A stretch of 64,000 nucleotides of DNA from Rhodothermales bacterium. GTDB lineage: Bacteria > Bacteroidota > Rhodothermia > Rhodothermales > JANQRZ01. Numbering within the stretch: the stretch's first letter is position 1; each line of letters begins with the position of its first letter. The position numbers and the translations under genes were made by a program. This document shows positions 1 through 64,000 of the stretch, piece by piece. Under the pieces are notes generated by a model. It saw nothing but the letters and a program-made list of their open reading frames with translations. It was not told the DNA's origin and made no database searches. The stretch spans positions 956,579-1,020,578 of the forward strand of contig OZ244038.1 in NCBI GenBank assembly GCA_965215145.1. The letters are read 5' to 3'.

Positions 1-396
1 GCGGAGCTGGCCGCGAAGGGGCGTGCCGTGCCCGAGGAGTGGGCCGGCCGCCACGTCCTCCGCTACGAGCTCCGCCTCAAGCGGCAGCTCTCGCGGGAGT
101 TCGGCCGGACTGTGCGGGCCGCGGACCTCGCCGAGCCCGCCTTCCACAACGGCCTCGTCGAGCGCTGGCGGGACCGGTACGCCACGGTCCGCACCCGCCG
201 GCCGCTCCGGCTCCTCCGCGCCACGGGGACCCGCGAGCTCCGCGACGCCCTCGCCCTCCGCGGCGTCGAGGCCGAAGGCGGCCCGCACGCCGTGCGCGCG
301 GCCATCGACGCCGCGCGCGCCTCGGGCACGGTCGAGGCGGTCCCGGCCTCGCGGATGCGGTCGTGCTCCGGGGGCTCACGGCCTCGCCCGCGCTGA
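1..396 (+). CDS. 3' part of a mobile-element protein, possibly a replication-initiation (Rep)-type protein. The 5' end lies outside the window and the gene is probably frameshifted.
   Basis: Open from the window edge with strong third-position GC bias (..HVLRYELRLKRQLSREFG..). After about position 340 the coding-like signal moves to the frame of ORF 39..467 (..LTEESDLVAELGRAVEEAAARSMA*). The functional call rests only on weak motif resemblance. Confidence 0.35.
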   Translation, partial: AELAAKGRAVPEEWAGRHVLRYELRLKRQLSREFGRTVRAADLAEPAFHNGLVERWRDRYATVRTRRPLRLLRATGTRELRDALALRGVEAEGGPHAVRAAIDAARASGTVEAVPASRMRSCSGGSRPRPR

Positions 397-506
397 CGGA
401 GGAGTCCGACCTCGTCGCCGAGCTCGGGCGCGCCGTCGAGGAGGCCGCGGCCCGGTCGATGGCCTAGCTCGCTCATCCCACCACGCCCTACAAACACATC
501 CACGTC

Positions 507-782
507 ATGCCCAACTTCGACTACTACGCCGTTCACCGCGGCCGCAACCCCGGCGTCTACGCCACCTGGCCCGCCTGCAAGGAGCAGGTCGAGGGAATCG
601 ACGGCGCCGCTTGGCACGGCTTCCACGACCTCCAGGCCGCCCGCCGCTTCGCACGGACGGGGCGGTATTCCCCGGGCGACCTCGAGCGCACGGTCGAGAT
701 CCGCGTCGGCCACGAGGTCGCCCACCACGCGCTCACGCCCGAGGTCGAGCGTGCCCTCCGCGAGGGCGGCCTCCTCCCCTGA
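507..782 (+). CDS. Stand-alone RNase H1 N-terminal / caulimovirus viroplasmin (Cauli_VI-like) hybrid-binding domain protein, 91 aa
   Basis: The N-terminus YYAVHRGRNPGVYATWPACKEQVEGIDGAAWHGFHDLQAARRF matches the YYAV-x-GR-x-x-GIY-x-W-x-E-x-x-x-V-x-G...K-x-F...A-x-x-F pattern of this domain. No RNase H catalytic domain follows. Confidence 0.7.
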   Translation: MPNFDYYAVHRGRNPGVYATWPACKEQVEGIDGAAWHGFHDLQAARRFARTGRYSPGDLERTVEIRVGHEVAHHALTPEVERALREGGLLP

Positions 783-840
783 CCCCTCCGTGTACCGCGG
801 TACACACCACACCGAACCCAAACCACCAACACCCAGCGCC

Positions 841-2211
841 ATGAAGGACAAACTTAACCCGACCGAACAGAAGACGCTCAACCGCCACGAGCGCGCCATC
901 CGCGCCGCGCGTAAGGCGTGGCTCGCCATCGGCCTCGCCCTCGCCGCCATCCTCGACGGCCGCCTCTACCGCGCCTCCCACCGCAGCTTCGAGGCCTACG
1001 CCGAGGACCGGTGGGAGCTCTCCCGCCGCCGGGCCTACCAGTTCGTCGACGGCGCCCGCGTCGCCGAGCGCCTCACGGCCGCCGGCCTCCCCGCCCCGGA
1101 GTGCGAGCGCCACGCCCGCCCCCTCACGAAGCTCGATGCGGCCGACGCCGAGCGCGTCTGGCGCGCCGTTCTCGCTCCCTCAGGAGACGTGGGGCAGGTG
1201 ACGGCCGAGCGCGTGACGTACGCGGTCAAGGAAATCGAGGAGGGTCGCCGGTCCCAGGACACGGAGTCCGGCGGCCGCCTCTTCCTCTCCGCCGAGGCCG
1301 AGGCCGAGATCGCCGCCGCCCGCGAGGCCGCGACGACGGGCCGCCCCCGCGCGGCCGCCCCCCTCGTCGCCGTACCCCCACCGTCCTACGACGGGGCCCC
1401 GGACGGCTCCGGCCCTGTCCTCGTCCCGGCTCGCCACGTCGCGGGGGCGCTGGATCTCGAGACGATCCACGACCTCCGCGACGCCTTCGAGGCGCACTAC
1501 CGCGCGGCCGGGAAGCGGGGGCCCACGCTGAACCCGACGAACGAGCACGTCGGGTGGACGCTGTGGACGCTGAACCCGACGACGGGCTGCACGTGGGACT
1601 GCCCGTTCTGCTACGCCCGCGAGATCGCGGAGCTCCGCTACCCCCAGGGGTTCGCCCCCACCGTCCACCCCGAGCGGCTCCTCGCCCCGGCGAACACCCG
1701 CATCCCCGAGGCGCTCCGGGACGACCCCGCCGCGCGCCGGGTCTTCCTCGGCTCGCAGACGGACTGGATGGACCCCAGCTTCGGGGACGACGTGATCCAG
1801 GCTGAACTCGACATGTGCCGGGCGAACCCGGAGTGGGAGTTCCTGACGCTGACGAAGCAGCCCGCACGGCTGAAGGACTTCGAGTTCCCGCCGAACGTGT
1901 GGGTCGGGGTGACGGTGACGCGGCAGGGGCAGGTGCGGGCGATGGAGGAGGCCCTCGCCGAGGTCGAGGCCGCCGTGCGGTGGGTCTCGTTCGAGCCGCT
2001 CCACGGGTCCGTCGCGCTCTCGCGGCCGGAGCTCATCGACCTCTTCGTGATCGGGGCGGAGCGGAAGACGGCGCAGCGGAAGTCGGTGAAGGCGACGGAG
2101 GCAGCGTGGGTGGACGCGCTCCGGCTGCAGGCGCGGGCCGTGGGCGCGGCGGTGTGGGAGAAGGACAACCTCCGGGTCCACCTCCGGGAGATGCCCGAGC
2201 CGCGGCGGTGA
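841..2211 (+). CDS. Phage Gp37/Gp68 family (DUF5131) protein with an N-terminal extension of about 200 aa
   Basis: The C-terminal half reads WTLNPTTGCTWDCPFCYA (CX3CX2C) ...FLGSQTDWMDP...EWEFLTLTKQP...VWVGVTV...VSFEPL, typical of DUF5131. The N-terminal part (SFEAYAEDRWELSRRRAYQFVDGARVAERL) looks like an HTH/ParB-associated DNA-binding region. I chose the ATG at 841 over the ORF-track start at 751, which overlaps the previous gene. Confidence 0.8.
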   Translation: MKDKLNPTEQKTLNRHERAIRAARKAWLAIGLALAAILDGRLYRASHRSFEAYAEDRWELSRRRAYQFVDGARVAERLTAAGLPAPECERHARPLTKLDAADAERVWRAVLAPSGDVGQVTAERVTYAVKEIEEGRRSQDTESGGRLFLSAEAEAEIAAAREAATTGRPRAAAPLVAVPPPSYDGAPDGSGPVLVPARHVAGALDLETIHDLRDAFEAHYRAAGKRGPTLNPTNEHVGWTLWTLNPTTGCTWDCPFCYAREIAELRYPQGFAPTVHPERLLAPANTRIPEALRDDPAARRVFLGSQTDWMDPSFGDDVIQAELDMCRANPEWEFLTLTKQPARLKDFEFPPNVWVGVTVTRQGQVRAMEEALAEVEAAVRWVSFEPLHGSVALSRPELIDLFVIGAERKTAQRKSVKATEAAWVDALRLQARAVGAAVWEKDNLRVHLREMPEPRR

Positions 2212-2482
2212 GGGCACCCCGCCGGCCGGCCGGCGTCGGTGCACGGGGGGCGGGGCGCCGGGGGCGAAGGGAGCCCCGGCTCTCGCCTCCTCAGCGGCCC
2301 CAGGAGCCCCGATACAGCCTCCTCCGGGTCACACACACAAAGGGCAGCGGGCGGCGGCGGCCACAGGGCCGCTGAGGGCGCCGAGGTCGGAAGGCGAGGA
2401 GAGGCGAGGATCGCGCCGGTCGTCCTGATCGTCGCCCCTACCTGAGGCTGACGTACTGCAGGGGCGCGCCTCCTCAGCCCCC

Positions 2483-2823
2483 TCAGAGCTGCTTCCACGC
2501 CCACGCCGGCAGCGTGAGCGGGAGGGCGTCGTCCCCGTAGCACGGCCACTCGCCCGTCGCCTCGCACCGCGCGTACGTCCGCAGCGGCTCCTCGACCTGC
2601 CGCTACCCCGCCCGCAGCGCCTCGTCCTCCACGGCGTAGACGGCCACCCCGAACGGCGGCTCCTTCTCCGCCGCCACCACGAGGACCTCCCGCACCGCGA
2701 GCCCGAGGTGCTCCAGGGCGTGGGCGTAGAGGGCGAGCTGGCGGAAGTACCCGTAGTTCCACGCCGCGCGCTCGAAGGCGTCGGCCGAGGCGTCCCGGCT
2801 CGTCTTGAGGTCGACGAGGGCAC
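2483..2823 (-). pseudogene. Remnant of a PD-(D/E)XK (DUF3799 / RecE-like exonuclease) gene. It is 5'-truncated and has an in-frame TAG.
   Basis: My translation of the minus strand gives ..LVDLKTSRDASADAFERAAWNYGYFRQLALYAHALEHLGLAVREVLVVAAEKEPPFGVAVYAVEDEALRAG*RQVEEPLRTYARCEATGEWPCYGDDALPLTLPAWAWKQL*. It has the D-x-K and Y-x-x-Q-x-A-x-Y motifs, an in-frame stop at 2603..2605, and no N-terminal half or start codon. Confidence 0.6.
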
Positions 2824-2894
2824 CGCGACCAGGTGCGATAGTAGCCGTCTATAGTCTCAGGGTCGGCGAGGGCGTCAGAGGCGGCTGTCTGTTG

Positions 2895-2930
2895 CGGACA
2901 CGGATGTCCGGTATCGCTCGTCTACATCCG
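2895..2930. promoter_or_regulatory. Overlapping inverted repeats upstream of the WYL regulator gene (candidate operator)
   Basis: CGGACA(2895..2900)/TGTCCG(2905..2910) and CGGATGT(2901..2907)/ACATCCG(2924..2930) lie 14-50 bp upstream of the ATG at 2944. The operator function is inferred. Confidence 0.3.
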
Positions 2931-2943
2931 TAACCTCTGAGCT

Positions 2944-3927
2944 ATGACTGCGACCCGCCGCGCCCTTCTCGACCTCCTTGCTGCCCGCTCGGGACAGACA
3001 CAGACCGAGTTGGCCAAGCGGGCCAGGGTGTCAACCCGCACGGCCCGCCGTCACCTCAGGGCGCTGGTGAAGGAGGGAACGGTCCTCGTCGAGGCCGACG
3101 GTCCGGCCTGCCGCTACCACCTCGCTCCCCACGCTTCACCCGCCGCTCCGCTCCCGCCCCTCACGGAGGGGGAGGCCGAGGCGCTCTCCGTCGCCGCCCT
3201 CGCCGCGAGGCCCCTGCTGGCGCCGACGCCGCTCGCACCGGCCCTCGACGCCGCAGCGGCCAGGCTCCGCCGGGCCTGGCTCGCCGACGTCTTCTCGTTT
3301 GAGCCCGAGGCGGAGGCTGCCCTCTGGAGCTTCGACGGCGCCGCGGGCGGGGAGACGCCCCCGGCCGCGGCCACCCTCTTCCGCGACCTCCTCCGTGCCG
3401 TCCGCGACCAGAACCCCATCATCGCCGACTACTTCACGGCGAGCCGGGGCGTGCTCTCGCGGGGTCGGCGGCTCCACCCGCTCGGCTTCCTCGTCCGCAA
3501 TGGGGCGTGGATCGTCGCTGCGTACGACCCGGCGAAGGGGAGGCCGCTCGACTTCGCCCTCGCGGGCTTCCGCGCCGTCACGCGGCTGGAGGACGAGCAC
3601 GCGCCCCGCCCCGAGGGCTTCGACCTTCACGCCTACGCCCGCGACCGCTTCGGCGCCCTCGCCGGTGACGCCGTTCACGAGGTCCGCCTCCTCGTTGAGG
3701 TGGAGGCCGTCCCGTACTTCGAGCGGAAGACGTACAACCCCACGCAGCAGATCGAGGAGCGGCGCTTGGACGGTCGGGCGGTAGTGTCGTTCGAGGTGGA
3801 GGGGCTGGAGTCCGTGGCGTCGTGGTGCCTCTCGTGGGGGCCGAAGCTGCGGGTGCTGGCGCCGACGGAGCTGGCCGCGCGCGTGGCGGAGGCGCACCGG
3901 GAGGCCGCGGCCCGCTACGCCACCTAA
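2944..3927 (+). CDS. HTH + WYL domain transcriptional regulator (YafY-like), cas-associated
   Basis: The N-terminal winged-HTH reads LLDLLAARSGQTQTELAKRARVSTRTARRHLRALVKEG. The central WYL-like block reads RRLHPLGFLVRNGAWIVAAYDPAKGRPLDFALAGFRAV. The gene sits directly upstream of and co-directional with cas1. Confidence 0.8.
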   Translation: MTATRRALLDLLAARSGQTQTELAKRARVSTRTARRHLRALVKEGTVLVEADGPACRYHLAPHASPAAPLPPLTEGEAEALSVAALAARPLLAPTPLAPALDAAAARLRRAWLADVFSFEPEAEAALWSFDGAAGGETPPAAATLFRDLLRAVRDQNPIIADYFTASRGVLSRGRRLHPLGFLVRNGAWIVAAYDPAKGRPLDFALAGFRAVTRLEDEHAPRPEGFDLHAYARDRFGALAGDAVHEVRLLVEVEAVPYFERKTYNPTQQIEERRLDGRAVVSFEVEGLESVASWCLSWGPKLRVLAPTELAARVAEAHREAAARYAT

Positions 3928-3946
3928 CTTCAGACGCCAACGCCCG

Positions 3947-4975
3947 ATGAAGCCGAACAAGCCGCCCGTGATGCCGCTCCGCAACCGGATCTCCGTGTTC
4001 GCAGTGGAGCGGGGGAACGTCGAGGTGGACGGGCAGGCCCTCGTCGTCACGGACGTCCGCGGCGTGCGGGCACAGCTCCCCGTTGGGGCCTCGGCCGTGC
4101 TGATGCTGGAGCCGGGCACGACGATCACGCACGCCGCCGTCAAGCTCTGCGCCGAGAACCGGACGCTCATCATCTGGACGGGGGAGGCCGGCGTCCGCCT
4201 CTACAGCGCCGGGCAGGAGGGGGCGGCCCACTCGTATCGCCTCCTCCGGCAGGCCCGCCTCGCCCTCGACCCGAAGAGCCGGCTGGCCGTCGCCCGCGAG
4301 ATGTACCGGGTGCGGTTCTACGAGGAGCCCCCGCAGAAGCGCTCCATCGAGCAGCTCCGCGGGATGGAGGGCGCCCGCGTCCGCGCCACCTACCGCCGCC
4401 TCGCCGAGGAGTACGGCGTCGTGTGGGAGGGGCGTAACTACGACCGCTCGGACTGGGGGAGCCAGGACCCCGTGAACCGGGCCCTCTCCGCGGCGAACGC
4501 CTGCCTCTACGGGGTCTGCCACGCCGCCATCCTCATCGCGGGCTACAGCGCCGCGCTCGGGTTCATCCACACGGGCTACCCCCTCGCGTTCGTCCACGAC
4601 CTCGCCGACCTCTACAAGATGGAGCTCGCCGCGCCGACGGCGTTCCGCCTCGCGGCTGAGGACGAGGGCAACCTCGGCATGCGCGTCCGCCACGCCCTCC
4701 GCGACGGGTTCCGCCGCGTCAAGCTCCTGGAGGGGCTCATCCCCGGCATCGAGTCGCTCCTCGACGCAGGGGAGGGCGGGGCCGGGATGCCGGAGGAGCT
4801 GGGCGGGTGCCGGGTCGAGACGGCCGCGCCCGAGGACGCGCCGTGGCAGCGGAAGCCGCGCCTCCCGGACGCCCGCGCCGTCGCCGCCGAGCTCCACGGC
4901 GACCGCCCGCCCACGCCGCCGCGCCCGAAGCCGCCCTCGCCCCTCGACGACGCCGACGACGGCCTGCCCTTCTGA
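3947..4975 (+). CDS. cas1: CRISPR-associated endonuclease Cas1, type I-E, with a C-terminal Pro-rich extension
   Basis: PLRNRISVFAVERGNVEVDGQALVV...PVGASAVLMLEPGTTITHAAVKLCAENRTLIIWTGEAGVRLYSAG is collinear with E. coli Cas1e (YgbT). The product is 342 aa. Confidence 0.95.
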   Translation: MKPNKPPVMPLRNRISVFAVERGNVEVDGQALVVTDVRGVRAQLPVGASAVLMLEPGTTITHAAVKLCAENRTLIIWTGEAGVRLYSAGQEGAAHSYRLLRQARLALDPKSRLAVAREMYRVRFYEEPPQKRSIEQLRGMEGARVRATYRRLAEEYGVVWEGRNYDRSDWGSQDPVNRALSAANACLYGVCHAAILIAGYSAALGFIHTGYPLAFVHDLADLYKMELAAPTAFRLAAEDEGNLGMRVRHALRDGFRRVKLLEGLIPGIESLLDAGEGGAGMPEELGGCRVETAAPEDAPWQRKPRLPDARAVAAELHGDRPPTPPRPKPPSPLDDADDGLPF

Positions 4976-4978
4976 GCG

Positions 4979-5290
4979 ATGGTAGTCTACAGCCTCACGA
5001 ACGCACCGCAGCGCACGCGCGGCCTCCTCTCGCGGTACTGCCTGGAGGTACGGGCCGGCCTCTTCGTCGGCCGCCTCGACAAGCGGATGCGGCTGAAGCT
5101 GTGGGCGGCCGTCGTCGAAGGCGCCGGCGCAAAGACGACGGCGGTGATGGCGTGGAGCCGCCCGACGGCGCAGGGCTACGCCTTCAAGAGCTTCGGCCCC
5201 GCCGCCTGCGCGCCCGTCCGCTACGACGGCCTCTGGCTCGTCGCGGAGAAGACCACACCGAAGCAGCGCCCCGCCTCCGATGCCTCCTGA
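4979..5290 (+). CDS. cas2: CRISPR-associated endoribonuclease Cas2, type I-E
   Basis: MVVYSLTNAPQRTRGLLSRYCLEVRAGLFVGRLDKRMRLKLW...AVMAWSRPTAQGYAFKSFG...YDGLWLV is collinear with E. coli Cas2e (YgbF). The gene starts 3 nt after the cas1 stop. Confidence 0.9.
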   Translation: MVVYSLTNAPQRTRGLLSRYCLEVRAGLFVGRLDKRMRLKLWAAVVEGAGAKTTAVMAWSRPTAQGYAFKSFGPAACAPVRYDGLWLVAEKTTPKQRPASDAS

Positions 5291-8126
5291 GCACCTCCTC
5301 TACCGCCTCTGGGCTAAGACCAACGACTACGAGCGCCAGCAGGCCGAGCGCCGCGGTGAACCCGTGCCCGAGTGGACGCGCCACCCGCTCCCGCTCCACC
5401 TCCTCGATGTTGGCCTCGTCGCCGAGGCGTGGCTGGAGGCGGACCCGCACCTCCTCGACCGCTTCTGCGCCCTCTGGCCCGCGGCCGACCGCGAGGCCAT
5501 TCGCCGCGCCCTCGTCCTCACGGCCGCCGCGCACGACGTGGGGAAGGTGTACCCGGAGTTTCAGGTGAAGTCCGAGCCGGGATGGGCGCACGGCTACGGC
5601 GACGCCGGCCTCGTGCGAGTGGACGGCGCCGGTTTCGACCACGGGGCGGGGACCGCGCGGATCTTCGGGGCGCTCTTCGGGGGCCGCTACGGCGCGGCAG
5701 AGGGCGTGGACCCGAATTGGGAGCCGCTCCTCCCGCTCATTCGCGTCGGAGCCGGCCACCACGGCACGCTCTACGCCGACCTCCCGCCGGACCCCGACAC
5801 ACTCGCCGCGCGCCGCCTCGCGCTCATCCTGGCGCTGCTGGACGAGCTCGCCCACCACTGCGGGCCGCCGCTGCCGCTGCCGCCGGACCCGCCCGCGGCC
5901 TTCCTCCTCCTCACCGCCGGCTTCGTCTCCGTCGCCGACTGGTTCGGCTCGAACACGGACTCCTTCCCGCCCGGCCCCGAGGTCACGAGCCGGACCGAAG
6001 CCGACGCCTACCTCGCCCACCACCACGACGGCGAGACCGTGATAACGGCGCTCCGCAGCGCCGGCCTCCTCGCGGGGTTCGACGCGCCGGCCGGGTTCGC
6101 GGAGCTGCTGAGTCCGGAGGGTGAGCGGTGGGAGCCGCGCCCCGGCTTCCAGGCGGAGGCGTGCGCCGTCCCCTTCGGCGCCGAGGCCGGGCCGGAGATC
6201 GCCGTCATCGAGGCGCCGATGGGGCTGGGCAAGACGGAGATCGCCCTCTACCTCGCGGCGCAGGCGCTCGGCCGCGGCACGGCCTCGGGGCTCTACTTCG
6301 CCCTCCCGACGCAGGCGACCTCGAACGCCCTCTTCGAGCGGGTCGAGCGCTACGCCGAGCGCGTCAAGGGGGACGGCGACCTCGCCCTCGTCCTTGCCCA
6401 CGGCGCCAAGCGCTACTTCAAGGAGTACCGCCGCCTCCGTGCCCAAACCGGCCGGACCGTCTTCGACCGCGCCCGTCGCGCTGAGCACGACGACCCGAAT
6501 CCGCCCTCCGAGGTCGTCGCGCCGTCGTGGGTGCAGCCGTCGAAGCGGGCGCTGCTGGCTCCCGTCGGGCTCGGCACGATAGACCAGGCGCTGCTCGGGG
6601 CGATGGCCGTCAAGCACGGGTTCGTCCGGTTGTTCGGGCTGGCCCGGAAGGTCGTCGTCCTCGACGAGGTCCACGCCTACGACGCTTACATGGGCGTCCT
6701 GCTGGAGCACCTCCTCCGCTGGCTCGGCGCCCTCGGCGCGAAGGTCGTCCTTCTCTCAGCGACGCTCCCGAGCGGGCTCCGGCGGAAGCTCCTTGAGGCG
6801 TACGGCGTCGAGGACGTGCCCGAGGCCGATGGGTACCCGCAGCTCCTCCACGCGCCCCCGAGCGGCCCCGTCGCCGTCCTCACCGATCCAGCGCCGGAGA
6901 AGGCGGAGCAGAAGCCGGTGACGGTCGAGCCCGTCGAGGCCGCTGGCGACGCGGAGGCGCGGACGGCGGCGGGCGTGACGTGGGTTCGGGAGAAGGTGGG
7001 GGAGGGCGGGTGCGTCGCCTGGATTCGGAACACCGTCCGCGAGGCGCAGGCGGCCTACGAAGCCCTCCGCGCGGCCGGCGTCGAGGCCGACCTCCTCCAC
7101 GCCCGGTTCACCCGGCACGACCGGAACCAGAAGGAGGAGGAGCTGCTGGAGCGCTTAGGCAAGCCCGCGCCGGAGAACCCGAAGCGCCCGGCCGCCCGCG
7201 TCGTCGTCGCCACGCAGGTGATCGAGCAGAGCGTGGATGTGGACTTCGACGCGATGCTCTCGGACCTCGCCCCGGTGGACCTTCTCCTCCAGCGGGCCGG
7301 CCGCCTCTGGCGCCACGACCGCGGAGGCCGCCGCCACGGCCACACTAAACCCTTCCTCGGCGTGCTCATGCCCGACGCTGCCGGCCACGCCCGCCTCGAC
7401 TTTGGCACGAGCGTCTACGTCTACGACGCCGACACCCTCGCCCGCAGCGCCTGCCTCGTCCGCGAGCACCCGACGTGGACGCTGCCGGCCGCCTGCCGCA
7501 CCCTCGTCGCCGACCTCTACGACCGCGACGAGACGTACTGGACGCACGAGCGGATGGGCGTGGACGCCGACGCCCTCGCCCGCGCCCGCGAGCGCTTGGC
7601 CGAGCGAAGGCGGACGATGGAGAGCGTCGCCCGGCGAACGCTCCTCACCCCGCCCGACCAGATGCCCGTCACGCGGAAACCCCGCAATGACCGCAGCGAC
7701 GCCGGCGAGTACGTCGCCCTCACGACGCGCTACGGCGCCCACACCGCCGCCGCCGTCCTCTTCCGCCCGAGCCCGGCCGGGCCGGTGCCGCTCGGCCACG
7801 ACGGTGGGCCGCTCGCGGTCCCCTCGGAGGACAACTACCGCGCCCGCCTCGACGTGGAGGAGGCCGTCGCCCTCGCCTCGGTGAGCTTCCCGTGGTACGG
7901 CGAGCGGCCTGCTGAGTCCGTCCCGCCGCCGGGGCTCGACGCCCTCCACGGCTGGTGGCGCGAGACGCACCCCTACGACGACCGCCTCTTCCTCCTCCTC
8001 GGTTCCGACGGTTCCTTCGAGCACGAATGGGTAGAGGGGCGGTATGATTCCGAGACCGGCCTGACGGTCGCCCGCACCGCCGCCACGCCGCCTGCCCCCG
8101 AGCCCGTCCCCCTTGAGCACATCTAG
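5280..8126 (+). CDS. cas3: Cas3 HD nuclease / SF2 helicase, type I-E
   Basis: N-terminal HD motifs (HPLPLHLLDVG...AAHDVGKVYPEFQ...GAGHHG). Helicase motifs (APMGLGKTE, VVVLDEVHAYD, LLSATLP, VVVATQVIEQSVDVDFD). The ATG overlaps the cas2 stop by 11 nt. Confidence 0.9.
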   Translation: MPPEHLLYRLWAKTNDYERQQAERRGEPVPEWTRHPLPLHLLDVGLVAEAWLEADPHLLDRFCALWPAADREAIRRALVLTAAAHDVGKVYPEFQVKSEPGWAHGYGDAGLVRVDGAGFDHGAGTARIFGALFGGRYGAAEGVDPNWEPLLPLIRVGAGHHGTLYADLPPDPDTLAARRLALILALLDELAHHCGPPLPLPPDPPAAFLLLTAGFVSVADWFGSNTDSFPPGPEVTSRTEADAYLAHHHDGETVITALRSAGLLAGFDAPAGFAELLSPEGERWEPRPGFQAEACAVPFGAEAGPEIAVIEAPMGLGKTEIALYLAAQALGRGTASGLYFALPTQATSNALFERVERYAERVKGDGDLALVLAHGAKRYFKEYRRLRAQTGRTVFDRARRAEHDDPNPPSEVVAPSWVQPSKRALLAPVGLGTIDQALLGAMAVKHGFVRLFGLARKVVVLDEVHAYDAYMGVLLEHLLRWLGALGAKVVLLSATLPSGLRRKLLEAYGVEDVPEADGYPQLLHAPPSGPVAVLTDPAPEKAEQKPVTVEPVEAAGDAEARTAAGVTWVREKVGEGGCVAWIRNTVREAQAAYEALRAAGVEADLLHARFTRHDRNQKEEELLERLGKPAPENPKRPAARVVVATQVIEQSVDVDFDAMLSDLAPVDLLLQRAGRLWRHDRGGRRHGHTKPFLGVLMPDAAGHARLDFGTSVYVYDADTLARSACLVREHPTWTLPAACRTLVADLYDRDETYWTHERMGVDADALARARERLAERRRTMESVARRTLLTPPDQMPVTRKPRNDRSDAGEYVALTTRYGAHTAAAVLFRPSPAGPVPLGHDGGPLAVPSEDNYRARLDVEEAVALASVSFPWYGERPAESVPPPGLDALHGWWRETHPYDDRLFLLLGSDGSFEHEWVEGRYDSETGLTVARTAATPPAPEPVPLEHI

Positions 8127-8132
8127 CCGCCG

Positions 8133-9875
8133 ATGCCTGAACCCCTCAACGTCTTTGAGCACCAGCGCTTCCGGCTCCGCACACCGGAGGGGGAGCGCGT
8201 CGAGCGCTCGTTCCGCGAGCTCCTCACCGAAGGGGACGCGGCTTACGCCCTCGATTACGCGCAGCCGTTCTACGACGTCGCCGCGCTGAACCTCCTCGCC
8301 TTCCTGACCCAGCTCGCCTTCGAGCCGGAGACGCCCGCTGCGCTGGCCGAGCGGGTGGCCCGGCCGATGACGGAGGCCGAGTTCGAGGAGGGGGTGGCCC
8401 CGCTCCGCGCCCGCTGCTCCCTCACTGGCTCCGGCCCCCGGTTCATGCAGGGGCCGGAGCCGGAGGAGCCGAAGAAGGCCGAGTCCCTCGACGTGGCCGT
8501 CCCCATCGCCCCGAAGGGCGACCGCCAGTTCCTCCACCGCGCCGATGCCGACTGGGCCGTGCCGCCCGAGCAGGCCGGCCTCTTCCTCTTCGCCCGGAAC
8601 ACGTTCTACGAGGGCACCGGCGGGCGTGGCTACCAGAAGGGCACCAACGGCGACACCCCCGTCCGCGCCCTCGTCACGGTCCCGGCCGAGAACGAAACGA
8701 TCTGGCTCCGAAAGAGCCTCTGGCTCAACGTGCTCGCGCGCGAGCAGCAGCGGACCTATTCCGGCGACTACGCCGACCGTGATGCGCTCCGCCCCGGCGA
8801 CTACGACGGCCTCTTCTGGGCCGACCCGCCCGCGGACGACGTCCCCGTCGGCGGCATCACGCTCCGGGCCGGGCTCGGGTGGATGACGGCCTACCACTGG
8901 CTGTGGTTCGAAGAAGGGGAGGGGGTCTGCCCCCTCACGGGCGAGCGCGCCGCCGGCCTCGTCGCCCGCACAGCGACGAAGCGGAGCACGGGCGTCGCCT
9001 ACGGCACGAAGGGCGACCTCGAAGGGGGCACCCGTGCCGACCGCCTCTTCCGCCACCCGAACGTGCCCACGGAGAAGCTCCGGAAGAAGGGCGAGGTCGT
9101 CGGGGAGCGGCCATTCCTCGTGGACCGGACGAAGGGGCTTGTGGACGCCGTCGGCGCCGCCTTCTTCGGCGGGCTGACGGACGAGACGGCGGCGCCCTAC
9201 ACGCTCGCCCCCGTCGTGGCCCAGCTCAACGCCCCGGCCGTCGGCCGCCTCGGCCTCTCGACGCGGCTGCTCGTCTTCGGCTTCCACATGCTGACGAAGC
9301 ATAAGAGCGTCCACGGTGGCGTCGAGCAGGACACGTTCGCCTACGACCCCGTGGCCCCGGACGCGGCCGAGGCGCTGCGGGTGATGGACGCCGCAGCCAA
9401 GCTGATGAAGGAGGCCACCGCCTTCGCCTCCGACGCTGCCCGCGCACTCGGACAGGCCGTGCAGCGGACGGCCGGTGCCGGCGTCCGGGCGCAGGAGGAC
9501 CCCGAGACGGGCCGGATCACGCTGAAGAAGCTGGAGTCGGTCCCGTCCGTGGACGACCCCTTCGGGCGCGACACGCTCGCTGCGTTCTGGCGTGCCGTCC
9601 AGCGCGCGCACCTCCCCGCCCACGCCGCCGCCATCACGGAGACCGCCCGGCGCGGCCCCGACGCGCTCTCGGAGAGGCGCCAGGCGCTCCAGCGGGAGTG
9701 GGAGGACGCCGTCGCTCGCGAGGTGTGGCGGCAGTACGGCCCCGTCTTCGAGCACTACAGCACGCTCCCCCGCACCATGCCCTACGCCCACGCCGCTCAG
9801 CGCCTCCTCGGGGGCGCCCTGAAGAAGCTCCGCTCCACCGCGCCCGAGACGGCGCCCCAACCCGCCGACGCATGA
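8133..9875 (+). CDS. cas8e: Cascade large subunit Cas8e (Cse1/CasA)
   Basis: A 580-aa ORF in the canonical position between cas3 and cse2. Its size and context fit Cse1. Direct motif recognition is weak. Confidence 0.75.
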   Translation: MPEPLNVFEHQRFRLRTPEGERVERSFRELLTEGDAAYALDYAQPFYDVAALNLLAFLTQLAFEPETPAALAERVARPMTEAEFEEGVAPLRARCSLTGSGPRFMQGPEPEEPKKAESLDVAVPIAPKGDRQFLHRADADWAVPPEQAGLFLFARNTFYEGTGGRGYQKGTNGDTPVRALVTVPAENETIWLRKSLWLNVLAREQQRTYSGDYADRDALRPGDYDGLFWADPPADDVPVGGITLRAGLGWMTAYHWLWFEEGEGVCPLTGERAAGLVARTATKRSTGVAYGTKGDLEGGTRADRLFRHPNVPTEKLRKKGEVVGERPFLVDRTKGLVDAVGAAFFGGLTDETAAPYTLAPVVAQLNAPAVGRLGLSTRLLVFGFHMLTKHKSVHGGVEQDTFAYDPVAPDAAEALRVMDAAAKLMKEATAFASDAARALGQAVQRTAGAGVRAQEDPETGRITLKKLESVPSVDDPFGRDTLAAFWRAVQRAHLPAHAAAITETARRGPDALSERRQALQREWEDAVAREVWRQYGPVFEHYSTLPRTMPYAHAAQRLLGGALKKLRSTAPETAPQPADA

Positions 9876-10513
9876 CCGACCGCATCCCCTGGAGCGAGCT
9901 CGACGCCGAGCTCGCCCTCGTCCGCCACCTCGTCCACGTTCCGCCCTGGCTCCGCGACGACGACCGCGGCCTCCGCGCAGCCTTCCGCCGCTGGACCCCC
10001 GCCGACGAGGAGCCCAGCATCGAGATGCTCGCGGCGCTGTGGCCGCGCGTGCCCGCCGCCGGCTGGCGCGGCCTCGACCCGCCCGGCACGGAGCGGGCCG
10101 TCCGCCACGCCGCCCTCGTCCTCCACCTCCTCGCCCTCGGTCTCGGCCCCGACGAGCAGGGGCAGCCGGCGACGAACCTCGGCCGGGCCGCGCAGGCGGC
10201 CGGCGTCGCCGAGGGGCGGTTCGCCCGGCTCATGAACACGCCCGCGCCGGCCCGGCTCGAAGCCCTCGGGCGGCTCTTCCGGCGCTTCCGTGCGCAGCGC
10301 GTCTACCTCCGCCTCGCCGCGCCGCGGCCCGAGGACGGCGAGGACGACCGCCGCAGCACGCGCGCCACGCTCCGCGACACCCGCCGAGACGACCTCGCCG
10401 CGTTCCTCGCCTTCCTCTTCACCGACGACCCCAGGCCGGCCGTCTCCCGATGGGCCGCCGGCTACTACCGCACCGAGCAGGAGGCGCCCGCCTCCGAGCC
10501 GGCCTCCTCCTGA
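9872..10513 (+). CDS. cas11: Cascade small subunit Cas11 (Cse2/CasB)
   Basis: A 213-aa Arg/Ala-rich helical protein. The ATG at 9872 overlaps the cas8e stop (ATGA). Its position between cas8e and cas7 fits Cse2. The ORF-track start at 9698 is rejected. Confidence 0.7.
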   Translation: MTDRIPWSELDAELALVRHLVHVPPWLRDDDRGLRAAFRRWTPADEEPSIEMLAALWPRVPAAGWRGLDPPGTERAVRHAALVLHLLALGLGPDEQGQPATNLGRAAQAAGVAEGRFARLMNTPAPARLEALGRLFRRFRAQRVYLRLAAPRPEDGEDDRRSTRATLRDTRRDDLAAFLAFLFTDDPRPAVSRWAAGYYRTEQEAPASEPASS

Positions 10514-10530
10514 ACCCAACCCCGACCGCC

Positions 10531-11760
10531 ATGCTCGTCGAGCTCCACCTCCTCACCCCGCACGCCCCCTCCAACCTCAACCGCGACGACTTCGGCCGCC
10601 CCAAGACCGCCCACTTCGGCGGGACCGAGCGCGGGCGGATCTCCTCGCAGGCCCTCAAGCGCGCCATCCGCAAGTCTCCCTATGTCGCCGAGCGCCTCGG
10701 CGAGAAGATCTCGACGCGCTCGCTCCACATCCCGCTGCTCATCTACAACGACCTGAAGAACGACTACGAGGGGGACGACGACAAGCTCGAGCGCCTCGGC
10801 ATTGTGTGCGAGGCCGTCGGCAACGGGCTCGGGAAGACGGAGCAGGCGGACGGCGACGAGAGCGGATTCGAGCTCAAGAACAAGCAGATCGTCTTCCTCA
10901 CCTCCGACGAGATCGACCGCCTGAAGGAGTTCGTCCGCGAGATCGTCGAGTCGGACCAGAAGCTGGTCAAGAAGGCGTCGAAGAAGAGCGACGCACTCGA
11001 CGTAGCCAGCATCGGCAAGATCGTGGCGGAGAGGACCGGCATCAACGAGAGACCGAGCGACGGCGTGGACGTCGCCCTCTTCGGGCGGATGACGACGGAC
11101 GAGGCCAACGCCTTCGCCGCCGTGGACGCCTCGATGCAGGTGGCCCACCCCATCGCCACGCACACGACCGTGACGGAGACCGACTACTTCACGGCCGTAG
11201 ACGACTGGAAGCAGGACACGGCGGAGCGCGGGAGCGGCCACATCGGCGAGCTCGACTTCAACAGCGCTGTCTACTACAAGTACTTCTCCTGCGACCTCGA
11301 CCTCCTGACGGCGAACCTCGGTCGCGACCGAGAGGCCGCGCTCGAGGCGCTTGAGGTCGTCTTCGACGCGGCCTGCCGGGTGACGCCGACCGGGAAGCAG
11401 AACTCATTCGCGAGCCACAGCCCCGCCGAGGCCGCCCTCCTCGTCCTCCGCGAGCGGAAGACGCCGTGCTCGCTCGCCGCCGCCTTCGAGCGGCCCGTCT
11501 CGGCTTCGGAGGAGGGGTACACGGAGCGGAGCCTCCGCCGGATGGTCGAGCGCTACTGCCGCCTCGCGGTGAGGTACGAGCTCGACGACGCCGCGGCCCT
11601 CTTCACCGTCGAGGACTTCGCGCCCATCTTGGGCGGCGACGGCCTCCAGACGTGTGCCGACGGGATCGAGCGGGCCGAGAAGCTCTCCGACCTCTGGGCC
11701 TTCCTCCGCAGCCACACCGAGGCGGGTGCCTCGGGCCAGCCCGCCGTCGCCACCGCCTGA
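10531..11760 (+). CDS. cas7: Cascade backbone subunit Cas7 (Cse4/CasC)
   Basis: MLVELHLLTPHAPSNLNRDDFGRPKTAHFGGTERGRISSQALKRAIR is the characteristic Cas7e N-terminus. The ATG at 10531 is in frame within the longer ORF 10039..11760. Confidence 0.85.
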   Translation: MLVELHLLTPHAPSNLNRDDFGRPKTAHFGGTERGRISSQALKRAIRKSPYVAERLGEKISTRSLHIPLLIYNDLKNDYEGDDDKLERLGIVCEAVGNGLGKTEQADGDESGFELKNKQIVFLTSDEIDRLKEFVREIVESDQKLVKKASKKSDALDVASIGKIVAERTGINERPSDGVDVALFGRMTTDEANAFAAVDASMQVAHPIATHTTVTETDYFTAVDDWKQDTAERGSGHIGELDFNSAVYYKYFSCDLDLLTANLGRDREAALEALEVVFDAACRVTPTGKQNSFASHSPAEAALLVLRERKTPCSLAAAFERPVSASEEGYTERSLRRMVERYCRLAVRYELDDAAALFTVEDFAPILGGDGLQTCADGIERAEKLSDLWAFLRSHTEAGASGQPAVATA

Positions 11761-11764
11761 CGCC

Positions 11765-12514
11765 ATGCCCGGATTCCTCCTCCACCTCGTCGGGCCGATG
11801 CAGAGCTGGGCCGACACCGGCTTCGGCCAGCTCCGCGAGGCCGGTGAGTTCCCCAGCCGTGCCGCCGTCCTCGGCATCGTCGCCGCCGCCCTCGGCGTGC
11901 CCCGCGCCGATCCCCGGCTGCTCGACCTCCACGCGGCCCTGCGCGTCCATGCCGCGACGGTCCGGCCGGGTCGCGTCCTCCGGGACTTCCACACGGTCGA
12001 GACCCGCGAGGGCCGCCCCCGCACGCTCACCTCCCGCGACTACCACCACGACGCCCACTTCGTCGCGCTCGTCGAGGGCGACGACGCCGGGCTCATCGCC
12101 GAGGCCGAGGCGGCGCTGCGGCGGCCCGTCTTCGGGACGTTCCTCGGCCGGCGCTCCTGCCCTCCGGCCGAGCCGCTCCTGCCCGTCCCCGTGACGGGGG
12201 ACCCGTTCGAGGCGCTTTGCGACGCCACCCTTGCCACCGCCGAGGCGCTGCCCTGTCAGCCCTCGCGCTGGAGCGGCCGGTGGGGCCGCTCGTCCGACAT
12301 GCTGACGGTGTGGCTCGACGGGCACTACGCGAGCGACGAGGTGCCGACGGCGTTCGTAGGACCCGACACGTCGGTCTCCTATGGCAGTCGCCGCGCGCGC
12401 CTCGTCGGTCCCCGGCGGGCCTACGCCGCCACTCCCTTCACCCGCCTCCGCTTACCCCGCTCGGAGCCGGCGGGGGAGGACCCACACCAGACCTTCTTCG
12501 ATGCTGCACCTTAG
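11765..12514 (+). CDS. cas5: Cascade subunit Cas5e (CasD)
   Basis: MPGFLLHLVGPMQSWADTGFGQLREAGEFPSRAAVLGIVAAALG is the typical Cas5e N-terminus. The gene starts 4 nt after the cas7 stop. Confidence 0.85.
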   Translation: MPGFLLHLVGPMQSWADTGFGQLREAGEFPSRAAVLGIVAAALGVPRADPRLLDLHAALRVHAATVRPGRVLRDFHTVETREGRPRTLTSRDYHHDAHFVALVEGDDAGLIAEAEAALRRPVFGTFLGRRSCPPAEPLLPVPVTGDPFEALCDATLATAEALPCQPSRWSGRWGRSSDMLTVWLDGHYASDEVPTAFVGPDTSVSYGSRRARLVGPRRAYAATPFTRLRLPRSEPAGEDPHQTFFDAAP

Positions 12515-13193
12515 CCTCCTCCGCCTACCCCGACGTCACCGCCGCTGGCGCCACCTCGACCCGTACCAAGCCCACCAGCTCGCTTGGCAGGCGTTTCCCG
12601 GTGTGCCCCGCGGCGAGCGCCCGTTCCTCTTCAGCCTCGACGAGCGGGGGCCGCACCACAGCCTCCTCGTCCAGAGCACCCGCCCGCCGGACTGGGCCTT
12701 CCTCGACGGCGATGCCGACGTTCAGACGAAGGCGTTCGACCCGCACCAGATCCCTGCGGGCGAGCCGCTCCGGTTCTTCCTCCGGGCGAATCCGACCGTG
12801 GACCGGCGAGGCTTCGGCGACGGGAAAACGCGGCGGGTCGCCGTCGGTACGAACCCGGACCTCGCCTTCCGGCAGATGGGCCGCCCCGAGGACGCCCCCC
12901 GGACGCCCGCCGCGCGCGCCGAGTGGAGGGAGAGGGAGCTCCGGACGTGGATGCAGCGACAGGGCGAGCGTGGGGGGTTCGACGTCACCACCTGCGCGCC
13001 CGGCCCCATCGTGGGCCGCCGCGTGCAGCGCACGGAGGGGGGACGGCCCAAGGGCCGCCCGATGAAGTTCCACGAGGTGGAGTTCACCGGGACGCTGGAG
13101 GTGAGGGATCCAGAGGCGTTCGTGCGGTCCTATTCGGAGGGCGTAGGCAGGGGTCGTGCGTTCGGGTACGGCTTGCTGATGGTGCGCCCGTAG
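12501..13193 (+). CDS. cas6e: CRISPR RNA endoribonuclease Cas6e (CasE/Cse3)
   Basis: MLHLSLLRL...LDPYQAHQLAWQAFPG...FLFSLDE...HSLLVQS... and the C-terminal GVGRGRAFGYGLLMVRP are typical of Cas6e. The gene overlaps the cas5 end by 14 nt. Confidence 0.85.
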   Translation: MLHLSLLRLPRRHRRWRHLDPYQAHQLAWQAFPGVPRGERPFLFSLDERGPHHSLLVQSTRPPDWAFLDGDADVQTKAFDPHQIPAGEPLRFFLRANPTVDRRGFGDGKTRRVAVGTNPDLAFRQMGRPEDAPRTPAARAEWRERELRTWMQRQGERGGFDVTTCAPGPIVGRRVQRTEGGRPKGRPMKFHEVEFTGTLEVRDPEAFVRSYSEGVGRGRAFGYGLLMVRP

Positions 13194-13280
13194 TCAGAGG
13201 CCGCTTCGGCTCTTCGCAGTACCAACTCGAATTACCTGCTCTTTGACCGTTTGTATGCTCCTTGGTGCGTATTCTTTAGT
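13194..13280 (+). promoter_or_regulatory. CRISPR leader
   Basis: An 87-bp segment, locally AT-richer (..accaactcgaattacctgctctttgaccgtttgtatgctccttggtgcgtattctttagt), lies between the cas6e stop and the first repeat. Repeat degeneracy increases toward the opposite end of the array. Confidence 0.6.
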
Positions 13281-15208
13281 CTCCTCCCCGCGCAGGCGGG
13301 GATGACCCGCACTAGACCAACCCGAAACCGCTTGCTCCATACTCCTCCCCGCGCAGGCGGGGATGACCCCCTCTCGCACCTCTCTACTGAGATGGGCCTG
13401 AGCTCCTCCCCGCGCAGGCGGGGATGACCCTGCGGACTGGAACCGCTCGACGAAAGTTTCCGCCTCCTCCCCGCGCAGGCGGGGATGACCCCCCCATGCC
13501 CCGCATCCCCGAGCCCCCCCGCGCCTCCTCCCCGCGCAGGCGGGGATGACCCCCGGGTCGCTCATTCGTCCGTCACGAGGCATTGCTCCTCCCCGCGCAG
13601 GCGGGGATGACCCGCCCAGCGTCGGCCTGCAACCGCTGGTTCTACGCTCCTCCCCGCGCAGGCGGGGATGACCCCATCAGGCCGAGGGCGCGGCGCTGGT
13701 CGGCGTCCTCCTCCCCGCGCAGGCGGGGATGACCCCGAATACAACCGCCTCCGCGCCGACGCGGAGGACTCCTCCCCGCGCAGGCGGGGATGACCCCTAC
13801 AGCCGCGGCGACCTCACGCAGCCGCTCGTCTCCTCCCCGCGCAGGCGGGGATGACCCGCCTGAACCCCCACCCCCACTCCTATGGCCGACCTCCTCCCCG
13901 CGCAGGCGGGGATGACCCCGGTCCCGCATACGCGAAAAACCGCTACGACGCCTCCTCCCCGCGCAGGCGGGGATGACCCCGAACGAGATCGGCCCGGTGC
14001 CGTTGAGGTCGTCTCCTCCCCGCGCAGGCGGGGATGACCCCTCGCCGTCCGACAGCCACGCCGGGATGCTGTCCTCCTCCCCGCGCAGGCAGGGATGACC
14101 CCGTATACCGCTGCCCCAGGCGGTGGGGCCGACGCTCCTCCCCGCGCAGGCGGGGATGACCCCGGATCGAACATGGCCGCAATGTCCTCGCCGCGGCTCC
14201 TCCCCGCGCAGGCGGGGATGACCCCGCGGCGCAGAATGGCCGATTTCGGCCCCCTCGCTCCTCCCCGCGCAGGCGGGGATGACCCTGCTCCACCCTCAGT
14301 TATCGGTCAGCCTACGAGCTCCTCCCCGCGCAGGCGGGGATGACCCTCGCTGTCGCGGGCCGTCTGAACTACGCACTCCCTCCTCCCCGCGCAGGCGGGG
14401 ATGACCCCGGGGCCCAGACGCCGTTCGTGTGGCCCATTGACTCCTCCCCGCGCAGGCGGGGATGACCCCGGCCACTTCGACGCCGCGGCTGCGCTGCTGC
14501 CCTCCTCCCCGCGCAGGCGGGGATGACCCCCACGTCGGCCAGTCCCCACCGCCGTTGGCGAGCTCCTCCCCGCGCAGGCGGGGATGACCCGCCAAACTCA
14601 CGATCGAGTTGGCGGAACAGGTCCTCCTCCCCGCGCAGGCGGGGATGACCCCCCCTGCTAGGTTCCAAGCGTCCATAGCACCGGCTCCTCCCCGCGCAGG
14701 CGGGGATGACCCCGCCGCCCTCGACACCCTCCTCAGGTTGCTCCCCTCCTCCCCGCGCAGGCGGGGATGACCCGCGGCCGTCTCGAAGACGATCCGCCAG
14801 GGCATCCTCCTCCCCGCGCAGGCGGGGATGACCCCCTCTGATTGAGCGGAACTGCCACCCTTGGTCTCTCCTCCCCGCGCAGGCGGGGATGACCCGCGGT
14901 ATTCCCTCCGCCGCGACGGCCCCAGCTTCTCCTCCTCGCGCAGGCGGGGATGACCCTCACAAGGCGGGGTTCCCGAGCCTCGTTTTCATCTCCTCCCCGC
15001 GCAGGCGGGGATGACCCCTCGTCGGCGCGCTGCATCTCGCCGCCGGTGCCCTCCTCCCCGCGCAGGCGGGGATGACCCGTAAACCCACTACCCCCCTACC
15101 CCCCTACCCCCCTACGTTGCTCCTCCCCGCGCAGGCGGGGATGAACCTGAGCATCGTTTCCTAACGCTCCCGTTGGATGGCTCCTCTCCGTCTATGAGTG
15201 GAGGAGCC
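13281..15208 (+). CRISPR. Type I-E CRISPR array with 31 well-conserved repeats, one decayed terminal repeat and 31 spacers
   Basis: The 28-nt core CTCCTCCCCGCGCAGGCGGGGATGACCC (plus a variable 29th base) recurs with 61-bp phase from 13281 to 15120. Exceptions are spacings of 62 bp at 14135->14197 and 69 bp at 15051->15120. Variant repeats are at 14074 (G>A), 14929 (C>T) and 15120 (..GATGAACC). A 19/28-matching remnant lies at 15181..15208, exactly in phase. The ...GGGGATGACCC orientation parallels the E. coli I-E repeat. Confidence 0.97.
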
Positions 15209-15278
15209 TTCAGCAGCGCCGAGGGAGCAGTGGCCTTCGCCGAGCAGGTAGGAGGCCAATCCTACGGTGTCTGAACCG

Positions 15279-15737
15279 CTAGAGCCGGACGATGGCGTGG
15301 GTGACGACGCCGAACACCCGGAGGTCCTGCCCCTCACCCACGTAGACCGGCGCGTACGCCGCGTTCGCCGACTCCAGGAACGCCCGCCGACGCGGCCCCC
15401 GCCCCTCCAGGCGCAGCCGCTTCACGAGGTACTCCCCGTCCACCGCCGCCACGACGACGTCGCCGTCCTTCGGCTCCCGCGCCCGGTCCACCACCAAAAG
15501 GTCGCCCTCCCCGATCCGGACCCCCTCCATCGAGTCCCCCTCGACCTCGACGAAGAACGTCGCCGCCGCGTCGCGGACGAGGTGCTCGTTGAGGTCGAGC
15601 TTCCGGTCGACGAACGCCTCGGCCGGCGAGGCGAACCCGGCGGCGGGGCGGGGGCGCAGCAGCGGGAGGGCGAGCGAGGACGCCTCCGCGCAGGCGAGGA
15701 AGCGGGCAGCGCGGAGAGGGTAACGGGCGGGCTCCAT
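15279..15737 (-). CDS. umuD: UmuD-like S24 peptidase (translesion polymerase V accessory subunit)
   Basis: PAAGFASPAEAFVDRKLDLNEHLVRDAAATFFVEVEGDSMEGVRIGEGDLLVVDRAREPKDGDVVVAAVDGEYLVKRLRL is collinear with E. coli UmuD. It has the A-G cleavage site, the Ser in GDSM and the Lys in VKRL. Start taken at MEPARYPL. Confidence 0.85.
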   Translation of the reverse strand: MEPARYPLRAARFLACAEASSLALPLLRPRPAAGFASPAEAFVDRKLDLNEHLVRDAAATFFVEVEGDSMEGVRIGEGDLLVVDRAREPKDGDVVVAAVDGEYLVKRLRLEGRGPRRRAFLESANAAYAPVYVGEGQDLRVFGVVTHAIVRL

Positions 15738-15851
15738 AGGAAGGCACGTGATGCAGGACGCGAGGGGGCGAAGGTAAGGTCGGGGAGAGCACGGGCGTCC
15801 TCCTTGTAGACACCGCCTCCCGAACCGGACGGACTCTCCCAAAGCGAGCGC

Positions 15852-17252
15852 TCAGCCGAACCGGACGCGCGGGAGCTCCCCCCACCTAGTCGTATAAGCC
15901 GGGCTCTTCGACTCGCGCCGCATCGCCCACGCCTGCCCCGTCTCCGCCTCGGCCTCCTCCCCGCGCGTTCCACAGGCTGCGAAGAACGCCGCCGGACGCC
16001 CCCCACCGCCCCGACCGTACCGGGCGTTGACGCGGTCCACCGCCGCGAGCAGCGCGTCTGCCTGTGCCCCCTCCCGCGCCGCGGCGAAGAGCCGGCCCTG
16101 CTCCGGCCGCGCCCGCGTGACATCGAGGACGACGACCCCGCACTTCCGGTACGGGTACGGCCGCCCCCGTCCGTCCCGCCCCTGCCACACCGTGTCCGTG
16201 AGCCTCCGGCACACCGCGAGCACCTCCGGCGTCCGGTTCGTCGCGCCCGCGAGCTCGGCGGCCAGCGCGCCCGAGCGGTGGGGGCCGCGCGCGCCCTCGT
16301 GGCCCGTGTTCAGGAAGACCTGCACGGCCCGCGCGGCGAGCCCCTCACGGCGCAGCGTCTCGCAGGCGCGGGAGGCGTGCGTGGCGACGGCCTCCCGGAC
16401 CTCGGCGAGCGCCGTCACGGGGCGGCCGAACGAGCGGCTCCGGACCATGCTCTTCCGTGGCGGGGGCGCCTCCTCCAGTGGGATGCACGAGAGGCCGCGG
16501 AGCTCCAGCACGGTACGGAGGCCGGTGACCCGGAGGTGCTGGCGGACCCACGCGTCCGGCCGGTCCCGGAGGTCCTTCGCCGTGGTCACCCCGAGCCCCA
16601 GGAGGCGGCGCCCGTAGGCGCGGCCGACCCCCCACACGTCGCCGACGGGCGTCGCGGCGAGGACGGCGTCGAGGGCGTGCGGGGGGAGGCCGTGGAGGGC
16701 GACGGCCGGCTCCTCCCCCCGCCTCGCGAGCCGCTTCGCGTGCACGCTCCCCACCTTCGCGAGCGTCTTCGTCGGGGCGACCGAGACGCGGACGGGGATC
16801 CCGGTCGCGCGGAGGACGGCGCGGCGGACCTCGCGGGCGAGCGCCGTGAGCTCGGCGTGGGCGCGGTGGGGGTCCGGTGGCGTGGGGAAGACGAGGAAGG
16901 CCTCGTCGATGGAGTAGACCTCGGCGCGGGGCGTGAAGCGCCGGAGCACGGCCATGACGCGGGCGCTCAGGTCAGCGTAGAGCGCGTAGTTCGAGCTGAA
17001 GACGACGGTGCCAACTGCCTCCAGCCGCTCGCGGACGCGGAAGTAGGGCGCGCCCATCTTCACGCCGAGGGCCTTGACCTCCTCGCTCCGGGCGACGACG
17101 CAGCCGTCGTTGTTGGAGAGGACGGCGACGGGGCGGCCGTGGAGGTCGGGGCGGAAGAGGCGCTCACAGGCGCAGTAGAAGTTCTCGCCGTCGACGAGGG
17201 CGAAGAGGCGGCGGGGGGGACCTGCGGGTCGGCTGTAGAGGGCAGGAGGCAC
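15852..17252 (-). CDS. umuC: Y-family DNA polymerase, UmuC/RumB-like
   Basis: LFALVDGENFYCACERLFRPDLHGRPVAVLSNNDGCVVARSEEVKALGVKMGAPYFRV is nearly collinear with the E. coli UmuC N-terminus. Confidence 0.9.
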   Translation of the reverse strand: MPPALYSRPAGPPRRLFALVDGENFYCACERLFRPDLHGRPVAVLSNNDGCVVARSEEVKALGVKMGAPYFRVRERLEAVGTVVFSSNYALYADLSARVMAVLRRFTPRAEVYSIDEAFLVFPTPPDPHRAHAELTALAREVRRAVLRATGIPVRVSVAPTKTLAKVGSVHAKRLARRGEEPAVALHGLPPHALDAVLAATPVGDVWGVGRAYGRRLLGLGVTTAKDLRDRPDAWVRQHLRVTGLRTVLELRGLSCIPLEEAPPPRKSMVRSRSFGRPVTALAEVREAVATHASRACETLRREGLAARAVQVFLNTGHEGARGPHRSGALAAELAGATNRTPEVLAVCRRLTDTVWQGRDGRGRPYPYRKCGVVVLDVTRARPEQGRLFAAAREGAQADALLAAVDRVNARYGRGGGGRPAAFFAACGTRGEEAEAETGQAWAMRRESKSPAYTTRWGELPRVRFG

Positions 17253-17300
17253 GGGAGGCAGACGCGCTGAGGGGGAGGGGCGGCCGACGTAACGGCGGGG

Positions 17301-17325
17301 GGCGTGACAGGAGCCGTGTCACGCC
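17301..17325. promoter_or_regulatory. Palindrome upstream of umuC (candidate operator or hairpin)
   Basis: GGCGTGACA-ggagccg-TGTCACGCC has 9-bp perfect arms and starts 49 nt upstream of the umuC ATG. I do not recognise it as a known LexA box. Confidence 0.25.
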
Positions 17326-17957
17326 CTCATTCTGGGGACCGCAGAAGTCCGTCCGAGCGGATGAGTGCGAGCACTCCGTCTACTCTGGAACGGAAAGGGA
17401 GGCTGTGCAGCGGTGGCGCATGGCTCCCCCGTGGTTCATCGGCAACCACCGCGTACCGGGCGGGTGGTGCCACACGTCCTCCCCCTCTGTGCAGCCTCCG
17501 GCGCACTGCCTACTATAGCCGAGTATTCGCAGATAGGCCCCTCGAAAAGGCGTCGCGCCGGGGGAAGGGGCAGACGTATTTCCCGCTCTGATCGGGCGCC
17601 CGTTTCGAGGGTACCCCGGTTCGGATCAAAGGCGACACACCGGACGCCGTGCGTGCCCACCCACGACGGAGCCCTGCTTCCCCTCGGGAGGCGGGGCTCC
17701 GCGCTTCTACGGCCGGGGAGGTCCCGGCCCCGACGGTGCTCTGTGCACCGCGGTTCACATCCCCGCTAACCAAGAGGTCCCCCATGCCCACGCGCTCCCG
17801 CGGCCCGCCGCGACCACACCCGCAGGCGGCACGCCCGCCTAGACCTACTCCTACACAAACGAAGCCCGCTCCCCCTGCTGAGGGAGCGGGCTTCGCCGTT
17901 TCCGGCCGGTCGGTGATGACGCACCGACCGGCCTCACACGAAGACCAAGAGGTCACC

Positions 17958-18974
17958 ATGCAGTACGCGATCAAGCTACACGACGAACAAGCCCTCGTCC
18001 ACAGATCCACTCGCAGCCACCCCCTCAGCGTCCGCCTCGTCCGTGAGAGCGGCACGGCCTACCGGCTCCCCGCCGCCGACGCCTACGCGAAGCGCCTCGC
18101 CGAGGAGGCGGAGCGCTGGCTCGACCACGTCCGCGAGCGGAGCCGGATGAAGGAGGAGACCCTCGTTCGGAAGGCCCTCCACAGCGTCGCCTTCAGCCTC
18201 CGCCACCGCGCCCACGACCTCGCCGTCCCGACGAAGCTCGCCGGCACGGCGAAGCACCAGCGCCAGCTCTGGGAGGCCGTCCGCGCCCGCGTCCCCCTCG
18301 GTACCCCGCTCGACATCCACGAGGAGCGGGACGGCCAGGGTGACGGCGGACGCGTCCGCCTCGCTGTCTCCCACGACGGCGAGCGGCTCGGCGAGGTCCA
18401 ACCGAAGCACGTCGGCTGGTTCGCTCCGCTCGTCCCCTTCGGGGCCGGCGTCTTCCTCACCCGCGTGACCGGCCACGAGACGGAGGGGTACCGCCTCGGC
18501 ATGAACGTCTGCTTCGGCCGTGTAGGAGGCGCCGTTAGCGCGCTCCGGCACGCGCTCGGCACCGACCTCGGCGGCGACGGCAGCGGCCCGCAGAGCGGCG
18601 CTGAGGCGGCCGTAGCGCTCCGCCCGGTGCCCGCTCCGGCGCGGGTCCACGGCGGCGACGGGGCGGCCGGGTCCCCGCCCGCTCTGGCTTCCGAGGACGT
18701 TCGCCTCTGGCGTGACCGGGACGGCACGGCCCACGCCTCCGTCCCCCACGCCGTCCGGCACTCGCCGACGGGCGTCGAATGGGGCTACGGCGGCAGTGGC
18801 CCGGCCGACCTCGCTCGGAGCGTGCTCCTCCGCTTCGCCGACGAGGCCACGGCCGAGCGGCTCTACCAGCTCTACAAGGCCGAGGTCATCGCCCGTGTCC
18901 CCGAGGCTGGAGGCACGATCCGCGCCGCCGACGTGCGGGCGTGGCTCGCTGTCCACACCGACGGCCCCTGCTGA
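17958..18974 (+). CDS. Hypothetical protein with a C-terminal WGYGGSGP (DUF6166-like) domain
   Basis: A 338-aa ORF starting at MQYAIKL, preceded by AAGAGG. The C-terminus reads HSPTGVEWGYGGSGPADLARSVLLRF...LYQLYKAEVIARVP. The central block reads KHVGWFAPLVPFGAGVFLTRVTGHETEGYRLGMNVCF. It is co-directional with ardC and radC. Confidence 0.6.
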   Translation: MQYAIKLHDEQALVHRSTRSHPLSVRLVRESGTAYRLPAADAYAKRLAEEAERWLDHVRERSRMKEETLVRKALHSVAFSLRHRAHDLAVPTKLAGTAKHQRQLWEAVRARVPLGTPLDIHEERDGQGDGGRVRLAVSHDGERLGEVQPKHVGWFAPLVPFGAGVFLTRVTGHETEGYRLGMNVCFGRVGGAVSALRHALGTDLGGDGSGPQSGAEAAVALRPVPAPARVHGGDGAAGSPPALASEDVRLWRDRDGTAHASVPHAVRHSPTGVEWGYGGSGPADLARSVLLRFADEATAERLYQLYKAEVIARVPEAGGTIRAADVRAWLAVHTDGPC

Positions 18975-19014
18975 TCCCCCGTAGGAGAGCCTACATCCAC
19001 AACCACACCCGACC

Positions 19015-19054
19015 GAGAGGCCGGGCCCTGCCACATGGCGGGGTCCGGCCTCTC
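19015..19054 (+). terminator. Intergenic stem-loop (GAGGCCGGGC...GGGGTCCGGCCTC family)
   Basis: gagaggccgggccc-tgccacatggcg-gggtccggcctctc forms a stem of about 14 bp. It lies between the 17958 gene and ardC. There is no T-tract. Confidence 0.4.
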
Positions 19055-19069
19055 CCATTCGTACCGACC

Positions 19070-20068
19070 ATGACGATTAAGCACACCACGACCAACCACG
19101 CCGCCCCGAGCCAGCTCGCCCTCGGGCTCACGACCCCGCTGCTCTCCCGCGCCGAGCAGGCCGCCCGCCCCGACCGCCAGAGCCGCCTCGACGCTGCCAG
19201 CGCCGTCCTCGCCCGCGGCCTCTCCGGCGTCCGCGACGACCCCGCCGCGCTCGGGGCCTACCTCGCCTTCCGCGCCCACTTCCGCAGCTACTCCCCCCGC
19301 AACGCCCTGCTCATCTGGATGCAGCGCCCGACGGCCCGCTACTGCATGGGCCTCCGGGCGTGGACGAGGCACGGCCGCCGCGTCCGGCGCGGCGAGCGCG
19401 GGATCACGGTCCTCGCGCCCGTCCTCAGGAAGCCGACGGCGGAGGAAGTCGCGGCCGGCGAGGACCCCGAAGAGCGTGTGCCGGCGGGCTTCCGGACGGC
19501 GACGACGTTCGACTACGAGCAGACGGAGCCCGTGGACGACGACGCCCTCGTCTACAGCCCGCCCGTGCCCCGTCTGGGCACCGAGGGGCCGGAGGGGCTC
19601 CTCGGGCGGCTAGAGGCCGCGGCCGAGCGAGTGGGCTGTTCTGTCCACTACACGGCCCTCGGCTATGCCGACGGGTGGTACCGCGCCTCCGACCGGTCGA
19701 TCTGCATCCGAGCCGGCCTGAGCGGGGCCGACCGGGCGGCTGTGCTGTGCCACGAACTGGCGCACGCCGTCGCCCACTCTCGGGGTGAGCGCCCGGACGA
19801 CGACCCACAGGAGACGCCGGCATCCGAGGCCGCAGGCGTGCGGAGCCGGGCGTCTGAGGAGCTCCAAGCCGAGGGGGCGGCCTACGTCGCGCTCGCCGCG
19901 CTCGGGCTCGACACGGCGCGCGCCAGCCTGCCCTACTTGAAAGGCTGGGCCGAGGGAGACGACGACGCCCTCTCAGGAGAGCTCGCCGCCATCGACCGGA
20001 TCGCCGGCCGGCTGCTCGCACTCATCGACGGGCCAGCCGGAGAGGACGGCACGGAGGCCACCGCCTAG
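19070..20068 (+). CDS. ardC: ArdC-like antirestriction protein (N-terminal ssDNA-binding DUF1738 domain plus C-terminal HExxH metalloprotease-like domain)
   Basis: The N-terminal block reads FRSYSPRNALLIWMQRPTARYCMGLRAWTRHGRRVRRGERGITVLAP. The C-terminal block reads AAVLCHELAHAVAHS. Confidence 0.8.
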   Translation: MTIKHTTTNHAAPSQLALGLTTPLLSRAEQAARPDRQSRLDAASAVLARGLSGVRDDPAALGAYLAFRAHFRSYSPRNALLIWMQRPTARYCMGLRAWTRHGRRVRRGERGITVLAPVLRKPTAEEVAAGEDPEERVPAGFRTATTFDYEQTEPVDDDALVYSPPVPRLGTEGPEGLLGRLEAAAERVGCSVHYTALGYADGWYRASDRSICIRAGLSGADRAAVLCHELAHAVAHSRGERPDDDPQETPASEAAGVRSRASEELQAEGAAYVALAALGLDTARASLPYLKGWAEGDDDALSGELAAIDRIAGRLLALIDGPAGEDGTEATA

Positions 20069-20102
20069 CCGCACCCCCACTCAACACGTACCGACTCACC
20101 AG

Positions 20103-20140
20103 CCACGAGGCCGGGCTCCTTCTGGGGTCCGGCCTCGTGG
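20103..20140 (+). terminator. Intergenic stem-loop, second copy of the GAGGCCGGGC...GGGGTCCGGCCTC hairpin
   Basis: ccacgaggccgg-gctccttctggggt-ccggcctcgtgg is followed by cgtttcc. It lies between ardC and radC. Confidence 0.45.
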
Positions 20141-20156
20141 CGTTTCCGAACCAGCC

Positions 20157-20717
20157 ATGAACACGACCCACACAGCTCGCTCCCGCACCCGTCACCCCTA
20201 CCGCGACCGCCACACGCCCGACCTCTTCGCCTCTACACCGACGGGCCGCGCCGAGCCCGCCGCACCGCCCGCCCTGCAGGAGCGCTTGCGAGTGCCCGTC
20301 TTCTCGGTACGCCTCGTCCGCGAGCGCGACCACCTGACCGAGCAGATCACCTCCCCCGCCGACGCCGCTCGGTTGTGCTGCGAGCTCCTCGATGGCCTCG
20401 ACCGCGAGGTCTTCCTCGTCGTCGCACTGTCCACGGCGAGCCGCGTCATCGGCGCTCACGTCTGCCACGTCGGCAGCCTCGATGCCTCGATCGCGTGCGG
20501 GAGGGAGGTATTTCGGTTTGCTGTCCTAACTTGTGCGAAATCAACAATTGTCGCCCATAATCATCCCTCGGGCAACCTCGAACCGTCGCGGGCGGACGTG
20601 GAGGTGACTCAGCAACTGAAGGCGGCGGGGGAGGCGCTGGGGATTGGACTCCTTGACCACGTCATCGTCGGGTTCGAGGGGGCCTACACCTCGCTCGCCG
20701 AGCGGGGTCTACTCTAG
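20157..20717 (+). CDS. radC: RadC-like JAB/MPN domain protein
   Basis: The JAMM motif reads STIVAHNHPSGNLEPSRADVEVTQQL, followed by LLDHVIVG. Confidence 0.85.
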   Translation: MNTTHTARSRTRHPYRDRHTPDLFASTPTGRAEPAAPPALQERLRVPVFSVRLVRERDHLTEQITSPADAARLCCELLDGLDREVFLVVALSTASRVIGAHVCHVGSLDASIACGREVFRFAVLTCAKSTIVAHNHPSGNLEPSRADVEVTQQLKAAGEALGIGLLDHVIVGFEGAYTSLAERGLL

Positions 20718-20838
20718 GGCGTTAGGTTCATGCCAGAGCTTCACACGCCCCTGTAATCCTCGGTAGGCGCGCGGCCTATGTAACACGGAACACTCGCTAC
20801 GGCCCGGACGCCGGGTTGATCGCGGGAAGACGGGGGAT

Positions 20839-20860
20839 TGTTGTACCCATGTTGTACCCA
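20839..20860. repeat. Perfect tandem 11-mer TGTTGTACCCA x2
   Basis: Seen directly at 20839..20849 and 20850..20860, 46 bp from the tRNA-Val 3' end. Confidence 0.9.
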
Positions 20861-20905
20861 CATAACCGCAAGCCCCTCCTAGCAATGGCTTGCCAAGAGG
20901 GGTAG

Positions 20906-20979
20906 TGGGTCCGGCTGGATTCGAACCAGCGACCCCTCGCGTGTGAGGCGAGTGCTCTAAACCACTGAGCTACGGACCC
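20906..20979 (-). tRNA. tRNA-Val (anticodon CAC)
   Basis: The reverse complement folds as a cloverleaf: GGGTCCG-TA-GCTC-AGTGGTTTA-GAGC-A-CTCGC-CTCACAC-GCGAG-GGGTC-GCTGG-TTCGAAT-CCAGC-CGGACCC-A. CCA is not encoded. Confidence 0.9.
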
Positions 20980-21072
20980 GCAGCATCCACGAGGATGCAG
21001 GGGCGAGCAAGGTAGCGCGCGGCTTGCAGCACGCGCAAGCCGGGCGTGTGAGCAAGCGGTGATTTGGCCGGA

Positions 21073-21732
21073 TCAATCCGGCGATGGGGGGTACACGTCC
21101 CGCAGGAGGTGCTGGAGCTTCGTGCGGCCCCGGTTGATCCGGCTCTTCACCGTCCCCATCGGCAGCCCCGTGATCTCCGCGATCTCCTCGTAGGCCAGCT
21201 GCTGCACGTCGCGCAGCACGACGACCTCCCGGAACTCCTCCGGGATCTGCCGCAGCGCCTCCTGGATGTGCTCCCCCTGCAACGCCGCCTCGGCCTCGCG
21301 GTCGGAGGCGAACTGCTCGTCGGGGATCTCGACCTCGTACTCCTCGCCGTCGCGGCTCTCGGACTGGATGGAGTACGTCTGGCGCCGCTTCTGCTTCCGG
21401 TACTCCGAGCGGGCGAGGTTCCCGGCGATGGTGTAGAGCCACGTCGAGAACTTCGCGATGCGGCGGTAGGCGTGGCGGTTGCGGTAGACGCGGAGGAACG
21501 TCTCCTGCAGGAGGTCCTCGCTCTCCCGCCGGTCCCCGACGAACCGGTAGACGTAGTGCGAGAGCGGGTCGCGGTAGCGCTCGACGAGGAGGTCGAACGC
21601 CTCGACCGTCCCCATTTGGAACTGCTCCATGAGGTCCTCGTCGTTCATGGCCGCGAGGAGGGGGTAGTGCGGGCTGTGGGCCTTACGGCGGTTCACGCGC
21701 CGGGTGACGGTCACACGAGGCTTGGACTTCAT
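21073..21732 (-). CDS. RNA polymerase sigma-70 family (ECF-type) sigma factor
   Basis: The region 2 block reads FDLLVERYRDPLSHYVYRFVGDRRESEDLLQETFLRVY...FSTWLYTIAGNLARSEYRK. The region 4 block reads EFREVVVLRDVQQLAYEEIAEITGLPMGTVKSRINRGRTKL. The start is ambiguous (21732, 21774, or the internal MNDEDL). Confidence 0.85.
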   Translation of the reverse strand: MKSKPRVTVTRRVNRRKAHSPHYPLLAAMNDEDLMEQFQMGTVEAFDLLVERYRDPLSHYVYRFVGDRRESEDLLQETFLRVYRNRHAYRRIAKFSTWLYTIAGNLARSEYRKQKRRQTYSIQSESRDGEEYEVEIPDEQFASDREAEAALQGEHIQEALRQIPEEFREVVVLRDVQQLAYEEIAEITGLPMGTVKSRINRGRTKLQHLLRDVYPPSPD

Positions 21733-21748
21733 CGGGGGAGGGGCCGGG

Positions 21749-22813
21749 TCAGGAAGGGACGGCGACGGGGGCACCGCGCAGAGCGGGGGCGCGGCGGGAT
21801 GGGGCGGGGAGGATGCGGCGGAAGACGAGCTGGAGGATCAGTCGCTCGTCGCGGGACGAGCCCCCCTTCAGCTCGAAGTCGGCGGCGAGGAGGGCCTCGA
21901 AGGCGCGGCGCACGGCGGCTCCACCGAGCCGCCCGAGCGCGGCCTGGTACTCCTTCAGGAAGAACGGCGGCACGCCGACGTGACGGGCGAGGTCCTTCTG
22001 CGGGAGCCGCCCGGCGGCGGCCAGCTTCCGCAGCTTCTGAACGTAACGCGTCAGCATCGTCACGATCATCAGCGCCTCGCCGCGGCGGTTCGACGCCTGC
22101 GCGAGGAGGCGCTCGGCGATGACGGCGGCGCGCGTCCGGTCCCCCTCGCCGAGGGCCTTCTGGAGCTCGAACACGTTGAAGTCGCGGAGGTGGCCGCCGG
22201 CGGCGAGCACATCGCCCTCGGTGATCGTGGTGCGGTCGCCGGCGTAGGCGGCGAGCTTGTCGAGCTCGGCCGAGGCCGCACGGAGATCGGTCCCGACGGT
22301 CTGCGCGAGCATCTGTGCGGCGGCGGCTTCGAGCCGGAGGCCGTTGGCCTTGGCCTGCCCGTTCAGCCACCCCGGCATCTGCCGCTCGTAGAGCGGTTTG
22401 AACTCGGCGGCGACGGCGTGCTCGCGGAGTGCGCGGTAGGGGTGCGCCGAGAGGTTCGGCTTACCGTTGCAAAGGAGGAGCACCACGGCCGACGGGTTCG
22501 GCGCCTCGGCGTAGGCCCGGAATCGGCGGTTGTCGGCCAGCCGCTCGAAGGAGCGGACGACGACGACGCGGCGGGCGGCCATCATCGGGAACGCGGCGCA
22601 CGCGGCGATGACGGCCTTCACGTCGGCGTCGGGGCCGTGGAAGAGGTCGAGGTTGAAGTCGCGCTCGTGGGGCTCCAGGGCGTGCTCGATGAGGGTCTCC
22701 TGGAGGCGGTCCATGAAGAACCCCTCGTCGCCGTAGAGGAAGTACAGCGGCTGGAAGTTGCCGTGCCGGAAGGCGACGGCGAGGTCGTCGAACGAGGGGG
22801 CCTTTGCGGGCAT
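21749..22813 (-). CDS. holA: DNA polymerase III delta subunit
   Basis: FQPLYFLYGDEGFFMDRLQETLIEHAL...DFNLDLFHG...AFPMMAARRVVVVRSFERL is a typical HolA N-terminus. The product is 354 aa. Confidence 0.85.
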   Translation of the reverse strand: MPAKAPSFDDLAVAFRHGNFQPLYFLYGDEGFFMDRLQETLIEHALEPHERDFNLDLFHGPDADVKAVIAACAAFPMMAARRVVVVRSFERLADNRRFRAYAEAPNPSAVVLLLCNGKPNLSAHPYRALREHAVAAEFKPLYERQMPGWLNGQAKANGLRLEAAAAQMLAQTVGTDLRAASAELDKLAAYAGDRTTITEGDVLAAGGHLRDFNVFELQKALGEGDRTRAAVIAERLLAQASNRRGEALMIVTMLTRYVQKLRKLAAAGRLPQKDLARHVGVPPFFLKEYQAALGRLGGAAVRRAFEALLAADFELKGGSSRDERLILQLVFRRILPAPSRRAPALRGAPVAVPS

Positions 22814-23056
22814 GGACGCGGGGGGATCGGGGAGGGGCTGCGGCGGGATGGGCTCAGGATAACGAGCCGGGCGGAGCCGGGCGTACCCCTCCGGCCGACC
22901 AACATAGCCGCTCGACAGCCGGACACAAACCCGGCGGCTCGCCGAACCGGTTTCGTAACGGCAGGGGTGCAGGAGGCGCGGTTAATGAACGTCCCGGCCG
23001 CGGTCGCATCCATCGGCGGCGCGCGCATTCCTGCCTCGGGCACCCCCTCCTCTGCC

Positions 23057-23566
23057 CTACCGGCTTTCCCCGGCGGAGCTCGGGCGGAGGTCGGCGTCGT
23101 AGAGCCGGTACGCGAGCGCGCGCAGCGTCTCCGCGTCCTCGGCCGCGATGCGTCGGGCGAGGCCCTGGACAGAAACGGTGGCGCCGTCGGGGGAGACGCC
23201 CCGACGCTCCCAGCTCTCCTCCCCCACCGCCTCGAACGCCGCGACCAATTCTGTCCGCGCCGCGACGAGATCGGCCAGGACAGCCGGCAGGCTCAGCTCC
23301 GCCGGCTCGCTCGGCTCGGCGGCGTCGAGCGTCGGCGTGTCCTCTGCCAGCATCCGTCGGAGGTGGGGGCCGTGCACCCCCCGGTCGCGCGCGGCGAGCC
23401 CGGCCAGCGCCTCCAGCACCGACGGCTCCAGCCCGGTCAGGCCCGGCGGGCGGGCGGCGAGGAGGTCCGGCGGGAGCCGCTCCAGCAGCGGTCCCAGCGC
23501 CTCCGCCTCGACGAGGAGGTAGCGGAGCCCGTCGAGCAGGGCCTCACGCGATACATCGTTCGGCAT
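23057..23566 (-). CDS. Hypothetical protein (possibly a DinB-like helical bundle)
   Basis: A 169-aa ORF with good GC3 bias. The function is not recognisable with confidence. Confidence 0.45.
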   Translation of the reverse strand: MPNDVSREALLDGLRYLLVEAEALGPLLERLPPDLLAARPPGLTGLEPSVLEALAGLAARDRGVHGPHLRRMLAEDTPTLDAAEPSEPAELSLPAVLADLVAARTELVAAFEAVGEESWERRGVSPDGATVSVQGLARRIAAEDAETLRALAYRLYDADLRPSSAGESR

Positions 23567-23573
23567 CGCGGCG

Positions 23574-24230
23574 CTAGCCCGGAAGCTCGGTGGGGACCTC
23601 GGCGGGGTCGTGCTCGTCGGCCTCCATGATCGCCTCCGTCACGGCGTAGTCGAGGCGGTTGCGGAGGGTGTGGACGTTGTTCTCGCGCTTGAACTCCCAC
23701 GCCTCGCCGTACTGCCCGTTGCGGCGCTCTTGGAGGAAGCGGAGGCGGTCGCGGAGGTGCTCCTCCGGGACGAGGAGCCGGTCGAGGCCGAAGTGGGCCT
23801 CGTCGCGGTGCTGGAACGTGAGGTCGTACTCCTTCGACATCACGATGGCCTCCTCGGGGCAGACCTCCTCGCAGAACCCGCAGTAGATGCACCGGAGCAT
23901 GTTGATCTCGAACCACTCCGGCTCGCGCTCCTTCACGTCGTCGAAGACCTCGTGGGCCTGCATCGAGATGGCGAGGGGCGGGCAGCTCCGGGCGCAGAGG
24001 CCGCAGGCGACGCAGCGCGGGCGCCCCTCCTCCTCGACCAGCACGGGCCTCCCGCGGTATGAGTCCGGCGGGTACCACTGCTCGTCGGGGTAGCTGAACG
24101 TGTAGCGCGGCGCGCCGATCTTGCTGGCGGAGTACTTCATCCCCCGGAGGATCTCGGGGAGGTACAGCTTCTCCCAGAGGTTCAGCGTGCGCTCGTCGGG
24201 GGTCGCGTTGTTGACGGGGGTGCCGGCCAT
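23574..24230 (-). CDS. nuoI: NADH-quinone oxidoreductase subunit I-like 2x[4Fe-4S] ferredoxin
   Basis: Two CxxCxxCxxxCP motifs are present (CVACGLCARSCP and CIYCGFCEEVCP), with NuoI-like flanks (LYLPEILRGM...RYTFSYPDE). The start at MAGTPVNN (24230) is preferred over the ORF-track start at 24509. No other nuo genes are adjacent. Confidence 0.8.
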   Translation of the reverse strand: MAGTPVNNATPDERTLNLWEKLYLPEILRGMKYSASKIGAPRYTFSYPDEQWYPPDSYRGRPVLVEEEGRPRCVACGLCARSCPPLAISMQAHEVFDDVKEREPEWFEINMLRCIYCGFCEEVCPEEAIVMSKEYDLTFQHRDEAHFGLDRLLVPEEHLRDRLRFLQERRNGQYGEAWEFKRENNVHTLRNRLDYAVTEAIMEADEHDPAEVPTELPG

Positions 24231-24330
24231 GCGGGGTCGGGGGTCGGAAGGCGGGAGCGAGGCGAGTTTACGCCGGCGGCGGGCGGGGGATTCTGAAAAG
24301 CCGGTGGGCTCCGGCCGGCGGACCCGCCCC

Positions 24331-24558
24331 TCAGGCGAACGCCATCCACAGCACGACGACGAGCGAGCACGCACCGAGGCCGGCGCCGACGAGCCGCAGC
24401 GGCCGGCTCCCCCGCTGCTGCCCGACCGCGTAGAGCGCGTAGCCGAACGTGAACACCGCGTAGGCCGCGGCCTGCGGGATCTCCCCACGCACCGCGTAGG
24501 TCGCGGCAATGAAGAGGAAGAGGGCGGTAGGGAAAAGCCAGCCGAGGCGCTCGGTCAT
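24331..24558 (-). CDS. Small hypothetical membrane protein (75 aa)
   Basis: MTERLGWLFPTALFLFIAATYAVRG...LGACSLVVVLWMAFA has two or three hydrophobic segments. Confidence 0.4.
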   Translation of the reverse strand: MTERLGWLFPTALFLFIAATYAVRGEIPQAAAYAVFTFGYALYAVGQQRGSRPLRLVGAGLGACSLVVVLWMAFA

Positions 24559-24565
24559 GAAGCGG

Positions 24566-25453
24566 TCAGGGATGCGGACGGTGCGGGCGGACCTCGACGG
24601 CCAACGGGGTTTCCACAAGGGTGACGGCCTCCAGCCACGGGCGCCCGAACACGACGCGCCGGCGGAGCGCGGCCCGTGCGGCCTCGGCATCACGCGGGTC
24701 GGTGTTGGGGACCTTGTTGCTGATGTAGAGTCCGTGCGCGCCAAAATAGGCGCCGTCCATCATGCAGGCGTCGATGCGGGGCTCGGCCGCGTCGAGGTGG
24801 AACGGTTCGATGGTCGGCTCGAAGCCCTCGGCCTCGACTTCGTGGTGGAGGGTGATCGCGCCGGCGTCGCCGCTCCACGACTCCCACGTCACCGGGCCGT
24901 CCCGGAGCGGGTCCTGCCGGCCATCGACGCGCACGCCGCCGGGGTTGGCCTCGTTCCGGTACACCATCCCGACGGCTTCGGCGCTGAGGTCGAGGAAGCT
25001 CATCGCGCCGGGGATCGGGTGGACCCGCAGCACCGCCTCCGACTCGGCGTAGCCGGCGTAGAACACCCACCGCAGCTCCGTCAGCGGCCCGCTGTTGAAC
25101 CCGACGACGTGGCGGATCGCACGGACCGGCCCGCCGCGGTTGACGACGATGCCGCCCTGGCTCAGCGAGCCGGTGTAGGGCGAGCGCCAGCACACGCCCG
25201 GCTTGAACGCGATCATGTCCACGTCGAGCAGGTCCGGCCCCTCCGAGCCCGCCGAGCGGAGGTGGAGCCGGTTGAGGATCCAGCGGTCCGCGAACCCGAC
25301 GGTGTACGCCGCGGTCTCGACCGTCGTCCGCTCGGGGTTCGAGCCGAGGCGGCGGCCCGAGGGGAATCCCGCCGGCCACCCGACCCACGACGGTGCCGCC
25401 CCGCCTCGGTCGTAGGCGTCGAGGTACGGCCCCCGCTCAAATCCAGACTCGTA
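24566..25453 (-). pseudogene. Host ORF of unknown function, cut at or near its 5' end by the IS element
   Basis: The 296 codons show strong GC3 bias (..GWPAGFPSGRRLGSNPERTTVETAAYTVGFADRWILNRL...) and run directly out of the IS end. With the IS removed, the only possible upstream start is a TTG 17 nt before the insertion point, preceded by an in-frame TGA. Confidence 0.5.
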
Positions 25454-25915
25454 GGCCGTGTGAGACAATCCATGCTTGATCCAGTCCACCGCCGCCGCCA
25501 CGTGGAGCGCGCCGAGGTAGCTCTCGGCCGTCTTCTCGTAGCGCGTCGCCACCGCCCGCCACTCCTTGAGTCGGCCCCACAGTTGCTCTACCCGGTGCCG
25601 CTCGCGGTAGGCCCCCCGGTCGTAGGCCGCTCGGTCGTAGGCCGCTCGGTCGTAGGCCACGGCCGGGTGCGTCCGGTTGGCCGCGACGACGGGCTCGGCT
25701 CCGGCGATCCGGATCCCCGCCCGCCACGAGGCCGACGAGTACCCCCGGTCGCAGACGACCCGGCCCACGCGGCCGAGCCCGACCACGGCGACCAGGAGCG
25801 CGTCGGCCACGCGGAGCTCCGAGCGGTGCCCCGGCAGCAGCCGGAACGCGAGCGCCCGGCCCCGGCGGTCACAGGCGACGACGGCCTTCGTGCCGAAGCC
25901 GCCCCGGCTGCGCCC
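25454..25915 (-). CDS. IS transposase OrfB (DDE domain part), with no stop codon inside the IS
   Basis: GRSRGGFGTKAVVACDRRGRALAFRLLPGHRSE...VVCDRGYSS...YRERHRVEQLWGRLKEWRAVATRYEKTAESYLGALHVAAAVDWI is the typical IS5/IS427 C-terminal half. The frame runs through the IS end into the flanking ORF. Confidence 0.75.
25607..25664. repeat. 15-bp tandem repeat (GTAGGCCGCTCGGTC, about 3.9 copies) inside transposase OrfB
   Basis: Units start at 25607, 25622 and 25637, with a partial unit at 25652. They encode AYDRA-AYDRA-AYDRG in frame. Confidence 0.9.
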
Positions 25916-26143
25916 GAGCGCTACGTCTCGGAGCGCTACGTCTCGGAGCGCTACGTCTCGGAGCGCTACGTCTCGGAGCGCTACGTCTCGGAGCGCTACG
26001 TCTCGGAGCGCTACGTCTCGGAGCGCTACGTCTCGGAGCGCTACGTCTCGGAGCGCTACGTCTCGGAGCGCTACGTCTCGGAGCGCTACGTCTCGGAGCG
26101 CTACGTCTCGGAGCGCTACGTCTCGGAGCGCTACGTCTCGGAG
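25916..26143. repeat. 15-bp tandem repeat GAGCGCTACGTCTCG x15, plus a 3-nt partial unit
   Basis: There are fifteen perfect contiguous units in 25916..26140. Read on the minus strand they give (RDVAL)15 in the OrfB frame and contain the OrfA TAG stop in the OrfA frame. Confidence 0.97.
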
Positions 26144-26505
26144 GGGGCCGTAGCGTCGGGAGCCCCCTTCTTCGCCCCCGCCGCCTTGGGGTGGGCGCGC
26201 ACGACGGTCCCGTCGAGCATGACCGCGGCGAGGTCGGCGTGCCCGGTGTCGCGGAGGTGCTCGAAGGCCCGCTCCCAGACGCCCGAACGGGACCAGCGCT
26301 TGTGGAGTTGGGCGGCGCGCCACCAGGGCCCGAACTCGGCGGGGACGGCGCGCCAGGGTGGGCCGTTCTTGAGGCGCCAGACGACGCCCTCGACGGTGGC
26401 GCGCTCGTCGCGGACGGGGCGGCCTCGACCGGAGCGGGCGTGGTCGAGGGCGGCTTTGAGGGCGGCTTTGAGGGCGGCCCACTCGGGGTCAGTCAGCAAG
26501 GGCAT
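26131..26505 (-). CDS. IS transposase OrfA (DUF4096-like N-terminal HTH part)
   Basis: MPLLTDPEWAAL...RGRPVRDERATVEGVVWRLKNGPPWRAVPAEFGPWWRAAQLHKRWSRSGVWERAF...LDGTVVRAHPKAAGAKKG is the typical IS5/IS427 N-terminal half. Confidence 0.75.
   Translation of the reverse strand: MPLLTDPEWAALKAALKAALDHARSGRGRPVRDERATVEGVVWRLKNGPPWRAVPAEFGPWWRAAQLHKRWSRSGVWERAFEHLRDTGHADLAAVMLDGTVVRAHPKAAGAKKGAPDATAPSET
26446..26478. repeat. 12-bp tandem repeat (GAGGGCGGCTTT, about 2.75 copies) inside transposase OrfA
   Basis: Units lie at 26446..26457 and 26458..26469, with a partial unit to 26478. They encode AALKAALKAAL in frame. Confidence 0.85.
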
Positions 26506-26614
26506 GGCGTCCGTGGCGAGAGCCGGGTCAACGTCACGCCGAACCGATTTGTCTCACACGGCCTAGCGCCGCCAAGCCAAGATCGGGTGACCGAGAGTAG
26601 GGCAGGCACAAAGA

Positions 26615-26649
26615 GAGGGGGCCGGCGGGACAAGTCCGCCGACCCCCTC
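26615..26649 (-). terminator. Rho-independent-type terminator of the 26688 gene
   Basis: gagggggccggcggGAC-aa-GTCcgccgaccccctc. On the minus strand it is followed by CTCTTTGTG. Confidence 0.6.
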
Positions 26650-26687
26650 GGGCGACCGCCTGTAAAGGCGGCCTCAGCGCAGGGCCG

Positions 26688-28331
26688 CTACTTCACCAGC
26701 GAGAGCTGCCCCGTCTGCACCGCGCCGCCGACCCGGAGCCGGTAGAGGTACGTCCCGGTGGGCAGGCCCGCCGCGTCGAAGGCGGCGCTGTGGCTGCCGG
26801 CGTCGAGCTCGGCGTCGACGAGGACGGCGACCTCGCGGCCGAGCACGTCGTAGACGGCGAGGCGCACGTCGGCCGTGGCGTCGAGGGCGAAGGCGATCTG
26901 GGCCGAGCCCGCGAACGGGTTGGGGTAGACGCCGACGGCGTCCGTCGGAGCGTTCGTGACGGTGGTACCGGTGGCCTCCCACGGGCTCACGTCCGTCACG
27001 GCCCACACGAGGCCCTGGAAGGACTCGCGCCAGCGGTCGTACTCGAGCTCCGAAGCGGGATCGGTGAGGGCGACCCCGGCCTGAAGCACGGCCAACGCCG
27101 GGCGCGAACCGGTGACGACGACCGCGAAGCACTCCTGGTCCACCGACGACATCGCGCTGAAGCTGCCGATCTCGAGGCAGTACGTGTAGGTCCCCGCCGG
27201 CGCGCCGGCCGGCACCTGCTGCGTGAAGCTCGCGCCGATAGAATCGCCATCGTCGAGGCAGCCACCTCGGATTCGTCCCGAGGCCACCTGTCCCCCCTGG
27301 TCTGTATCTGCCGTGAAGTAGAGGTCGCCACAGACCTGCGCGCCGGACGTGTTCGTGACCGAGTAGTCGAAGCCGATCGAGCCGCCGGGGGCGACCGTCA
27401 GCGGGCTCGTCGCTGTGGCCGTCAGGTCAACGTCCGGAGTGGAAACGGCGTTGAGGTCTTCCACGAACCCGGTGAACACGCCGAAGTCGTCGTTGCCGTT
27501 GCCGGTGACGACGATGACGTACGTGGTGCCGGCCATGAGCATCACGCTCTCGATCCGCGAGCCGGTCTCGTCCGAGCCGGGGTAGTCGTCGTCGGAGGCG
27601 AGGAGGTTGAGGCAGGGCTCACTGGGGTCGAACGAGTCCTCGTAGAGGAAGAGGTACCCGTCGAAGTCGAAGTCGTAGTCGGCCTGGACGGCATACTCGC
27701 TGTCGCGGGGGGGCATGAACGTGAACGTCTCGTAGCGGACGGCCGTGGCGATGACCGAGGGGGAGCACGAGGTGCTCGAGACGAAGGCGCGCCGGAAGGT
27801 CGGGTCATCGGTGGTGTCCCCACCGAACGTAAAGACGGTCTGCGGGAGGTCCCCCGTCCGGGTCACGGTGCCGTTGTAGGCGACGTACTCGTCGTTGCGA
27901 TAGGAGCTCACGACGATGATGTAGTCCGTCCCCGCTCGGAACCGGAGATCAAAGAGCTCGCCGGGGCTGGACGTGGCGATGTCGTCTCCGATCAGGTTCT
28001 TACAAGGATCGTTGGGGTCGAACGACCCCTCGTAGACGTAGAGGTAGCCGTCGTCGCTGGTCCCCGGGGGGACGGGCGAGAACGCCACGAAGATGTTGTA
28101 GAAGCCGTCCTGCGAGGGCGTGAAGGTGTAGGCGTCGTAGGCGACGTTCGTACCGAAGCTGGAGGGGTTGCACGACCCCCCGAACACGAAGGCCCGGGCG
28201 AAGGTGGGGTCGGTGGGGTCGGTGGCGCCGCTGAAGGAGAACACGACCTGGGCAGAGGACGGGCTCGCACCGAGGGCCGAGACCATGGTGAGGAGCAGGA
28301 CGCTCTGCAGGAGGGGTAGGCGATATCGCAT
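26688..28331 (-). CDS. Secreted protein with duplicated N-terminal modules and a T9SS C-terminal sorting domain (paralog 1)
   Basis: Signal peptide MRYRLPLLQSVLLLTMVSALGASPSSAQ. Two internal repeats (VFSFSGATDPTDPTF..., VFTFGGDTTDDPTF...). The C-terminus reads GVYPNPFAGSAQIAFALDATADVRLAVYDVLGREVAVLVD...GTYLYRLRVGGAVQTGQLSLVK (Por/T9SS CTD pattern). Confidence 0.85.
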   Translation of the reverse strand: MRYRLPLLQSVLLLTMVSALGASPSSAQVVFSFSGATDPTDPTFARAFVFGGSCNPSSFGTNVAYDAYTFTPSQDGFYNIFVAFSPVPPGTSDDGYLYVYEGSFDPNDPCKNLIGDDIATSSPGELFDLRFRAGTDYIIVVSSYRNDEYVAYNGTVTRTGDLPQTVFTFGGDTTDDPTFRRAFVSSTSCSPSVIATAVRYETFTFMPPRDSEYAVQADYDFDFDGYLFLYEDSFDPSEPCLNLLASDDDYPGSDETGSRIESVMLMAGTTYVIVVTGNGNDDFGVFTGFVEDLNAVSTPDVDLTATATSPLTVAPGGSIGFDYSVTNTSGAQVCGDLYFTADTDQGGQVASGRIRGGCLDDGDSIGASFTQQVPAGAPAGTYTYCLEIGSFSAMSSVDQECFAVVVTGSRPALAVLQAGVALTDPASELEYDRWRESFQGLVWAVTDVSPWEATGTTVTNAPTDAVGVYPNPFAGSAQIAFALDATADVRLAVYDVLGREVAVLVDAELDAGSHSAAFDAAGLPTGTYLYRLRVGGAVQTGQLSLVK

Positions 28332-28482
28332 GGGAGGGGGGGGAGACAAAGGGGAACGCCGCAGTGGGGGCATCCCGGGCTAGGGGGATACGGCGTCAGG
28401 ACAGGTACAAGGTGCGACGGGCGCAGGTCTTTGTCAAGGGGGCGTGAAGAAAAAGGTTGGCGGCGGCCCCACCGGAAAAAGC

Positions 28483-28517
28483 GAGGGGGCCGGTGGAACA
28501 AGTCCACCGGCCCCCTC
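28483..28517 (-). terminator. Rho-independent terminator of the 28556 gene
   Basis: Perfect 15-bp stem gagggggccggtgga-acaag-tccaccggccccctc. On the minus strand it is followed by GCTTTTTCC. Confidence 0.7.
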
Positions 28518-28555
28518 GGGCGACCGCCCTTTCGAGCGGTCTCAGCGCAGGGCTG

Positions 28556-30199
28556 CTACTTCACCAGCGAGAGCTGGCCGGTCTGCACCTCGCCACCGAC
28601 CTGGAGCCGGTAGAGGTACGTCCCTGCCGACAGGCCCGCCGCGTCGAAGGCGACGCTGTGGCTGCCAGCGTCCATCTCCGCGTCAACGAGCACGGCGACC
28701 TGGCGGCCGAGCACGTCGTAGACGGCGAGGCTCACGTCAGCGGCCGTGTCGAGCGCGAACGCGATCTGCGTCCGGGCAGCGAACGGGTTCGGGTAGACGC
28801 CGATGGCCTCGGCCGGGACATCGCTCGTGATGCCGCCGACGACCTGCCACGCGCTCGCGTCCGTCACGGTCCAGTTGAGGCCAGCGAACTGCGCCTCGTA
28901 GGCCTCGCTGATCTGACCCTCACGGGCCTTCTCATCGAGCGCCGGCGTCGCAGCGGCGAGCGCCGGGCGCGTGCCGGTGATCACGAGTGTGAAGCACTCC
29001 GAGTCGACGGCGTTCATCGAGCCGAAGTTGCCGACCCGCAGGCAGTAATCGTAGGTGCCCGCCGGGGCGCCGGCCGGGATCCGCTGCCTGTACATCCCCA
29101 TGATGGTCTGCCCATCCGGGAGCGTGCCCGAGCGGATTAGGCCCGAGGCGACCTGGTTGCCGCCGTCGTTGTCGGCGGTGAAGTAGAGGTCGCCGGTGGC
29201 GTCGGAGCCGCTGTTGTTCGAGATCGTGTAGTCGAACGAGACGGAGCCACCGGGGGCCACCGTGAGCGACGAGGTCGCCGTCGCCATCAGGTCGATGTCG
29301 TCGCCGACGACCGGGGGCATGTTGTCCTGGACGAAGCCGGTGTACGGGCCGAAGTCGTCGTTGCTGAAGCCGCTCACGACGATGGTGTAGGTCGTGCCGC
29401 CCATCAGCATCACGTCCTCGATCCGCGAGCCGGCGCCGACGGAGCCGTCGTCGTCGTCGAGCGCGATCAGGTCCACGCACGGCATGGTCGGGTCGAACGT
29501 GCCCTCGTAGAGGAAGACGTACTCGTCGTAGTCCGGGGTGTCGTTGATGACGATGTCGTACTCGCTGTCGCGGTCGGGCGTGAACGTCGTCGTCTCATAC
29601 GGGACGGCGGTGCCTGCGCCCGAGAGCAAGCACGAGCCGGCCGTGCCATCACCCACGGTGAACGGGCGGTTGAACGTGGGGTCGCCCGTGGTGTCGCCGC
29701 CGAAGTTGAAGACGATGACCGGGTCGACCTCCTGGGTCACGACGCCGCTGTAGGTGACGAACTCGCCGGTGCGGTAGGAGCTCACCACGATGATGTAGTC
29801 GGTGCCGCCCATGAGCGAGAGCTCCTCGAGCTCCGAGACCCCGCTGAGCCCGCTGTCGAGGTCGATGAGGTTGGCGCAGGCGTCGTTCGGGTCGAACGAG
29901 CCGCCGTAGATGAAGGCGTACCCATCCTCATCGGCCCCGAACGTCACGGTGACGTTGTAGGTGCCGTCCTCGGTAGGCGTGAAGGTGTACGTGTCGAAGG
30001 CGACGTCGCTGCCGATGGAGGAGAGCGAGCAGGAGCCGCTCGTGCCGTCCCCGGCGGTGAAGGGCCGCTGGAAGGTGGGGTCGGTGGGCTCGGTGGCCCC
30101 GCTGAAGGAGAAGACCTGCGCCGCCGCTGGGGCCGCCGCGAAGGCGAAGGCGATGGCGAGGAGCGCAAGGCCCCTCAGGGATTGTAGGTGGTACAACAT
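28556..30199 (-). CDS. Secreted protein with a T9SS C-terminal sorting domain (paralog 2 of the 26688 gene)
   Basis: Signal peptide MLYHLQSLRGLALLAIAFAFAAAPAAAQ. The architecture matches paralog 1 (VFSFSGATEPTDPTF..., VFNFGGDTTGDPTF...). The C-terminus reads GVYPNPFAARTQIAFALDTAADVSLAVYDVLGRQVAVLVD...YLYRLQVGGEVQTGQLSLVK. Confidence 0.85.
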   Translation of the reverse strand: MLYHLQSLRGLALLAIAFAFAAAPAAAQVFSFSGATEPTDPTFQRPFTAGDGTSGSCSLSSIGSDVAFDTYTFTPTEDGTYNVTVTFGADEDGYAFIYGGSFDPNDACANLIDLDSGLSGVSELEELSLMGGTDYIIVVSSYRTGEFVTYSGVVTQEVDPVIVFNFGGDTTGDPTFNRPFTVGDGTAGSCLLSGAGTAVPYETTTFTPDRDSEYDIVINDTPDYDEYVFLYEGTFDPTMPCVDLIALDDDDGSVGAGSRIEDVMLMGGTTYTIVVSGFSNDDFGPYTGFVQDNMPPVVGDDIDLMATATSSLTVAPGGSVSFDYTISNNSGSDATGDLYFTADNDGGNQVASGLIRSGTLPDGQTIMGMYRQRIPAGAPAGTYDYCLRVGNFGSMNAVDSECFTLVITGTRPALAAATPALDEKAREGQISEAYEAQFAGLNWTVTDASAWQVVGGITSDVPAEAIGVYPNPFAARTQIAFALDTAADVSLAVYDVLGRQVAVLVDAEMDAGSHSVAFDAAGLSAGTYLYRLQVGGEVQTGQLSLVK

Positions 30200-30464
30200 G
30201 GATGTAGGGGAGTGGAGGTGAAGGAGATGCGGGACGGAAGAACCGAGGCCCGCTGAGATGTGGTGGGGGTGCTGACCTGCGCCGTGCTCTTCAAGCCGGA
30301 CACGGCGTGCAACCTGTATAATGTGGAGGCGGCTAATGAGAAATGCAATAGCCGGATAAAGAAAAGATGCAGCGCTTCGACCCGATCTCCATGCGCCTCT
30401 GACTCGCTGCACCGTAGCCTTAGACTCATCGTGGTAAACGGCTGACGCCTGGATGCGTCAACGC

Positions 30465-33400
30465 CTACGCCACCGCCTCTGGCTCCTCCTCATCCTCCCC
30501 CACCTCGTCCTCCTCCGCCTCGCCCTCCTCGCCCGTGAGCGCGTCGAGGTCCACGGACGAGGGGCACGCGCCGACCGTCTCCTCGGCGCTGCCGCGCTCC
30601 AGCTCCTCCCGGACGAACGGCGCCGTCGCGGTGTCGGCCGCGGCCAGCTCCTCCGGCGTCCCGGTGAACACGATCTCGCCGCCCGCGTCGCCGCCGCCGG
30701 GGCCGAGGTCCACGACGTAGTCGGCCACCTTGACCACGTCGGTGTTGTGCTCGATCACGAGGACCGTGTTCCCCTTCTCGACGAGGGCCTGGAGCACGTG
30801 CAGCAGGTGGCGGATGTCCTCGAAGTGGAGGCCCGTCGTGGGCTCGTCGAGGATGTAGAGCGTGGAGCCGGTGCCGGGCCGCGAGAGCTCCTTCGAGAGC
30901 TTGACCCGCTGCGCCTCGCCGCCGGAGAGGGTCGTGGCCTGCTGCCCAAGGCGGATGTAGCCGAGCCCGACGGCGTCGAGCGTGCGGAGCTTCCGCGCGA
31001 TCCGCGGGACGGCCTCGAAGAACGCCAGTGCCTCCGAGACCGGCATCTCCAGCACCTCGGCGATGGTCCGCCCCTTGTAGCGGACCTCCAGCGTCTCGGC
31101 GTTGTAGCGCCGCCCCTTGCACGTCTCGCAGGCGACGTACACGTCCGGGAGGAAGTTCATCTCCAGCTTCACGATGCCCGCGCCCTTGCACGCCTCGCAC
31201 CGCCCGCCCTTCGTGTTGAAAGAAAAACGGCCGGGCTTGTAGCCGCGGATCTGGGCCTCGGGCGTCCGCGCGAACAGCTCGCGGATGAGCGTGAACAGGC
31301 CGGTGTACGTCGCGGGGTTCGAGCGGGGCGTCCGCCCGATGGGGCTCTGGTCGATGGCGATCACCTTGTCGACGTGCTCCAGCCCCTCGACGTCGCGGTG
31401 GGGGAGCGGGACGCTCTGCGCGTTGTGGAAGTGCGCGGCCAGCAGCGGGTGGAGCGTCTGGTTGATGAGGCTCGACTTCCCGGAGCCCGAGACGCCGGTG
31501 ACGGCCGTGAGCGTCCCGAGCGGGAGCTCGAGGGTCACGTCGCGGAGGTTGTGCCCCCGCGCGCCGATCAGCCGGAGCGTGTGCCCGTTGCCCGCCCTCC
31601 GCTCGGCGGGGACCGGGATGCGGCGCTCGCCGGTGAGGTAGGCCACCGTGAGGCTGTCCGTAGGGGCGTGATTAATCACGCCCCTACCCGCCACGATCTC
31701 CTCCGGCGTGCCCGCGCCTAACACGTGGCCGCCGTACTCCCCCGCGCCCGGGCCGAGGTCCACCACGTAGTCCGCCGCCTCGATCATCTCCCGGTCGTGC
31801 TCGACGACGAGGACCGAGTTGCCGAGGTCGCGGAGCGCGTCGAGGCTGTCGATGAGCTTGCCGTTGTCGCGGGGGTGGAGGCCGATGCTCGGCTCGTCGA
31901 GGACGTACAGGACGCCGGTGAGCTGGGTCCCGATCTGGGTGGCGAGGCGGATCCGCTGGCTCTCGCCGCCGGAGAGCGTCCGCGCCGAGCGGTCGAGGGT
32001 GAGGTAGTCGAGGCCGACGTTGAGGAGGAAGTCGAGGCGCTCGGTGATCTCCTTCACGATGGGCTCGCCGATCACGGCCTGCCGGCCTTCGAGCTCGAGA
32101 TCCGCGAACCACCGGCGGAGCGTGCGGAGGTCCATCCCGACGAGGTCGGCGATGCGCTGGTCGCCGTCGTAGGTGCCGGTGTTGCCGACGCGGTAGCTCA
32201 GGCTCTCCGGCTTGAGGCGCCCGCCGCCGCACGTCCGGCACGCGCGGACCCGCATGAACGCCTCGGCCCACTTCCGCTGGACCGACGAGTTGGTGTTCTC
32301 GTAGGTGTGCCAGACGTGCTGGTAGACGCCGCCGAACCGGTGCTGGTACTTCACCTCCCGCCCCTTGTACTTGTAGACGATGTCGAACTGCTCGTCGCCG
32401 GCGCCGTCGAGGAGCACCTCCCGCTGCCGCTCCGTCAGCTTCTCGACCGGCGTGTCGAAGTCGAACCCGTATCGGTCGGCGACGGCGCGGAGCTGGGAGA
32501 AGACCCACACGTCGCGCGGCCTCCCGAGCGGGACGACGCCGCCCTGGGCGATGGTCTTCGACGGCTCGGGCACGACGAGGTCCGGGTCGATCTCCTTTTT
32601 GACGCCGAGGCCGTTGCAGGCCGGGCACGCGCCGTAGGGGCTGTTGAACGAGAACGTGTTCGGGGAGGGGTCGTCGTAGCTCAGCCCGCCGGCGGGGTCG
32701 GTGAGGTGGCGGCTCATGAGGTGGTCCCCCACCAGATCATCACCGTCGGGAGCCGACAGCACCTGCGCGATCAGCGTGCCCCCGCCCATCCCGAGGGCCA
32801 GCTCGGCGGCGCGGGCGATCCGGGGGCGGACGCCCTCCTTCACCACGAGCCGGTCCACCACCACCTCGATGTCGTGGACGCGGTAGCGGTCGACCTTCAT
32901 CCCCTTCGTGATCTCGCGGAGCTCGCCGTCGACGCGGACGCGCTCGAAGCCCTGCTTGGCGAGCTGCTCGAAGAGGTCGCGGTAGTGGCCCTTCCGGCCG
33001 CGCACCACCGGCGCGAGCACGATCACCCGCGTCCCCTCGGGGAAGGCGAGGACGGTGTCGATGATCTCGTCGTCACTCTGCCGCCGCATCGGCCGGCCGG
33101 ACTTGTACGAGTAGGCGTCGGCGGCGCGGGCGTAGAGGAGCCGGAGGAAGTCGTAGATCTCCGTCACCGTCCCGACCGTGCTCCGGGGGTTCCGGGAGAC
33201 CGTCTTCTGCTCGATGGCGATGACGGGGGAGAGCCCGTCGATGAAGTCCACGTCCGGCCGCTCCATCACCCCGAGGAACTGGCGGGCGTAGGCGGAGAGC
33301 GACTCCATGTAGCGCCGCTGCCCCTCGGCGTAGATGGTGTCGAAGGCGAGGCTCGACTTGCCGCTGCCGGAGAGCCCGGTGATGACGACGAGGCGGTTGC

Positions 33401-33470
33401 GGGGGATGTCGAGGTCGACGTCCTGGAGGTTGTGCTCGCGGGCGCCGCGGATGAGGATCCGGTCGTCCAT
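30465..33470 (-). CDS. uvrA: Excinuclease ABC subunit A
   Basis: MDDRILIRGAREHNLQDVDLDIPRNRLVVITGLSGSGKSSLAFDTIYAEGQRRYMESLSAYARQFLG is followed by the second ATPase module (VTGVSGSGKSSLINQTL...LYILDEPTTGLH). An acidic C-terminal tail is present. Confidence 0.97.
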   Translation of the reverse strand: MDDRILIRGAREHNLQDVDLDIPRNRLVVITGLSGSGKSSLAFDTIYAEGQRRYMESLSAYARQFLGVMERPDVDFIDGLSPVIAIEQKTVSRNPRSTVGTVTEIYDFLRLLYARAADAYSYKSGRPMRRQSDDEIIDTVLAFPEGTRVIVLAPVVRGRKGHYRDLFEQLAKQGFERVRVDGELREITKGMKVDRYRVHDIEVVVDRLVVKEGVRPRIARAAELALGMGGGTLIAQVLSAPDGDDLVGDHLMSRHLTDPAGGLSYDDPSPNTFSFNSPYGACPACNGLGVKKEIDPDLVVPEPSKTIAQGGVVPLGRPRDVWVFSQLRAVADRYGFDFDTPVEKLTERQREVLLDGAGDEQFDIVYKYKGREVKYQHRFGGVYQHVWHTYENTNSSVQRKWAEAFMRVRACRTCGGGRLKPESLSYRVGNTGTYDGDQRIADLVGMDLRTLRRWFADLELEGRQAVIGEPIVKEITERLDFLLNVGLDYLTLDRSARTLSGGESQRIRLATQIGTQLTGVLYVLDEPSIGLHPRDNGKLIDSLDALRDLGNSVLVVEHDREMIEAADYVVDLGPGAGEYGGHVLGAGTPEEIVAGRGVINHAPTDSLTVAYLTGERRIPVPAERRAGNGHTLRLIGARGHNLRDVTLELPLGTLTAVTGVSGSGKSSLINQTLHPLLAAHFHNAQSVPLPHRDVEGLEHVDKVIAIDQSPIGRTPRSNPATYTGLFTLIRELFARTPEAQIRGYKPGRFSFNTKGGRCEACKGAGIVKLEMNFLPDVYVACETCKGRRYNAETLEVRYKGRTIAEVLEMPVSEALAFFEAVPRIARKLRTLDAVGLGYIRLGQQATTLSGGEAQRVKLSKELSRPGTGSTLYILDEPTTGLHFEDIRHLLHVLQALVEKGNTVLVIEHNTDVVKVADYVVDLGPGGGDAGGEIVFTGTPEELAAADTATAPFVREELERGSAEETVGACPSSVDLDALTGEEGEAEEDEVGEDEEEPEAVA
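31660..31687. repeat. 28-bp perfect palindrome GTAGGGGCGTGATTAATCACGCCCCTAC inside the uvrA coding sequence
   Basis: Seen directly. It is translated as G-R-G-V-I-N-H-A-P-T in the uvrA frame. The AT-rich centre is conspicuous in a gene of about 70% GC. Confidence 0.95.
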
Positions 33471-33659
33471 CGGTCGGGGCCGGGGGGTGGGCGGGGGCTA
33501 TCCAGGCTCCAACAGGAGGCGGGCCGCCCCGTTCCGTCGGAGAGCGATCCGCGTGGTGAAGCACCGGGCAGGTTCCAGCCTCCGGCTGACGACGCCGTGT
33601 CAGCGCACGGCGGGGGCCGACGTGGGGGTCTGGCGCCTCCGACGCAGCGCCATAACGAC

Positions 33660-33695
33660 GGCGGGGCCGCCCGACTCATGCCGGACGGCCCCGCC
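33660..33695 (-). terminator. Stem-loop downstream of the giant beta-helix gene
   Basis: ggcggggccgcccg-actcatg-ccggacggccccgcc lies 24 nt past the stop at 33719. Confidence 0.5.
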
Positions 33696-33718
33696 GCGCT
33701 AGAAACCACGCCGAGGCG

Positions 33719-36700
33719 TCAGCGGACCACCGTGATCCGCCGCGTCACGACGTTGCCGTTGGCCTCGGCCCGGACGAGGTAAACCCCGGAAGCGAGGCCC
33801 GCCACGTCGAGCGGGAGGGCGTGGTGGCCGGCCTCCATCGCCCGGTCGGTGGCGACGGCGACGGCGCGGCCCTGCACATCGTAGACCGTCACGCGCACCG
33901 GCCCGTCGGCGGGGAGGGCGAGGTGGAACACGGTGCGGTGCGCGGCCGGGTTCGGCGCGGCCGTGAGGGCGAGGACCGCCGGACGGTCAGCGCGCGCCGC
34001 GGCCTCGGCCGGGGCGTCCTCCTCGACGGCGTCCTCCTCGGCGACGTCCTGCGCGGCCCCGCCCGTCACGAGCGGGCCGAGGGTCCACGTCGCGTCCTCC
34101 GTCGTCCACCCGTCGGCGAGCGCGGTGGCGCCAGCCAGGGCGTTGGCCGAGGCGGACGAACCGCTCTCGACCGTGATCACGAAGGCCTCCTCGTCGGCGA
34201 CGGTGCGGTTGGCGAAGTCGCCGATGCGGAGGAAGTAGTCGTAATCGTCCTCCGGCGCGCCGGCCGGGACGTTCTGGGTGTACGTGCCCGAGACGCTCTG
34301 CCCGGCCGGGAGCGTGCCCCCGACGATCTTGCCGCGGCGGACGACGTTCCCGTCCCGCTCCGCGACGAAGTACAGGTCGAGCGTCGCGTCGTTCGAGGTC
34401 GTGTTCGTCACGGTGTAGGAGAACTCGACCGAGCCACCGGGCTCGACCGTCGTAGCGTCGGCCGTCGCCGTGAGGTCCACGCCCTCGACGACGAAGGGCG
34501 TGAAGTCCACCTCGCCCGTGCCGTCGTTGACGATGAGGTCCTGGATCTCAGCCGCCGTGAACACGCCCCAGAAGTTGTTCTCGGCGTCGACGTCGGCGGC
34601 GAGGCAGGTGTAGAGCGCGACGTCGTTGCCGTCGAGCTCGTTGCCGCCGTCGAGGTCCACGGGGCTCTGGACGAGGCCGGAGTCGCCCTCGCAGAGGTAG
34701 ACGCCGGTGTCGAACCCGCCGATGTCGTTGTCCTCGACGCGGAGGTCGAGCATGGAGCTCGTCCCGTCCTGGTAGGCGTAGCCGAGGAGGCCGACGCCGC
34801 GGTTGTCATCACCACCGGTGATGGCGTTGCCGAGGATGTCGTAGGCGATGGTCCCGGCCCGTCCGTTCGCAGCCACGGTGGGGCCGTCGAGGAACGGCGA
34901 GGCGAGGTGCTGCTGCTCGGGCGTCCCGCCGCCGGCGTCCCCGTCGAGGACGAGGCCCGTGGCACGGGTCACGCCGCCAGCTACCCCGCGCGCGGCGGAC
35001 GTCCCGACGAAGCTGTAGGCGAAGACGCCGGTGTAGTCGTCGTCGTCCGACGCCGCCGTGGACGTCGTGATCGTGTTGTTCTGGATCAGCGACGGGGAGT
35101 CCGCCGCGAGGAGGCAGCCCTCGCAGGCCGAGATCGTGTTGCCCTCGACCGTCACCGAGGGGGCGTTGAACAGCAGGATGCCGCCGGCGTCGAAGAAGTC
35201 GCGGCTCTCGTCCACGGGGTCGAACGAGAGGGCCGAGACGTCGTTGCCGGTGACGGCGCCGAGGGTGCCACGGCTGACCTGGATCCCGTTCTGCGCGAGC
35301 TCGTCCACGCCGCCGGAGCCGACGACGGTGTTGCTGTCGACGACGACGGTGAGGTTCGCCCCGTCGACGGTGACGCCGTTCTTGCCGAAGTCCCGGACGG
35401 TGTTGTTCCGGAGCTCGACGGTAAACGGCCCGGCCGCGTCGAGGCTGGCGGCGAGGATGCCGACGGTGGTCTGGTTCCCGGTGAGCGGCGTCGCGCGGAC
35501 GCGCTCGACGACGGTGTTCCGGACGACCCCGCTGGACTCATACAGAGCAATCCCGTAGAACCGAGCATTCCCGGCGCGGCCGTCGCCGTCCACCGTGAGC
35601 TCCTCGATCACGAGGTCGGCGCCGTTGCGGGCGCAGACGACGGGCTTGTTCGGGCCGCTCGTCGTCGTGCAGGCCGCGAGGTTGGCCGCGTCGTCCGGCG
35701 CCACGACCGTCGTCTGGCTCACGCCGGCGCCGGTGATCGTGAGGGCGAGGCCGTCCACGATGACCTGCTCGACGAACGTCCCGGCCAGCGCGAGGATGGT
35801 GTCGCCGCTGTCGGCGTAGTCCACGGCCTCCTGGATGAACTGGTCGGTGTAGAACGTCTGCGGGTCGGTGTCCACGGGGAACTCCAGCCACGGCGAGAAG
35901 TCCACGTCGCCGACGACGTCGTCGCTCGGGTCGGTGTCGCCGTAGTAGTTCGCCGGGGCGTCCACGGTCTGGCTCCAGTTCGAGCGGATCGCGATGTCGT
36001 TGCCGTCGAGGTTGTTCTGGGCAACGAGGAGGCTCGAGAACGTCGTCGGCTGGCAGCCGGTCTGGCACTCGAAGATCTCGACGCCGACCCCGAAGCCGGT
36101 GACGTCGTTCTCGGTGATGGTGAGGTCGAGGTTGTCCACGCCGAAGCCGGCGTCGGCCTCGATCCCGAACGAGTTCGCGTTGCTGCCGGTCGTGAACGTG
36201 ACGGTGTTGCCGGTGACGACGACCGCGATGGTGTCGGCGGCGCCGCCACGCGCGGCAACGTCCTGCGGGTCGAAGGGGGAGGGGACGGCCCGCGGGGGGT
36301 CCGTGGCGACGATGCCGAAGGAGAAGTCCCCGGCCTCGATCACGTCCACGTCGTTGCCCGCGAGGGTGCCCTTGCCATCGAACCAGTACATCCCCGTCTG
36401 CGCGCCGTCGATGTCGTTGCTGCCAGCGTCGATGGCGGAGTTGAAGTTGAGGATCGAGGTGGCGACGAAGCCGGCGCCGGTGTAGGCGATGCCGGAGACG
36501 TCGTTGTCGTCTACGACGCCCGTGATGGCGTCGCCGAACGTCTGGATCCCGTTCTGCGCCGTCGTCGGGATCGGCCCGGCGCCGGTGACGGTGTTGCGCT
36601 GGACGTCGAGCGTGAGCGGCGCGCCGGTGCCAGCGTTGAGCGCCATCCCGTTTTTCTGGAAGTCCACGATCTCGTTGTCGAAGACCTCGATCGTCCGGTC

Positions 36701-38089
36701 GACGCCGTCGTCGTTGAAGGCGTAGAGGCCGATCCCGTGCTGGACGCCGCTGAGCGGGGAGTCCCGGACGCCGGTGATCGCCACGTCCTGGACGGCGCCG
36801 CCGGCGTTCCGGAAGGCGATGCCGTGGAAGCGGACGTTCGCGTTGCCGACGCCGCGGCCGTCGACCGTCAACGTCTCGATCTCGAGGTCGGCACCGTTGA
36901 TGGCGCAGACGACGGGCTTGTTGGCGGCGCTCGTCGTGAAGCAGACCGGGACGTCGTCCGGCGCCTGGATCACGACGCCCGCCCGGCTCTCACCCCGGAG
37001 CGTGAGGGCCTTGCCGTCCACGACGACCTGCTCGCGGTAGTCGCTCTCGAAGACGTGGACCGTGTCGCCCGACGGCGCGCCGGCCACGGCGGGGCTGATG
37101 CTCACCGTGACGGCGATGCCGTGCTCGGCGTAGGCGCCCTTGTCGAAGGCGTTGGACGCGGCGATGCCGGGGAGCGGCGTCCCATTGTTCTGGATGAAGA
37201 TGTGGCTCGTGATCGCCCCGAGGCCGTCCGACTCGAACGTGTTGCCGGTGATCGTGGCGCCGGGCCGGCGGATGCGGAGCTGGGACGCGAAGCGGGTCGT
37301 GGTCCCGGCGAAGAGGTTGCCGGTGATCGTCGCGTTCTCGGCGTCGAGGGTGGCGAGCGTGTTGCCCTGCTCGTCGCCGTCGGTGTTGGTCCCGCCGGCC
37401 GTGCCGATCACCTCGTTGTCGGTGAACACGAGGCCCGTCACGTTCGCCCCGGTCGTGCCGCCGCCGTTGCCGAGCGTGACGAGCTGGCGCGGCACGTTCG
37501 GCAGGGTGAACTGCTGGCTGAAGCCTGCGCCCGCCGGGTTCGGCCCGACGAAGGTCTGGCCCGTGAAGAGGTTGCCGTCGAGGACCGGGTCCGCCAGCGT
37601 CGCGCCGAACTCCGCGAGGAAGCCGGCGTCGCCGTCGGCCTGAACGTCGTTGGCGAGGACCATGAGGTCCGTGTGCGAGCCCCGGACGTAGACCGCCGCG
37701 TTTTCGAGGCCGGGTGACCCGTTGTCGATCCCGACCACGGTGAAGCCTTCGAGGGTGAAGCCCGCCGTGGTCCCCTGGACGACGAGGGTGCCGAGCGCGC
37801 CCGCGCCCGAGATGCCCTGGATCGTCGTGGTGCTCCGCCCGTTCTGCGAACGGATCGTGATGTCCTTGCTGTCGACGACGACGTTCTCGGTGTAGGTGCC
37901 GTCGCTGACGAGGACCACGTCCCCATCCATAGCGAAGTTGACGGCGTCCTGGATGGAGTCGCCGCCACACACGGGCGGGCCGGAGGGGCAGACGGTGTAG
38001 GTGGTCTGCGCCGCAGCCCAGGGGGCGGCGCAGAGCACGAGGGCGAGCACGAAGGCGAGCCGCCGCGCAGAGCAGGTGTAGCTATGCAT
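33719..38089 (-). CDS. Giant (1456 aa) secreted right-handed parallel beta-helix repeat protein with a T9SS C-terminal sorting domain
   Basis: Signal peptide MHSYTCSARRLAFVLALVLCAAPWAAAQ. Repeated N-x-I/V-x-G / NNT(I/V)xG-type beta-helix rungs occur throughout, and large segments are internally duplicated (..PVCFTTSAANKPVVCAINGADLEIETLTVDG.. versus ..LAACTTTSGPNKPVVCARNGADLVIEELTVDG..). The C-terminus reads PNPAAHRTVFHLALPADGPVRVTVYDVQGRAVAV...GVYLVRAEANGNVVTRRITVVR. Confidence 0.85.
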   Translation of the reverse strand: MHSYTCSARRLAFVLALVLCAAPWAAAQTTYTVCPSGPPVCGGDSIQDAVNFAMDGDVVLVSDGTYTENVVVDSKDITIRSQNGRSTTTIQGISGAGALGTLVVQGTTAGFTLEGFTVVGIDNGSPGLENAAVYVRGSHTDLMVLANDVQADGDAGFLAEFGATLADPVLDGNLFTGQTFVGPNPAGAGFSQQFTLPNVPRQLVTLGNGGGTTGANVTGLVFTDNEVIGTAGGTNTDGDEQGNTLATLDAENATITGNLFAGTTTRFASQLRIRRPGATITGNTFESDGLGAITSHIFIQNNGTPLPGIAASNAFDKGAYAEHGIAVTVSISPAVAGAPSGDTVHVFESDYREQVVVDGKALTLRGESRAGVVIQAPDDVPVCFTTSAANKPVVCAINGADLEIETLTVDGRGVGNANVRFHGIAFRNAGGAVQDVAITGVRDSPLSGVQHGIGLYAFNDDGVDRTIEVFDNEIVDFQKNGMALNAGTGAPLTLDVQRNTVTGAGPIPTTAQNGIQTFGDAITGVVDDNDVSGIAYTGAGFVATSILNFNSAIDAGSNDIDGAQTGMYWFDGKGTLAGNDVDVIEAGDFSFGIVATDPPRAVPSPFDPQDVAARGGAADTIAVVVTGNTVTFTTGSNANSFGIEADAGFGVDNLDLTITENDVTGFGVGVEIFECQTGCQPTTFSSLLVAQNNLDGNDIAIRSNWSQTVDAPANYYGDTDPSDDVVGDVDFSPWLEFPVDTDPQTFYTDQFIQEAVDYADSGDTILALAGTFVEQVIVDGLALTITGAGVSQTTVVAPDDAANLAACTTTSGPNKPVVCARNGADLVIEELTVDGDGRAGNARFYGIALYESSGVVRNTVVERVRATPLTGNQTTVGILAASLDAAGPFTVELRNNTVRDFGKNGVTVDGANLTVVVDSNTVVGSGGVDELAQNGIQVSRGTLGAVTGNDVSALSFDPVDESRDFFDAGGILLFNAPSVTVEGNTISACEGCLLAADSPSLIQNNTITTSTAASDDDDYTGVFAYSFVGTSAARGVAGGVTRATGLVLDGDAGGGTPEQQHLASPFLDGPTVAANGRAGTIAYDILGNAITGGDDNRGVGLLGYAYQDGTSSMLDLRVEDNDIGGFDTGVYLCEGDSGLVQSPVDLDGGNELDGNDVALYTCLAADVDAENNFWGVFTAAEIQDLIVNDGTGEVDFTPFVVEGVDLTATADATTVEPGGSVEFSYTVTNTTSNDATLDLYFVAERDGNVVRRGKIVGGTLPAGQSVSGTYTQNVPAGAPEDDYDYFLRIGDFANRTVADEEAFVITVESGSSASANALAGATALADGWTTEDATWTLGPLVTGGAAQDVAEEDAVEEDAPAEAAARADRPAVLALTAAPNPAAHRTVFHLALPADGPVRVTVYDVQGRAVAVATDRAMEAGHHALPLDVAGLASGVYLVRAEANGNVVTRRITVVR

Positions 38090-38411
38090 GGGGGTAAGGG
38101 AAGGGGTAGGGAAGGGGAAGGACTGGACCAAAAATGACCACCGTCGACGCTGCAAGAGATAGACGCTTCGAGTCGACAGTCCGCGACTCACCCACGTGAC
38201 GAGTTTGCGCTCATGCAGGGCACTTCGCGCTCACTCCACTCTAAACCCGCACACCGACAGCCGCAAGTCCCCGGCCAGTCATATGGGGTGAACATAATTC
38301 AGACGCTCTGTTAAAGGCAAGGGGTTAAGTCTTTAAAATCCTAACGCCACGTCTTCGGTCCGATCAGCGCGCCCGGCCGCAGGTAGCTCAGCGGAGGGCC
38401 ACAACGGTCTG

Positions 38412-39026
38412 TTAGCGGTGTTCGGGGCTGCGCGCGTATTCCCTCAGCCATCGGGGGTAGCTCATCGCTGGGTCCGACGGCAGGCCCGGCGGCTCTCGCT
38501 GGGCGTCGAACACGTGGGCAGCGACGGCGCGGAGCACGTCCGGCAGCGCCGCCTCGTCACTCCCGAAGGCTTCGAGGCAGACGCTCCACCACACCCCGTC
38601 CCCGACCCGGACCTCGGCCACCTCGACGCCGCAGCCCTGCGCGACGCGCTCTTCCCCCTCGACTGACCGCACGGCGTCGCCCTCGACGGCGAACGTCCGC
38701 ACCCGCCGCCGCTTCGCCACGGCGATCCACTCGGCGCCGTCGGGCTCGGCGGGCTCTGCCAGCGCGAAGCTCCACTTCCGCCACCGCTCCACCGCCCCGG
38801 CCACCCCCTCGCCGAACCGCTCCTCCCCGACGACGGCGACGCGGCGCTTCGCCTCGGCCCGCCCCCCGCGGAGCTTCACGCCGAGGCCGTCGGGCGTGGC
38901 GGGGAGGAGGTAGCGGTCGGTGCGCTCCTCCCAATCCGGCTCCCCGGCGACGGCGCGGAACCACTGGAGCACGGGATCAGGGAGCGGGCCGGGGAGGAAC
39001 CAGCGGACTTCGGCGGAGGGCTGCAT
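38412..39026 (-). CDS. Hypothetical protein (possibly a CYTH-like fold)
   Basis: A 204-aa ORF starting MQPSAEVRWFLPGPLP, with good GC3 bias. The family assignment is tentative. Confidence 0.5.
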   Translation of the reverse strand: MQPSAEVRWFLPGPLPDPVLQWFRAVAGEPDWEERTDRYLLPATPDGLGVKLRGGRAEAKRRVAVVGEERFGEGVAGAVERWRKWSFALAEPAEPDGAEWIAVAKRRRVRTFAVEGDAVRSVEGEERVAQGCGVEVAEVRVGDGVWWSVCLEAFGSDEAALPDVLRAVAAHVFDAQREPPGLPSDPAMSYPRWLREYARSPEHR

Positions 39027-39079
39027 CAGGAGGCGGGGCGGGGAGAGACGGGCGGCCGTGGAACGGGGCCGCCGGGGGC

Positions 39080-39565
39080 GTGTTCGGGCGGCCCCTTCTC
39101 GCCGAATCACTCTGCGCCCAAGGCCCCGTGCCCGACATCCCCGAGCTCTTCCAGGACCGCCTCGATGCCCTGCGGGCGCAGGGCCTCCAGGTCCCCCCGC
39201 CGGCCTACGTCGGGATGGCGCCGGAGATCGTGGACTACCGCGAGGGCGAGGCGCTGACGGTCCGGTTCCCCGTGCGGGAGGCGTACCAGAACCCGCTCGG
39301 CATGATGCAGGGCGGTTTCCTCGCCGTCGCCATCGACAACGTGTTCGGGCCGCTGAGCTTCCTCGTGGCGCCGCCGAGCGTGACGACGCACCTCAACGTG
39401 CAGTACCTCTGGCCCGTCGCGGCCGGCACCCCGTACGTCGAGGTCGAGGGGCGGCTCGCCGAGCGGGCCGGGCGGGCGCTGTTCTTCGAGGCCGCCGTCC
39501 GGGGCCCCGACGGCGAGACCGTCGCGCGGGCGCAGGCGACGGCGCGGATCGTCCGGCCCGGCTGA
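39080..39565 (+). CDS. PaaI-family hotdog-fold thioesterase
   Basis: EGEALTVRFPVREAYQNPLGMMQGGFLAVAIDNVFGPL...THLNVQYLWPV...VEVEGRLAERAGRALFFEAAVRGPDGETVARAQAT. The start is uncertain (ATG 39080 or a downstream GTG). Confidence 0.75.
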   Translation: MFGRPLLAESLCAQGPVPDIPELFQDRLDALRAQGLQVPPPAYVGMAPEIVDYREGEALTVRFPVREAYQNPLGMMQGGFLAVAIDNVFGPLSFLVAPPSVTTHLNVQYLWPVAAGTPYVEVEGRLAERAGRALFFEAAVRGPDGETVARAQATARIVRPG

Positions 39566-39578
39566 GCGGGCGCGCGGC

Positions 39579-40262
39579 TCAGGCGCCGAGCCCGGCGAGC
39601 ATCCCGACGACGCCCGTGCGGATCATCGCCACGGCGATGGCGGCGAGGAACAGGCTGGCGATCTTGGCGACGGCCTTCGAGAAGCTCGGCCCGAACCGCG
39701 CCAGCAGCGCCGGCCCGAAGGCGAACGCCACGTAGACGAGGGCCATGTTGAGCACGACCACGGCCAGCGTGATGAGGTAGCCGAACTGCCCCTGCGTGAC
39801 GAGGATCGTCGTGATCGCGGCCGGGCCGATGATGAGGGGGAGCCCGAGCGGCACGACGGCCAGCTCGCTCACCGACGCCTCGGGTGCCGCGGTCGCCCCC
39901 CTCGGATCCTCCCCGTTGCCGCTCCGGCGGTTCTTCAGGTCGCCGAAGACGAGGTCGGTGATCGAGAGCACCAGCAGGATCAGCCCGCCGCCGACGCGGA
40001 GGTCGTTGACGGAGATGCCGAGCGTGGCGAAGATGACGTCCCCGGCGAACAGCATCAGCAGCGCCACCGTCACCGCGACCGTCATGGCGCGGAGTAGGAG
40101 GTTCCGCCGGGCACGGCGCTCGACCCCCTCCGTCATCCCGATGTAGAGCGGGAGGATGCCGGGGATGTTGATGGCGACGAACAGCGGCAGGAACGCCGCG
40201 ATCAAGGCTTCGAGCGAGAACAAGGGCAGCGAGGGAGACCTTTGCAGGGAGGCAGCATGCAA
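39579..40262 (-). CDS. MarC family (UPF0056) integral membrane protein
   Basis: FLPLFVAINIPGILPLYIGMTEG...VVPLGLPLIIGPAAITTILV... follows the typical MarC/NAAT pattern with about 6 TM segments. Confidence 0.75.
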   Translation of the reverse strand: MHAASLQRSPSLPLFSLEALIAAFLPLFVAINIPGILPLYIGMTEGVERRARRNLLLRAMTVAVTVALLMLFAGDVIFATLGISVNDLRVGGGLILLVLSITDLVFGDLKNRRSGNGEDPRGATAAPEASVSELAVVPLGLPLIIGPAAITTILVTQGQFGYLITLAVVVLNMALVYVAFAFGPALLARFGPSFSKAVAKIASLFLAAIAVAMIRTGVVGMLAGLGA

Positions 40263-40351
40263 CCGGCGGAGCCGCTCGCGCGTGGCTCCGCCGTCGGCGC
40301 GCTTGTTCGCCGCGCCCGGCCGTCTGTTTCAGCCCCCACCGCCGCGGTGCC

Positions 40352-40870
40352 ATGATTGCGCAGAGTTCATCCCGCCTCCGCCGCGCCCTCAACGTTGCCG
40401 GCGTGTCCCTCCTCGCCGCGTGCTCGCAGCCGGAGCCCGCCGCACCCCCGCCGGACCGGACGCCCGAGCCGGGCACCACCGAGCCCGTCCCTTACGACGT
40501 GGTGGCCGGGGGGGCGATGTCGCCGCTCGGCGTCGTCGAGCGGGTGTTCGGGGAGGAGGCCGAATGGGCGCCCATCGCGGCTCAGCTCGGCGTGCGGCGG
40601 CGGGGCGATGTCACGGGGACGGCCCCCGTCCTCTTCGCCGCCGTCGAGGCGCCGACGGGCGGTCACCGCCTCCGCTTCGACCGGGTCTACGCCCGCACCA
40701 ACCGCGACGGGCAGGCGGAATTGGTCGCGGCCTACACCGTCGAGGAGCCGGGGCCGGGCTGCGGGGCGCGCCCGGTCCTGACCCGACCGTTCCAGGCCAT
40801 CCACATCCAGCGGCACGGCGACCTCCCGGTGCAGTTCGTCGGGCGGCGTCAGGCGGTGCCGTGCGAGTGA
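40352..40870 (+). CDS. Hypothetical lipoprotein
   Basis: The signal peptide with lipobox reads VSLLAAC-SQPEP. The product is 172 aa. Confidence 0.55.
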   Translation: MIAQSSSRLRRALNVAGVSLLAACSQPEPAAPPPDRTPEPGTTEPVPYDVVAGGAMSPLGVVERVFGEEAEWAPIAAQLGVRRRGDVTGTAPVLFAAVEAPTGGHRLRFDRVYARTNRDGQAELVAAYTVEEPGPGCGARPVLTRPFQAIHIQRHGDLPVQFVGRRQAVPCE

Positions 40871-40889
40871 CGGAGCAGACCCGCACGTG

Positions 40890-40954
40890 GTAGGGGCGGA
40901 CCCGCGTGTCCGCCCTGAACCGCCGAGGGGCCGGGCACGTGCGTCCGTCCCTAC
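40890..40954. repeat. REP-like inverted doublet (GTAGGGGCGGAC ... GTCCGTCCCTAC)
   Basis: The outer arms are at 40890..40901 and 40943..40954, with an inner partner GTCCGCCCT at 40907..40915. The 3' arm contains the TAG stop of the ABC ATPase gene (minus strand). Confidence 0.7.
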
Positions 40955-41694
40955 GCCACCTCCAGCGCCTCGACGCCCGCCTCTGCCAACACCGGCTGCT
41001 CGACGGGCGCGTCGTGCTCGATCTGGCCGTCGCGGAGGCGGACGATGCGGCGGGCGTGTGCGGCGATGTCCTCCTCGTGCGTGACCACGATGAGCGTGTT
41101 GCCGCGGCGGTAGAGGAGCTCGAAGAGCCGCATGATCTCGTCGCTCGTCGCCGTGTCGAGGTTGCCGGTGGGCTCGTCGGCGAGGAGGATCGAGGGGTCG
41201 TTGACGAGGGCGCGCGCCACGGCGACGCGCTGGCGCTGCCCGCCGGAGAGCTCGTTCGGCTTGTGCGTCATCCGGTCCCCGAGGCCGACCTGCGTGAGGG
41301 TCTCGGCCGCGCGGTCCCGGCGGTCCCGGCGGGGGACGCCGGCGTAGATCAGCGGGAGCTCGACGTTCTGGAGGCACGTCACGCGCGGGAGCAGGTTGAA
41401 CGTCTGGAAGACGAACCCGATCTCGCGGTTGCGGACCTCGGCGAGCTCGTCGTCCGAGAGCGTCGAGACATCGCGGCCGTTGAGGACGTAACGCCCGGCC
41501 GTCGGGGTGTCGAGGCAGCCGACGATGTTCATCAGCGTGCTCTTCCCCGAGCCCGACGGCCCCATCACGGCGACGTACTCGTTGGGGCGGATGTCCACCG
41601 AGAGCCCGCGGAGGGCCTGCACCTCCTCGACGCCCATCTGGTAGACCTTCCACGCCTCCTGGATGTGGATAATGGGCTGGGCAGAGGGTTGCAT
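40951..41694 (-). CDS. ABC transporter ATP-binding protein (MacB/LolD-type ATPase, no fused permease)
   Basis: Walker A is GPSGSGKST. The signature is [15 protein letters not shown]. Walker B is [12 protein letters not shown]. The H-loop is VVTHE. Confidence 0.9.
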
Positions 41695-41708
41695 AGCGAT
41701 AAGGCTTG

Positions 41709-41781
41709 GTAGGGGCGGGCCTTGTGCCCGCCCCCGTCGAGACAGCAGTCGGGAGCGGGCGACCACGAGGGTCGCCCCTAC
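41709..41781. repeat. REP-like inverted doublet (GTAGGGGCG ... CGCCCCTAC)
   Basis: GTAGGGGCG lies at 41709..41717 with a local hairpin GGGGCGGGC-cttgt-GCCCGCCCC. CGCCCCTAC lies at 41773..41781. The element sits between the adaptor and ATPase genes. Confidence 0.7.
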
Positions 41782-41798
41782 GGGGTTGCGACGGCGCG

Positions 41799-43223
41799 TC
41801 AGGACCGGGAAGGGCCGCGGCGGGCGGGCTCGGCCACCACGGCGTCGCCGTCGTCGAGCTCGGTGCGGAGCAGGCGGAACGGGCCGGCCACGACGGTCTC
41901 CCCGCCGGTCAGCCCGCGGACGACCTCGATGTGGGTGTCGTCCGCGATCCCGGTCTCGACCTCGACCATCTCGGCCACCCCCTCGCGCACGACGAACACG
42001 ACCCGCCGGAGGTCTTCCTCGGCGAAGGCGTCCACGGCGTCCGCCTCGTCGCCGTCCTCTTCTGCGTCGTCATCGTCCCGAGCCTGCCGGCGGCGGACCT
42101 CGTTGAAGTCGCGTACGGTGACGGCCTGGATGGGGACGACGACGGCGCGCGGGACGGTCTCGGTGAACACGTCCACGGTGCCGCTCATGCCGGGCCGGAG
42201 GACCGGCACGTCCGTCGCCGCGGACTCCGTGGCCTCGGCCGCCGTGAGGTCCCCGTCGGTGGAAGCCCGCCGGACGACGCCGAGGTTCTGGTTGTGCGCG
42301 CTCGTGATCTTGATCTTGACGGGGAAGCTCGTCGTCTGCTCGACGGTGCCGGCGCCCGCCACCCGCGCCGAGTTCGCGATCTGGGTGACGATCCCCCGGA
42401 AGGGCTGGTCCGGGAACGCGTCGATCTCGACCTCGGCCGAGTCCCCCACGGCGACGCGGACGACGTCGTTCTCGTTGACGTCGACCTCGAGCTCCATCTG
42501 GTCCAGCTCGGCGATCCGCATGATCTCGGTGCCGGCCATCTGCGCGGTGCCGAGCACGCGCTCGCCGGGCTCGACGTTGAGCACGGAGACGGTCCCGCTC
42601 ATCGGCGCGTAGATCGCCGTCCGGCGGAGCTGGTCGGCGGATTGGCTCAGGACGGCCTCGGCGCTGCGGACGCGGAAGCGCGCGGCCTCGTGGGCCGCGG
42701 CGGTCACCTCGGCGCGCGTCTCGGCCGCCTCCAACTCGGCGCGGGGGATCACGCCGCGCTCGAAGAGGCCCCGCTGCCGTTCGAGGTCGGCGCGGGCCTG
42801 GGTCAGCTCGGCCTCGGCGCGCGAGGCGTCGGCGCGCGCGCTGAGCACGCTGGCCTCGGACTGCTGGCGCCCGGCGGCGTACTGCTCCCCGCGGATCCGC
42901 ACGAGGAGCTGCCCGGCCTCGACGCGGTCCCCCTCCTCGACGGCGATGAAGACGACCTCCCCCGAGACCTCGCTCGCGAGCGGGACCTCGACCTCGGGGC
43001 GGACCTCGCCGGAGCCGGTCACCGTCTCGGTGATCGTGCGGACGGTCGCCTCGGCCGTCTCGACCTCGGTGGCGTCCTCGCCCCCGCGCCCGCCGAGCAC
43101 GAGGGCGACGACGAGGAGCAACGCGATCACGCCGAAGACGACGGCGAGCACGCGGCCGGTGCGCTTCGGCCGGGCGTTCGGAGCAGGGGCAGCAGGGGGG
43201 GTGCTCATGCAGAGGGAGGGCAT
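41799..43223 (-). CDS. Efflux transporter periplasmic adaptor subunit (HlyD/MacA family)
   Basis: An N-terminal TM anchor is followed by a lipoyl-like hairpin ([25 protein letters not shown]), a coiled coil ([33 protein letters not shown]) and beta-barrel segments. The start may instead be at 43208. Confidence 0.85.
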
Positions 43224-43224
43224 C

Positions 43225-43252
43225 GTAGGGGCGCAGCGCGCTGCGCCCCTAC
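43225..43252. repeat. 28-bp perfect palindrome GTAGGGGCGCAGCGCGCTGCGCCCCTAC (REP-like)
   Basis: Seen directly between the TolC-like stop (43268) and the adaptor start. Confidence 0.95.
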
Positions 43253-43267
43253 AACCTTAGAGGACAT

Positions 43268-44740
43268 TTATTCGAACGGTACCGTGTCCGCGTCGAGCGT
43301 GCCGACGGCGTAGTCGAGCAGCGTCCGCTGGAAGACGAATTGGGCCACGGCCTGCGCCCTGGCGCTCCGGGCTTCGACGAGGCGGGCCTGCGCCTGCGCC
43401 CGCTCCGTCAGCGTCGAGACGCCGAGGGCGTAGCGCTCCTGCTCGGCCGCGAGGGCGACCTCGGCGGCCTCGACCTGCCGGGCCGTCACGTCGAGGCGCT
43501 TCTCGGCGTTGCGGTAGTCGAGGTACGCCTGCCGGACCTCGAGGGCGACGTCCTGCTCCAGGTCCTCGAGCGCGATCCGCGCGTTCTCCCGCGCGAGCCG
43601 CGCCTGCCGCACCTGCGCCCGCGTGGCGAACCGGTCGAAGATCGGGATGTCGATCGAGAGGCCGACCGAGCCGCCGCGGTTGTCGGTGAAGAACTGGCTC
43701 CCGAAGGGGGCCTCCTCGAACTCCGGCGAGCCGGGGATCACGAACGGCTCGCCGCCGATGAAGACGGGGTCACCGGAGGCCGTGGTCACGGGGGTCACCG
43801 TACCGGTGCCGTCGATGGGGCGGGAGGCGAGGCTGGAGTAGCTGGAGCCGTACGAGGCGAAGAGGTCCACGCGCGGGTAGTACCCGCCCTTGGCCGCCTG
43901 CACCGAGGCGTCGGCCGCCGCGATGGCGCGCTCCTGCGCCGCGAGGTCCACTCGGCGGTCGTAGGCGGCGGTGAGGAGCGCTTCGAGGTCGTAGGCCGCC
44001 GGCGTCAGCGCGACGGCCTCGAGGTCCGGGGCCGTGAAGGCGTACGCCTCGAAGGGGTCGAGCTGGAGGGTGCCGACGAGCCGCGTCCGCGCCAGCTCGA
44101 GCTGGCTCTCCGCCTGGAGCAACGCGAGCTCGGCCTCGGCGACCAGCGCCGCCTGCTGGAACAGGTCGGCCCGCGCCCGCACCCCGCCCTCAACCAACTG
44201 CTCGACCTGGGCGAGCTGCTGCTCCTGCGCGCCGAGGGCCTCGCGGCGGATCGTCACGAGCTCGGCGTCGAGGAGCGTCTGCAGGAACTCGTTGCCGACG
44301 GTGAAGAGCACGTTCTGCTCGGCCCGCTCCAGGTCCAGCCGGCCGACCTCCCGTTCGAGCCGCCGCTGCCGCAGCGTCGCCACGTCGCTGAACCCGTTGA
44401 AGACGTTGATGCCGAGGGACGCCGAGGCGCTGAGGGCCTCGCTCGTCTCCTGCTCCAGCCGCCCCGTCGTCTGGTCGAAGGCGAGCCCGTAGCGCTGGGC
44501 CGGGGTGAGGGACGCCGAGAGGTTCGGGAGGAACGAGGCGCGGGCGAAGTCGACGGCCTCGCCGCGGGCCTGCACGGCGTTCTCGGCGCGGCGGAGGTCG
44601 GTGTTCTGGCGGAGCGCGATCTGCAGCGCCTCCTCGAAGGTGATCTCGCGGGCTGGCCCGTCCTGCAGAACGTCCTGGGCCGCCGCGGTGGGCTGGATCA
44701 GCAGAAGGGCGAGGAGTAGACCGTAGCCGAAACGGGGCAT
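43268..44740 (-). CDS. TolC-family outer membrane efflux protein
   Basis: Signal peptide MPRFGYGLLLALLLIQPTAAAQ. The two TolC repeats show the characteristic L-x-x-A-x-x-x-A-L-x-x-N-x-D-L and coiled-coil Ala/Leu/Glu/Arg-rich pattern. Confidence 0.85.
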   Translation of the reverse strand: MPRFGYGLLLALLLIQPTAAAQDVLQDGPAREITFEEALQIALRQNTDLRRAENAVQARGEAVDFARASFLPNLSASLTPAQRYGLAFDQTTGRLEQETSEALSASASLGINVFNGFSDVATLRQRRLEREVGRLDLERAEQNVLFTVGNEFLQTLLDAELVTIRREALGAQEQQLAQVEQLVEGGVRARADLFQQAALVAEAELALLQAESQLELARTRLVGTLQLDPFEAYAFTAPDLEAVALTPAAYDLEALLTAAYDRRVDLAAQERAIAAADASVQAAKGGYYPRVDLFASYGSSYSSLASRPIDGTGTVTPVTTASGDPVFIGGEPFVIPGSPEFEEAPFGSQFFTDNRGGSVGLSIDIPIFDRFATRAQVRQARLARENARIALEDLEQDVALEVRQAYLDYRNAEKRLDVTARQVEAAEVALAAEQERYALGVSTLTERAQAQARLVEARSARAQAVAQFVFQRTLLDYAVGTLDADTVPFE

Positions 44741-44843
44741 GGTGGGGGTCACGTCGGGGAGAGCAGACGGGAGCTTTGACGGCCCGCCCTGACCCTTTGT
44801 TACAGGGGGCGGGGCCGAGCGCACCCCGAAAACCGAGGCGAAG

Positions 44844-46718
44844 TTAGGCCGCCTCCCGTTCCGCTACTTGGGCCGCCGTCAGTAATTCGGCGAACGCCTC
44901 GTCGCTCTCGACCTGCTCCATCATCAGGAGGATGAGGCGGGCGTTGAGGCGGGCGCTCTCCTCGCCCGAGAGCCCGTCGTGCGCCTTAACGAGCCGGTTG
45001 TAGCGCGCATCGTGGGGGTAGTCCGGCCGGCGGTCCTCGATGGCGACGGGCTCGACCGGCGGCGCGTGCCCCGTGGCCCGCCGGAGCGCCGCGCGGATCA
45101 CCTCCTCATCGAGCGTCCGGCCCCGCGCCGCGACGTGCTGATCGGGCCGGATGAGATACCACGAGCCAGGAAGGGCGTCGTAGCGCTTGGCGAACAGCTC
45201 CTCCGCGTCCACGAGCACGCCCGGCACCGACGGGTCGGGTGTGACGGGGACGACCTCGACCAGGATCTCCCCACCGGTGAGCCCGCCGAGGTCGGGCGCC
45301 TGGCCGCCCTCGGTGAAGACGACGAGGCCGAACCGGTCGCCGAGGTGGCGGAGGAGCCACGTCGGCTCGCCGTCGCGGGTGAGGGGGGCGTCGGCGGCGG
45401 GGTAGCCGGGCTGGAGCGCGCCGCCGAACGCGTCCGTGTCGGGCGTCGTCAGCGGCGAGCGGAGGTAGCGGTGCGGCTTCGAGAGCCGGCCGCTGTTGAC
45501 GAGCCGCCGCATCGCCGGGCGCCCCTCGGCGAGGGCGAGGGCGGCGTTGCGGAAGACGAGGCTCGCCGGGTTCTTCGGCGAGATGAAGTCGGTGGCCTGC
45601 GAGGAGTGGCGGATGTTCTCGTCGGCGGCCGGCCCGCGCTCGGCGTCGTAGGTGTCGAGGAGGGACGCCGGGGCTGCGCCGCGGAGCACGAGGGCCAGCT
45701 TCCACGCGAGGTTGTCGGCGTCCTGGATGCCGCCGTTGGCGCCCCGCGCGCCGAACGGCGAGATCTGGTGCGCGCTGTCGCCGACGAAGACCACGCGGCC
45801 GTGGACGAACCGGTCGAGGCGGAGGCAGCGGAACCGGTAGATGCTCGTCCACTCCAGCTCGAAGTCCACCTCCGGCCCGAGCATTTCGCGGATGCGCGCC
45901 CGGATCCGCGCGGGGTCGAGCTCGGCCTCGCGGTCGATGTCGGGGCCGAGCTGGAGGTCGATCCGCCAGACCCCGTCGGGCTGCTTGTGCAGGAGCGCCG
46001 ACCCGCCGGGGTTGAACGGGGGGGCGAACCAGAACCACCGCTCGGTCGGGAAGTCCGCCCCCGCGCCCATCGTCACGTCGGCGATGAGGAAGTGCTCGTC
46101 GAAGTCCTCCCCCCGCAGCGGGAGATCCAGGAGCCGACGGACGGCGCTGCCGACGCCGTCGCAGGCGAGGAGGTAGTCGGCCTCGACGGTGTAATCCCCC
46201 TCCGGCGTCCGGGCCGTCACCGCCACCCCGTCCCCGCGTGGCTCGACGCCCACGACCTCGTTTTCCCAGCGGAGATCCACCAGTGGCTCCGCCTCGGCCC
46301 GGTCCACGAGGTACTCCTCGCCGTAGTACTGCTGGAGGTTGATGAACGCCGGCCGCTCGTGCCCCGCCTCCGGGAGCAGGTTGAACTCGTAGACGAGGCC
46401 GTCGCGGAAGAACACCTTCCCGAGGTTCCACGTCACCCCCTTCGCGACCATCCGGTCCCCGGCCCCGAGCCGGTCGCAGATCTCCAGCGTCCGCTTGGCG
46501 AAGCAGATCGCCCGCGAGCCGATGGAGACCGTGTCGTCCTCGTCGAGCACGACCGACGGGACGCCCTGCCGCGCGAGCGCGAGCGCCGCGGCGAGGCCGA
46601 CCGGCCCGGCCCCCACGATCACAGCGGGGTGCCGCGTGGGCCGCTCCGCGTCCTGGTCCGGCGAGCGGCGGTACGGGTACGTCGGGTTCTCGTAGGTCGA
46701 GGGGGTGATGCGGGGCAT
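44844..46718 (-). CDS. FAD-dependent aromatic-ring monooxygenase (MhpA/PheA-like) with a C-terminal extension
   Basis: The dinucleotide-binding motif reads AVIVGAGPVGLAAALALARQGVPSVVLD, followed later by GRVVFVGDSAHQISPFGARGANGGIQDADNLAWKL. Confidence 0.85.
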   Translation of the reverse strand: MPRITPSTYENPTYPYRRSPDQDAERPTRHPAVIVGAGPVGLAAALALARQGVPSVVLDEDDTVSIGSRAICFAKRTLEICDRLGAGDRMVAKGVTWNLGKVFFRDGLVYEFNLLPEAGHERPAFINLQQYYGEEYLVDRAEAEPLVDLRWENEVVGVEPRGDGVAVTARTPEGDYTVEADYLLACDGVGSAVRRLLDLPLRGEDFDEHFLIADVTMGAGADFPTERWFWFAPPFNPGGSALLHKQPDGVWRIDLQLGPDIDREAELDPARIRARIREMLGPEVDFELEWTSIYRFRCLRLDRFVHGRVVFVGDSAHQISPFGARGANGGIQDADNLAWKLALVLRGAAPASLLDTYDAERGPAADENIRHSSQATDFISPKNPASLVFRNAALALAEGRPAMRRLVNSGRLSKPHRYLRSPLTTPDTDAFGGALQPGYPAADAPLTRDGEPTWLLRHLGDRFGLVVFTEGGQAPDLGGLTGGEILVEVVPVTPDPSVPGVLVDAEELFAKRYDALPGSWYLIRPDQHVAARGRTLDEEVIRAALRRATGHAPPVEPVAIEDRRPDYPHDARYNRLVKAHDGLSGEESARLNARLILLMMEQVESDEAFAELLTAAQVAEREAA

Positions 46719-46763
46719 GGGGGTGACGGTGGAGCTAGCCGGGGGTGGTGAACCAGGGCGTGA

Positions 46764-46822
46764 TGCGTGGTGCGTATTGCGTGTTGAAGGTCGGCGTCAG
46801 GACACGCAACACGATACACGCA
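46764..46822. repeat. Imperfect inverted repeat built from TGCGT heptads
   Basis: The left arm TGCGTGG-TGCGTAT-TGCGTGT is at 46764..46784, followed by a 17-nt spacer. The right arm ACACGCA-ACACGAT-ACACGCA is at 46802..46822. 17 of 21 positions are complementary. Confidence 0.85.
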
Positions 46823-46850
46823 ACAGGGGCTTCACCCGGACGGACTTCCA

Positions 46851-47801
46851 CTATCCCTGAAGCGCCTCCCACATCTCGCGGTCGCGCTCGGCGGTCCAGA
46901 TCTGCGGGTGCTCGGTGCCCTGCGCCTCGTCGTAGGCGCGGGCGACGTTGAACGGCATGCAGTGCTCGAAGATGACCCAGTCACCGAAGCGCGGGCTCAT
47001 CGCCGCGTGGATCCGGTCGTAGCACGCCTTCAGATCCTCGCCTTTCGCTGCCGCCTTCTGCGCCTCCTCGAACAGCATCGTGACGTACTCGCGCGTGCCG
47101 GAGATCGCCTCCCGGCAGGTTTCGGGCGAGGTGAGGGCGTCGCCGCGGCCGGGGACGAGGGCCTCCGGCTCCAGCGCCTCGAGCCGGCGCAGCGTCTCGG
47201 GCCAGCGGGCGAGCTGGGCGTCGCCGCAGTACGGCGTCGCGCCGTACTCGACCTGGTCGCCGGCGAAGAGGACGCGCTCCTCCGGGAGCCACACCACGGC
47301 GTCCCCGCGCGTGTGCCCCTCGCCGACGTGGACGATGCGGACCTCGCGCTCGCCGAGCCACAGCGTCATCGCCGTGTCGAACGTCAGCGTGGGCCACGTC
47401 AGGCCGGGGATGCTCTCGTGCCCGCGGAAGAGACGGGGGAACCGCTCGAACTCGCTCTGCCAGTCCTGCTCCCCGCGCTCGACCACCATCTCGCGCGCCT
47501 TGGCCGACATGATGACCTCGCGGGCGCCGTAGGCGCTGGCGCCGAGGACGCGGACGGCGTGGTAGTGCGTGAGGACGAGGTGCTCGATGGGCTTGTCGGT
47601 CACCTCGCGGATGCGGGCGACGACGTCGCTCGCCATGCGCGGGGTCGCCTGGGCCTCGATGACCAGCACGCTCTCGTCGCCGACGACGACGCCGCTGTTG
47701 GGGTCGCCCTCGGTGGTGTAGGCGTAGGCGCCGGGGGCGATCTCCTCGAACGTGACCTGCTTCTCTTCGAGGTCGCCCTGGGAGGCGAAGGGGGTAGCCA
47801 T
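46851..47801 (-). CDS. MBL-fold metallo-hydrolase
   Basis: LVLTHYHAVRVLG (HxHxxR variant of the HxHxDH motif), ...IVHVGEGHTRGDAVVWLPEERVLFAGD... The start at MATPF is preferred over the ORF-track start at 47900. Confidence 0.8.
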   Translation of the reverse strand: MATPFASQGDLEEKQVTFEEIAPGAYAYTTEGDPNSGVVVGDESVLVIEAQATPRMASDVVARIREVTDKPIEHLVLTHYHAVRVLGASAYGAREVIMSAKAREMVVERGEQDWQSEFERFPRLFRGHESIPGLTWPTLTFDTAMTLWLGEREVRIVHVGEGHTRGDAVVWLPEERVLFAGDQVEYGATPYCGDAQLARWPETLRRLEALEPEALVPGRGDALTSPETCREAISGTREYVTMLFEEAQKAAAKGEDLKACYDRIHAAMSPRFGDWVIFEHCMPFNVARAYDEAQGTEHPQIWTAERDREMWEALQG

Positions 47802-47856
47802 GACGAGCGGGGTTGATGGGCGGGGGGGGAGGGATGGCCTCCGGCGAGGCTTCGCG

Positions 47857-47880
47857 TTCGAACCCCCGGTGCCTTGCGGC
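47857..47880. repeat. 24-bp duplicate of an internal tRNA-Ser segment
   Basis: TTCGAACCCCCGGTGCCTTGCGGC at 47857..47880 is identical to 47916..47939 inside tRNA-Ser. It lies 22 nt beyond the tRNA 3' end. Confidence 0.9.
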
Positions 47881-47901
47881 GCGGGGGCATCCAGCTCCAA
47901 G

Positions 47902-47986
47902 CGGAGGGGGAGGGATTCGAACCCCCGGTGCCTTGCGGCACAACGGTTTTCAAGACCGCCGCATTCGACCGCTCTGCCACCCCTCC
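47902..47986 (-). tRNA. tRNA-Ser (anticodon TGA)
   Basis: The reverse complement is GGAGGGG-TG-GCAGAGCGGTCGAATGC-..-CTTGAAA anticodon loop-long variable arm GTGCCGCAAGGCAC-GGGGG-TTCGAAT-CCCTC-CCCCTCC-G. It is 85 nt and CCA is not encoded. Confidence 0.85.
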
Positions 47987-48175
47987 GGGGAAGGGATTAA
48001 GGTACGCCGACCGCCGCGTCCTCAGCCCTGCCCAGATAGGCCGGGGGTCTATTTGCATGGGGGGCTTGCTTTAGGGGATATGTGAGGCGATATTGCTCCC
48101 TCGCCGCACGGTCCCTCCGCCCCGCCTGCTCCCATGTGCGGCCTAATGCAGGCTTTCCCGACTCTCCCCCTACCC

Positions 48176-50080
48176 ATGCCCCTCCGTTTCCTCCTTGCGC
48201 TGGTGCTGCTCGCGCCCGCCTTCGCACATGCCCAGCCCCGGCTCTTCGCCCCGGTCGACGGCGCCCGCACCACGCTCGACGCCCGCCAGGCAGAGCTTCT
48301 CGGCCACGCCGAGGCCGGCGCGGCCGTCGAGGTCCAGCTCGCCGAGGTCGACTTCGACGCCCTCAGCGCCCCCGTCGTCTCCTTCAACGTCGCCGACGGC
48401 ACCACCGTGGAGCTCGTCCGCGACCGCAGCGAGCGCCAGTACGCTGGCGTCACCCACTACTTCCGCAGCGGCGACGCCGAGACCCACGCCATCGTCGTCG
48501 AGCGCGAGGGGATGGTCACGGCCACGGTCCGCGTGGAGGGCCAGCTTTACAGCGTCCGCCCGCTGACGGGCGGCCTCCACGCCGTGACCCGGATCGACGA
48601 GAGCCGGTTCGTGGACCACGCCCCCGAGTGGGCTGAGGTTGAGGCCGCCGCCACCGAGCATGACGCCCTCCACGGCATGGCCGCCGGGCCGGACGTCGCC
48701 GCGCCGCAGCAGAGTGTCCCCGTGGTTCAGGACATCCTCGTGCCCTACACCGCGAACGCCGCCTCTCAGGTCGGCGACATCCTCGCGCTCGTCCAACTCG
48801 CCGTCTCGGAGACCAACCAGGGCTACGCGGCGAGCGACATCAACCTCGAGCTCAACCTGGTGCATACCTACCAGACGCCGCAGAACGAGTCGAGCAGCTT
48901 CTCGACGACGCTGACCCGGATGCAGAACAAGAACGACGGCTACCACGACGAGATCGACGGGCTCCGGACGCAGTACGGCGCCGACATGGTCGGCATGATC
49001 ATCGGGTCCGGGTTCTACTGCGGCCAGGCCCGCACGATCCGCGCCTACAACGCCGGCGACGCCTTCCAGGTGACCTCGCAGAACTGCGCGACGGGGTACT
49101 ACACGTTCGGCCACGAGTTCGGCCACCTCCAGGGCGCCCGCCACAACGTCGAGATCGACAACTCCTCGTTCCCCTACTCCTTCGGCCACGGGAAGTGCTA
49201 CTCCCCCGGGAACTGGCGCACGGTGATGTCCTACGGCTGCCCCGGCTTCACCAACCGCGTGCTCCGGTGGTCGAACCCGGACGTGAACTACTTCGGCACC
49301 CCGCTCGGCGACACCTCGCTGCGCGACAACGCCCGCGTCCTCGACCTCACGGCGAACGACATCGCCGGCTTCTACGCCAGCAGCGGCTCGGGCACGGCGA
49401 CCGTCACGGGCGCCGTCACGTCCGGCAGCCCCGTCCCCTCGAACGGCGGCCGGATCTTCTTCGACGTCACGGTCGAGAACGCGAGCGGCGCCTCCTTCTC
49501 GGGCGTCTACTGGGTGGACGCCTTCCTCCCCGACGGCTCGGCCTACAACCGCAACCCCGTCGTCGCGGCCCGGAACGTCTCGCTCTCGGACGGTCAGAGC
49601 TCGACGTTCTCCTTCAGCGGGAACGTCCCGCGCGGCGGCCCGGCCGGCATCTACACCCTGCGTGCCTACGTCGGCGCCTCGTACCCCTCGGGCATCGACG
49701 ACACGGGCGACTTCACGTTCTCGAAGGTCGGGTCGCGGCCGGCCGGTGGGGCGCTCGTGCTGGCGTTCGAGGCTGACGCGGCCGACGGCGCGGACGCTGC
49801 GGCGGCTCGCGTGACGCTCAGCGGCGCCGAGGTCGGTGCCTACCCGAACCCGTTCCGGGCGAGCACGACGCTCCGCTACGCCGTTGCGGAGGCGGGCGAG
49901 GTCTCGCTCGCCGTCTACGACGTGCTCGGGCGCGAGGTCGCCGTGCTGGCCGAGGGGGCGGTCGAGGCCGGCGTCTATGAGGCCACCTTCGACGCCTCGG
50001 CGCTGCCGAGCGGGGTCTACGTGTGGCGCCTCGCCGCGGGCGCCGAGGTCCAGACGGGCCGGTTCCTCCTCGCCCGCTAG
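48176..50080 (+). CDS. Secreted zinc metalloprotease (reprolysin/M12B-like HExxHxxGxxH) with a T9SS C-terminal sorting domain
   Basis: Signal peptide MPLRFLLALVLLAPAFAHAQ. The catalytic motif is FGHEFGHLQGARH. The C-terminus reads GAYPNPFRASTTLRYAVAEAGEVSLAVYDVLGREVAVLAEG...GVYVWRLAAGAEVQTGRFLLAR. Confidence 0.85.
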   Translation: MPLRFLLALVLLAPAFAHAQPRLFAPVDGARTTLDARQAELLGHAEAGAAVEVQLAEVDFDALSAPVVSFNVADGTTVELVRDRSERQYAGVTHYFRSGDAETHAIVVEREGMVTATVRVEGQLYSVRPLTGGLHAVTRIDESRFVDHAPEWAEVEAAATEHDALHGMAAGPDVAAPQQSVPVVQDILVPYTANAASQVGDILALVQLAVSETNQGYAASDINLELNLVHTYQTPQNESSSFSTTLTRMQNKNDGYHDEIDGLRTQYGADMVGMIIGSGFYCGQARTIRAYNAGDAFQVTSQNCATGYYTFGHEFGHLQGARHNVEIDNSSFPYSFGHGKCYSPGNWRTVMSYGCPGFTNRVLRWSNPDVNYFGTPLGDTSLRDNARVLDLTANDIAGFYASSGSGTATVTGAVTSGSPVPSNGGRIFFDVTVENASGASFSGVYWVDAFLPDGSAYNRNPVVAARNVSLSDGQSSTFSFSGNVPRGGPAGIYTLRAYVGASYPSGIDDTGDFTFSKVGSRPAGGALVLAFEADAADGADAAAARVTLSGAEVGAYPNPFRASTTLRYAVAEAGEVSLAVYDVLGREVAVLAEGAVEAGVYEATFDASALPSGVYVWRLAAGAEVQTGRFLLAR

Positions 50081-50108
50081 CCTGGGGACCCAGTCCCAAT
50101 AGAACGAC

Positions 50109-50140
50109 GGGGGCGTCGCACGTAACGGTGCGGCGCCCCC
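50109..50140 (+). terminator. Stem-loop downstream of the metalloprotease gene
   Basis: gggggcg-tc-gcac-gtaacg-gtgc-gg-cgccccc starts 29 nt after the stop. There is no clear T-tract. Confidence 0.4.
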
Positions 50141-50740
50141 GCTGTCTAGAGGGCGTCAGCCCCCGGCAGACGCTGGCTAAGAGTAGCCCGCACACGCACC
50201 CCGTAGGTATCAAGCGCCCGGTGTGCGACGAGCCCTGTGGATCGACGGCGGCGACCCCCGAGCGGCTGAACCATCTTCCATCCGGATGGCGAACAGCGCC
50301 CCGCCTGAACCTGCGTGTTCCGGGCGCCTCCGACAGGCCGCTCTCTGGCTAGCGGGGAGCCGGGGCCCCCGTGGCCCGCTCTGCCGGGACTTAACTGACC
50401 CGCTCGGGTCGGCCGCTTCGGAGCGAACGCCTAAGCGCGTCCATCACCCGCTGCGTCCGGCAGCCCTCCTCGAAGTCGCAGAGGAACCCGCGCCCGGGGT
50501 CGGCGACGGCGGCGAGGAACGCCTCGGTCTCGACGTCGAAGACGGCGTAGCGCTCCGGCCCGGCGACGGCGGGCCGGGGGCCTCGCCCGCGCCGACGAGG
50601 TGGAAGTCCCACCCGGCGAGGTTCGAAGCAAACACGGCGGCCTCGCGACGTCTCGGGTGGGCTGACCCTCAGACGTAGTCCGCCCTCGTAATGCCGATGC
50701 GGAGGCTTCCACCGGCCTCCGTGGATGGCCTCCCGGGCCG

Positions 50741-51868
50741 TCACAGCTCCGCCGGCTGGGGCGACGGATGCTCCCCGCACAGCTGCCTGTAGAGCTCGAT
50801 CGTCCGCCCCACGTTCGTGTCCCGGTCGAACCGCTCCAGGGCCGAGAGGCGTCCGACGCGTGCGAGCGCCCCGGCTACGGCAGGGTCGCCCAGGACGTCC
50901 ATCAGGCAGTGCCCGTACTCGTCGTCCTCCCCAGACACCAGGTAGCCGCCGCCGCCGTCCGCGAGGACGGCCCGGTTCCCTTCGATGTCGGAGCACACGA
51001 TCGGCAGGCCCACCGCGAGGGCCTCGATCAGGAACATCGGGAGCACCTCGGGATGGCTGGACGGGAAGAGGGCGGCGTCGGAGAGCGCGAGGTAGGGGAC
51101 GACGTCGGGCTGGTAGCCGGGGAAGTGGAACCGTGCCGTCCCCCTGGAGTCGGTGGCCTGCCGGCGGACCTCGGCCAGGGAGGGGCCGTCCCCCAGTATG
51201 ACCCCGTGCAGCGCCACGTCCAGCCAGGAAGCCACGCGGTCCACGATCTCGATGAAGCGGTCCACTCCCTTCGCCGGGACGATGCGCCCGGCGATCACCG
51301 CGACGTAGTCCTCAGCCCCGATCCCGAGGCGCTCGCGCTCCGCCGTCGCGTCGGCGGCAGCCGCGCGGGCAGCGACCCCGCTGACGTCGATGAAGTTGGG
51401 GATCAGGGAGATGCGCTCCGGCTCGATGCCGAGGGCGGCCAGATGGCGGACCTTCGGCGAACTGATAGCTACGTAGTGGTGGGAAGCGCGGCCGAACAGG
51501 TGCGCTGCCAGCCGCCTCGGTCTCAGGGCGAAACCCCTCGAATGGTGCGTGACGACACGGACGGGGGCGGTCCCGCTCAGGTGAGTTGCGAGCGGGACGA
51601 GCACGCTGGCAAGCGCTCCCTGGGCATGGACGACGGACGGGCGCCACCGCCTGAGCTGCCGCGCCAGGTGAAGCACGTAGCGGGGCATACGCCTCGGGCT
51701 TGGGCCGGGGCAGCACACCACGCGCGGGTCCACGTTGTCCTGGAGCGGCCCCGGTTCTGCAAAGAGGCAGACCTCCGCGCCACTCCTGGCGAGGGCGTTG
51801 CACAACTCAACCGTCATCGTCTGGGCTCCGCCCAGTCTCAGGTTGTCGGTAGTCACAAGGATGCGCAC
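50741..51868 (-). CDS. Glycosyltransferase family 4 (GT-B, GT1/GT4-type)
   Basis: MRILVTTDNLRLGGAQTMTVELCNALARSG... with a C-terminal EVLPMFLIEALAVGLPIVCSDIEGNRAVL (E-x7-E-like region). Confidence 0.85.
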   Translation of the reverse strand: MRILVTTDNLRLGGAQTMTVELCNALARSGAEVCLFAEPGPLQDNVDPRVVCCPGPSPRRMPRYVLHLARQLRRWRPSVVHAQGALASVLVPLATHLSGTAPVRVVTHHSRGFALRPRRLAAHLFGRASHHYVAISSPKVRHLAALGIEPERISLIPNFIDVSGVAARAAAADATAERERLGIGAEDYVAVIAGRIVPAKGVDRFIEIVDRVASWLDVALHGVILGDGPSLAEVRRQATDSRGTARFHFPGYQPDVVPYLALSDAALFPSSHPEVLPMFLIEALAVGLPIVCSDIEGNRAVLADGGGGYLVSGEDDEYGHCLMDVLGDPAVAGALARVGRLSALERFDRDTNVGRTIELYRQLCGEHPSPQPAEL

Positions 51869-52019
51869 GGAGCCACTTGGGGAGGGGGGCTAAGGAGGAC
51901 GACCTCCGCCAATCTACGCCCTCGTTGAACTTGCAGGCTCGGATCAGGCACCACCGTTCGCCGAGTCAAGGGGCCCAATCGGAGAATCCGGCGAGGTGCG
52001 CCAAAGGCGACGTAGGTTT

Positions 52020-52090
52020 GCGCCTCGACGGCCTGCGCCTCGACGGCCTGCGCCTCGACGGCCTGCGCCTCGACGGCCTGCGCCTCGACC
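52020..52090. repeat. 15-bp tandem repeat GCGCCTCGACGGCCT, about 4.7 copies
   Basis: Perfect units start at 52020, 52035, 52050 and 52065, with a partial unit from 52080. The array ends about 32 nt upstream of the ppk1 ATG. Confidence 0.95.
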
Positions 52091-52121
52091 TGCCGCCGCC
52101 TTCCCGAACCGCCCCGCCCCG

Positions 52122-54275
52122 ATGGAGCCCGCCCCCCCGCCCCCCGCCGCTACACCGCTGTTCGACCGCGAGCTGAGCTGGGTCGCCTTCAACGGCCGCG
52201 TCCTCCAGGAGGCCGCCGACGAGCGCGTCCCGCTGGCCGAGCGGCTCCACTTCCTCGCCATCTTCTCGACCAACCTCGACGAGTTCTTCCGCGTCCGCGT
52301 CGCGGCGCTGCGCGCGCTCGGGCGGCTGAAGAAGCGGGACCGCCGGGCGCTCGGGTTCAGCCCGCGGAAGCTGCTCCGCGAGATCCACCGGCGCGTGGGG
52401 CGCCAGCAGGAGGCCTTCGGCGCACTCTTCGCCCACCGTCTCGTCCCCGCCCTCGCCGAGCGCGGCGTCGCCCTCCGCGACGAGCGCGACCCCACCGAGG
52501 CCGAGGCCGCCTTCCTCCGGGAGGCCTTCCGGGAGCGCGTCGCCGAGCACGTCCGGCCCGTCCCGCTCGGCCCCGATGACGAGGCGCCGTTCCTCGGCAA
52601 CGGCGCGCTCTACCTCGCCGTCGAGCTGTGGCCGCGCGAGGGGCCGGGCCGCCCGGCCTTCGCCGACGAGCCGCAGCACGCCCTCGTCCAGATCCCGAGC
52701 GGCGCCGTCCCACGCTTCCTCACGATGGACGCCGAGGGGCCGGACGGCACCCCCCGGCGGACGGTGTTCTTCCTCGACGACGTCGTCCGGTTCAACCTCC
52801 CCGAGCTCTTCCCGGGCCGCGAGGTCGGCGGGGGCTACGCCGTCAAGCTCACCCGCGACGCCGACCTCCGGGTCGAGGACGAGTTCGCGGGCGATCTCGT
52901 CGAGCAGATCCGGGCCGGGCTCGAACGGCGTGCCAGTGGCGTCCCGAGCCGGTTCCTCTACGACCCCCGCATCCCCCATACCCTCCTCGTCCTCCTCAAG
53001 GACCGCCTCGGCCTCGCCGATGACGACCTCTTCGCGGGCGGGCGCTACCACAACTTCGGCGACCTCTGGGGCTTCCCAGCCCCTGAGGCCCCCGCGCTCC
53101 ACGCCGAGCCGCTACCGCCGCTGCCCCACCCCGAACTCGCCGCGGCGCCCTCGGTCCGCGCCGCCGTGGCCGGGCGCGACCGGCTCCTCCACACGCCCTA
53201 CCAGCGGTTCGACCCGGTGATCCGGTTTCTGGAGGAGGCCGCCGCCGACCCCGCCGTGGAAGACGTCCATGCCACGCTGTACCGCGTCGCGCGGGGCTCC
53301 CGCGTGGTGCGGGCGCTCGCGGCGGCGGCCGAGGCGGGCAAGCGCGTCACGGCCTTCGTCGAGGTGAAGGCCCGGTTCGACGAGGCGAACAACCTCGCGC
53401 AGGCGGCCGAGATGGAGGCGGCCGGCGTCCGCGTCCGCTACAGCATGCCCGGCCTGAAGGTCCACGCCAAGCTGCTCCTCGTCGGCCGCCGCGAAGGAGA
53501 GGGCCTGCGCGACTACGCCATCCTCTCGACCGGCAACTTCAACGAGCAGACGGCCCGCGTCTACGGGGACTACAGCCTCTTCACGGCGGACTCCCGGCTC
53601 ACGGCCGAGGTCCGCCGCGTCGTCGAGATCCTGACCGAGGGGGACCCCCTGGCGATGCAGGAGGCCGGTGAGGTGCCCGGCTTCGAGCACCTCCTCGTGG
53701 CGCCGTTCGCGCTCCGCTCCGGGTTCGAGGCCCTCGTCGCGCGGGAGGTCGCCCACGCCGAGGCGGGCCGGGCGGCGGGGCTGCTGCTGAAGATGAACGC
53801 GCTCGAGGACGAGGGGATGATCCGCCGGCTCTACGCGGCGTCCGAAGCCGGCGTCCCGGTCCGGCTCCTCGTCCGGGGCATCTGCTGCCTCGTGCCCGAC
53901 GTGCCCGGCTGGAGCAAGAACGTCCTGGCCCGCTCCATCGTGGACCGGTTCCTCGAGCACGCCCGCGCCTACCGCTTCGAGAACGACGGTGAGCCCGCGC
54001 TCTACCTCGCCTCGGCGGACTGGATGAAGCGCAACCTCGACCGCCGCATCGAGGTCGCCTTCCCCATCTACGACGCCGACCTCCGCGCCCAGATCGAGGC
54101 CGACCTCGGGCGGCAGTGGGCTGACGACACGAAGGCCCGCGTGCTCGACGCCCGGCAGCAGAACGCCTACCACCGCCCGCCCCGCCCGCAGCACGTCCGC
54201 GCGCAGGTCGCCACGTACCGGGCGCTGGAGGAGCGGGCTGCCGCAGCCAGCGAAGAGCAGACCCAGGCGGCCTGA
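52122..54275 (+). CDS. ppk1: Polyphosphate kinase 1
   Basis: LFDRELSWVAFNGRVLQEAADERVPLAERLHFLAIFSTNLDEFFRVRVAAL is the canonical PPK1 N-terminus. Two PLD-like HKD regions follow (VHAKLLLV...). The start at MEPAPP is preferred over the ORF-track start at 51996. Confidence 0.95.
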   Translation: MEPAPPPPAATPLFDRELSWVAFNGRVLQEAADERVPLAERLHFLAIFSTNLDEFFRVRVAALRALGRLKKRDRRALGFSPRKLLREIHRRVGRQQEAFGALFAHRLVPALAERGVALRDERDPTEAEAAFLREAFRERVAEHVRPVPLGPDDEAPFLGNGALYLAVELWPREGPGRPAFADEPQHALVQIPSGAVPRFLTMDAEGPDGTPRRTVFFLDDVVRFNLPELFPGREVGGGYAVKLTRDADLRVEDEFAGDLVEQIRAGLERRASGVPSRFLYDPRIPHTLLVLLKDRLGLADDDLFAGGRYHNFGDLWGFPAPEAPALHAEPLPPLPHPELAAAPSVRAAVAGRDRLLHTPYQRFDPVIRFLEEAAADPAVEDVHATLYRVARGSRVVRALAAAAEAGKRVTAFVEVKARFDEANNLAQAAEMEAAGVRVRYSMPGLKVHAKLLLVGRREGEGLRDYAILSTGNFNEQTARVYGDYSLFTADSRLTAEVRRVVEILTEGDPLAMQEAGEVPGFEHLLVAPFALRSGFEALVAREVAHAEAGRAAGLLLKMNALEDEGMIRRLYAASEAGVPVRLLVRGICCLVPDVPGWSKNVLARSIVDRFLEHARAYRFENDGEPALYLASADWMKRNLDRRIEVAFPIYDADLRAQIEADLGRQWADDTKARVLDARQQNAYHRPPRPQHVRAQVATYRALEERAAAASEEQTQAA

Positions 54276-54295
54276 CTGGCGCCCGGCCCGCCGCT

Positions 54296-55630
54296 TCAGC
54301 GCACGAGCGTCACCGTCCGGCTCACCGTGGCAGCCTCGCCCCGCACCCGCAGGAGGTAGACCCCGGCCGGCAGCCCCGACGCGTCGAGCCCGACATCGAG
54401 CGGCTGCCCGATCGCGACGGGGCCGTCGTAGAGCACGGCGACCGAGCGCCCGAGCACGTCGAACAGCGCGGCCTGCACGCGCTGCGCCTGCCCGACGGTG
54501 AGCGCCGCCCGGAGCCGGTCCGCGAACGGGTTCGGCCAGACCGCCAGCGCCGCGGCCGTCTCCGGCCCGCTCGCCGCCGAGGTCGGGAGGAGGTCCGTGG
54601 CCCGGAGGATCTCGTCGGCCCCGCCGAACCGGTCGGAGTTGAGGAGGAAGAGGTCCTGCTCGATCGTGTCGAGGATGATGTTGTTCGGGCTGCCGGGGAC
54701 GGTGTAGCCGGGGGAGCTCACGTCGGGGTCGGCCGCGATCTCGGCCTCCGTGGCGAAGAGGTCGCCCTCGCCGTCGAGGGTGTAGCGGGCGATCTGCTCG
54801 CCCTCGGGCTCGTTGAACGAGTTGTTCAGGACGAACATCAGCTGCTGCCCCCCCACCGGCCCGACCTCGATGTCGGTGAGGTTCTGCTGCTCCCCGACGA
54901 AGACCTCGGAGGGGTCGGCGAAGACGCCGAGCGTGGGGCTGCCGGCGGGGTCGGTGATCTCGACGACCACGTTCTGGTAGTCCTCCTCCCCGAACCCGTC
55001 CGAGAGCGAGTAGAGGTTGCCCGCGAGGTCGGCGGCGAGGTCGCGGAGGCTGAGGTCGGGGTCGGTCAGGACCGGCTCGACGGCGGCCGCCTTGCCGGAC
55101 TCGTCGAGGACGTAGACCCCGTCCTCGGGCGCGCCGAAAAACTCCTTCCTCGCGAGGTAGATCCGCCCGTCGGCGGGGGAGATCACCAGCCCGGTAGTGC
55201 CGTCGGCCTCGCCGGTCACGGGGCTCGTCAGGAGCTCGAGACCCTTGTCGCCGAGGAGGACGAGGAAGTCCACGTTGGCGTCGCCGTTGGCGAAGGCGAA
55301 GACCGAGGAGCGCGCGCCGACAGGCTCGGTGGTGGCGGCGCGGCAGCGGTCCACGTCCACGCCCGCGAGCGAGTCCAGCTCGGCGGCCGTCGCGGCGACG
55401 ACGACCTGCTCGCCGGGGGGCAGCTCGTCGTTGTAGACCAGCAGCTCCTCGGTCGGGAAGTTGAACCAGATGAAGGCGCCGTCGGCCCCGGTGGCGCAGC
55501 CGAAGTCCACCTCGATGGCGCCGTCGGCGGTGAGCACGTCCGTGGGGACGTAGGTCGTGAAGTCCTGGGCCTGGGCTCCGGTGGCGGCCAGGAGCGCGAG
55601 GAGGGCGGCGATGCGTAGCGAGGGGCGCAT
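54296..55630 (-). CDS. Secreted hypothetical protein with a T9SS C-terminal sorting domain
   Basis: Signal peptide MRPSLRIAALLALLAATGAQAQ. The C-terminus reads AVWPNPFADRLRAALTVGQAQRVQAALFDVLGRSVAVLYDG...GVYLLRVRGEAATVSRTVTLVR. Confidence 0.8.
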   Translation of the reverse strand: MRPSLRIAALLALLAATGAQAQDFTTYVPTDVLTADGAIEVDFGCATGADGAFIWFNFPTEELLVYNDELPPGEQVVVAATAAELDSLAGVDVDRCRAATTEPVGARSSVFAFANGDANVDFLVLLGDKGLELLTSPVTGEADGTTGLVISPADGRIYLARKEFFGAPEDGVYVLDESGKAAAVEPVLTDPDLSLRDLAADLAGNLYSLSDGFGEEDYQNVVVEITDPAGSPTLGVFADPSEVFVGEQQNLTDIEVGPVGGQQLMFVLNNSFNEPEGEQIARYTLDGEGDLFATEAEIAADPDVSSPGYTVPGSPNNIILDTIEQDLFLLNSDRFGGADEILRATDLLPTSAASGPETAAALAVWPNPFADRLRAALTVGQAQRVQAALFDVLGRSVAVLYDGPVAIGQPLDVGLDASGLPAGVYLLRVRGEAATVSRTVTLVR

Positions 55631-55756
55631 GGGCGAAGGGGGATAGAGGAGAGGGGGACAGACAGGGGTTAGAAGGTACCACAGTATCCGCGCTCTGCCA
55701 GCCACCATAACCGCAGCACGGATAGCGCTGCGCCGTTGGTCCCCAGTCGAGCACTC

Positions 55757-55777
55757 TTACGCAATACGCACCACGCA
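55757..55777. repeat. Third copy of the ACGCA/TGCGT heptad element
   Basis: TTACGCA-ATACGCA-CCACGCA matches the reverse complement of 46764..46784 at 19 of 21 positions. It lies 8 nt beyond the gdhA stop. Confidence 0.85.
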
Positions 55778-55784
55778 ATAGACC

Positions 55785-57155
55785 TCACATCACCCCGTAG
55801 GCGAGCATCGCGTCGGCCACCTTCACGAACCCGCCGACGTTGGCGCCCCGGACGTAGTTGACGGCGCCGTTCCCCGAGCCGTCCTCGGTGCCGTAGCGGA
55901 CGCAGGTGGCGTGGATGTCGGCCATGATCCTCTGGAGCCGCTCGTCCACCTCGTCGCGGGTCCACGAGAGCCGGAGCGCGTTCTGGCTCATCTCCAGGCC
56001 GCTCGTCGCCACGCCGCCGGCGTTGGCGGCCTTGCCGGGGCCGTAGAGGATGCCGGCCTGCTCGAACCGGTGCGCGGCGTCCGCCGTGCTCGGCATATTG
56101 GCGCCCTCGCTGACGACGGTGCAGCCGTTCTCCAGAAGCGTCTTCGCGTCGGCGTCGTCGAGCTCGTTCTGCGTGGCCGAGGGGAAGGCCGCGTCGCAGG
56201 GGACGCCCCACGGCGCCGCGCCCGCACGGAAGTCGAGCCCCTGCTGCTCGGCGAAGTCGGCGAGCGCGCCGCGGACCTCGTTCTTGTGATGCATAACGGC
56301 TTGCAGCTGCTCCTCGGAGAGACCGTCGGGGAAGTGGGCCGTGCCGCTGCGGTCGGAGAGGGTGAGGACCGCGGCGCCGAGGGCGAGCAGCTTCTCGGCC
56401 GTGTACTGCGCGACGTTCCCCGCGCCGGAGACGACGCAGCGCTTGCTCTTCAGGCCGTCGCCGCGGTGGGCGAGCATGGCCTCGGCGAAGTAGACGCTGC
56501 CGTAGCCCGTGGCCTCGGGGCGGATGAGGCTGCCGCCCCAGCCGATGCCCTTCCCGGTGATGGCGCCGGTGAACGCGTTGCGCAGCCGCTTGTACTGCCC
56601 GAACAGGTACCCGATCTCGCGGGCGCCGACGCCGATGTCGCCGGCCGGCACGTCGGTGTCCTCGCCGATGTGGCGCTCGAGCTCGGTCATGAACGCCTGG
56701 CAGAACCGCATCACCTCGGCGTCCGTCTTCCCCTTCGGGTCGAAGTCGGAGCCGCCCTTGCCGCCGCCCATGGGGAGCGTCGTGAGGCTGTTCTTGAAGA
56801 CCTGCTCGAAGGCGAGGAACTTGAGGACCGAGAGCGTCACCGAGGGGTCGAACCGGAGGCCGCCCTTGTACGGCCCGAGCGCGTTGTTCTGCTGGATCCG
56901 GTAGCCGCGGTTGACCCGGACGCTCCCGGCGTCGTCCTCCCACGTCACCCGGAACGTCAGCACCCGGTCCGGCTCGGCGATCCGCTCGAGGATGCGGGCC
57001 TCCTCGTACTCGGGGTAGGCGTTGATGAAGGGGACGACCTTTTCGGCGACCTCGCGGACGGCCTGGAGGTACTCCGGCTCGTGCGGGTTCCGCCGCTCGA
57101 CGGTCTCCATAAACGACGACAGCTCCATCGGGGGTTGGGGTTGGGTGAGGGGCAC
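55785..57155 (-). CDS. gdhA: NADP-specific glutamate dehydrogenase
   Basis: GYRIQQNNALGPYKGGLRFDPSVTLSVLKFLAFEQVFKNSLTTLPMGGGKGGSDFDPKGK is the canonical GDH active-site region. The start may instead be the internal MELSSF. Confidence 0.95.
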   Translation of the reverse strand: MPLTQPQPPMELSSFMETVERRNPHEPEYLQAVREVAEKVVPFINAYPEYEEARILERIAEPDRVLTFRVTWEDDAGSVRVNRGYRIQQNNALGPYKGGLRFDPSVTLSVLKFLAFEQVFKNSLTTLPMGGGKGGSDFDPKGKTDAEVMRFCQAFMTELERHIGEDTDVPAGDIGVGAREIGYLFGQYKRLRNAFTGAITGKGIGWGGSLIRPEATGYGSVYFAEAMLAHRGDGLKSKRCVVSGAGNVAQYTAEKLLALGAAVLTLSDRSGTAHFPDGLSEEQLQAVMHHKNEVRGALADFAEQQGLDFRAGAAPWGVPCDAAFPSATQNELDDADAKTLLENGCTVVSEGANMPSTADAAHRFEQAGILYGPGKAANAGGVATSGLEMSQNALRLSWTRDEVDERLQRIMADIHATCVRYGTEDGSGNGAVNYVRGANVGGFVKVADAMLAYGVM

Positions 57156-57205
57156 CTCAGCATTCCGCTCTGGCGCCGTCGGGGGGAAGGGGGAGCCCGT
57201 GGCGG

Positions 57206-57397
57206 TCAGGGCGTGAGCTCGGGGTAGGCGACGTAGCCGACGACGAGTAGCAGCGCGAACAGCACGACGAACGAGACGACGATGAACACGAGGTAGATCG
57301 CGGTCATCCGGTCGTCCGGCGGGTCGTGCGGGTGGATGCTGTAGTGCTCCGCGCCGGAGTGGGGCGGGCGGTGCGAGGGAGGCGTCGGGGTGGCCAT
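57206..57397 (-). CDS. Small hypothetical membrane protein (63 aa)
   Basis: The C-terminal TM segment reads AIYLVFIVVSFVVLFALLLVVGYVA. The gene lies immediately upstream of gdhA on the same strand. Confidence 0.4.
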   Translation of the reverse strand: MATPTPPSHRPPHSGAEHYSIHPHDPPDDRMTAIYLVFIVVSFVVLFALLLVVGYVAYPELTP

Positions 57398-57479
57398 CGG
57401 GGTCGGGGAGGCTGGGGGGCGGCGGGGAAGATCGGCAGCGGCGGGGAATGCGGCGGGCCCTGCGCGGGTTCTTCAGCGT

Positions 57480-58136
57480 TCAGTCGGCCGCGGCCCCCGC
57501 GGGCGGGTGCCGCTCGCCGGCGCGGACGGGCACGGGGACCCGGTTCTCCGGCGGCGGCACGGGGCAGGAGTAGCGCGGGTCGTAGGCGCAGTACGGGCTG
57601 AAGGCGTAGTTGAAGTCGAGCACGTAGGCGCCGTCGGGGGAGCTCGCGCTCAGGGGGATCTCGAAGTAGCGCCCTCCGCCGTAGGTCGCCCGCCCGTTCG
57701 TGGGGTCGGTGAAGGGGATGAACAGGACGCGCTCGCCGGGGTCCACCGAGAGGAACACCGTCAGCCGCCGCGGCGCCCCGCCGACGGGGACGGTGAAGTG
57801 CCCGAGCCGGAGGTAGCCGCGGACCTCGCCCGTCGTCGTCGTCAGCCGGAGGGTGTCGGCGGCGAGGACGGGCTCGAGCGCGACGGGGAACGCGAGCGCC
57901 GGGTCGTAGGGGAAGTAGCCGAGCCCGTCGAAGCCGGCGCGTTGGTCCGGGAGGAGGGGGGAGGCCGGCGAGCGGAACAGGCTGTCGCGGCCGGCCCGCC
58001 ACGCCTCCCACGCCGCCGCGCGCTCGGCCGCCGGGGCGAGGGCGTCCGCCGGCGCCGCGCCGCCGCACCCCCCGGCGGTCAGCAGGACGGCTCCGGCGCC
58101 GACGAGGAGGGCGAAAAAGCTGCGGGATGCGAGCAT
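57480..58136 (-). CDS. DUF1684 domain lipoprotein
   Basis: Lipobox LLTAGGC. The motif reads IPFTDPTNGRATYGGGRYFEI...LDFNYAFSPYCAYDPRYSCPVPPPENRVPVPVRAGE. Confidence 0.8.
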   Translation of the reverse strand: MLASRSFFALLVGAGAVLLTAGGCGGAAPADALAPAAERAAAWEAWRAGRDSLFRSPASPLLPDQRAGFDGLGYFPYDPALAFPVALEPVLAADTLRLTTTTGEVRGYLRLGHFTVPVGGAPRRLTVFLSVDPGERVLFIPFTDPTNGRATYGGGRYFEIPLSASSPDGAYVLDFNYAFSPYCAYDPRYSCPVPPPENRVPVPVRAGERHPPAGAAAD

Positions 58137-58260
58137 CGTGTAAAGACGGCTGCGGGAAGATAGGGGCGCCCCCGATGCACCCGGATCGGGGTTGGATTCG
58201 GCCTGCGTACGGACTTATATACCGGGCTCGCTGCACGGCCCTCCCCGCCACCCCGCCCCC

Positions 58261-59754
58261 ATGCGCGCCTCCCGCATCCTACTCGCCCTCGTCCTCTGCC
58301 TGATCCCAGCGTTGACGCTGGGATGGGCCGCCCCCGCCGCGGCGCAGACGGGGGTCTTCCTCGAAGACGCCTTCCCCAACCTCACCTTCGACCAGCCCGT
58401 CGACCTCGAGTACGCGCCCGACGGCTCCGAGTGGTTCTTCGTCGTCGAGCAGCCCGGCCTGATCCGCGTCTTCGAGCGCGACGCCGACGTGACGAGCGCC
58501 CCCACGTTCCTCGACATCGAGGACCGCGTCAGCTCCGGCGGCGAGCGCGGCCTGCTCGGGCTGGCCTTCCACCCGGACTACGAGACGAACGGCTACCTCT
58601 ACGTCAACTACACCGCCTCGGAGGACGGGCTCCGCACGCGGATCTCGCGGTTCACCAGCGACCTCGCCACCGGCGGCCCGCCCGCGGCCGACCCCGCGAG
58701 CGAGTCCATCCTGATGGAGTACACCCAGCCCTTCGGCAACCACAACGGCGGCGACGTCGCCTTCGGGCCCGACGGCACCCTCTACATCGCCAGCGGCGAC
58801 GGCGGCTCCGCCAACGACCCCGGCGACCGCGGCCAGGACGAGGGGACCCTCCTCGGCAAGATCCTCCGCATCGACGTGGGCGACGGCGGCACCGCCCCGG
58901 ACTGCGGCCTCGTCGGGAACTACACCGTCCCGGACAACGCCTTCGCCGACGGCGCCGGCGGCGCCTGCGACGAGATCTTCGCCATCGGCCTCCGCAACCC
59001 CTGGCGGTTCTCGTTCGACCGCGCGGCCGGCGCCCTCTGGGCCGGCGACGTCGGCCAGAACGAGTTCGAGGAGGTCGATATCATCGCCAACGGCGACAAC
59101 ATGGGCTGGGACGTGAAGGAGGGGTTCTCCTGCTTCGACCCCGACCCCGACGAGCCCGCCTGCTCGGACCCGGTCCTCGTCGAGCCCGTCGTCGTCTACG
59201 ACCATTCCGGCGGCAACTGCTCCATCACCGGCGGCTTCGTCTACCGCGGCGAGCGCGTCGAGGACCTCGCCGGGCGGTACGTTTACGCCGATTACTGCTC
59301 GGGCCGCATCTGGTCGCTCGACGCGGAGGACCCCGACGAGCCGGACGACGAGCTCGTCCTCGACACGGACTTCCTCATCGTCGGCTTCGGGGAGGACCCC
59401 GCGGGCGAGCTCTACGTGCTCAGCTCCGACGGCAAGGTCCGCCGCTTCGCCGACACCACCTCCGGCACCGAGCCCCCGGCGCCGGGCGCCCCCGCGCTGC
59501 TGGCAACCGACGGCCCCAACCCGTTCCGTGCGCGGACCGCCTTCCGCATCGGCGCCGATGCGGGCGTCCCCGTCCGCCTCGCCGCCTACGACGTGCTCGG
59601 GCGCGAGGTGGCCGTGCTCCTCGACGGCCCCGCGCCGGGCGTGTCGGCGTCCGTGCCCTTCGAGGGCGCGGTGTTGGCCGCAGGCGTCTACGTCGTCCGC
59701 CTCACCCTGGACGGCGAGCCTGCGGGGGAAGTTCGGGTGGTGAGGGTGCGGTGA
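58261..59754 (+). CDS. PQQ-dependent sugar (glucose/sorbosone) dehydrogenase-like beta-propeller with a T9SS C-terminal sorting domain
   Basis: ERGLLGLAFHPDY...NGYLYVNYT...HNGGDVAFGPDGTLYIASGDGG...GLRNPWRFSFD... The C-terminus reads GPNPFRARTAFRIGADAGVPVRLAAYDVLGREVAVLLDG...GVYVVRLTLDGEPAGEVRVVRVR. Confidence 0.85.
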   Translation: MRASRILLALVLCLIPALTLGWAAPAAAQTGVFLEDAFPNLTFDQPVDLEYAPDGSEWFFVVEQPGLIRVFERDADVTSAPTFLDIEDRVSSGGERGLLGLAFHPDYETNGYLYVNYTASEDGLRTRISRFTSDLATGGPPAADPASESILMEYTQPFGNHNGGDVAFGPDGTLYIASGDGGSANDPGDRGQDEGTLLGKILRIDVGDGGTAPDCGLVGNYTVPDNAFADGAGGACDEIFAIGLRNPWRFSFDRAAGALWAGDVGQNEFEEVDIIANGDNMGWDVKEGFSCFDPDPDEPACSDPVLVEPVVVYDHSGGNCSITGGFVYRGERVEDLAGRYVYADYCSGRIWSLDAEDPDEPDDELVLDTDFLIVGFGEDPAGELYVLSSDGKVRRFADTTSGTEPPAPGAPALLATDGPNPFRARTAFRIGADAGVPVRLAAYDVLGREVAVLLDGPAPGVSASVPFEGAVLAAGVYVVRLTLDGEPAGEVRVVRVR

Positions 59755-59816
59755 ATCCACGAGCCTGCCGGGATGTGTAGAGTATATTCGAGCCCCTCTG
59801 ACGCCCCCACCGCCCT

Positions 59817-61298
59817 ATGCGCATTATGCCTCTCCAGCCCCCGCTTCTCCTCGCCCTCGCCCTTCTGCTCCCCCTCGCGCCCGCCGTGGCGCAGGAGACG
59901 GAGGTCGTGCTGGAGGAGGCGTTCCCGAGTCTACCAACCCTCGTCAGGCCCGTCGCGCTGGAGGCCGCGCCCGACGGCTCCGGCCGGCTCTTCGTGGTCG
60001 AGCAGGACGGCCGCATCCGCTCCTTCGCTAACGCCGCCGCCGAGGAGGCGCCCGTCTTCCTCGACCTCACCGAGCGCGTCAACACGGAGCCGAGTTGGGA
60101 GGAGGGGCTGCTGGGGCTGGCGTTCCACCCGGACTACGCCGAGAACGGTCACGTCTTCGTGCACTACACGGCGTTCCCGCGGGAGGGGGAGCAGGCGCAC
60201 CGGACGATCATCGCACGGTTCACCCGATCCGGCGACGACCCCCTCACGGCGGACCCCGACAGCGAGCTCGTCCTCCTCGACATCGAGCAGCCCGCCGCCA
60301 CCCACAACGGGGGGCAGCTCGCCTTCGGCGCCGACGGGATGCTCTACCTCTCGCTCGGCGACGGCGGCGGCGGCGGGCTGGACGTCTTCGAGAACGGACA
60401 GGATCGGACGACGCTGCTGGGCTCGATCCTCCGGCTCGACGTGGACAGCCCGGCCGGCGGCCGGAACTACAGCATCCCGGCGGGCAACCCCTTTGTGGGC
60501 AACGCGGAGGGGTGGCGCGAGGAGATCTGGGCCTACGGCCTGCGCAACCCCTGGCGCTTCTCGATCGACCCGGCGACGGGCTGGCTCTGGATCGGCGACG
60601 TGGGGGCGGGTACCCAGGAGGAGGTGAGCGTAGCGCAGGAGGGGGGCGTCAACTTCGGCTGGGACGTGAAGGAGGGGAACCACTGCTGGGGACCCGACCC
60701 CGAGACGGAGCCGGACTGCGACAGCCCCGTGCTCACAGACCCCGTCTGGGACTATTGGCAGTCTGGCGGCAACGCGATCACGGGCGGCTACGTCTACCGC
60801 GGCTCCGCCGTCCCCAGCCTCGTCGGGAAGTACGTCTACGGCGACTTCATCAGCGGCCGGGTCTGGGCGCTCACCTACGAGGAGGGGGAGGAGACCGAAA
60901 ACGAGGAGCTGCTCCAGCAGGCGCTCGTCGCGGCCTTCGGCGTGGACGCCGACGAGGAGCTCCACGTGCTCTCCTTCGACGGCCGGATCTACCGGCTCGC
61001 CGAGCGCGTCGTGAGTGATGAGGATGTCGCGCCGCCCGCCCCCACCGCGCTCCGCCTCGCCGGCCCGAACCCGTTCCGTAGTGGGACGCGCCTCGCGCTC
61101 GACGCCCCAGCCGGGGCGGAAGTCGAGCTCATGGTGTTTGACACGCTCGGCCGCGAGGTCGCCGTGCTCTACGAGGGGACGGGGGCTCCTGCGACCGTCG
61201 CGCTCGACGGCTCGGCGCTGGCGCCGGGGCTCTACGTCGTCCGCCTCCTCCTCGACGGCGAGCCGGCCGGCACGCGCCGCGTCGTCCGCCTGCGCTGA
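59817..61298 (+). CDS. PQQ-dependent sugar dehydrogenase-like protein with a T9SS C-terminal sorting domain (tandem paralog)
   Basis: EEGLLGLAFHPDYAENGHVFVHYT...HNGGQLAFGADGMLYLSLGDGG...GLRNPWRFSID... The C-terminus reads GPNPFRSGTRLALDAPAGAEVELMVFDTLGREVAVLYEG...GLYVVRLLLDGEPAGTRRVVRLR. Confidence 0.85.
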   Translation: MRIMPLQPPLLLALALLLPLAPAVAQETEVVLEEAFPSLPTLVRPVALEAAPDGSGRLFVVEQDGRIRSFANAAAEEAPVFLDLTERVNTEPSWEEGLLGLAFHPDYAENGHVFVHYTAFPREGEQAHRTIIARFTRSGDDPLTADPDSELVLLDIEQPAATHNGGQLAFGADGMLYLSLGDGGGGGLDVFENGQDRTTLLGSILRLDVDSPAGGRNYSIPAGNPFVGNAEGWREEIWAYGLRNPWRFSIDPATGWLWIGDVGAGTQEEVSVAQEGGVNFGWDVKEGNHCWGPDPETEPDCDSPVLTDPVWDYWQSGGNAITGGYVYRGSAVPSLVGKYVYGDFISGRVWALTYEEGEETENEELLQQALVAAFGVDADEELHVLSFDGRIYRLAERVVSDEDVAPPAPTALRLAGPNPFRSGTRLALDAPAGAEVELMVFDTLGREVAVLYEGTGAPATVALDGSALAPGLYVVRLLLDGEPAGTRRVVRLR

Positions 61299-61309
61299 AC
61301 CGCTCCCCC

Positions 61310-61690
61310 GTGAATCCCGTGTCGGCAGCCCCCCCACGCTACAGCAAGCCCGACGTGCCCGGCGTCGCGATGAACTTCGACAACACCGTCTCGGTGTACC
61401 ACCTCGTCGGGCCGGAGGACACGTTCGAGCGGGCGGCGGCCGACGTCGTGGCGCTCCTCGGCGAGGCCGAGCGGCGCTTCCCCGGCTGGCCCCGCACGTT
61501 CTACCTCGACCTCGCCGGGCACACCGACGCCGAGGGGCGGCTGGACGAGGACTTCGTCGAGTTCCAGCAGGAGTTCCTGTTCTCCGTCGTCGGCCCGTTC
61601 GTGACGGCGATGGAGACGCCGCTGACGGGCGGCGTCGTCAACCCCGACCCCCAGCGCAACGACGTGCCCGACGCCCTCCGCATCGGGTAG
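61310..61690 (+). CDS. Hypothetical protein
   Basis: An ORF with good GC3 bias. The start is either the GTG at 61310 or the ATG at 61370 (MNFDNTVSVYHLVG..). No recognisable domain. Confidence 0.45.
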   Translation: MNPVSAAPPRYSKPDVPGVAMNFDNTVSVYHLVGPEDTFERAAADVVALLGEAERRFPGWPRTFYLDLAGHTDAEGRLDEDFVEFQQEFLFSVVGPFVTAMETPLTGGVVNPDPQRNDVPDALRIG

Positions 61691-61769
61691 TCCCAATCGG
61701 GTAGCGGGGGAGATGGAGTGGCGCTGCGGGGTCGGGTATTTTGCGCCGCCACTAGCTGCGCTGCCGCCC

Positions 61770-64000
61770 ATGCTCCGCCGTTTCGCCCCCCTCGCCGTCC
61801 TCCTGCCCACCCTCGCCGTCGCCCAGCCGGCCGAGAGGCTGACGGTGGACCTCATCGCGCAGGACCCGGAGACGTGGATCGGGGACTGGCCGGAGGACGT
61901 GTTCTGGACCGACGCGGGCGACTACGTCTACTTCACCTGGAACCCGCGCGGCGCCTTCCCCTCGGACTCCCTGTTCCGCGCGCCCCGCGCTGGCGGTGAG
62001 CCGGAGGTCGTCCCCGCCGCCGACCGCCGGAGGCTCCCGCCCCGCTTCGACGGCTGGCACGCCGACCGGCTCGCCTACGACCGCGGGTTCCGCCACCACG
62101 TCTTTGCCCGCGACGGCGATCTCTGGCTCTACGAGATCCCCGCCGGCCGCCTCCGCCGGCTGACGGCCACATCCGAGAGCGAGGCCGACCCCCGGTTCGC
62201 CCCCGGCGACCCGCAGCGCGTCGTGTTCGTCCGCGACGACAACCTCTTCGCCCTCGACCTCAGCGGCGGCGGGGCGCTGGTGGAGCAGCTCACCGACATC
62301 CGCAGCGGCGGCCCGGACTCCGACGCCACCGCCGACGCGCAGGACGGCTTCCTGGAGCGCCAGCAGCTCGAGCTCTTCGACGTGCTCCGCGAGCGGGCGA
62401 GGCTCGACTCGCTCCGCGAGGCGGCCGAGGAGCAAGAGGAGGCCGCGCGCGACGTCCCGCCTACGCTCTACACCGGGCAGAAGCGCGTGCAGGGCCTGAG
62501 CCTCAGCCCCGACGAGCGGTTCGTCACCCTCGTCCTCGCCGAGGTCGTCCCCCCGAAGCCGACGAGCATGACGGACTACGTCACCCGCACCGGCTACGCC
62601 GAGGAGCTCTCGGCCCGCCCGAAGGTCGGCGCCGCGGGCTCGTCCTACGAGCTCGTCCTGCAGGACCTGGAGCGCGACACGAGCTACACCGTGGACCTCC
62701 GCGCGCTCCCCGGCGCCACCGCCGCCGCGGACTTCCAGCGCGAGCGCGGGCAGGAGGCCGACTCCGCCCGCACGCTCGTCCCCGTCGGGCCGTACTGGAG
62801 CCCCAAGCCTGCCCCCGCGGAAGCGGGGGGGCGCTACGCTGTCGTGGACGTGCGGACCCGCGACAACAAGGACCGCTGGATCGTCCGGCTCGACGCGGAG
62901 GCCGGCACCGTCACCGCCCTCCACCACGACCGCGACGAGGCGTGGATCGCCGGGCCGGGGATCTCGTGGTGGGTCGGGCAGAGCGACGTCGGCTGGATGC
63001 CCGATGGGGAGACGTTCTGGTTCCACAGCGAGGCCGACGGGTACTCCCACCTCTACGCCGTGGACGTCCCGACCGGGGAGGTCCGGCAGCTCACCTCGGG
63101 CGCCTTCGAGGTCTCGGACGCCCGGCTCTCGAAGGACGGCGCCTGGTGGGTTTTTCAAAGCAGCGAGGGCTCGCCCTTCGAGCGGCACTACTACCGGATG
63201 GCAGCGGAGGGAGGGGAGCGCGACCGGATCACCCGCCTCCCCGGCCGCAACGACGCCGCGCTCTCGCCCGACGACGAGCTGCTGGCGATCCTGAACTCGC
63301 GCAGCAACCGCCCGCCCGAGGTGTTCATCGAGCCGCTGTTCGTCGGGGAGAGCGGAGCGCAGGTCGCTCCGCTGAGCGGCCGGCAGGCCCCGATCCGGCA
63401 GGTGACGAACTCGACCACCGACGCGTGGCGGGCCCACGGGTGGATCGAGCCGGAGATCGTCACCCTCCCCGCGAGCGACGGGGCGGCGGTGCCCGCGCGG
63501 ATCTACCGCCCGGAGGACTTCGGCGCCGAGCCCAACGGGGCCGCCGTCTTCTTCGTCCACGGCGCCGGCTACCTCCAGAACGTCCACAACTGGTGGAGCT
63601 CGTACTTCCGCGAGTACCAGTTCCACCACCTCCTCGCGCAGCGCGGCTACCTCGTCCTCGACCTCGACTACCGCGCGAGCGCCGGCTACGGCCGCGACTG
63701 GCGGACGGCCGTCTACCGCCACATGGGCGGGCGCGACCTCCAGGACTACGTCGACGCGAGCCGGTGGGTGGGCTCGGAGTTCGGGATCCCGCCCGAGCGC
63801 GTGGCGATCTACGGCGGCTCCTACGGCGGCTTCCTCACGCTGATGGCCCTCTTCACCGAACCGGAGCACTTCGGCTCCGGCGCCGCCCTCCGCTCCGTCA
63901 CCGACTGGGCGCACTACAACGACGTCTACACCTCGAACATCCTGAACTACCCCGCCGAGGACTCCCTCGCCTTCGCCCGAAGCTCCCCGATCAACTTCGC
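61770..64000 (+). CDS. S9-family serine peptidase (prolyl oligopeptidase / DPP-IV type). The 3' end lies outside the window.
   Basis: This gene is not in the supplied ORF track because there is no stop before the window end. My translation from the ATG at 61770 gives MLRRFAPLAVLLPTLAVAQP (signal peptide), then beta-propeller-like repeats, then VFFVHGAGY...ERVAIYGGSYGGFLTLMAL (GxSxGG nucleophile elbow). The frame stays open with high GC3 to 64000. Confidence 0.85.
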   Translation, partial: MLRRFAPLAVLLPTLAVAQPAERLTVDLIAQDPETWIGDWPEDVFWTDAGDYVYFTWNPRGAFPSDSLFRAPRAGGEPEVVPAADRRRLPPRFDGWHADRLAYDRGFRHHVFARDGDLWLYEIPAGRLRRLTATSESEADPRFAPGDPQRVVFVRDDNLFALDLSGGGALVEQLTDIRSGGPDSDATADAQDGFLERQQLELFDVLRERARLDSLREAAEEQEEAARDVPPTLYTGQKRVQGLSLSPDERFVTLVLAEVVPPKPTSMTDYVTRTGYAEELSARPKVGAAGSSYELVLQDLERDTSYTVDLRALPGATAAADFQRERGQEADSARTLVPVGPYWSPKPAPAEAGGRYAVVDVRTRDNKDRWIVRLDAEAGTVTALHHDRDEAWIAGPGISWWVGQSDVGWMPDGETFWFHSEADGYSHLYAVDVPTGEVRQLTSGAFEVSDARLSKDGAWWVFQSSEGSPFERHYYRMAAEGGERDRITRLPGRNDAALSPDDELLAILNSRSNRPPEVFIEPLFVGESGAQVAPLSGRQAPIRQVTNSTTDAWRAHGWIEPEIVTLPASDGAAVPARIYRPEDFGAEPNGAAVFFVHGAGYLQNVHNWWSSYFREYQFHHLLAQRGYLVLDLDYRASAGYGRDWRTAVYRHMGGRDLQDYVDASRWVGSEFGIPPERVAIYGGSYGGFLTLMALFTEPEHFGSGAALRSVTDWAHYNDVYTSNILNYPAEDSLAFARSSPINF

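Follow-up and report, generated by a model that had tools for sequence, protein, structure and literature searches.

The first 20,904 nucleotides (nt) of the window, i.e., the 64,000-nt stretch of a Rhodothermales chromosome (72% G+C) analyzed here, appear to be accessory DNA of mobile-element origin, bordering a conserved tRNA-Val(CAC) gene at its 3′ end. We favor the reading, at a probability of about 0.55, that this is a mosaic and probably decayed defense island at a tRNA hotspot. At least three parts would make up the mosaic: umuC-umuD with a DUF6166-ArdC-RadC block, representing part of a Rhodothermales integrative-element core in inverted orientation; a type I-E CRISPR-Cas cassette, from a WYL regulator through 30 spacers; and, on the left side, phage-like or defense-candidate genes plus a nuclease pseudogene. 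CRISPR-Cas beside an ArdC block at tRNA-Val would add a further case to a pattern already known.

The 3′ end of the tRNA points toward the accessory region, and alignment places the break in synteny with relatives there. The core flank on the other side comprises an ECF sigma factor, holA, a DinB-family protein, and a 4Fe-4S protein. The first-pass annotation had likewise put core genes past the tRNA; its sigma factor and holA hold, but its “nuoI” could be confirmed only as a 4Fe-4S dicluster protein. From the end of radC to the 3′ end of the tRNA there are 187 bp, which contain a tandem direct repeat, possibly a recombinase or regulator binding site.

20839-20860, no strand: tandem direct repeat, TGTTGTACCCA twice (sequence inspection)
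20905-20979, minus: tRNA-Val(CAC) (ARAGORN; Rfam, 73.6 bits; alignment with relatives)
21073-21774, minus: ECF sigma factor, conserved core flank (Pfam)
21749-22813, minus: holA, conserved core flank (Pfam)

The order Fer4-DinB2-holA-sigma-tRNA-Val is kept across Rhodothermales. Of the 28 Rhodothermales loci compared, most have Fer4, holA, and sigma (with tRNA-Val where detectable) in synteny, and none contains any gene of window positions 1 to 20900. In L001, L002, and Roseithermus L004, the tRNA-Val flank runs directly into Memo-like and DUF2520 genes, neither found in the window; a comparison with relatives that lack the island had been proposed. Because relatives pass from tRNA-Val straight to these genes without those of the region, the alignments support the view that everything left of the tRNA, at least 21 kb, is accessory and an insertion relative to them. 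In L027, a tyrosine integrase lies 136 bp past the orthologous tRNA-Val, followed by DNA-modification genes, and several other relatives have 2.6 to 8 kb wedged at the same position. Judged by these gene orders, tRNA-Val(CAC) is an insertion hotspot in Rhodothermales.

The region might instead be an old chromosomal segment moved beside tRNA-Val by inversion or rearrangement, in which case the CRISPR-Cas locus would be chromosomal with old mobile debris nearby. Such a history would fit a G+C content, GC3, and codon usage almost equal to those of the rest of the window, as well as the lack of an att repeat and an integrase; moreover, the nearest available relatives are only ~75% identical in holA, and there has therefore been ample time for rearrangements. 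We nevertheless regard it as improbable, given that the break falls exactly at the tRNA 3′ end, that the same site takes integrase-bearing DNA in L027, and that the genes beside the break belong to a multicopy, integrase-associated block. Of the signals that the first-pass annotation had invoked, composition, being nearly host-like, speaks against an island, whereas synteny, with the region missing from 28 loci, speaks for one. Nor does composition hint that the region's modules differ in origin, which counts against the mosaic reading itself.

The genes nearest the tRNA make up the block and the adjoining umuDC pair:

15279-15842, minus: umuD, S24 autoproteolytic subunit, downstream of umuC (NCBIfam NF007621, 136 bits, cutoff 110; Pfam Peptidase_S24)
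15852-17252, minus: umuC, Y-family polymerase (Pfam IMS, IMS_C, DUF4113)
17649-18974, plus: DUF6166 protein, first gene of the block (Pfam DUF6166)
18974/19070-20068, plus: ArdC-like protein (Pfam ArdcN and Peptidase_M78; PHROG anti-restriction protein)
20157-20717, plus: RadC-like JAB-domain protein, last gene of the block (Pfam RadC, E 3.7e-36)

The ArdC-like protein, to which P0001 is 100% identical over 332 amino acids (aa), combines an ArdC-N single-stranded DNA (ssDNA)-binding domain with a zincin metallopeptidase whose HExxH motif is invariant (H228, E229, H232). Homology of the DUF6166 protein to relatives starts near 18045, with 46 to 54% aa identity to the genes of L082, L083, and L084; the RadC-like protein is 68 to 69% identical to the L082 and L083 copies, and umuC shares 50% identity with the Rubrivirga marina L082 umuC that adjoins an integrase. 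Functions for ArdC, RadC, and DUF6166 are taken from family annotation only. By analogy with plasmid ArdC, the genes of this part may protect and process incoming single-stranded element DNA in a new host.

At the nucleotide level, the block has ~70% identity to L082, L083, and L084. Three assemblies carry two copies each, which share a contig in two or more of these assemblies; paired copies are 74 to 82% identical, as diverged as copies from different genomes. An integrase adjoins the block in L082, L092 shows the order tRNA-Leu, integrase, block, and in the more distant L099 an integrase is paired with an ArdC-like gene; a UmuD-like S24 gene adjoins the block in three relatives and umuC in one. 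These comparisons support the block as a multicopy module that moves horizontally, and the mobile-element character that had been ascribed to the region left of the tRNA finds support in the block's position beside integrases elsewhere and by the region's accessory status.

Six of the eight contexts of the block have defense systems after it, a raw count that lacks a formal background rate and to that extent weakens the mosaic reading. The cargo after radC in relatives comprises restriction-modification systems of types I, ISP, and IIL, a GmrSD-family protein, Zorya ZorA, Hhe/PDC-S37-type and HmaC/DUF499-type defense proteins, and, once, a type I-E locus, that of L083, whose array begins ~300 bp past radC. 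In relatives, then, the block would be the conserved core of tRNA-integrating, integrase-bearing elements, and the slot downstream of radC would take exchangeable defense systems. Since such cargo lies beside the block in relatives, the link between CRISPR-Cas and ArdC would reflect the known habit of defense systems of traveling with, or gathering beside, such elements. The proposed association of CRISPR-Cas with an anti-defense gene is thereby strengthened: the block is repeatedly linked to defense cargo, including another type I-E locus.

That both the window and L083 have a type I-E locus beside the block could also suggest functional coupling, e.g., that the block regulates or assists adaptation or interference. 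This seems very improbable: the two cas loci share only 39 to 47% identity and flank the block on different sides, five other block copies adjoin unrelated defense systems and two adjoin none, and no ArdC block was seen in the 10 kb upstream of cas1 in L087, which has the nearest cas locus and whose contig breaks off on the downstream side.

The type I-E locus itself is complete, as had been claimed, with all Cas families, a leader, and a 31-repeat array:

2944-3927, plus: wHTH-WYL-WCX regulator at the operon head (Pfam WYL, WCX, HTH_24; PADLOC CRISPR-associated WYL)
3947-4975, plus: cas1e (NCBIfam TIGR03638, 347.9 bits, cutoff 215.6)
4979-5290, plus: cas2e (NCBIfam TIGR01873, 65.2 bits, cutoff 33.15)
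5280-8126, plus: cas3, HD nuclease and helicase (Pfam Cas3_HD, DEAD, Cas3-like_C_2; NCBIfam cas3_core, 219 bits, cutoff 102)
8133-9875, plus: cse1/cas8e, large subunit (Pfam CRISPR_Cse1, 81.8 bits, cutoff 24.7; NCBIfam casA_cse1, 64.2 bits, slightly under the cutoff of 70.05)
9872-10513, plus: cse2/cas11e, small subunit, divergent (family profile search)
~10537-11760, plus: cas7e, start approximate (Pfam Cas_CT1975, E 3.2e-91; NCBIfam casC_Cse4, 269 bits, cutoff 178)
11654-12514, plus: cas5e, open reading frame (ORF) limits, true start probably near 11770 (NCBIfam casD_Cas5e, 127 bits, cutoff 69; Pfam Cas_Cas5d)
12381-13193, plus: cas6e, ORF limits, true start probably near 12504 (NCBIfam casE_Cse3, 111 bits, cutoff 45; Pfam CRISPR_assoc)
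13194-13280, plus: leader, G+C visibly lower than in the adjoining sequence, immediately before repeat 1 (sequence inspection)
13281-15148, plus: CRISPR array, 31 repeats of CTCCTCCCCGCGCAGGCGGGGATGACCCC and 30 spacers (sequence inspection)

Single-sequence searches with cse2 gave no match; a profile of 25 family members matched the PDB Cse2 chain 3wa8_A (E 0.0014) and, weakly, 4h79 and 2zca, and 13 of the 25 members match Pfam CRISPR_Cse2. Repeats are 29 nt long, with a degenerate copy at the array end away from the leader, and the spacers measure 32 nt in 28 cases, 33 nt in one, and 40 nt in the last. The spacer searches that had been suggested yielded no target: no match was found in the window, a phage collection, or a plasmid collection, nor for the three spacers searched against IMG/VR. 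As read from its genes, the cassette is self-contained, looks intact, and is predicted to provide the host with adaptive immunity. The WYL regulator heads the cas operon in L087 and L088 also, and L087, the nearest cas locus (Cas1 89% identical), shares the WYL-cas1-cas2-cas3 order. Its neighbors there are uvrB, FIST, and a sensor kinase, a neighborhood unlike that in the window.

Left of the cas genes lie the following:

1-396, plus: 3′ end of an ORF that continues beyond the left limit of the window (codon-position G+C pattern fits plus frame 1)
507-782, plus: small protein with an RNase H1 N-terminal/viroplasmin (Cauli_VI) domain (Pfam PF01693, E 6.6e-17)
751-2211, plus: DUF5131 (phage Gp37/Gp68-type) protein (Pfam PF07505, E 1.7e-28; PHROG 2045)
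2603-2848, minus: PDDEXK/exonuclease VIII-like nuclease remnant, a pseudogene (DUF3799 profile; PHROG 412 exonuclease VIII)

The first of these had been called a Rep-like fragment, a label that finds no backing, as the ORF matched nothing in Pfam, PHROGs, or a 5.8-billion-protein search; the viroplasmin-domain protein, Gp37/Gp68, nuclease remnant, umuC/umuD, ArdC, and RadC of the first-pass annotation were all recovered at or near the positions it gave. The DUF5131 protein, whose N-terminal half (~265 aa) is uncharacterized, matches the PADLOC defense-candidate models PDC-M41B and PDC-M30B. The nuclease remnant, which covers only positions 118 to 198 of the 233-position DUF3799 profile, points to decay.

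Whether the region is one element bears directly on this reading. Were an integrase and att site present just left of coordinate 1, the region could be one intact element in tRNA-Val, integrative and possibly conjugative, with the type I-E system as cargo and the second att further left. In keeping with this, the entire 20.9 kb is missing at the orthologous site in relatives, related ArdC-block elements bear integrases and defense cargo that includes a type I-E locus, and all cas, umuDC, ardC, and radC genes are intact ORFs. We consider it possible but rather unlikely. Renewed searches agreed with the first-pass annotation in finding no integrase, relaxase, or second att copy in the window, be it of the present or the ancestral tRNA-Val 3′ end, so that of its tRNA-Val-flanked mobile island the site is upheld by the L027 integrase but not the coherence of a single island. 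Neither the window nor, in the loci with gene calls, the 10 kb on each side of ardC yielded a T4SS or relaxase gene, which also argues against the ICE or leading-region identity put forward for the region. The integrase adjoins the tRNA both in L092, of the ArdC-block family, and in the unrelated L027 island, whereas here it is radC that does so. Two small genes (61 to 102 and 171 to 176 aa) that precede DUF6166 in most relatives with gene calls were not found in the window's block, and the pseudogene remnant and host-like composition likewise count against an intact element. We therefore return to a mosaic that has probably decayed, because of the PDDEXK fragment, the two missing small genes, the block's orientation relative to the tRNA, which is reversed compared with L092 (the sole relative showing both integrase and tRNA), and the different neighborhood of the L087 cas genes. 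The window's copy is probably no longer one self-mobile unit.

Like the canonical type I-E systems of Escherichia coli K-12 and Thermus thermophilus, the locus has all eight Cas families, 29-nt repeats (resembling the E. coli type), and 32-nt spacers. It departs from them in that cas1-cas2 are placed upstream of cas3 instead of at the operon end after cas6e, a WYL regulator stands at the operon head, the array directly follows cas6e, and Cse2 is highly divergent. The premise that type I-E loci are usually chromosomal is weak: GI-24 of the Vibrio cholerae classical biotype and most Vibrionaceae type I-E loci sit on mobile elements (McDonald et al. 2019, PMC6360697), and similar arrays are present on Streptomyces plasmids. 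As with GI-24, a complete type I-E system lies in a genomic island missing from related strains. GI-24, however, has an integrase and attL/attR, and its excision was demonstrated by PCR (McDonald et al. 2019, PMC6360697), whereas the window shows neither integrase nor att site and differs in host phylum (Rhodothermota), in its WYL-headed, cas1-cas2-first operon, and in the companions ArdC, RadC, and UmuDC. ArdC-N plus metallopeptidase and RadC proteins are characteristic of elements whose DNA arrives in the cell in ssDNA form (Iyer et al. 2017, PMC5512222). With the ArdC of IncW plasmid pSa and of conjugative elements, the window's protein would share the ArdC-N and zincin HExxH peptidase architecture and an adjacent RadC JAB-domain gene, although its Pfam ArdC-N match is partial (profile positions 36 to 120 of 123) and no plasmid or T4SS context was found around it. 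Integrative-element hotspots for defense cargo include hotspot 5 of the SXT/R391 ICEs and those of P2/P4. The core genes here are different, no conjugation or phage-structural genes were seen, and the CRISPR cargo of the window adjoins umuDC, not the downstream end of radC; the likeness to SXT/R391 and P2/P4 is that of a conserved core, here DUF6166-ArdC-RadC, beside a slot of interchangeable, unrelated defense systems.

Genes in the window, which has a G+C content of ~72%, were called by codon-position G+C bias and annotated with Pfam, PHROGs, NCBIfam, and PADLOC. The host is placed in the Rhodothermales because of the holA comparisons, in which the best matches were Rhodothermales MAGs (75 to 76% identity) and Roseithermus sacchariphilus (61%).

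Features of window region 1-20979 and its right flank (strand given where it matters to the text).
Ending at 396: ORF of no recognized family, at the left edge of the region
507-782: small protein with an RNase H1 N-terminal/viroplasmin domain
751-2211: DUF5131 (Gp37/Gp68) protein, which also fits PADLOC defense-candidate models
2603-2848: truncated PDDEXK/exonuclease VIII remnant
Type I-E genes, in order: WYL regulator, cas1e, cas2e, cas3, cse1, cse2 (9872-10513), cas7e, cas5e, cas6e (Pfam, NCBIfam)
13281-15148: CRISPR array
15279-17252, minus strand: umuC-umuD
17649-20717: DUF6166, ArdC-like, and RadC genes (the block)
20905: 3′ end of tRNA-Val(CAC)
Past tRNA-Val: ECF sigma factor, holA, DinB-family protein, 4Fe-4S protein (Pfam)

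The right flank is conserved. Among 28 holA-anchored Rhodothermales loci, the Fer4, holA, and sigma factor genes are syntenic in most and DinB2 in nine, with tRNA-Val(CAC) next in order wherever the contig extends far enough. Homology in alignments with these relatives stops at the 3′ end of tRNA-Val. The 18 proteins of window 1-20900 had no match in any of the 28 loci, nor did the relatives' genes downstream of tRNA-Val have one in the window. Empty sites, for which the first-pass annotation had proposed to look, exist in loci L001 and L002 and in Roseithermus (L004), where Memo-like and DUF2520 genes come immediately after tRNA-Val, accompanied in L001 and L002 by tRNA-Asn and tRNA-Leu, although these relatives share only 61 to 76% holA identity and do not amount to a same-species empty site. 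Judged by these comparisons, the region to the left of tRNA-Val is accessory. The ORF at 1-396, previously described as Rep-like, found no homologue in Pfam, PHROGs, or a large protein database, and queries of viral_contigs with the ArdC and DUF5131 proteins gave no useful match.

Several features of the flank were recorded in passing. Two paralogues of ~560 and ~620 amino acids (window 26688-30412, minus strand) carry C-terminal T9SS sorting domains (Por_Secre_tail), in agreement with a Bacteroidota/Rhodothermota placement. Within an IS4/IS5-family transposase gene (25450-26505, minus strand; DUF4096 N-terminal part at 26131-26505), the 15-bp unit GAGCGCTACGTCTCG is repeated perfectly in tandem 15.2 times at 100% identity (25916-26143); the repeat is in frame at five codons per unit, an unusual expansion for a transposase. 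Close to it are shorter in-frame repeats of 15 bp (3.5 copies, 25607-25658) and 12 bp (2.8 copies, 26446-26478). Another perfect 15-bp tandem repeat, TGCGCCTCGACGGCC (4.7 copies, 100% identity), lies at 52019-52089, close to the start of a 794-amino-acid ORF.

The tRNA-Val site is variable across the order. In L027 (Rhodothermales MAG BA12), the gene 136 bp past the orthologous tRNA-Val encodes a tyrosine integrase that has an arm-binding domain, and next come genes for C5 and N6 DNA methyltransferases and a PAPS-reductase-like protein (12510-18241). This island, at the tRNA-Val site shared with the window, is a different one; no att repeat was found there within 8 kb of sequence. Several other relatives have 2.6 to 8 kb inserted between the tRNA or sigma factor gene and DUF2520/Memo. 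Two near-identical full-length copies of tRNA-Val(CAC) 6 kb apart in L005 (6406-6480 and 12433-12507) were rejected as evidence of a mobile element, as the pair looks like a tRNA duplication bracketing metabolic genes (3-keto-disaccharide hydrolase, DUF1990, RDD). In the window itself, the 3′ end of tRNA-Val faces radC over a less G+C-rich spacer of 187 bp, which contains a tandem direct repeat, TGTTGTACCCA (two copies, 20839-20860), that might be a protein-binding site, e.g., a recombinase arm site. The divergent 3′ half of tRNA-Val was considered as an att core supplied by an element but is not decisive, because the 5′ half differs too, including a compensatory G7:C66 pair.

The claim that the region holds a complete type I-E locus was borne out, all Cas families being represented and accompanied by an array. 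The Cas1e-Cas2e adaptation module (TIGR03638 and TIGR01873) and Cas7e, Cas5e, and Cas6e all score above the NCBIfam cutoffs; Cas3 has both its HD nuclease and its SF2 helicase (Pfam Cas3_HD, DEAD, and Cas3-like_C_2; NCBIfam cas3_core above cutoff). Cse1/Cas8e exceeds the Pfam cutoff but scores 64.2 in NCBIfam against a cutoff of 70.05. The small subunit required a profile. Single-sequence searches with ORF 9872-10513 gave no match, and an AlphaFold model built from the single sequence (pLDDT 47.8) was unusable for a fold search, so a profile search was used instead: a family profile of 25 members matches the solved Cse2 structure 3wa8_A in the PDB (E 0.0014), and 13 of the 25 members match Pfam CRISPR_Cse2. 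The ORF is thus predicted to encode Cse2/Cas11e, on weaker evidence than that for the other Cascade subunits, and with it the locus is complete. The gene order is noncanonical, with cas1-cas2 placed first.

The array is preceded by an 87-bp leader of visibly lower G+C content than its surroundings and comprises 31 repeats of 29 nt, near perfect, that enclose 30 spacers, mostly of 32 nt, with a degenerate repeat at the far, terminal end. The last spacer (15080-15119) is irregular, with a length of 40 nt and four copies of CCCCCTAC, and the final repeat has two mismatches. Spacer targets, for which the first-pass annotation had proposed a search, did not emerge: none of the 30 spacers matched INPHARED phages or a self-target within the window, and the three leader-proximal spacers had no match in IMG/VR. 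The PLSDB matches were array to array only, to CRISPRs of actinobacterial (mostly Streptomyces) plasmids, which indicates that similar I-E arrays are plasmid borne elsewhere. One spacer (13676-13707) and the ardC genes of related elements are identical over 17 nt, but the overall match of 23/32 equals the background maximum of the other spacers, and targeting of ardC was therefore rejected as chance.

To the right of the array, umuC-umuD on the minus strand is followed by the DUF6166, ArdC-like, and RadC genes. In the direction of transcription, umuC (15852-17252) precedes umuD (15279-15842) by a gap of 9 bp, opposite both to the classical umuD-umuC order and to that of L082 (Rubrivirga marina), where the sequence is S24, 240-amino-acid gene, umuC. 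The ArdC-like protein has an ArdC-N domain and the invariant HExxH peptidase motif. A tRNA-Arg(CCG) called by ARAGORN within ardC (19355-19424) has no counterpart in Rfam and was dismissed as a probable false positive arising in G+C-rich coding DNA. Proteins combining ArdC-N with a metallopeptidase, as well as RadC domains, are found chiefly in conjugative elements and phages and have been proposed to bind and protect incoming single-stranded DNA (PMC5512222); by analogy, the window's ArdC-like and RadC proteins may do the same.

The ArdC-like protein has >120 close homologues, nearly all metagenomic, the named ones being from Rubrivirga and Rubricoccus. The window's block is colinear with those of L082, L083, and L084 (~70% nucleotide and 46 to 74% amino acid identity). 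The block is present twice in each of three assemblies, of which at least two have both copies on a single contig; the copies within a genome are 74 to 82% identical and about as divergent as copies between genomes, which fits distinct co-resident mobile lineages.

Settings of the block in related Rhodothermales loci.
L082 (Rubrivirga marina): upstream, tyrosine integrase, umuC, 240-amino-acid gene, S24, and two small genes; downstream, ArsR and sulfur/redox cargo
L083: upstream, OmpA and very large proteins; downstream, a different complete I-E locus
L085: upstream, efflux and cupredoxin genes and S24; downstream, HNH, HKD-SNF2 (DrmD-like), and an MmeI-type enzyme
L086: upstream, proteins of no known function; downstream, GmrSD-family protein, PDC-S37/Hhe helicase, and MmeI
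L091: upstream, quinolinate phosphoribosyltransferase and other metabolic-type genes; downstream, nothing recognizably defensive
L092: upstream, tRNA-Leu(CAG), integrase, and a small gene; downstream, HmaC/DUF499
L099 (distant): integrase adjoining the ArdC-like gene
L106: upstream, tRNA-Met ~6.4 kb away; downstream, type ISP restriction-modification; radC frameshifted
L107: upstream, glycosyltransferases and SRAP; downstream, type I restriction-modification and ZorA

Defense systems lie downstream of the block in six of the eight contexts in which that side is visible. In L083, the first CRISPR repeat begins ~300 bp past radC, and the Cas proteins are only 39 to 47% identical to those of the window. 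In the L083 I-E locus (11849-20945), cas1-cas2 and a gene for a DnaQ-like exonuclease (DNA_pol_B_exo2) lie between two arrays, and the second array is separated from cas3 by genes for a WYL regulator, a PIN-domain protein, and a protein with weak similarity to HicB. The frameshift in L106 splits radC (11084-11541) into two tblastn segments, making it a pseudogene. In the seven related loci for which genes were called, the 10 kb to the left and to the right of ardC contained no T4SS or relaxase gene.

Whether the window's region constitutes one mobile unit is a separate matter. The first-pass annotation had taken it for a single tRNA-Val-flanked island, perhaps an ICE; what stands of this is an accessory, mobile-element-derived region at a tRNA hotspot. 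The ORFs of 1-20979 gave no match to an integrase domain (Pfam, PHROGs), the left end of the region lying beyond the window, and no T4SS, coupling protein, or relaxase was found in the window with the same databases, which leaves the ICE designation unsupported. A second att copy did not appear either. Exact k-mer and ungapped scans with the present tRNA-Val 3′ end, the relatives' ancestral version (the form that integration would have displaced), and the L027 version gave no exact copy of ≥12 nt within the window, and the best ungapped match to the present or ancestral 3′ end, 21/32, was at background level; a second copy may lie beyond the window. The two small genes (61 to 102 and 171 to 176 amino acids) that lie upstream of DUF6166 in most relatives with gene calls are absent from the window by tblastn with the L082, L083, and L084 proteins. 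The geometry is also inverse to that of L092, the sole relative in which integrase and tRNA are both visible, as radC rather than an integrase adjoins the tRNA. Beside umuDC, the position taken by the integrase in L082 is occupied in the window by the CRISPR array.

In the closest cas locus, L087 (identities of 89% for Cas1, 69% for Cas2, 68% for Cas3, and 59% for WYL), the WYL-cas1-cas2-cas3 layout is kept, but its surroundings consist of uvrB, FIST, a sensor kinase, and a PDC-M26A-like ATPase. The nucleotide homology begins only inside the WYL gene. The cassette is therefore not tied to the ArdC block and is found in other genomic surroundings as well. The composition of the region is close to the host's (GC3 of 0.93 versus 0.955). 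Tetranucleotide distance is slightly higher for the region, a value that the array inflates and that refers to a profile built from the comparison set. Such host-like composition is compatible either with long residence or with exchange inside the same high-G+C clade. Conjointly, the lack of integrase and att copy, the inverted block, the missing small genes, the umuC-umuD order, the nuclease fragment, the L087 setting, and the host-like composition argue against an intact unit. The window's CRISPR-Cas locus is at most a candidate part of one mobile island, and its own mobility is conjectural.

A broader reading, to which we give a probability of roughly one in three, is that the block marks an undescribed Rhodothermales family of tRNA-integrating elements with a DUF6166-ArdC-RadC core and a defense slot, the window holding one such element, or a descendant rearranged since, whose type I-E system is still transferred between hosts or was until recently. 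Elements of this family would usually carry two small genes ahead of the DUF6166-ArdC-RadC operon, and some copies would have a divergent S24/UmuD-like gene upstream and some a tyrosine integrase. The slot directly downstream of radC would exchange whole defense systems, including complete I-E loci. If so, a single element would bear both anti-restriction and adaptive immunity, and, were the family real and active, the pairing of anti-restriction for its own entry with defense of the host would make a compact case of mobile-element conflict. The ArdC/RadC block could also serve as a marker for defense islands and integrative elements in a phylum that has received little study.

Conserved element cores with exchangeable defense cargo are a known theme. 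Island-borne type I-E systems, too, are already established: GI-24 of classical Vibrio cholerae is an excisable 17-kb island with integrase and att sites that bears a I-E system, and 88% of Vibrionaceae I-E loci have been assigned to mobile elements (PMC6360697). To these the window adds a Rhodothermota case of complete CRISPR-Cas, type I-E included, residing on islands that are or once were mobile and not in the stable chromosome. What is new here is modest, namely, the phylum, the noncanonical, WYL-headed cas order, and the finding that defense cargo recurrently adjoins a DUF6166-ArdC-RadC block specific to the Rhodothermales.

What the first reader, a model, noticed from the sequence alone, without database searches (positions are those of the whole stretch)
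4780..4975. Cas1 ends in a Pro-rich linker and an SSB-C-terminal-tip-like motif (DDADDGLPF)
Past the conserved Cas1e core, the protein continues for about 50 residues. These are low-complexity and Pro/Ala-rich (..HGDRPPTPPRPKPPSPL) and end in D-D-A-D-D-G-L-P-F-stop (codons 4946..4972, stop 4973..4975).

Bacterial SSB has the same layout: a disordered Pro/Gly-rich linker followed by an acidic tip ending D-D-D-I-P-F. That tip is the docking peptide for many genome-maintenance proteins, including RecQ, RecJ, RecG, PriA, ExoI and the Pol III chi subunit.

A Cas1 carrying an SSB-Ct mimic could recruit such partners to the integrase. Possible partners are exonucleases for prespacer trimming, or RecG/PriA, which have been genetically linked to I-E primed adaptation in E. 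coli. It could also compete with SSB. I am not aware of this being described for Cas1, but I cannot search to confirm.
Basis: partly seen in the sequence, partly recalled or inferred. Interest (0 to 1): 0.8.

Follow-up and report, generated by a model that had tools for sequence, protein, structure and literature searches.

The report
Cas1 integrase carrying an SSB-type tail tip
The CRISPR spacer-integrating enzyme Cas1 of this Rhodothermales bacterium ends in a floppy tail whose last six residues (DDGLPF) are the docking peptide that bacterial single-strand DNA-binding proteins use to recruit repair enzymes. This tip is conserved or re-invented in at least three Cas1 lineages, which suggests a direct, previously undescribed hook between CRISPR memory formation and the host DNA-repair machinery.

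Summary
Type I-E cas1 (3947-4975, +) encodes 342 aa. The Cas1e model covers aa 9-272, and the tail ends PPSPLDDADDGLPF-stop (tip 4955-4972, stop 4973-4975).

The tip is not drift.
- In the Rhodothermales-centred clade, 41 of 42 Cas1e proteins end in xLPF (L 40/41, P 41/41, F 41/41, -4 D 33/41).
- The 28-42 aa linker is only 33% identical, against 75% for the core.
- Tip codons vary synonymously.
- AlphaFold2 gives the last 21 residues pLDDT below 50.

Acidic [LIV]-P-F ends also occur in two further, separately nested Cas1e lineages: a four-member DLPF clade, and 64 of 120 Sorangium/Polyangiaceae-type proteins (DDEVPF, EEGIPF).

Sampling public DNA for ORFs that end DDGLPF-stop or DDEVPF-stop returns mostly SSBs of several unrelated families, plus phage annealing proteins and exonucleases. 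A permuted control gave 4 hits against more than 120.

So this is a real SSB-type tip on a non-SSB protein. My best explanation is that it docks Cas1-Cas2 onto host proteins that bind the SSB tip, such as RecJ, RecQ, RecG or PriA, for prespacer processing. That step is inferred; binding was not tested. I found no paper describing it.

The parts
2944..3927 (+). WYL/WCX-HTH transcription regulator directly upstream of cas1
   Evidence: Pfam WCX 3.5e-15, HTH_24 and WYL. The same gene sits upstream of cas1 in the distant relative L325.
3947..4975 (+). cas1 (type I-E, Cas1e), 342 aa plus stop
   Evidence: TIGR03638 347.9 bits against cut-off 215.6; PF01867. E141, H208, D218 and D221 are invariant in alignment A1.
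3971..4762 (+). Cas1e catalytic core (aa 9-272)
   Evidence: Extent of the TIGR03638 match. AF2 pLDDT is mostly 80-94 in the helical domain.
4829..4846 (+). PEDAPW segment (aa 295-300), shared with sister clades that lack the tip
   Evidence: P295, A298, P299 and W300 are invariant in A2 and nearly invariant in A1. By position it corresponds to the proximal C-terminal tail of E. coli-type Cas1 (alignment A1).
4847..4954 (+). Variable linker (aa 301-336, QRKPRLPDARAVAAELHGDRPPTPPRPKPPSPLDDA)
   Evidence: Mean pairwise identity is 33% against 75% for the core. Length is 28-42 aa and Pro fraction 0.03-0.38 across 40 clade members. There are 10 Pro in 36 residues here.
4871..4897 (+). Short predicted helix inside the linker (aa 309-317, ARAVAAELH)
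   Evidence: AF2 helix H309-317 with block pLDDT of about 77-81. The sequence LPDAR.VA.E is kept only in the closest relatives.
4955..4972 (+). SSB-type C-terminal tip D-D-G-L-P-F (aa 337-342); stop at 4973-4975
   Evidence: Right-anchored logo over 41 clade members: -5 D24, -4 D33, -3 G28/N6/D5/Y2, -2 L40, -1 P41, 0 F41. Tip codons vary synonymously. pLDDT is below 50 for aa 322-342. The identical hexapeptide ends bona fide SSBs.
4979..5290 (+). cas2 (Cas2e, 103 aa, no nuclease fusion)
   Evidence: PF09707 7.7e-23; TIGR01873.
5280..8126 (+). cas3 (HD nuclease plus helicase)
   Evidence: Cas3_HD 4.4e-26 and Cas3-like_C_2 1e-36.
8133..9875 (+). cse1/casA
   Evidence: NF007247 and TIGR02547 match with E about 1e-18 but score below their curated cut-offs. 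PF09481 is present on the orthologue in L325.
9872..10513 (+). Putative cse2/casB (assigned by position only)
   Evidence: It lies between cse1 and cas7 and has no Pfam hit. The orthologous slot in L325 also has no Pfam hit.
10531..11760 (+). cas7e
   Evidence: PF09344 1.1e-91.
11765..12514 (+). cas5e
   Evidence: PF09704 8.5e-33.
12501..13193 (+). cas6e
   Evidence: PF08798 4.4e-44.
13281..15148 (+). CRISPR array, 29-nt repeat CTCCTCCCCGCGCAGGCGGGGATGACCCC, period 61
   Evidence: TRF finds arrays of period 61. There are 29 exact matches to the repeat core between 13286 and 15125.

Best explanation
The last six residues of this Cas1e (DDGLPF) are a selected short linear docking motif of the SSB C-terminal-tip type. 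They sit at the end of a disordered, rapidly evolving linker.

Shown:
- The motif is at the free carboxy terminus.
- It is conserved as strongly as the catalytic core while the linker drifts.
- It has appeared in at least three Cas1e lineages.
- It is sequence-identical to tips of genuine SSBs.

Inferred:
- The Cas1(4)-Cas2(2) integrase displays four such tails, the same valency as an SSB tetramer.
- The tails plug into the pockets by which host genome-maintenance proteins normally recognise SSB.
- The most plausible partners are RecJ, RecQ, RecG and PriA, which are SSB-tip binders or adaptation factors and are widespread in bacteria.
- The interaction brings end-trimming or unwinding activities to Cas1-Cas2-bound prespacer precursors, or brings the integrase to SSB-marked stalled forks and gaps. 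This would do non-covalently what Cas2-DnaQ or Cas4-Cas1 fusions do covalently.
For: Conservation:
- 41 of 42 members of the clade keep xLPF. The one exception, L005/P0013, is a real truncation with cas2 following directly.
- Mean pairwise identity over all 780 pairs is tip 74.5%, core 74.8%, linker 33%.
- In the 318 most distant pairs the values are tip 62%, core 68%, linker 24%.
- Tip codons change synonymously and the stop position is fixed.

Disorder: AF2 pLDDT is below 50 for aa 322-342.

Recurrence:
- A DLPF clade (P0136, P0271, P0273, P0274) is nested within the PTPWW tail class.
- 64 of 120 Sorangium/Polyangiaceae-type Cas1e proteins end D-D-[DE]-[DE]-[EG]-[VI]-P-F, in several blocks of the tree.

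Identity with SSB tips:
- Of 70 non-redundant metagenomic ORFs ending DDGLPF-stop, 9 match Pfam SSB and 11 match DUF3127. In PHROGs, 12 match phrog_4932 and 10 match phrog_44, both annotated as SSB. Further SSB phrogs, Erf, Sak4, UvsX-like and gp2.5-like proteins also appear.
- Of 85 viral ORFs ending DDEVPF-stop, 16 match PF00436, 18 match phrog_18154, 17 match phrog_44 and 8 match phrog_9002 (all annotated SSB). RecT, Bet, RecE-like and Cas4-domain exonucleases also appear.
- The permuted control DDEVFP-stop gave 4 hits against more than 120.

Literature:
- The SSB tip DDDIPF/DDDLPF is the hub for SSB-interacting proteins (PMC5872125, PMC5531588, 10.1101/797431).
- The SSBs of two Bacteroidota species end DLPF and that of Desulfotalea ends DVPF (PMC3991886, Table 1).
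- RecJ binds the SSB tip (PMC4846377) and is the main 5'-end trimmer of I-E prespacers in E. coli (PMC9699676).
- RecG needs the SSB tip (PMC10164576).
Against: - No binding data or complex model exists for any partner.
- The host's own SSB tip could not be retrieved, so matching of tips within one genome is untested.
- Position -3 is Gly in 28 of 41 members where E. coli SSB has Asp. Real SSBs with DDGLPF do exist.
- E. coli Cas1e and most Cas1e lineages lack the tip. Only 2 of 150 representatives at 50% clustering have it. It is therefore an accessory, not a core requirement.
- Many non-tip relatives also have acidic ends, so acidity alone is not diagnostic.
Confidence: 0.55

Rival explanations
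1. The acidic tip acts on SSB itself or in cis. Like the SSB tip, which binds the OB fold of DNA-free SSB, it could dock Cas1-Cas2 onto host SSB or its condensates. Alternatively it could fold back onto the basic DNA-binding surface or a 3'-end pocket of Cas1-Cas2, acting as a DNA mimic that gates prespacer loading.
For: - The SSB C-terminal peptide binds the OB fold at the ssDNA site, and the peptide alone is enough to enrich eGFP in SSB droplets (10.1101/797431, read).
- The tail is acidic and tethered by a flexible linker.
- In E. coli the proximal Cas1 tail already contacts the PAM-side overhang (10.1101/608976, listed; own knowledge of Cas1-Cas2 structures).
Against: - The same tips are found on unrelated SSB folds, annealing proteins and exonucleases. 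These share no common cis surface, which favours a common external receptor.
- Three divergent Cas1e backgrounds acquired the same kind of tip.
- Docking on SSB is not really exclusive of the main explanation.
Confidence: 0.2
2. The tip is a docking peptide for another Cas component, such as Cas3 or Cascade in a primed-acquisition complex. Its resemblance to SSB tips would then be coincidental.
For: - The operon order WYL-cas1-cas2-cas3-cse1... with cas1 first is conserved between the window and the distant tip-bearing relative L325.
- I-E Cas1-Cas2 is known to associate with Cas3 (10.1101/208058, listed; PMC9699676, read).
Against: - The tip occurs on three Cas1e lineages whose partners would have diverged as much as Cas1 itself (44-48% core identity).
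- The exact hexapeptides are those of SSBs.
- No covariation with Cas3 or Cse1 was examined.
Confidence: 0.1
3. The C-terminal LPF is a degradation tag that keeps Cas1 levels low, with ClpXP-type recognition.
For: In Streptococcus mutans the last three residues (LPF) of SsbA are sufficient for ClpXP-mediated degradation (PMC5143411).
Against: - The section headings of the same paper state that recognition is strain dependent and that the LPF motif is not recognised by ClpXP in other bacteria.
- The Myxococcota-type tips are VPF or IPF.
- The conserved acidic residues at -4 and -5 are not part of that degron.
Confidence: 0.07
4. The tail is a low-complexity extension drifting neutrally, and the SSB-like ending is a chance resemblance.
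For: The linker is low-complexity and poorly conserved, and one clade member lost the tail end (L005).
Against: - P and F are invariant and L is 40/41 across 41 sequences down to 58% overall identity.
- Only synonymous changes occur in the tip codons.
- The tip recurs in independent lineages.
- Only 2 non-Cas1 ORFs among 5319 end in [ILMV]PF.
Confidence: 0.02

Closest known systems
C-terminal tip of bacterial SSB (SSB-Ct; E. coli ...MDFDDDIPF, Gram-positive and Bacteroidota ...DDLPF)
   Same: - It sits at the extreme C-terminus, ends in Pro-Phe with a hydrophobic residue at -2 and acidic residues upstream.
- It is preceded by a disordered linker of unconserved length and sequence.
- It is presumably displayed in four copies per complex.
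- The hexapeptide DDGLPF is itself used by genuine SSBs.
   Different: - It is carried by an integrase with no OB fold and no SSB homology.
- Gly rather than Asp is at -3 in most members.
- Partner binding is untested.
E. coli Cas1e C-terminal tail (ends ...GDAGHRSS)
   Same: It is a flexible C-terminal extension of the same enzyme family. The proximal PEDAPW segment here aligns with the proximal E. coli-type tail. That tail is reported to cover the PAM-side overhang and to delay trimming (10.1101/608976).
   Different: The E. coli-type tail ends about 37-41 residues earlier and has no acidic x-P-F tip.
Covalent nuclease fusions of the adaptation module (Cas2-DnaQ in some I-E systems, Cas4-Cas1 fusions)
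   Same: The proposed purpose is the same: bringing a prespacer-trimming activity to the integrase (own knowledge; inference).
   Different: Here Cas2 is a plain 103-aa protein and no Cas4 or DnaQ domain is present in the operon. Recruitment would be through a 6-residue peptide and host enzymes.
Acidic Phe-terminated tails shared by phage T7 gp2.5 (SSB) and gp4 (helicase-primase)
   Same: This is a precedent for a non-SSB replication protein carrying the same kind of acidic, aromatic-ended tail as the SSB and competing for the same receptor (own knowledge). In my scans Erf, Sak4, RecT, Bet, RecE-like and Cas4-domain proteins also end in SSB-type tips.
   Different: Those are phage replication and recombination proteins. 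No CRISPR adaptation protein has been reported with such a tail in the library I searched.

Membership tests
Type I-E Cas1 (Cas1e, TIGR03638) | Score above the curated family cut-off | tested here: met
   347.9 bits against cut-off 215.6, covering model positions 4-268 of 269.
Type I-E Cas1 (Cas1e, TIGR03638) | Metal-binding and catalytic residues (E141, H208, D218, D221 in E. coli numbering; own knowledge) | tested here: met
   E141, H208, D218 and D221 are invariant in the 21-sequence alignment A1, which includes E. coli-type P0103.
Type I-E Cas1 (Cas1e, TIGR03638) | Embedded in a I-E operon with cas2e, cas3, Cascade genes and a CRISPR array | tested here: met
   cas2, cas3, cse1, cas7, cas5 and cas6e are present with an array of at least 29 repeats.
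SSB C-terminal tip (SSB-Ct) docking motif | Located at the very C-terminus and ending in Pro-Phe, so that the Phe carries the free carboxylate | tested here: met
   ...DDGLPF is followed directly by TGA. P and F are 41/41 in the clade.
SSB C-terminal tip (SSB-Ct) docking motif | Consensus D-D-D-[IL]-P-F | tested here: met
   The window has 5 of 6 positions (Gly at -3). Orthologues P0012, P0015 and P0017 have DDDLPF and P0010 has DDDPPF. Clade 2 has DEDDLPF and PDDDLPF. Genuine SSBs ending DDGLPF exist.
SSB C-terminal tip (SSB-Ct) docking motif | Preceded by an intrinsically disordered linker of unconserved sequence and length | tested here: met
   pLDDT is below 50 for aa 322-342. Linker identity is 33% and length 28-42 aa.
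SSB C-terminal tip (SSB-Ct) docking motif | Binds the conserved pocket of SSB-interacting proteins (RecJ, RecQ, RecG, PriA, ExoI, chi and others) | not testable with these tools
   No multimer prediction or binding assay is available, and no host partner sequence is in hand.
SSB C-terminal tip (SSB-Ct) docking motif | Matches the tip of the host's own SSB | tested here: inconclusive
Literature gives only phylum-level hints: Bacteroidota SSBs end DLPF and Desulfotalea DVPF (PMC3991886). The Cas1 tips are xLPF in Rhodothermales/Bacteroidota-type clades and [VI]PF in Sorangium-type clades.
Bacterial SSB protein family (PF00436) | OB-fold ssDNA-binding domain | tested here: not met
   The only Pfam hit is Cas_Cas1. 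This is a mimic of the tip, not an SSB.
ClpXP LPF degron (S. mutans SsbA) | C-terminal LPF recognised by ClpXP | not testable with these tools
   LPF is present, but the paper's section headings state that recognition is strain dependent and that LPF is not recognised by ClpXP in other bacteria (PMC5143411).
Beta-clamp-binding motif (QL[SD]LF / QLxLxL; own knowledge) | Gln-Leu-x-Leu-Phe type pentapeptide | tested here: not met
   DDGLPF has no Gln and has Pro at the penultimate position. This family was rejected.

The most novel reading that the evidence does not exclude
Cas1e C-terminal tails are interchangeable docking modules that plug the spacer integrase into host replication and repair hubs. 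In Rhodothermales, some Bacteroidota-type lineages and Sorangium-type lineages, the module is a copy of the host SSB tip. In effect, Cas1-Cas2 would then pose as a four-tailed pseudo-SSB that recruits RecJ, RecQ, RecG or PriA-type enzymes to generate and trim prespacers at ssDNA gaps and stalled forks. The tip sequence would track the host SSB tip (L versus V/I at -2). The other unexplained tail motifs (DPLGLxEGF, EAWAxxFGxWxDPWK, PTPWW, LWD...GGxNY) would be alternative hooks to other hubs.
Probability: 0.35. Interest if true: 0.85.

Novelty: new variant of a known kind. Interest (0 to 1): 0.75.

Why it matters
How Cas1-Cas2 finds DNA substrates, and which host enzymes shape prespacer ends, is only partly solved. 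What is known rests mostly on E. coli genetics (RecBCD, RecJ, ExoVII, RecG, PriA, DnaQ, ExoT).

A conserved, recurrent SSB-type docking peptide on Cas1 would give a physical, sequence-encoded link between the integrase and the SSB interactome. It makes the question directly testable with a 6-9 residue peptide and point mutants (loss of the terminal Phe, Pro-to-Ser at -1).

It also shows that the SSB tip is a portable module borrowed by non-SSB proteins. This matters for two reasons. SSB-tip interactions are being pursued as antibacterial targets. Cas1-Cas2 recorders might also be improved by grafting a host-matched tip.

Tried and rejected
1. Retrieving the host SSB.
- No SSB was found by phmmer with E. 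coli SSB in the window or in 80 related genomic loci.
- A tblastn of a DDGLPF-ended metagenomic SSB against plasmids returned only betaproteobacterial plasmid SSBs.
- Tip matching within one genome therefore stays untested.

2. A literature search for VPF/IPF tip strings (DEVPF, DDVPF and others) returned only noise.

The ORF sets are therefore samples, not censuses.

4. Naming the taxa of the GDGLPF/ANLPF sub-clade and of clade 2 failed. Only Sorangium records carry names. The 5.4-Mb contig carrying P0085 is an unnamed ENA assembly.

5. Explanations considered and rejected, or rated low: a beta-clamp motif (the sequence does not fit), a ClpXP degron (strain-specific in the only known case), an assembly error or false stop (orthologues agree), and Pro-rich PxxP motifs as the functional element (Pro content is not conserved).

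6. No multimer structure prediction was possible, because only window or homologue sequences can be submitted and no partner sequence was available.
Full report
**Observation.** The window carries a complete type I-E CRISPR-Cas locus.
- WYL/WCX regulator: 2944-3927.
- cas1: 3947-4975.
- cas2: 4979-5290.
- cas3: 5280-8126.
- cse1: 8133-9875.
- Putative cse2: 9872-10513.
- cas7: 10531-11760.
- cas5: 11765-12514.
- cas6e: 12501-13193.
- CRISPR array: at least 29 repeats of 29 nt, at 13281-15148.

These assignments rest. Cas1 is 342 aa. The Cas1e model TIGR03638 scores 347.9 bits (cut-off 215.6) and covers aa 9-272. The protein then continues through a PEDAPW segment (aa 295-300) and a 36-residue linker with 10 prolines. 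The coding frame has GC3 of 0.94. The long ORFs on the opposite strand are the usual by-products of 72% G+C.

**Organism.** The closest Cas1 genes in the GTDB genome collection are from Rhodothermales. They include the complete genome of Roseithermus sacchariphilus (88% identity). The window also encodes several proteins with type 9 secretion sorting domains, which is consistent with that order.

**Is the tail real and selected?**
- Of the 120 best homologues, all with tails of different sequence, about 45 end in xLPF.
- On a neighbour-joining tree of the core domain these form one clade of 42 sequences. Of these, 41 keep the tip.
- The exception (P0013/L005) is a real truncation, with cas2 following directly.
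- Anchored at the C-terminus, the clade logo is -5 D24/41, -4 D33, -3 G28/N6/D5/Y2, -2 L40, -1 P41, 0 F41. Positions further upstream are unconstrained.
- Over all 780 pairs, mean pairwise identity is 74.8% for the core, 33% for the linker and 74.5% for the last six residues. Linker length ranges from 28 to 42 aa.
- Linker proline content ranges from 3% to 38%, so Pro-richness is not the conserved feature.
- In seven loci, the tip codons differ synonymously (GGC/GGT/GGG/GGA, CTG/CTT/TTG, CCC/CCT/CCA, TTC/TTT). The stop codon differs too (TGA/TAA/TAG), but its position does not.
- AlphaFold2 on a 14-sequence alignment gives a confident core, a short helix at aa 309-317, and pLDDT below 50 for aa 322-342.
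- Among 5319 ORFs of at least 80 aa in 1.05 Mb of related loci plus the window, only 9 end in [ILMV]PF, and 7 of those are these Cas1 genes.

The tip is therefore a short linear motif under purifying selection at the end of a disordered tether.

**Recurrence.** A search of representatives clustered at 50% identity showed two further Cas1e proteins with such ends among the best 150. These are P0136 (...DEDDLPF) and P0129 (...DEEGIPF), at 44% and 48% identity to the window protein.
- Following up P0136 showed a four-member clade (DEDDLPF, NEDLPF, HQDLPF, DDDLPF). It is nested inside a large group whose tails carry a different motif, PDGFDPDDDPALPTPWW.
- Following up P0129 showed that 64 of 120 relatives end D-D-[DE]-[DE]-[EG]-[VI]-P-F. 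They include RefSeq proteins of several Sorangium isolates and Polyangiaceae MAGs, and they fall in several blocks of the tree.
- Within Sorangium, the linker differs by indels while PD[PS][ED]GGVPF is kept.

The tip thus occurs in at least three separately nested Cas1e lineages, while most Cas1e proteins, including the E. coli type (...GDAGHRS), lack it.

**Is it an SSB-type tip?** The canonical tip is DDDIPF in E. coli and DDDLPF in Gram-positive SsbA (PMC5872125, PMC5531588). The SSBs of two Bacteroidota species end DLPF, and that of Desulfotalea ends DVPF (PMC3991886 Table 1). Some orthologues of the window protein carry exactly DDDLPF.

For an unbiased test, I scanned metagenome contigs for DDGLPF followed by a stop codon.
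- The sample was cut at 120 rows. It yielded 105 ORFs, of which 70 were non-redundant and at least 85 aa long.
- Pfam: 9 match SSB (PF00436) and 11 match DUF3127.
- PHROGs: 12 match phrog_4932 and 10 match phrog_44, both annotated as single-strand DNA-binding proteins.
- Further SSB phrogs, Erf, Sak4, UvsX-like and gp2.5-like proteins also appear.
- Only one clear Cas1 fragment (L152) was in the sample.

The same test in viral contigs used DDEVPF-stop, the Sorangium-type tip.
- It gave 85 non-redundant ORFs.
- 16 match PF00436, 18 match phrog_18154, 17 match phrog_44 and 8 match phrog_9002, all annotated SSB.
- RecT-like, Bet-like, RecE-like and Cas4-domain exonuclease families and a primase also appear.

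A permuted control with the same bases, DDEVFP-stop, has 4 matches in the whole viral collection against more than 120.

Both Cas1 tip variants are therefore genuine SSB tips. Such tips are also carried by other non-SSB DNA-metabolism proteins.

**Mechanism.**

Shown:
- A selected, C-terminal, tethered peptide.
- Sequence identity with SSB tips.
- Recurrence of the tip across Cas1e lineages.

Inferred:
- Cas1-Cas2 contains four Cas1 protomers (own knowledge of the E. coli complex), so it would display four tips, as an SSB tetramer does.
- The tips would dock into the pockets that host proteins use to read SSB.

Candidates supported by the literature:
- RecJ binds the SSB tip (PMC4846377) and is the main 5'-end trimmer of I-E prespacers in E. 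coli (PMC9699676).
- RecQ is proposed in that paper as a back-up helicase.
- RecG needs the SSB tip (PMC10164576) and is linked, with PriA, to primed adaptation (own knowledge).

Cas2 here has no fused nuclease, and there is no Cas4. Peptide-mediated recruitment of a host nuclease would fill the same role.

I put 0.55 on this explanation. The rivals are:
- Docking on SSB itself or cis autoinhibition: 0.2.
- A Cas partner: 0.1.
- A degron: 0.07. The LPF degron of S. mutans is strain-specific (PMC5143411).
- Neutral drift: 0.02.

**Limits.**
- There are no binding data.
- The host SSB tip could not be obtained.
- The trees are simple neighbour-joining trees on the core domain, so the number of independent gains is a minimum estimate rather than a reconstruction.
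- The taxonomy of clade 2 and of the GDGLPF/ANLPF sub-clade is unknown. One such relative, on a 5.4-Mb contig, has the same operon order: WYL-cas1-cas2-cas3-cse1-cse2-cas7-cas5-cas6e.

**Novelty.** Five full-text searches combining Cas1 or Cas1-Cas2 with SSB tail, SSB-Ct, mimic or interactome found no description of an SSB-type tip on Cas1. The parts are known (Cas1e, SSB-Ct) and the combination appears new, so I rate it a new variant of a known kind.

Noticed in passing
Homologues P0029-P0095, P0121-P0508 (tails); window 4829-4846 for the shared PEDAPW segment: Cas1e C-terminal tails fall into discrete motif classes that follow the core tree. The classes are G[DE]xGHR (E. coli type), PDGFDPDDDPALPTPWW (114 sequences), LWDPxGxxxxGGxNY, DPLGL[WLFMH][ED]GF (13), DEGEAWA[DN]xxFGxW[ED]DPWK (16), EEEWDPFGD (7) and STVWDMPWN. 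None is explained. DPLGLF recalls the beta-clamp motif QLGLF of Pol II (from memory only).
   Followed up: partly
Loci L081-L200 (metagenome) and L201-L320 (IMG/VR): SSB-type tips (DDGLPF, DDEVPF) end many unrelated SSB families. They also end Erf, Sak4, RecT, Bet-like annealing proteins, a UvsX-like recombinase, RecE-like and Cas4-domain PD-(D/E)XK exonucleases and a primase. The tip looks like a portable module on phage DNA-metabolism proteins.
   Followed up: partly
L088, L104, L156, L157, L174, L194: A group of metagenomic ORFs of unknown family shares an EPWPEPP-like motif about 10-15 residues before a DDGLPF end. They were not identified individually.
   Followed up: no
window 4871-4897: AF2 predicts a short helix (ARAVAAELH, pLDDT about 80) within the otherwise disordered tail. 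The motif LPDAR.VA.E is kept only in the closest Rhodothermales relatives. It may be a second contact element.
   Followed up: no
window 25916-26143: A perfect 15-bp tandem repeat (GAGCGCTACGTCTCG, 15.2 copies, 100% match) lies inside a minus-strand ORF (24566-26488) that has pentapeptide-repeat and DDE-transposase Pfam hits. A second perfect 15-bp repeat (4.7 copies) is at 52019-52089.
   Followed up: no
window 468-782 and 751-2211: Two genes lie just upstream of the WYL regulator of the cas operon: a small protein with an RNase H1 N-terminal (Cauli_VI) domain, and a 486-aa DUF5131/radical-SAM-like protein.
   Followed up: no
window 15279-17318 (minus strand): A umuD-like (Peptidase_S24) and umuC-like (Y-family polymerase) gene pair lies immediately after the CRISPR array. 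Further on are holA (21749-22981), a DinB_2 protein and uvrA (30465-33497).
   Followed up: no
L005 2400-2700: One member of the tip-bearing clade (an uncultured Rhodothermales MAG) has lost the last approximately 15 residues of Cas1, including the tip. cas2 follows directly, so this is a natural tip-deletion variant.
   Followed up: yes
window 9872-10513; L325 16543-17223: The gene in the cse2 position has no Pfam hit in the window or in the distant relative, so it is a divergent small Cascade subunit.
   Followed up: no

Follow-up and report, generated by a model that had tools for sequence, protein, structure and literature searches.

The right-hand two thirds of the gap between a divergent umu-type operon and a DUF6166-domain gene (about bp 17510-17957 of the window, the whole 64-kb stretch of DNA that was analyzed) most likely serve as a conserved 5′ regulatory region for an anti-restriction operon of DUF6166, ArdC and RadC genes, which is carried by a small chromosomal island in a Rhodothermales/Rubricoccaceae-like genome. 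The features described below lead us to favor, by a modest measure, control at the RNA level through a leader with a functional upstream open reading frame (uORF) and intercistronic hairpins. A specific switch in which ribosome arrest at the uORF leads to transcription termination is put forward more tentatively.

The operon, its neighbors and the head of the leader

The first long gene of the operon (bp 17958..18974, + strand) encodes a 338 amino acid DUF6166-domain protein (Pfam PF19663, 4e-20), and an identical protein (P0001) is present in the public data; the N-termini of its homologs align at ATG 17958, in agreement with a start there. It is followed on the same strand by an ArdC-like gene (ATG 19070, stop 20068; Pfam ArdcN and the PHROG family "anti-restriction protein") and a RadC gene (20157-20717; Pfam, 4e-36). 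Gene content is not constant among relatives: ArdC is missing from L061, L063, L148, L149, L150 and L231, the gene order is swapped in L147, and Cys-rich genes are present or absent between the modules. The leader pattern is absent from the viral contigs searched, in which just the C-terminal domain of DUF6166 is common. A tRNA-Val gene adjoins the island, and tyrosine integrases are found in relatives; a search for an integration scar, in the form of a directly repeated tRNA-Val 3′ end, gave just an inverted 12-mer at chance level. Pfam domains of conjugation machinery are absent from the 20 ORFs scanned (the island, a few cas genes and ORFs to ~43 kb), and relaxase or T4SS domains were found neither among the scanned window ORFs nor among the genes called within ~10 kb in those relatives with gene calls.

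To the left lies the divergent umu-type operon (15279..17252, − strand), which consists of a umuC/IMS polymerase gene (15852-17252) followed by an S24 peptidase gene (15279-15842; Pfam IMS, IMS_C, DUF4113 and Peptidase_S24 in the operon); this divergent synteny recurs in L064, L065 and L066. A palindrome previously read from the sequence as having 9 bp arms at 17301..17325 is present, and its arms are 10 bp long (GGGCGTGACA at 17300-17309 and TGTCACGCCC at 17317-17326, with an N7 spacer; 17300..17326 in all). It lies upstream of umuC, 48 nt from the start of that gene (17252, − strand), and is unique within the 64-kb window, and (G)TGACAC-N6-TGTCAC is conserved in six loci, 45-60 nt upstream of the S24/umu operon (L064, L007, L004, L066 and L065 in addition to the window). 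The palindrome is a separate operator-like site of the divergent umu operon, outside the DUF6166 leader. A LexA/SOS box finds no support, as GTGACAC-N6-TGTCAC is unlike the published motifs of the lineage, namely GGA-N5-TCC and CTAA-N5-TTAG in Bacteroidetes (PMC8565304) and a direct repeat in Balneolaeota (PMC7739468).

The left half of the gap (17330-17600) is not unusual in structure (folding z = -1.0), and an inverted repeat at 17398-17416 / 17481-17499 was dropped as unconserved and thermodynamically ordinary. The AT-rich patch noted earlier near 17510..17550 is real and corresponds to a conserved block, ACTATAG..TATTCGC (ACTATAGCCGAGTATTCGC, 17512..17530, + strand), which is a candidate promoter or operator; TATTCGC(G) occurs at the equivalent place in L003, L018, L021, L065, L066, L147, L150 and L231, and ACTATAG recurs in L063 and L231. 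A promoter scan of the region returned no sigma-70-like sites and no -35/-10 hexamers. At the head of the operon leader lies a second conserved block, CGTTTCGAGG (17601..17610, + strand). On the + strand, this exact 10-mer precedes the first gene of that strand in L003, L014, L018, L021, L022, L065, L066 and L150, with near-identical copies in L147, L148, L063 and L231; it also occurs ~2.7 kb upstream in L017 and in the unrelated loci L029 (+) and L190 (−), and its frequency in the window is no higher than chance would give.

Leader hairpins, the start-codon box and the repeated module

As RNA, the leader (17600-17975) is strongly structured (folding z = -6.5). Its first module has three + strand hairpins, at 17667-17701 (16 bp, with two U.G pairs), 17711-17729 and 17730-17753. 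Nearer to the DUF6166 gene lies hairpin A (17860..17895, + strand), a terminator-like structure with a perfect stem of 14 bp (17860-17873 / 17882-17895), an 8 nt loop and then GCCGTTTCC; the sequence-only reading, made from the letters and their ORFs, had recognized this hairpin and given it a 13 bp stem (17861..17873 / 17882..17894). Hairpin A is the signature hairpin of the DUF6166 leader: the pattern GA[ACG]GCCCG..CGGGC[TGC]TC is present in 23 related loci in one or two copies each, almost all of them ~100-200 nt upstream of the DUF6166 start (a second copy lies at the operon head in L007 and L064, and one copy lies elsewhere in L019 and L022), and it occurs once in the 64-kb window. Its inner stem covaries. 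Hairpin B (17904..17933, + strand) is exactly as first described, with a perfect 12 bp stem (17904-17915 / 17922-17933) and a 6 nt loop; its sequence is variable and its structure kept, with compensatory changes in all five of the five inner-helix pairs.

The DUF6166 translation-initiation box (17932..17960, + strand) comprises an invariant CCTCA, a GACC-AAGA-GGTC mini-hairpin with the SD sequence, and ATG 17958; the SD within the mini-hairpin is the second copy of ACCAAGAGGTC (17944-17954). Conservation beside homologous modules had been named beforehand as a check on the region, and the leader is indeed syntenic and alignable among loci whose DUF6166 proteins are just 46-64% identical, the columns CTCA, GACC, GGTC and ATG being invariant in the nine loci of alignment A3. 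Compensatory changes accompany the conservation of hairpins A and B and of the GACC…GGTC box. In the leader 92.7% of cells are paired compared with 85.1% in shuffles, and there are 11 compensatory pairs where 4.4 are expected, values which in both cases none of 500 shuffles reaches; slid controls are ~40% paired. The outer stems are, in addition, conserved in sequence (GAAGCCCG, GAGAGGCCGG) beyond their structure. The hairpins fail the rule of a canonical terminator scan (at least five T in 8), and T makes up 30% of the 12 nt that follow the stems, compared with a background of 15%.

Weaker copies of the module, each with a GC hairpin, a T-rich tail and a start codon, precede the uORF (17661-17789), ArdC (19015-19054) and RadC (20102-20141). 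The two intercistronic hairpins are both on the + strand and have 18 bp with two sense-strand G.U pairs; that at 19015..19054 lies 15 nt before the ArdC-like ATG 19070, and that at 20102..20141 is followed by GTTTCC and lies 15 nt before the RadC gene. Model R1 matches the uORF module (17661-17789, + strand) with 28.6 bits (E = 1.8e-6), the site before ArdC (19000-19075) with 25 bits (E = 2.4e-5) and that before RadC (20090-20162) with 26.1 bits (E = 1.1e-5). Within the 64-kb window its sites are confined to the + strand before the uORF, DUF6166, ArdC and RadC, with one exception on the minus strand that is the symmetric stem of hairpin A, and R1 also matches the equivalent junctions in L064, L066, L011, L016, L017, L018, L020 and L065. 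Six of the 11 strong hairpins in the window fall within 17298-20141. Because the hairpin-start module is repeated before the uORF, ArdC and RadC, the "duplicated motif" to which attention had been drawn appears to be two ribosome-binding sites; ACCAAGAGGTC followed by (C)CCATG does occur twice, at 17769-17779 and 17944-17954, and by itself the repeat of the 11-mer does not exceed chance significantly when the region is simulated with Markov models (P ~0.16). An Rfam scan of 16800-18400 (E up to 10) gave only matches below threshold, the best being P37 with 24 bits compared with a gathering value of 50.

The upstream open reading frame

The first ACCAAGAGGTC copy (17769..17779, + strand) serves as the predicted ribosome-binding site of a uORF whose core, MPTRSRGPP (17784..17810, + strand), contains R-G-P-P as codons 6-9 (17799-17810). 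The sequence-only reading had seen no convincing ORF in the gap and had said that a real small ORF here would count against its interpretation of the region; the ORF at ATG 17784, with its first nine codons conserved in relatives, is such an ORF. That reading was correct that ATGs 17784 and 17958 are 174 nt apart and in frame with no stop between them, and in the window the uORF frame is open and continues into ATG 17958. By sequence, both ATGs are genuine starts, the first of the uORF and the second of the main gene.

All seven members of the window's subfamily that have upstream DNA (the window and its six closest relatives L232, L063, L148, L231, L061 and L147) carry a uORF with an R-x-P-P core. 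The relatives read MPTSARGPPRPP (L232), MPTRSRSPPQ (L063), MPTRQRGPPP (L148), MSTRQRGPPP (L231), MSTRDPPARR (L061) and MNSHARGPPR (L147), and with the window counted the core is thus RGPP in five loci, RSPP in L063 and RDPP in L061. Six of the seven (the window, L061, L063, L147, L148 and L231, not L232) have an SD-like GAGG 5-10 nt ahead of the uORF ATG. Conservation of the first nine codons is at the amino acid level: third positions vary at six of six codons for conserved residues (Arg, Gly and Pro codons included), the five residues before the core, M-P/S-T-R-x, are kept through synonymous codon changes, and L061 has suffered a two-codon deletion, yet its R-x-P-P core is rebuilt as RDPP. 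In six loci the distance from the uORF to the downstream DUF6166 gene is 150-200 nt, and in L232 the uORF ends 19 nt before a 73 amino acid gene. The uORF stop is unconserved, 8 to >90 codons downstream; 17811-17957 looks non-coding, and GC3 is 0.67 over 17784-17957 compared with 0.91 in the gene.

R-x-P-P is a published ribosome-arrest motif, of which RGPP and RAPP have been described (PMC12992588, PMC10951233). RGPP gives the strongest arrest, one refractory to EF-P, and is avoided in bacterial proteomes more than any other tetrapeptide, RSPP and RDPP are partly permissive, and the motif by itself is insufficient in some contexts (PMC12992588); stalling is modulated by the five residues N-terminal of the core (PMC10951233). 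From the uORF start to hairpin A runs a C-rich, G-poor tract (17784..17859, + strand; 38 C and 17 G) with a local hairpin at 17800-17838. The C/G ratio of this tract is 2.2 in the window, 2.6 in L063, 2.5 in L148, 2.1 in L231, 1.9 in L061 and 1.3 in L147, compared with 1.2 in the gene, and its composition resembles that of a Rho loading site (rut-like).

The hairpins might instead be ordinary intrinsic terminators or 3′-end stabilizers, the ACCAAGAGGTC boxes strong ribosome-binding sites, and the uORF a non-regulatory leftover of a small Cys-/Pro-rich gene, an explanation that we regard as unlikely. Relatives of the other subfamily do have real genes (71-102 aa and ~173 aa) at the place of the uORF, and the first small gene of one of them, L066, begins MTHPPRPPSEVR, which resembles the L232 uORF (..GPPRPPARVR); as PPRPP..VR is common to the uORF and the N-terminus of this L066 protein, the uORF could be the remnant of a lost gene. 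A T-enriched tail after each hairpin, the variable position of the uORF stop and the lack of an alternative pairing that joins the uORF to hairpin A would fit as well. A decaying remnant, however, should lose MPTRxRGPP, which is kept synonymously while the DUF6166 proteins are ~57-64% identical to that of the window, and the rebuilt core of L061 is not what decay should leave behind. Furthermore, RGPP is strongly avoided in ordinary proteins (PMC12992588), and the sequence-conserved outer stems are, in the 64-kb window, confined to the operon. That the gap hides a deleted copy of the relatives' 173 amino acid gene found no support from tblastn, which gave no trace of it in the window.

The folding strand and a possible arrest-plus-termination switch

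Wobble pairs were counted at internal stem positions of all 47 distinct intercistronic hairpins, where there are 50 sense-strand G.U compared with 12 A.C (p = 1e-6), an excess that C-to-T bias of the non-template strand could have enlarged. A first count on the DUF6166 leaders alone, which included stem ends that extend by chance, had given 42 compared with 55; for the signature hairpin taken alone the window's subfamily gives 11:3, and the other one (subfamily A), where the bias is absent, gives 10:11. Whole-leader folding energy, which is better for the minus strand in 27 of 29 loci, was set aside, since the C-rich linkers turn G-rich on that strand. Folded as single-stranded DNA, the minus (template) strand forms only local hairpins of 12-18 bp. 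The wobble bias, the short stems and the lack of hexamers, and of conjugation genes among the ORFs scanned, together point to structure in the mRNA and argue against a Frpo-type promoter.

It is quite improbable that the inverted repeats act as double-stranded DNA sites, whether as operators of an element-encoded dimeric regulator or as recombination hot spots for cassette shuffling. The outer arms are conserved in sequence beyond pairing and the gene content between the modules is variable, as such sites would have it, but G.U pairs with a strand bias and compensatory changes within the inner stems are expected of a folded single strand rather than of a duplex operator, and a position 15-60 nt before each ATG in a co-oriented operon suits RNA signals better. 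Integron attC sites were considered and rejected, in that the hairpin flanks have no attC-type R/L boxes, the only integrase domains are of the tyrosine "Phage_integrase" type, and no integron integrase (IntI-type) gene adjoins the hairpins.

The sequence-only reading had compared the region with the leading regions of conjugative plasmids and had suggested a Frpo-type single-stranded DNA promoter or an oriT. The likeness holds for the layout, an island bounded by a divergent umu operon, and it fails for conjugation genes, none of which turned up in the ORFs scanned, and for the promoter itself: leading-region anti-defense islands likewise have their genes on one strand with an opposed umu operon (PMC11541004), and Frpo, as reported by Masai and Arai 1997 and summarized in PMC11541004, is a long imperfect stem-loop of the template strand that rebuilds -35/-10 hexamers. 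That the island is a leading-region remnant whose hairpins are Frpo/ssi-like promoters or priming signals on the incoming strand is very improbable, since, despite its co-oriented ArdC/RadC-type genes, a structured element repeated (as are Frpo copies) before each same-strand gene, and the abutting tRNA-Val with integrases in relatives, the stems of 12-18 bp are too short to rebuild a -35/-10 duplex, the sense-strand wobbles would be C.A mismatches on the template strand, the ArdC and RadC hairpins stop 15 nt short of the ATG in a module tied to start codons and the uORF, no relaxase or T4SS domain was found in the genes searched, and similarity is absent from Rfam and from the 72,556 plasmids of PLSDB (blastn of 17253-17957), where F-type plasmids with Frpo are expected.

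In the RNA-level reading that we favor, transcription would start near the conserved TATTCGC and CGTTTCGAGG blocks, and the mRNA leader would fold into a series of GC-rich hairpins. The first ACCAAGAGGTC (17769) would drive translation of the short uORF MPTRSRGPP…, whose R-G-P-P core may stall the ribosome at the peptidyl-transferase center at codons 8-9. The paused ribosome would leave the C-rich tract (17811-17859) and hairpin A uncovered, so that Rho or hairpin A could stop transcription, while ribosomes that escape would continue to shield the transcript, so that transcription could run on into the operon. The start of the main gene at 17958 would have its own ribosome-binding site, the second ACCAAGAGGTC, in the conserved mini-hairpin. 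Since simpler copies of the hairpin-plus-start module also lie ahead of ArdC and RadC, each cistron would be set off by a hairpin that acts as a partial terminator or stabilizes the mRNA. Stalling at the uORF, its coupling to termination and the direction of the switch are what we infer from sequence, and this specific arrest-plus-termination switch seems to us possible and no better than tentative. The earlier idea of an attenuator that chooses between two translation starts was close, in that there are two genuine ATGs. Constrained thermodynamic folding with the stall footprint held single-stranded revealed no antiterminator or other alternative pairing, and hairpins A and B and the SD box were unchanged in six of six loci. 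With the same reserve, it may be that, in a family of Rhodothermales integrative islands, a minimal nine-codon R-G-P-P arrest peptide without a sensor domain, together with the repeated hairpin module, gates DUF6166, ArdC and RadC by the translational state of the host, for example just after host entry.

Leader ORFs with proline codons are coupled to Rho or hairpin attenuation in Salmonella mgtL/mgtP and in E. coli tnaC. The proposal made here is similar, as a short leader ORF would set the exposure of a C-rich leader to termination through Pro-codon speed or an arrest site, but there are no alternative stem-loops and no sequence relationship. REP-type elements and the hairpins of the Rhodobacter puf operon are stem-loops between cistrons that cause partial termination or stabilize 3′ ends, and like them the hairpins here are GC-rich, lie right after stop codons inside an operon, form on the sense strand and have a U-enriched tail; they differ in belonging to one operon family rather than being genome-wide, in the sequence conservation of their outer stems and in being coupled to a start-codon box. 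STAXI and like Rfam motifs are repeated structured elements near anti-restriction genes in integrative elements of the Bacteroidota lineage, but no Rfam family, STAXI included, has a meaningful match in 16800-18400. With Frpo/ssi elements the hairpins share the repetition of a structured element before co-oriented anti-defense-type genes near a divergent umu operon, whereas they are ~10 times shorter, have no -35/-10 sequences, no conjugation genes among the nearby genes searched and no sequence similarity, and fold best on the sense strand.

The nearest counterparts of the uORF are the RAPP/RGPP arrest peptides, which include ApdA, ApdP, CruR and the Streptomyces lividans RGPP uORFs, with the SecM core RAGP being related (PMC12992588, PMC10951233, PMC7897499). 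In common with these it is a small, co-oriented upstream ORF with an Arg-x-Pro-Pro core and conserved adjoining N-terminal residues. In those peptides the motif lies close to the C-terminal end, the proteins being longer and usually secreted or membrane-bound, and an N-terminal localization signal relieves the arrest, whereas here the motif occupies codons 6-9 with five residues before it, which leaves no room for a signal sequence, and there is no membrane segment that could exert pulling force. Neither the stop nor the sequence that follows the core is conserved here, the genes downstream serve anti-restriction on a mobile island, and ~150 nt with two hairpins separate the uORF from the start that it would regulate.

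For annotation, the ATG at 17784 is unsuitable as the DUF6166 start, and in this island family the borders between cistrons are marked by the repeated hairpin module. Signals at the mRNA level rather than single-strand promoters can, it appears, serve an island that has the layout of a plasmid leading region. If the uORF stalls ribosomes, it would be among the shortest natural R-x-P-P arrest units, and an arrest unit placed over mobile-island anti-restriction genes would be one without a description in the literature cited here. If true, this would extend RAPP/RGPP arrest control to the anti-defense genes of mobile elements, at a new motif position and length, and would join the field of nascent-peptide arrest with that of early anti-defense gene expression.

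The hairpin module and its copies

When the gap between the umuC and DUF6166 genes (17253–17957) is folded as RNA, the stretch 17600–17975 has z = −6.5, while the left part (17330–17600) is ordinary (z = −1.0). Six of the 11 strong hairpins in the 64-kb window lie within 17298–20141. The head of the leader is marked only by the conserved blocks ACTATAG/TATTCGC (17512–17530) and CGTTTCGAGG (17601–17610). The sequences CCCTCGAAAAGG (17539–17550) and CCGTTTCGAGGG (17600–17611), 49 nt apart, show complementarity in 11 of their 12 positions, and the conserved CGTTTCGAGG block could base-pair through them with sequence upstream of it; L150 has a short pairing of the same sort (ACCTCGA/TCGAGGT), which is not clear in the other relatives.

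Loci with DUF6166 homologues were taken from genomes, metagenomes and assemblies; L061, L063, L147, L148, L149, L231 and L232, whose proteins are ∼57–64% identical to that of the window, make up the window's subfamily. In its alignment the outer stem of hairpin A (ACGAAGCCCG…CGGGCTTCG), CCTCA, GACC-loop-GGTC and the ATG are invariant or nearly so, and covariation is found in the inner stem of hairpin A (17860–17895) and in all of hairpin B (17904–17933). Paired cells amount to 92.7%, against 85.1% in shuffles and ∼40% in slid controls, and 11 pairs show compensatory changes where 4.4 are expected; none of 500 shuffles matches the paired-cell value or the compensatory-pair count. The signature GA[ACG]GCCCG…CGGGC[TGC]TC occurs in 23 related loci in one or two copies each (one in the window), in almost all of them ∼100–200 nt before DUF6166, and L007 and L064 have a second copy at the operon head. 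The region is conserved beside homologous modules elsewhere, as the sequence-only reading of this gap would have it. The features which that reading listed are all present, with small corrections: the stem of hairpin A, for one, is 14 bp rather than 13. The repeated 11-mer by itself is within chance (P ∼0.16).

A covariance model built from the alignment of hairpin A, hairpin B and the start box was searched over 562 kb. It scores 88–118 bits on the DUF6166 leaders of the subfamily and 21–50 bits in more distant loci, and weaker matches, all on the plus strand, lie ahead of every other cistron: a short upstream open reading frame (uORF; match 17661–17789, ending at the uORF ATG, 28.6 bits), the ArdC-like anti-restriction gene (19070–20068; match 19000–19075, 25 bits) and RadC (20157–20717; match 20090–20162, 26 bits). 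Equivalent junctions are matched in L064, L066, L011, L016, L017, L018, L020 and L065, and the window has just one further match, on the minus strand, where the model reads the symmetric stem of hairpin A. Ahead of ArdC and RadC the hairpins (19015–19054 and 20102–20141) each have an 18-bp stem and stop 15 nt short of the ATG. The recurrence of the module before the uORF, DUF6166, ArdC and RadC argues that the two ACCAAGAGGTC…ATG copies are the putative ribosome-binding sites of the uORF and DUF6166, in paralogous copies of one module.

The upstream reading frame

The first ACCAAGAGGTC box precedes the ATG at 17784, where the uORF begins MPTRSRGPPRPHPQAA…. The gap had been thought to hold no convincing ORF, a view that fails because this frame is conserved at the residue level in relatives. 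Every subfamily member with upstream sequence (seven, window included) has it, and it starts MPTRSRGPPRP in the window, MPTSARGPPRPP in L232, MPTRSRSPPQ in L063, MPTRQRGPPP in L148, MSTRQRGPPP in L231, MSTRDPPARR in L061 and MNSHARGPPR in L147. At the Thr, Arg, Gly and Pro codons third positions change and the residues stay; of six conserved-residue codons, the third position varies in all six, the first in three and the second in two. Since the variation is mainly at third positions, the first nine codons appear to be under protein-level selection. Past about codon 15 the sequence, frame and stop position differ among loci (17, 18, 30, 32 and 48 codons in five of them), and in L231 the uORF runs across the main ATG in another frame. 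The window's ATGs at 17784 and 17958 share a frame, as the sequence-only reading had noticed; no stop lies between them, and the uORF continues into the main ATG. This fusion is probably incidental, because GC3 is low over 17784–17957 (0.67, versus 0.91 in the DUF6166 gene, 17958–18974) and the N-termini of DUF6166 homologues back 17958 as the true start. In L232 the order is uORF, a 73-aa Cys-rich gene, hairpin A and DUF6166, which makes the uORF a unit separable from the hairpin A/B module.

Both RAPP and RGPP stall the ribosome at its peptidyl-transferase centre; the arrest is most robust with RGPP, where EF-P does not relieve it, and bacterial proteomes avoid RGPP more than any other tetrapeptide; RSPP and RDPP are permissive in part (PMC12992588). 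Stalling is modulated by about five residues N-terminal of the core (PMC10951233). The uORF core variants, RGPP, RSPP and RDPP, are exactly the set characterised in PMC12992588, and an R-x-P-P core is kept in L061 despite a two-codon deletion. Unlike the RAPP/RGPP family, the uORF has its motif at residues 6–9, lacks a localisation signal and has a C-terminus that is not conserved.

The island and its relatives

The window is 72% GC, and the nearest relatives of its genes are in Rubrivirga, Rubricoccus and uncultured Rhodothermales. Type I-E cas genes (Cse1, 8127–9875; Cas6e, 12360–13193) have immediately 3′ of them a CRISPR array (∼13585–15100, period 61, repeat CTCCTCCCCGCGCAGGCGGGGATGACCCC) that adjoins the umu/ArdC island; in L066 cas genes also lie beside the DUF6166-ArdC-RadC operon. 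The array closes with four tandem copies of CCCCCTAC (15084–15115). Two palindromes with perfect 12-bp stems and identical arms GTAGGGGCG…CGCCCCTAC lie at 31660–31687 and 43225–43252; the uvrA ORF contains one, an HlyD-family ORF has the other at its 5′ end, and together with the tandem they may form a short dispersed repeat family.

The umu operon (15279–17252, minus strand) has the umuC-type polymerase gene first (15852–17252) and the S24 peptidase gene second (15279–15842). In L064–L066 the S24 gene is first, beside a conserved palindrome, so the operon is rearranged in the window. Five further loci carry a (G)TGACAC-N6-TGTCAC element 45–60 nt ahead of the S24/umu operon. The window's palindrome (17300–17326; arms of 10 bp, not 9) belongs to this other transcription unit, apart from the DUF6166 leader, and does not match published LexA motifs of Bacteroidetes and Balneolaeota.

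Beyond a minus-strand tRNA-Val(CAC) gene (20905–20979) lie housekeeping genes (ECF sigma factor, holA, uvrA, T9SS-sorted proteins). Its 3′ end points toward RadC, which suggests that an element integrated at this tRNA gene and that the island is what is left of it; neither an integrase nor a direct repeat of the tRNA end was found in the window. A 70-nt tRNA-Arg(CCG) called by ARAGORN within the ArdC coding region (19355–19424) is probably a false positive. A DUF4096 ORF (IS4/IS5-family transposase N-terminal; 26131–26553, minus strand) marks a whole or partial insertion sequence.

In the layout repeated in the Rubricoccaceae, S24/umuC diverges from a set of genes on the opposite strand, namely small genes, DUF6166, in some cases ArdC, and RadC; in the loci compared, a hairpin chain ending in the conserved start box is always present upstream of DUF6166. 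ArdC is missing from six loci of relatives, RadC precedes ArdC in L147, and Cys-rich genes of 73 or ∼173 aa come and go. Different genes lie between the repeated hairpin modules (L061, L063, L147–L150, L231 and L232 versus the window and L064–L066), and the modules may be recombination points for cassette-like shuffling. The metagenomic contig L150 was excluded from counts because an inverted duplication around an N run in its hairpin region (4330–4460) is probably an assembly artefact at a strong hairpin. The C-terminal ∼90-aa DUF6166 domain stands alone in many viral contigs (L151–L230) and on plasmids; on Hymenobacter plasmid NZ_CP010057.1 (9182–9541) it follows umuD/umuC at a distance of a few genes and adjoins a SIR2-Piwi (pAgo) defence pair. 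Among the loci recovered, residues 1–240 of the window protein were found only in those labelled Rhodothermales, Rubrivirga or Bacteroidota.

Folding strand and proposed control

Whole-leader energies of the two strands were set aside as confounded by base composition, and early wobble counts favoured neither strand clearly. When the count took in only those non-Watson-Crick positions that are internal, with Watson-Crick pairs on either side, 47 distinct intercistronic hairpins gave 50 sense-strand G·U versus 12 A·C (G·T on the template strand; p = 1e-6), a G·U count that may be raised in part by C-to-T bias on the non-template strand. Three window hairpins have two sense-strand G·U each, none has an internal A·C, and the single A·C of hairpin A adjoins its loop. 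The G·U excess is as would be expected if the structures were selected in mRNA. A promoter of the Frpo type, the single-strand DNA promoter of plasmid leading regions, would have to form its fold in the template strand.

From the uORF up to hairpin A the sequence is rich in C and poor in G: C/G is 2.1–2.6 in the window, L063, L148 and L231, drops to 1.9 in L061 and reaches no more than 1.3 in L147, compared with 1.2 in the DUF6166 gene. Tails after the hairpins are T-enriched (30% versus 15%); because of these two features an RNA-level leader appears favoured. The hairpins do not qualify as canonical terminators, and no antiterminator appeared when folding was constrained by the stall footprint. 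We infer an arrest/termination switch, in which a ribosome that halts early in the uORF would leave the C-rich tract and hairpin A exposed to Rho-dependent or intrinsic termination, and escape from arrest would allow read-through into the operon; the SD mini-hairpin could be an additional translational brake and the later hairpins partial terminators or stabilisers. The attenuator with two translation starts offered by the sequence-only reading comes close to this.

That reading had also proposed a single-stranded DNA promoter or oriT. The island, with oppositely oriented umu genes at its edge, does echo plasmid leading regions, which are islands bounded by such genes (PMC11541004). Against a promoter or oriT of this kind are the short stems, the absence of promoter hexamers, the sense-strand bias of the fold, the tie of the module to start codons and a translated uORF, the lack of a blastn match among 72,556 plasmids, and the lack of conjugation genes (relaxase or type IV secretion domains) among the 20 window ORFs scanned. 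The region is best described as a real, conserved cis-regulatory mRNA leader that combines an R-G-P-P uORF with a repeated intercistronic hairpin module, and the uORF may be a new variant of arrest-type regulator.
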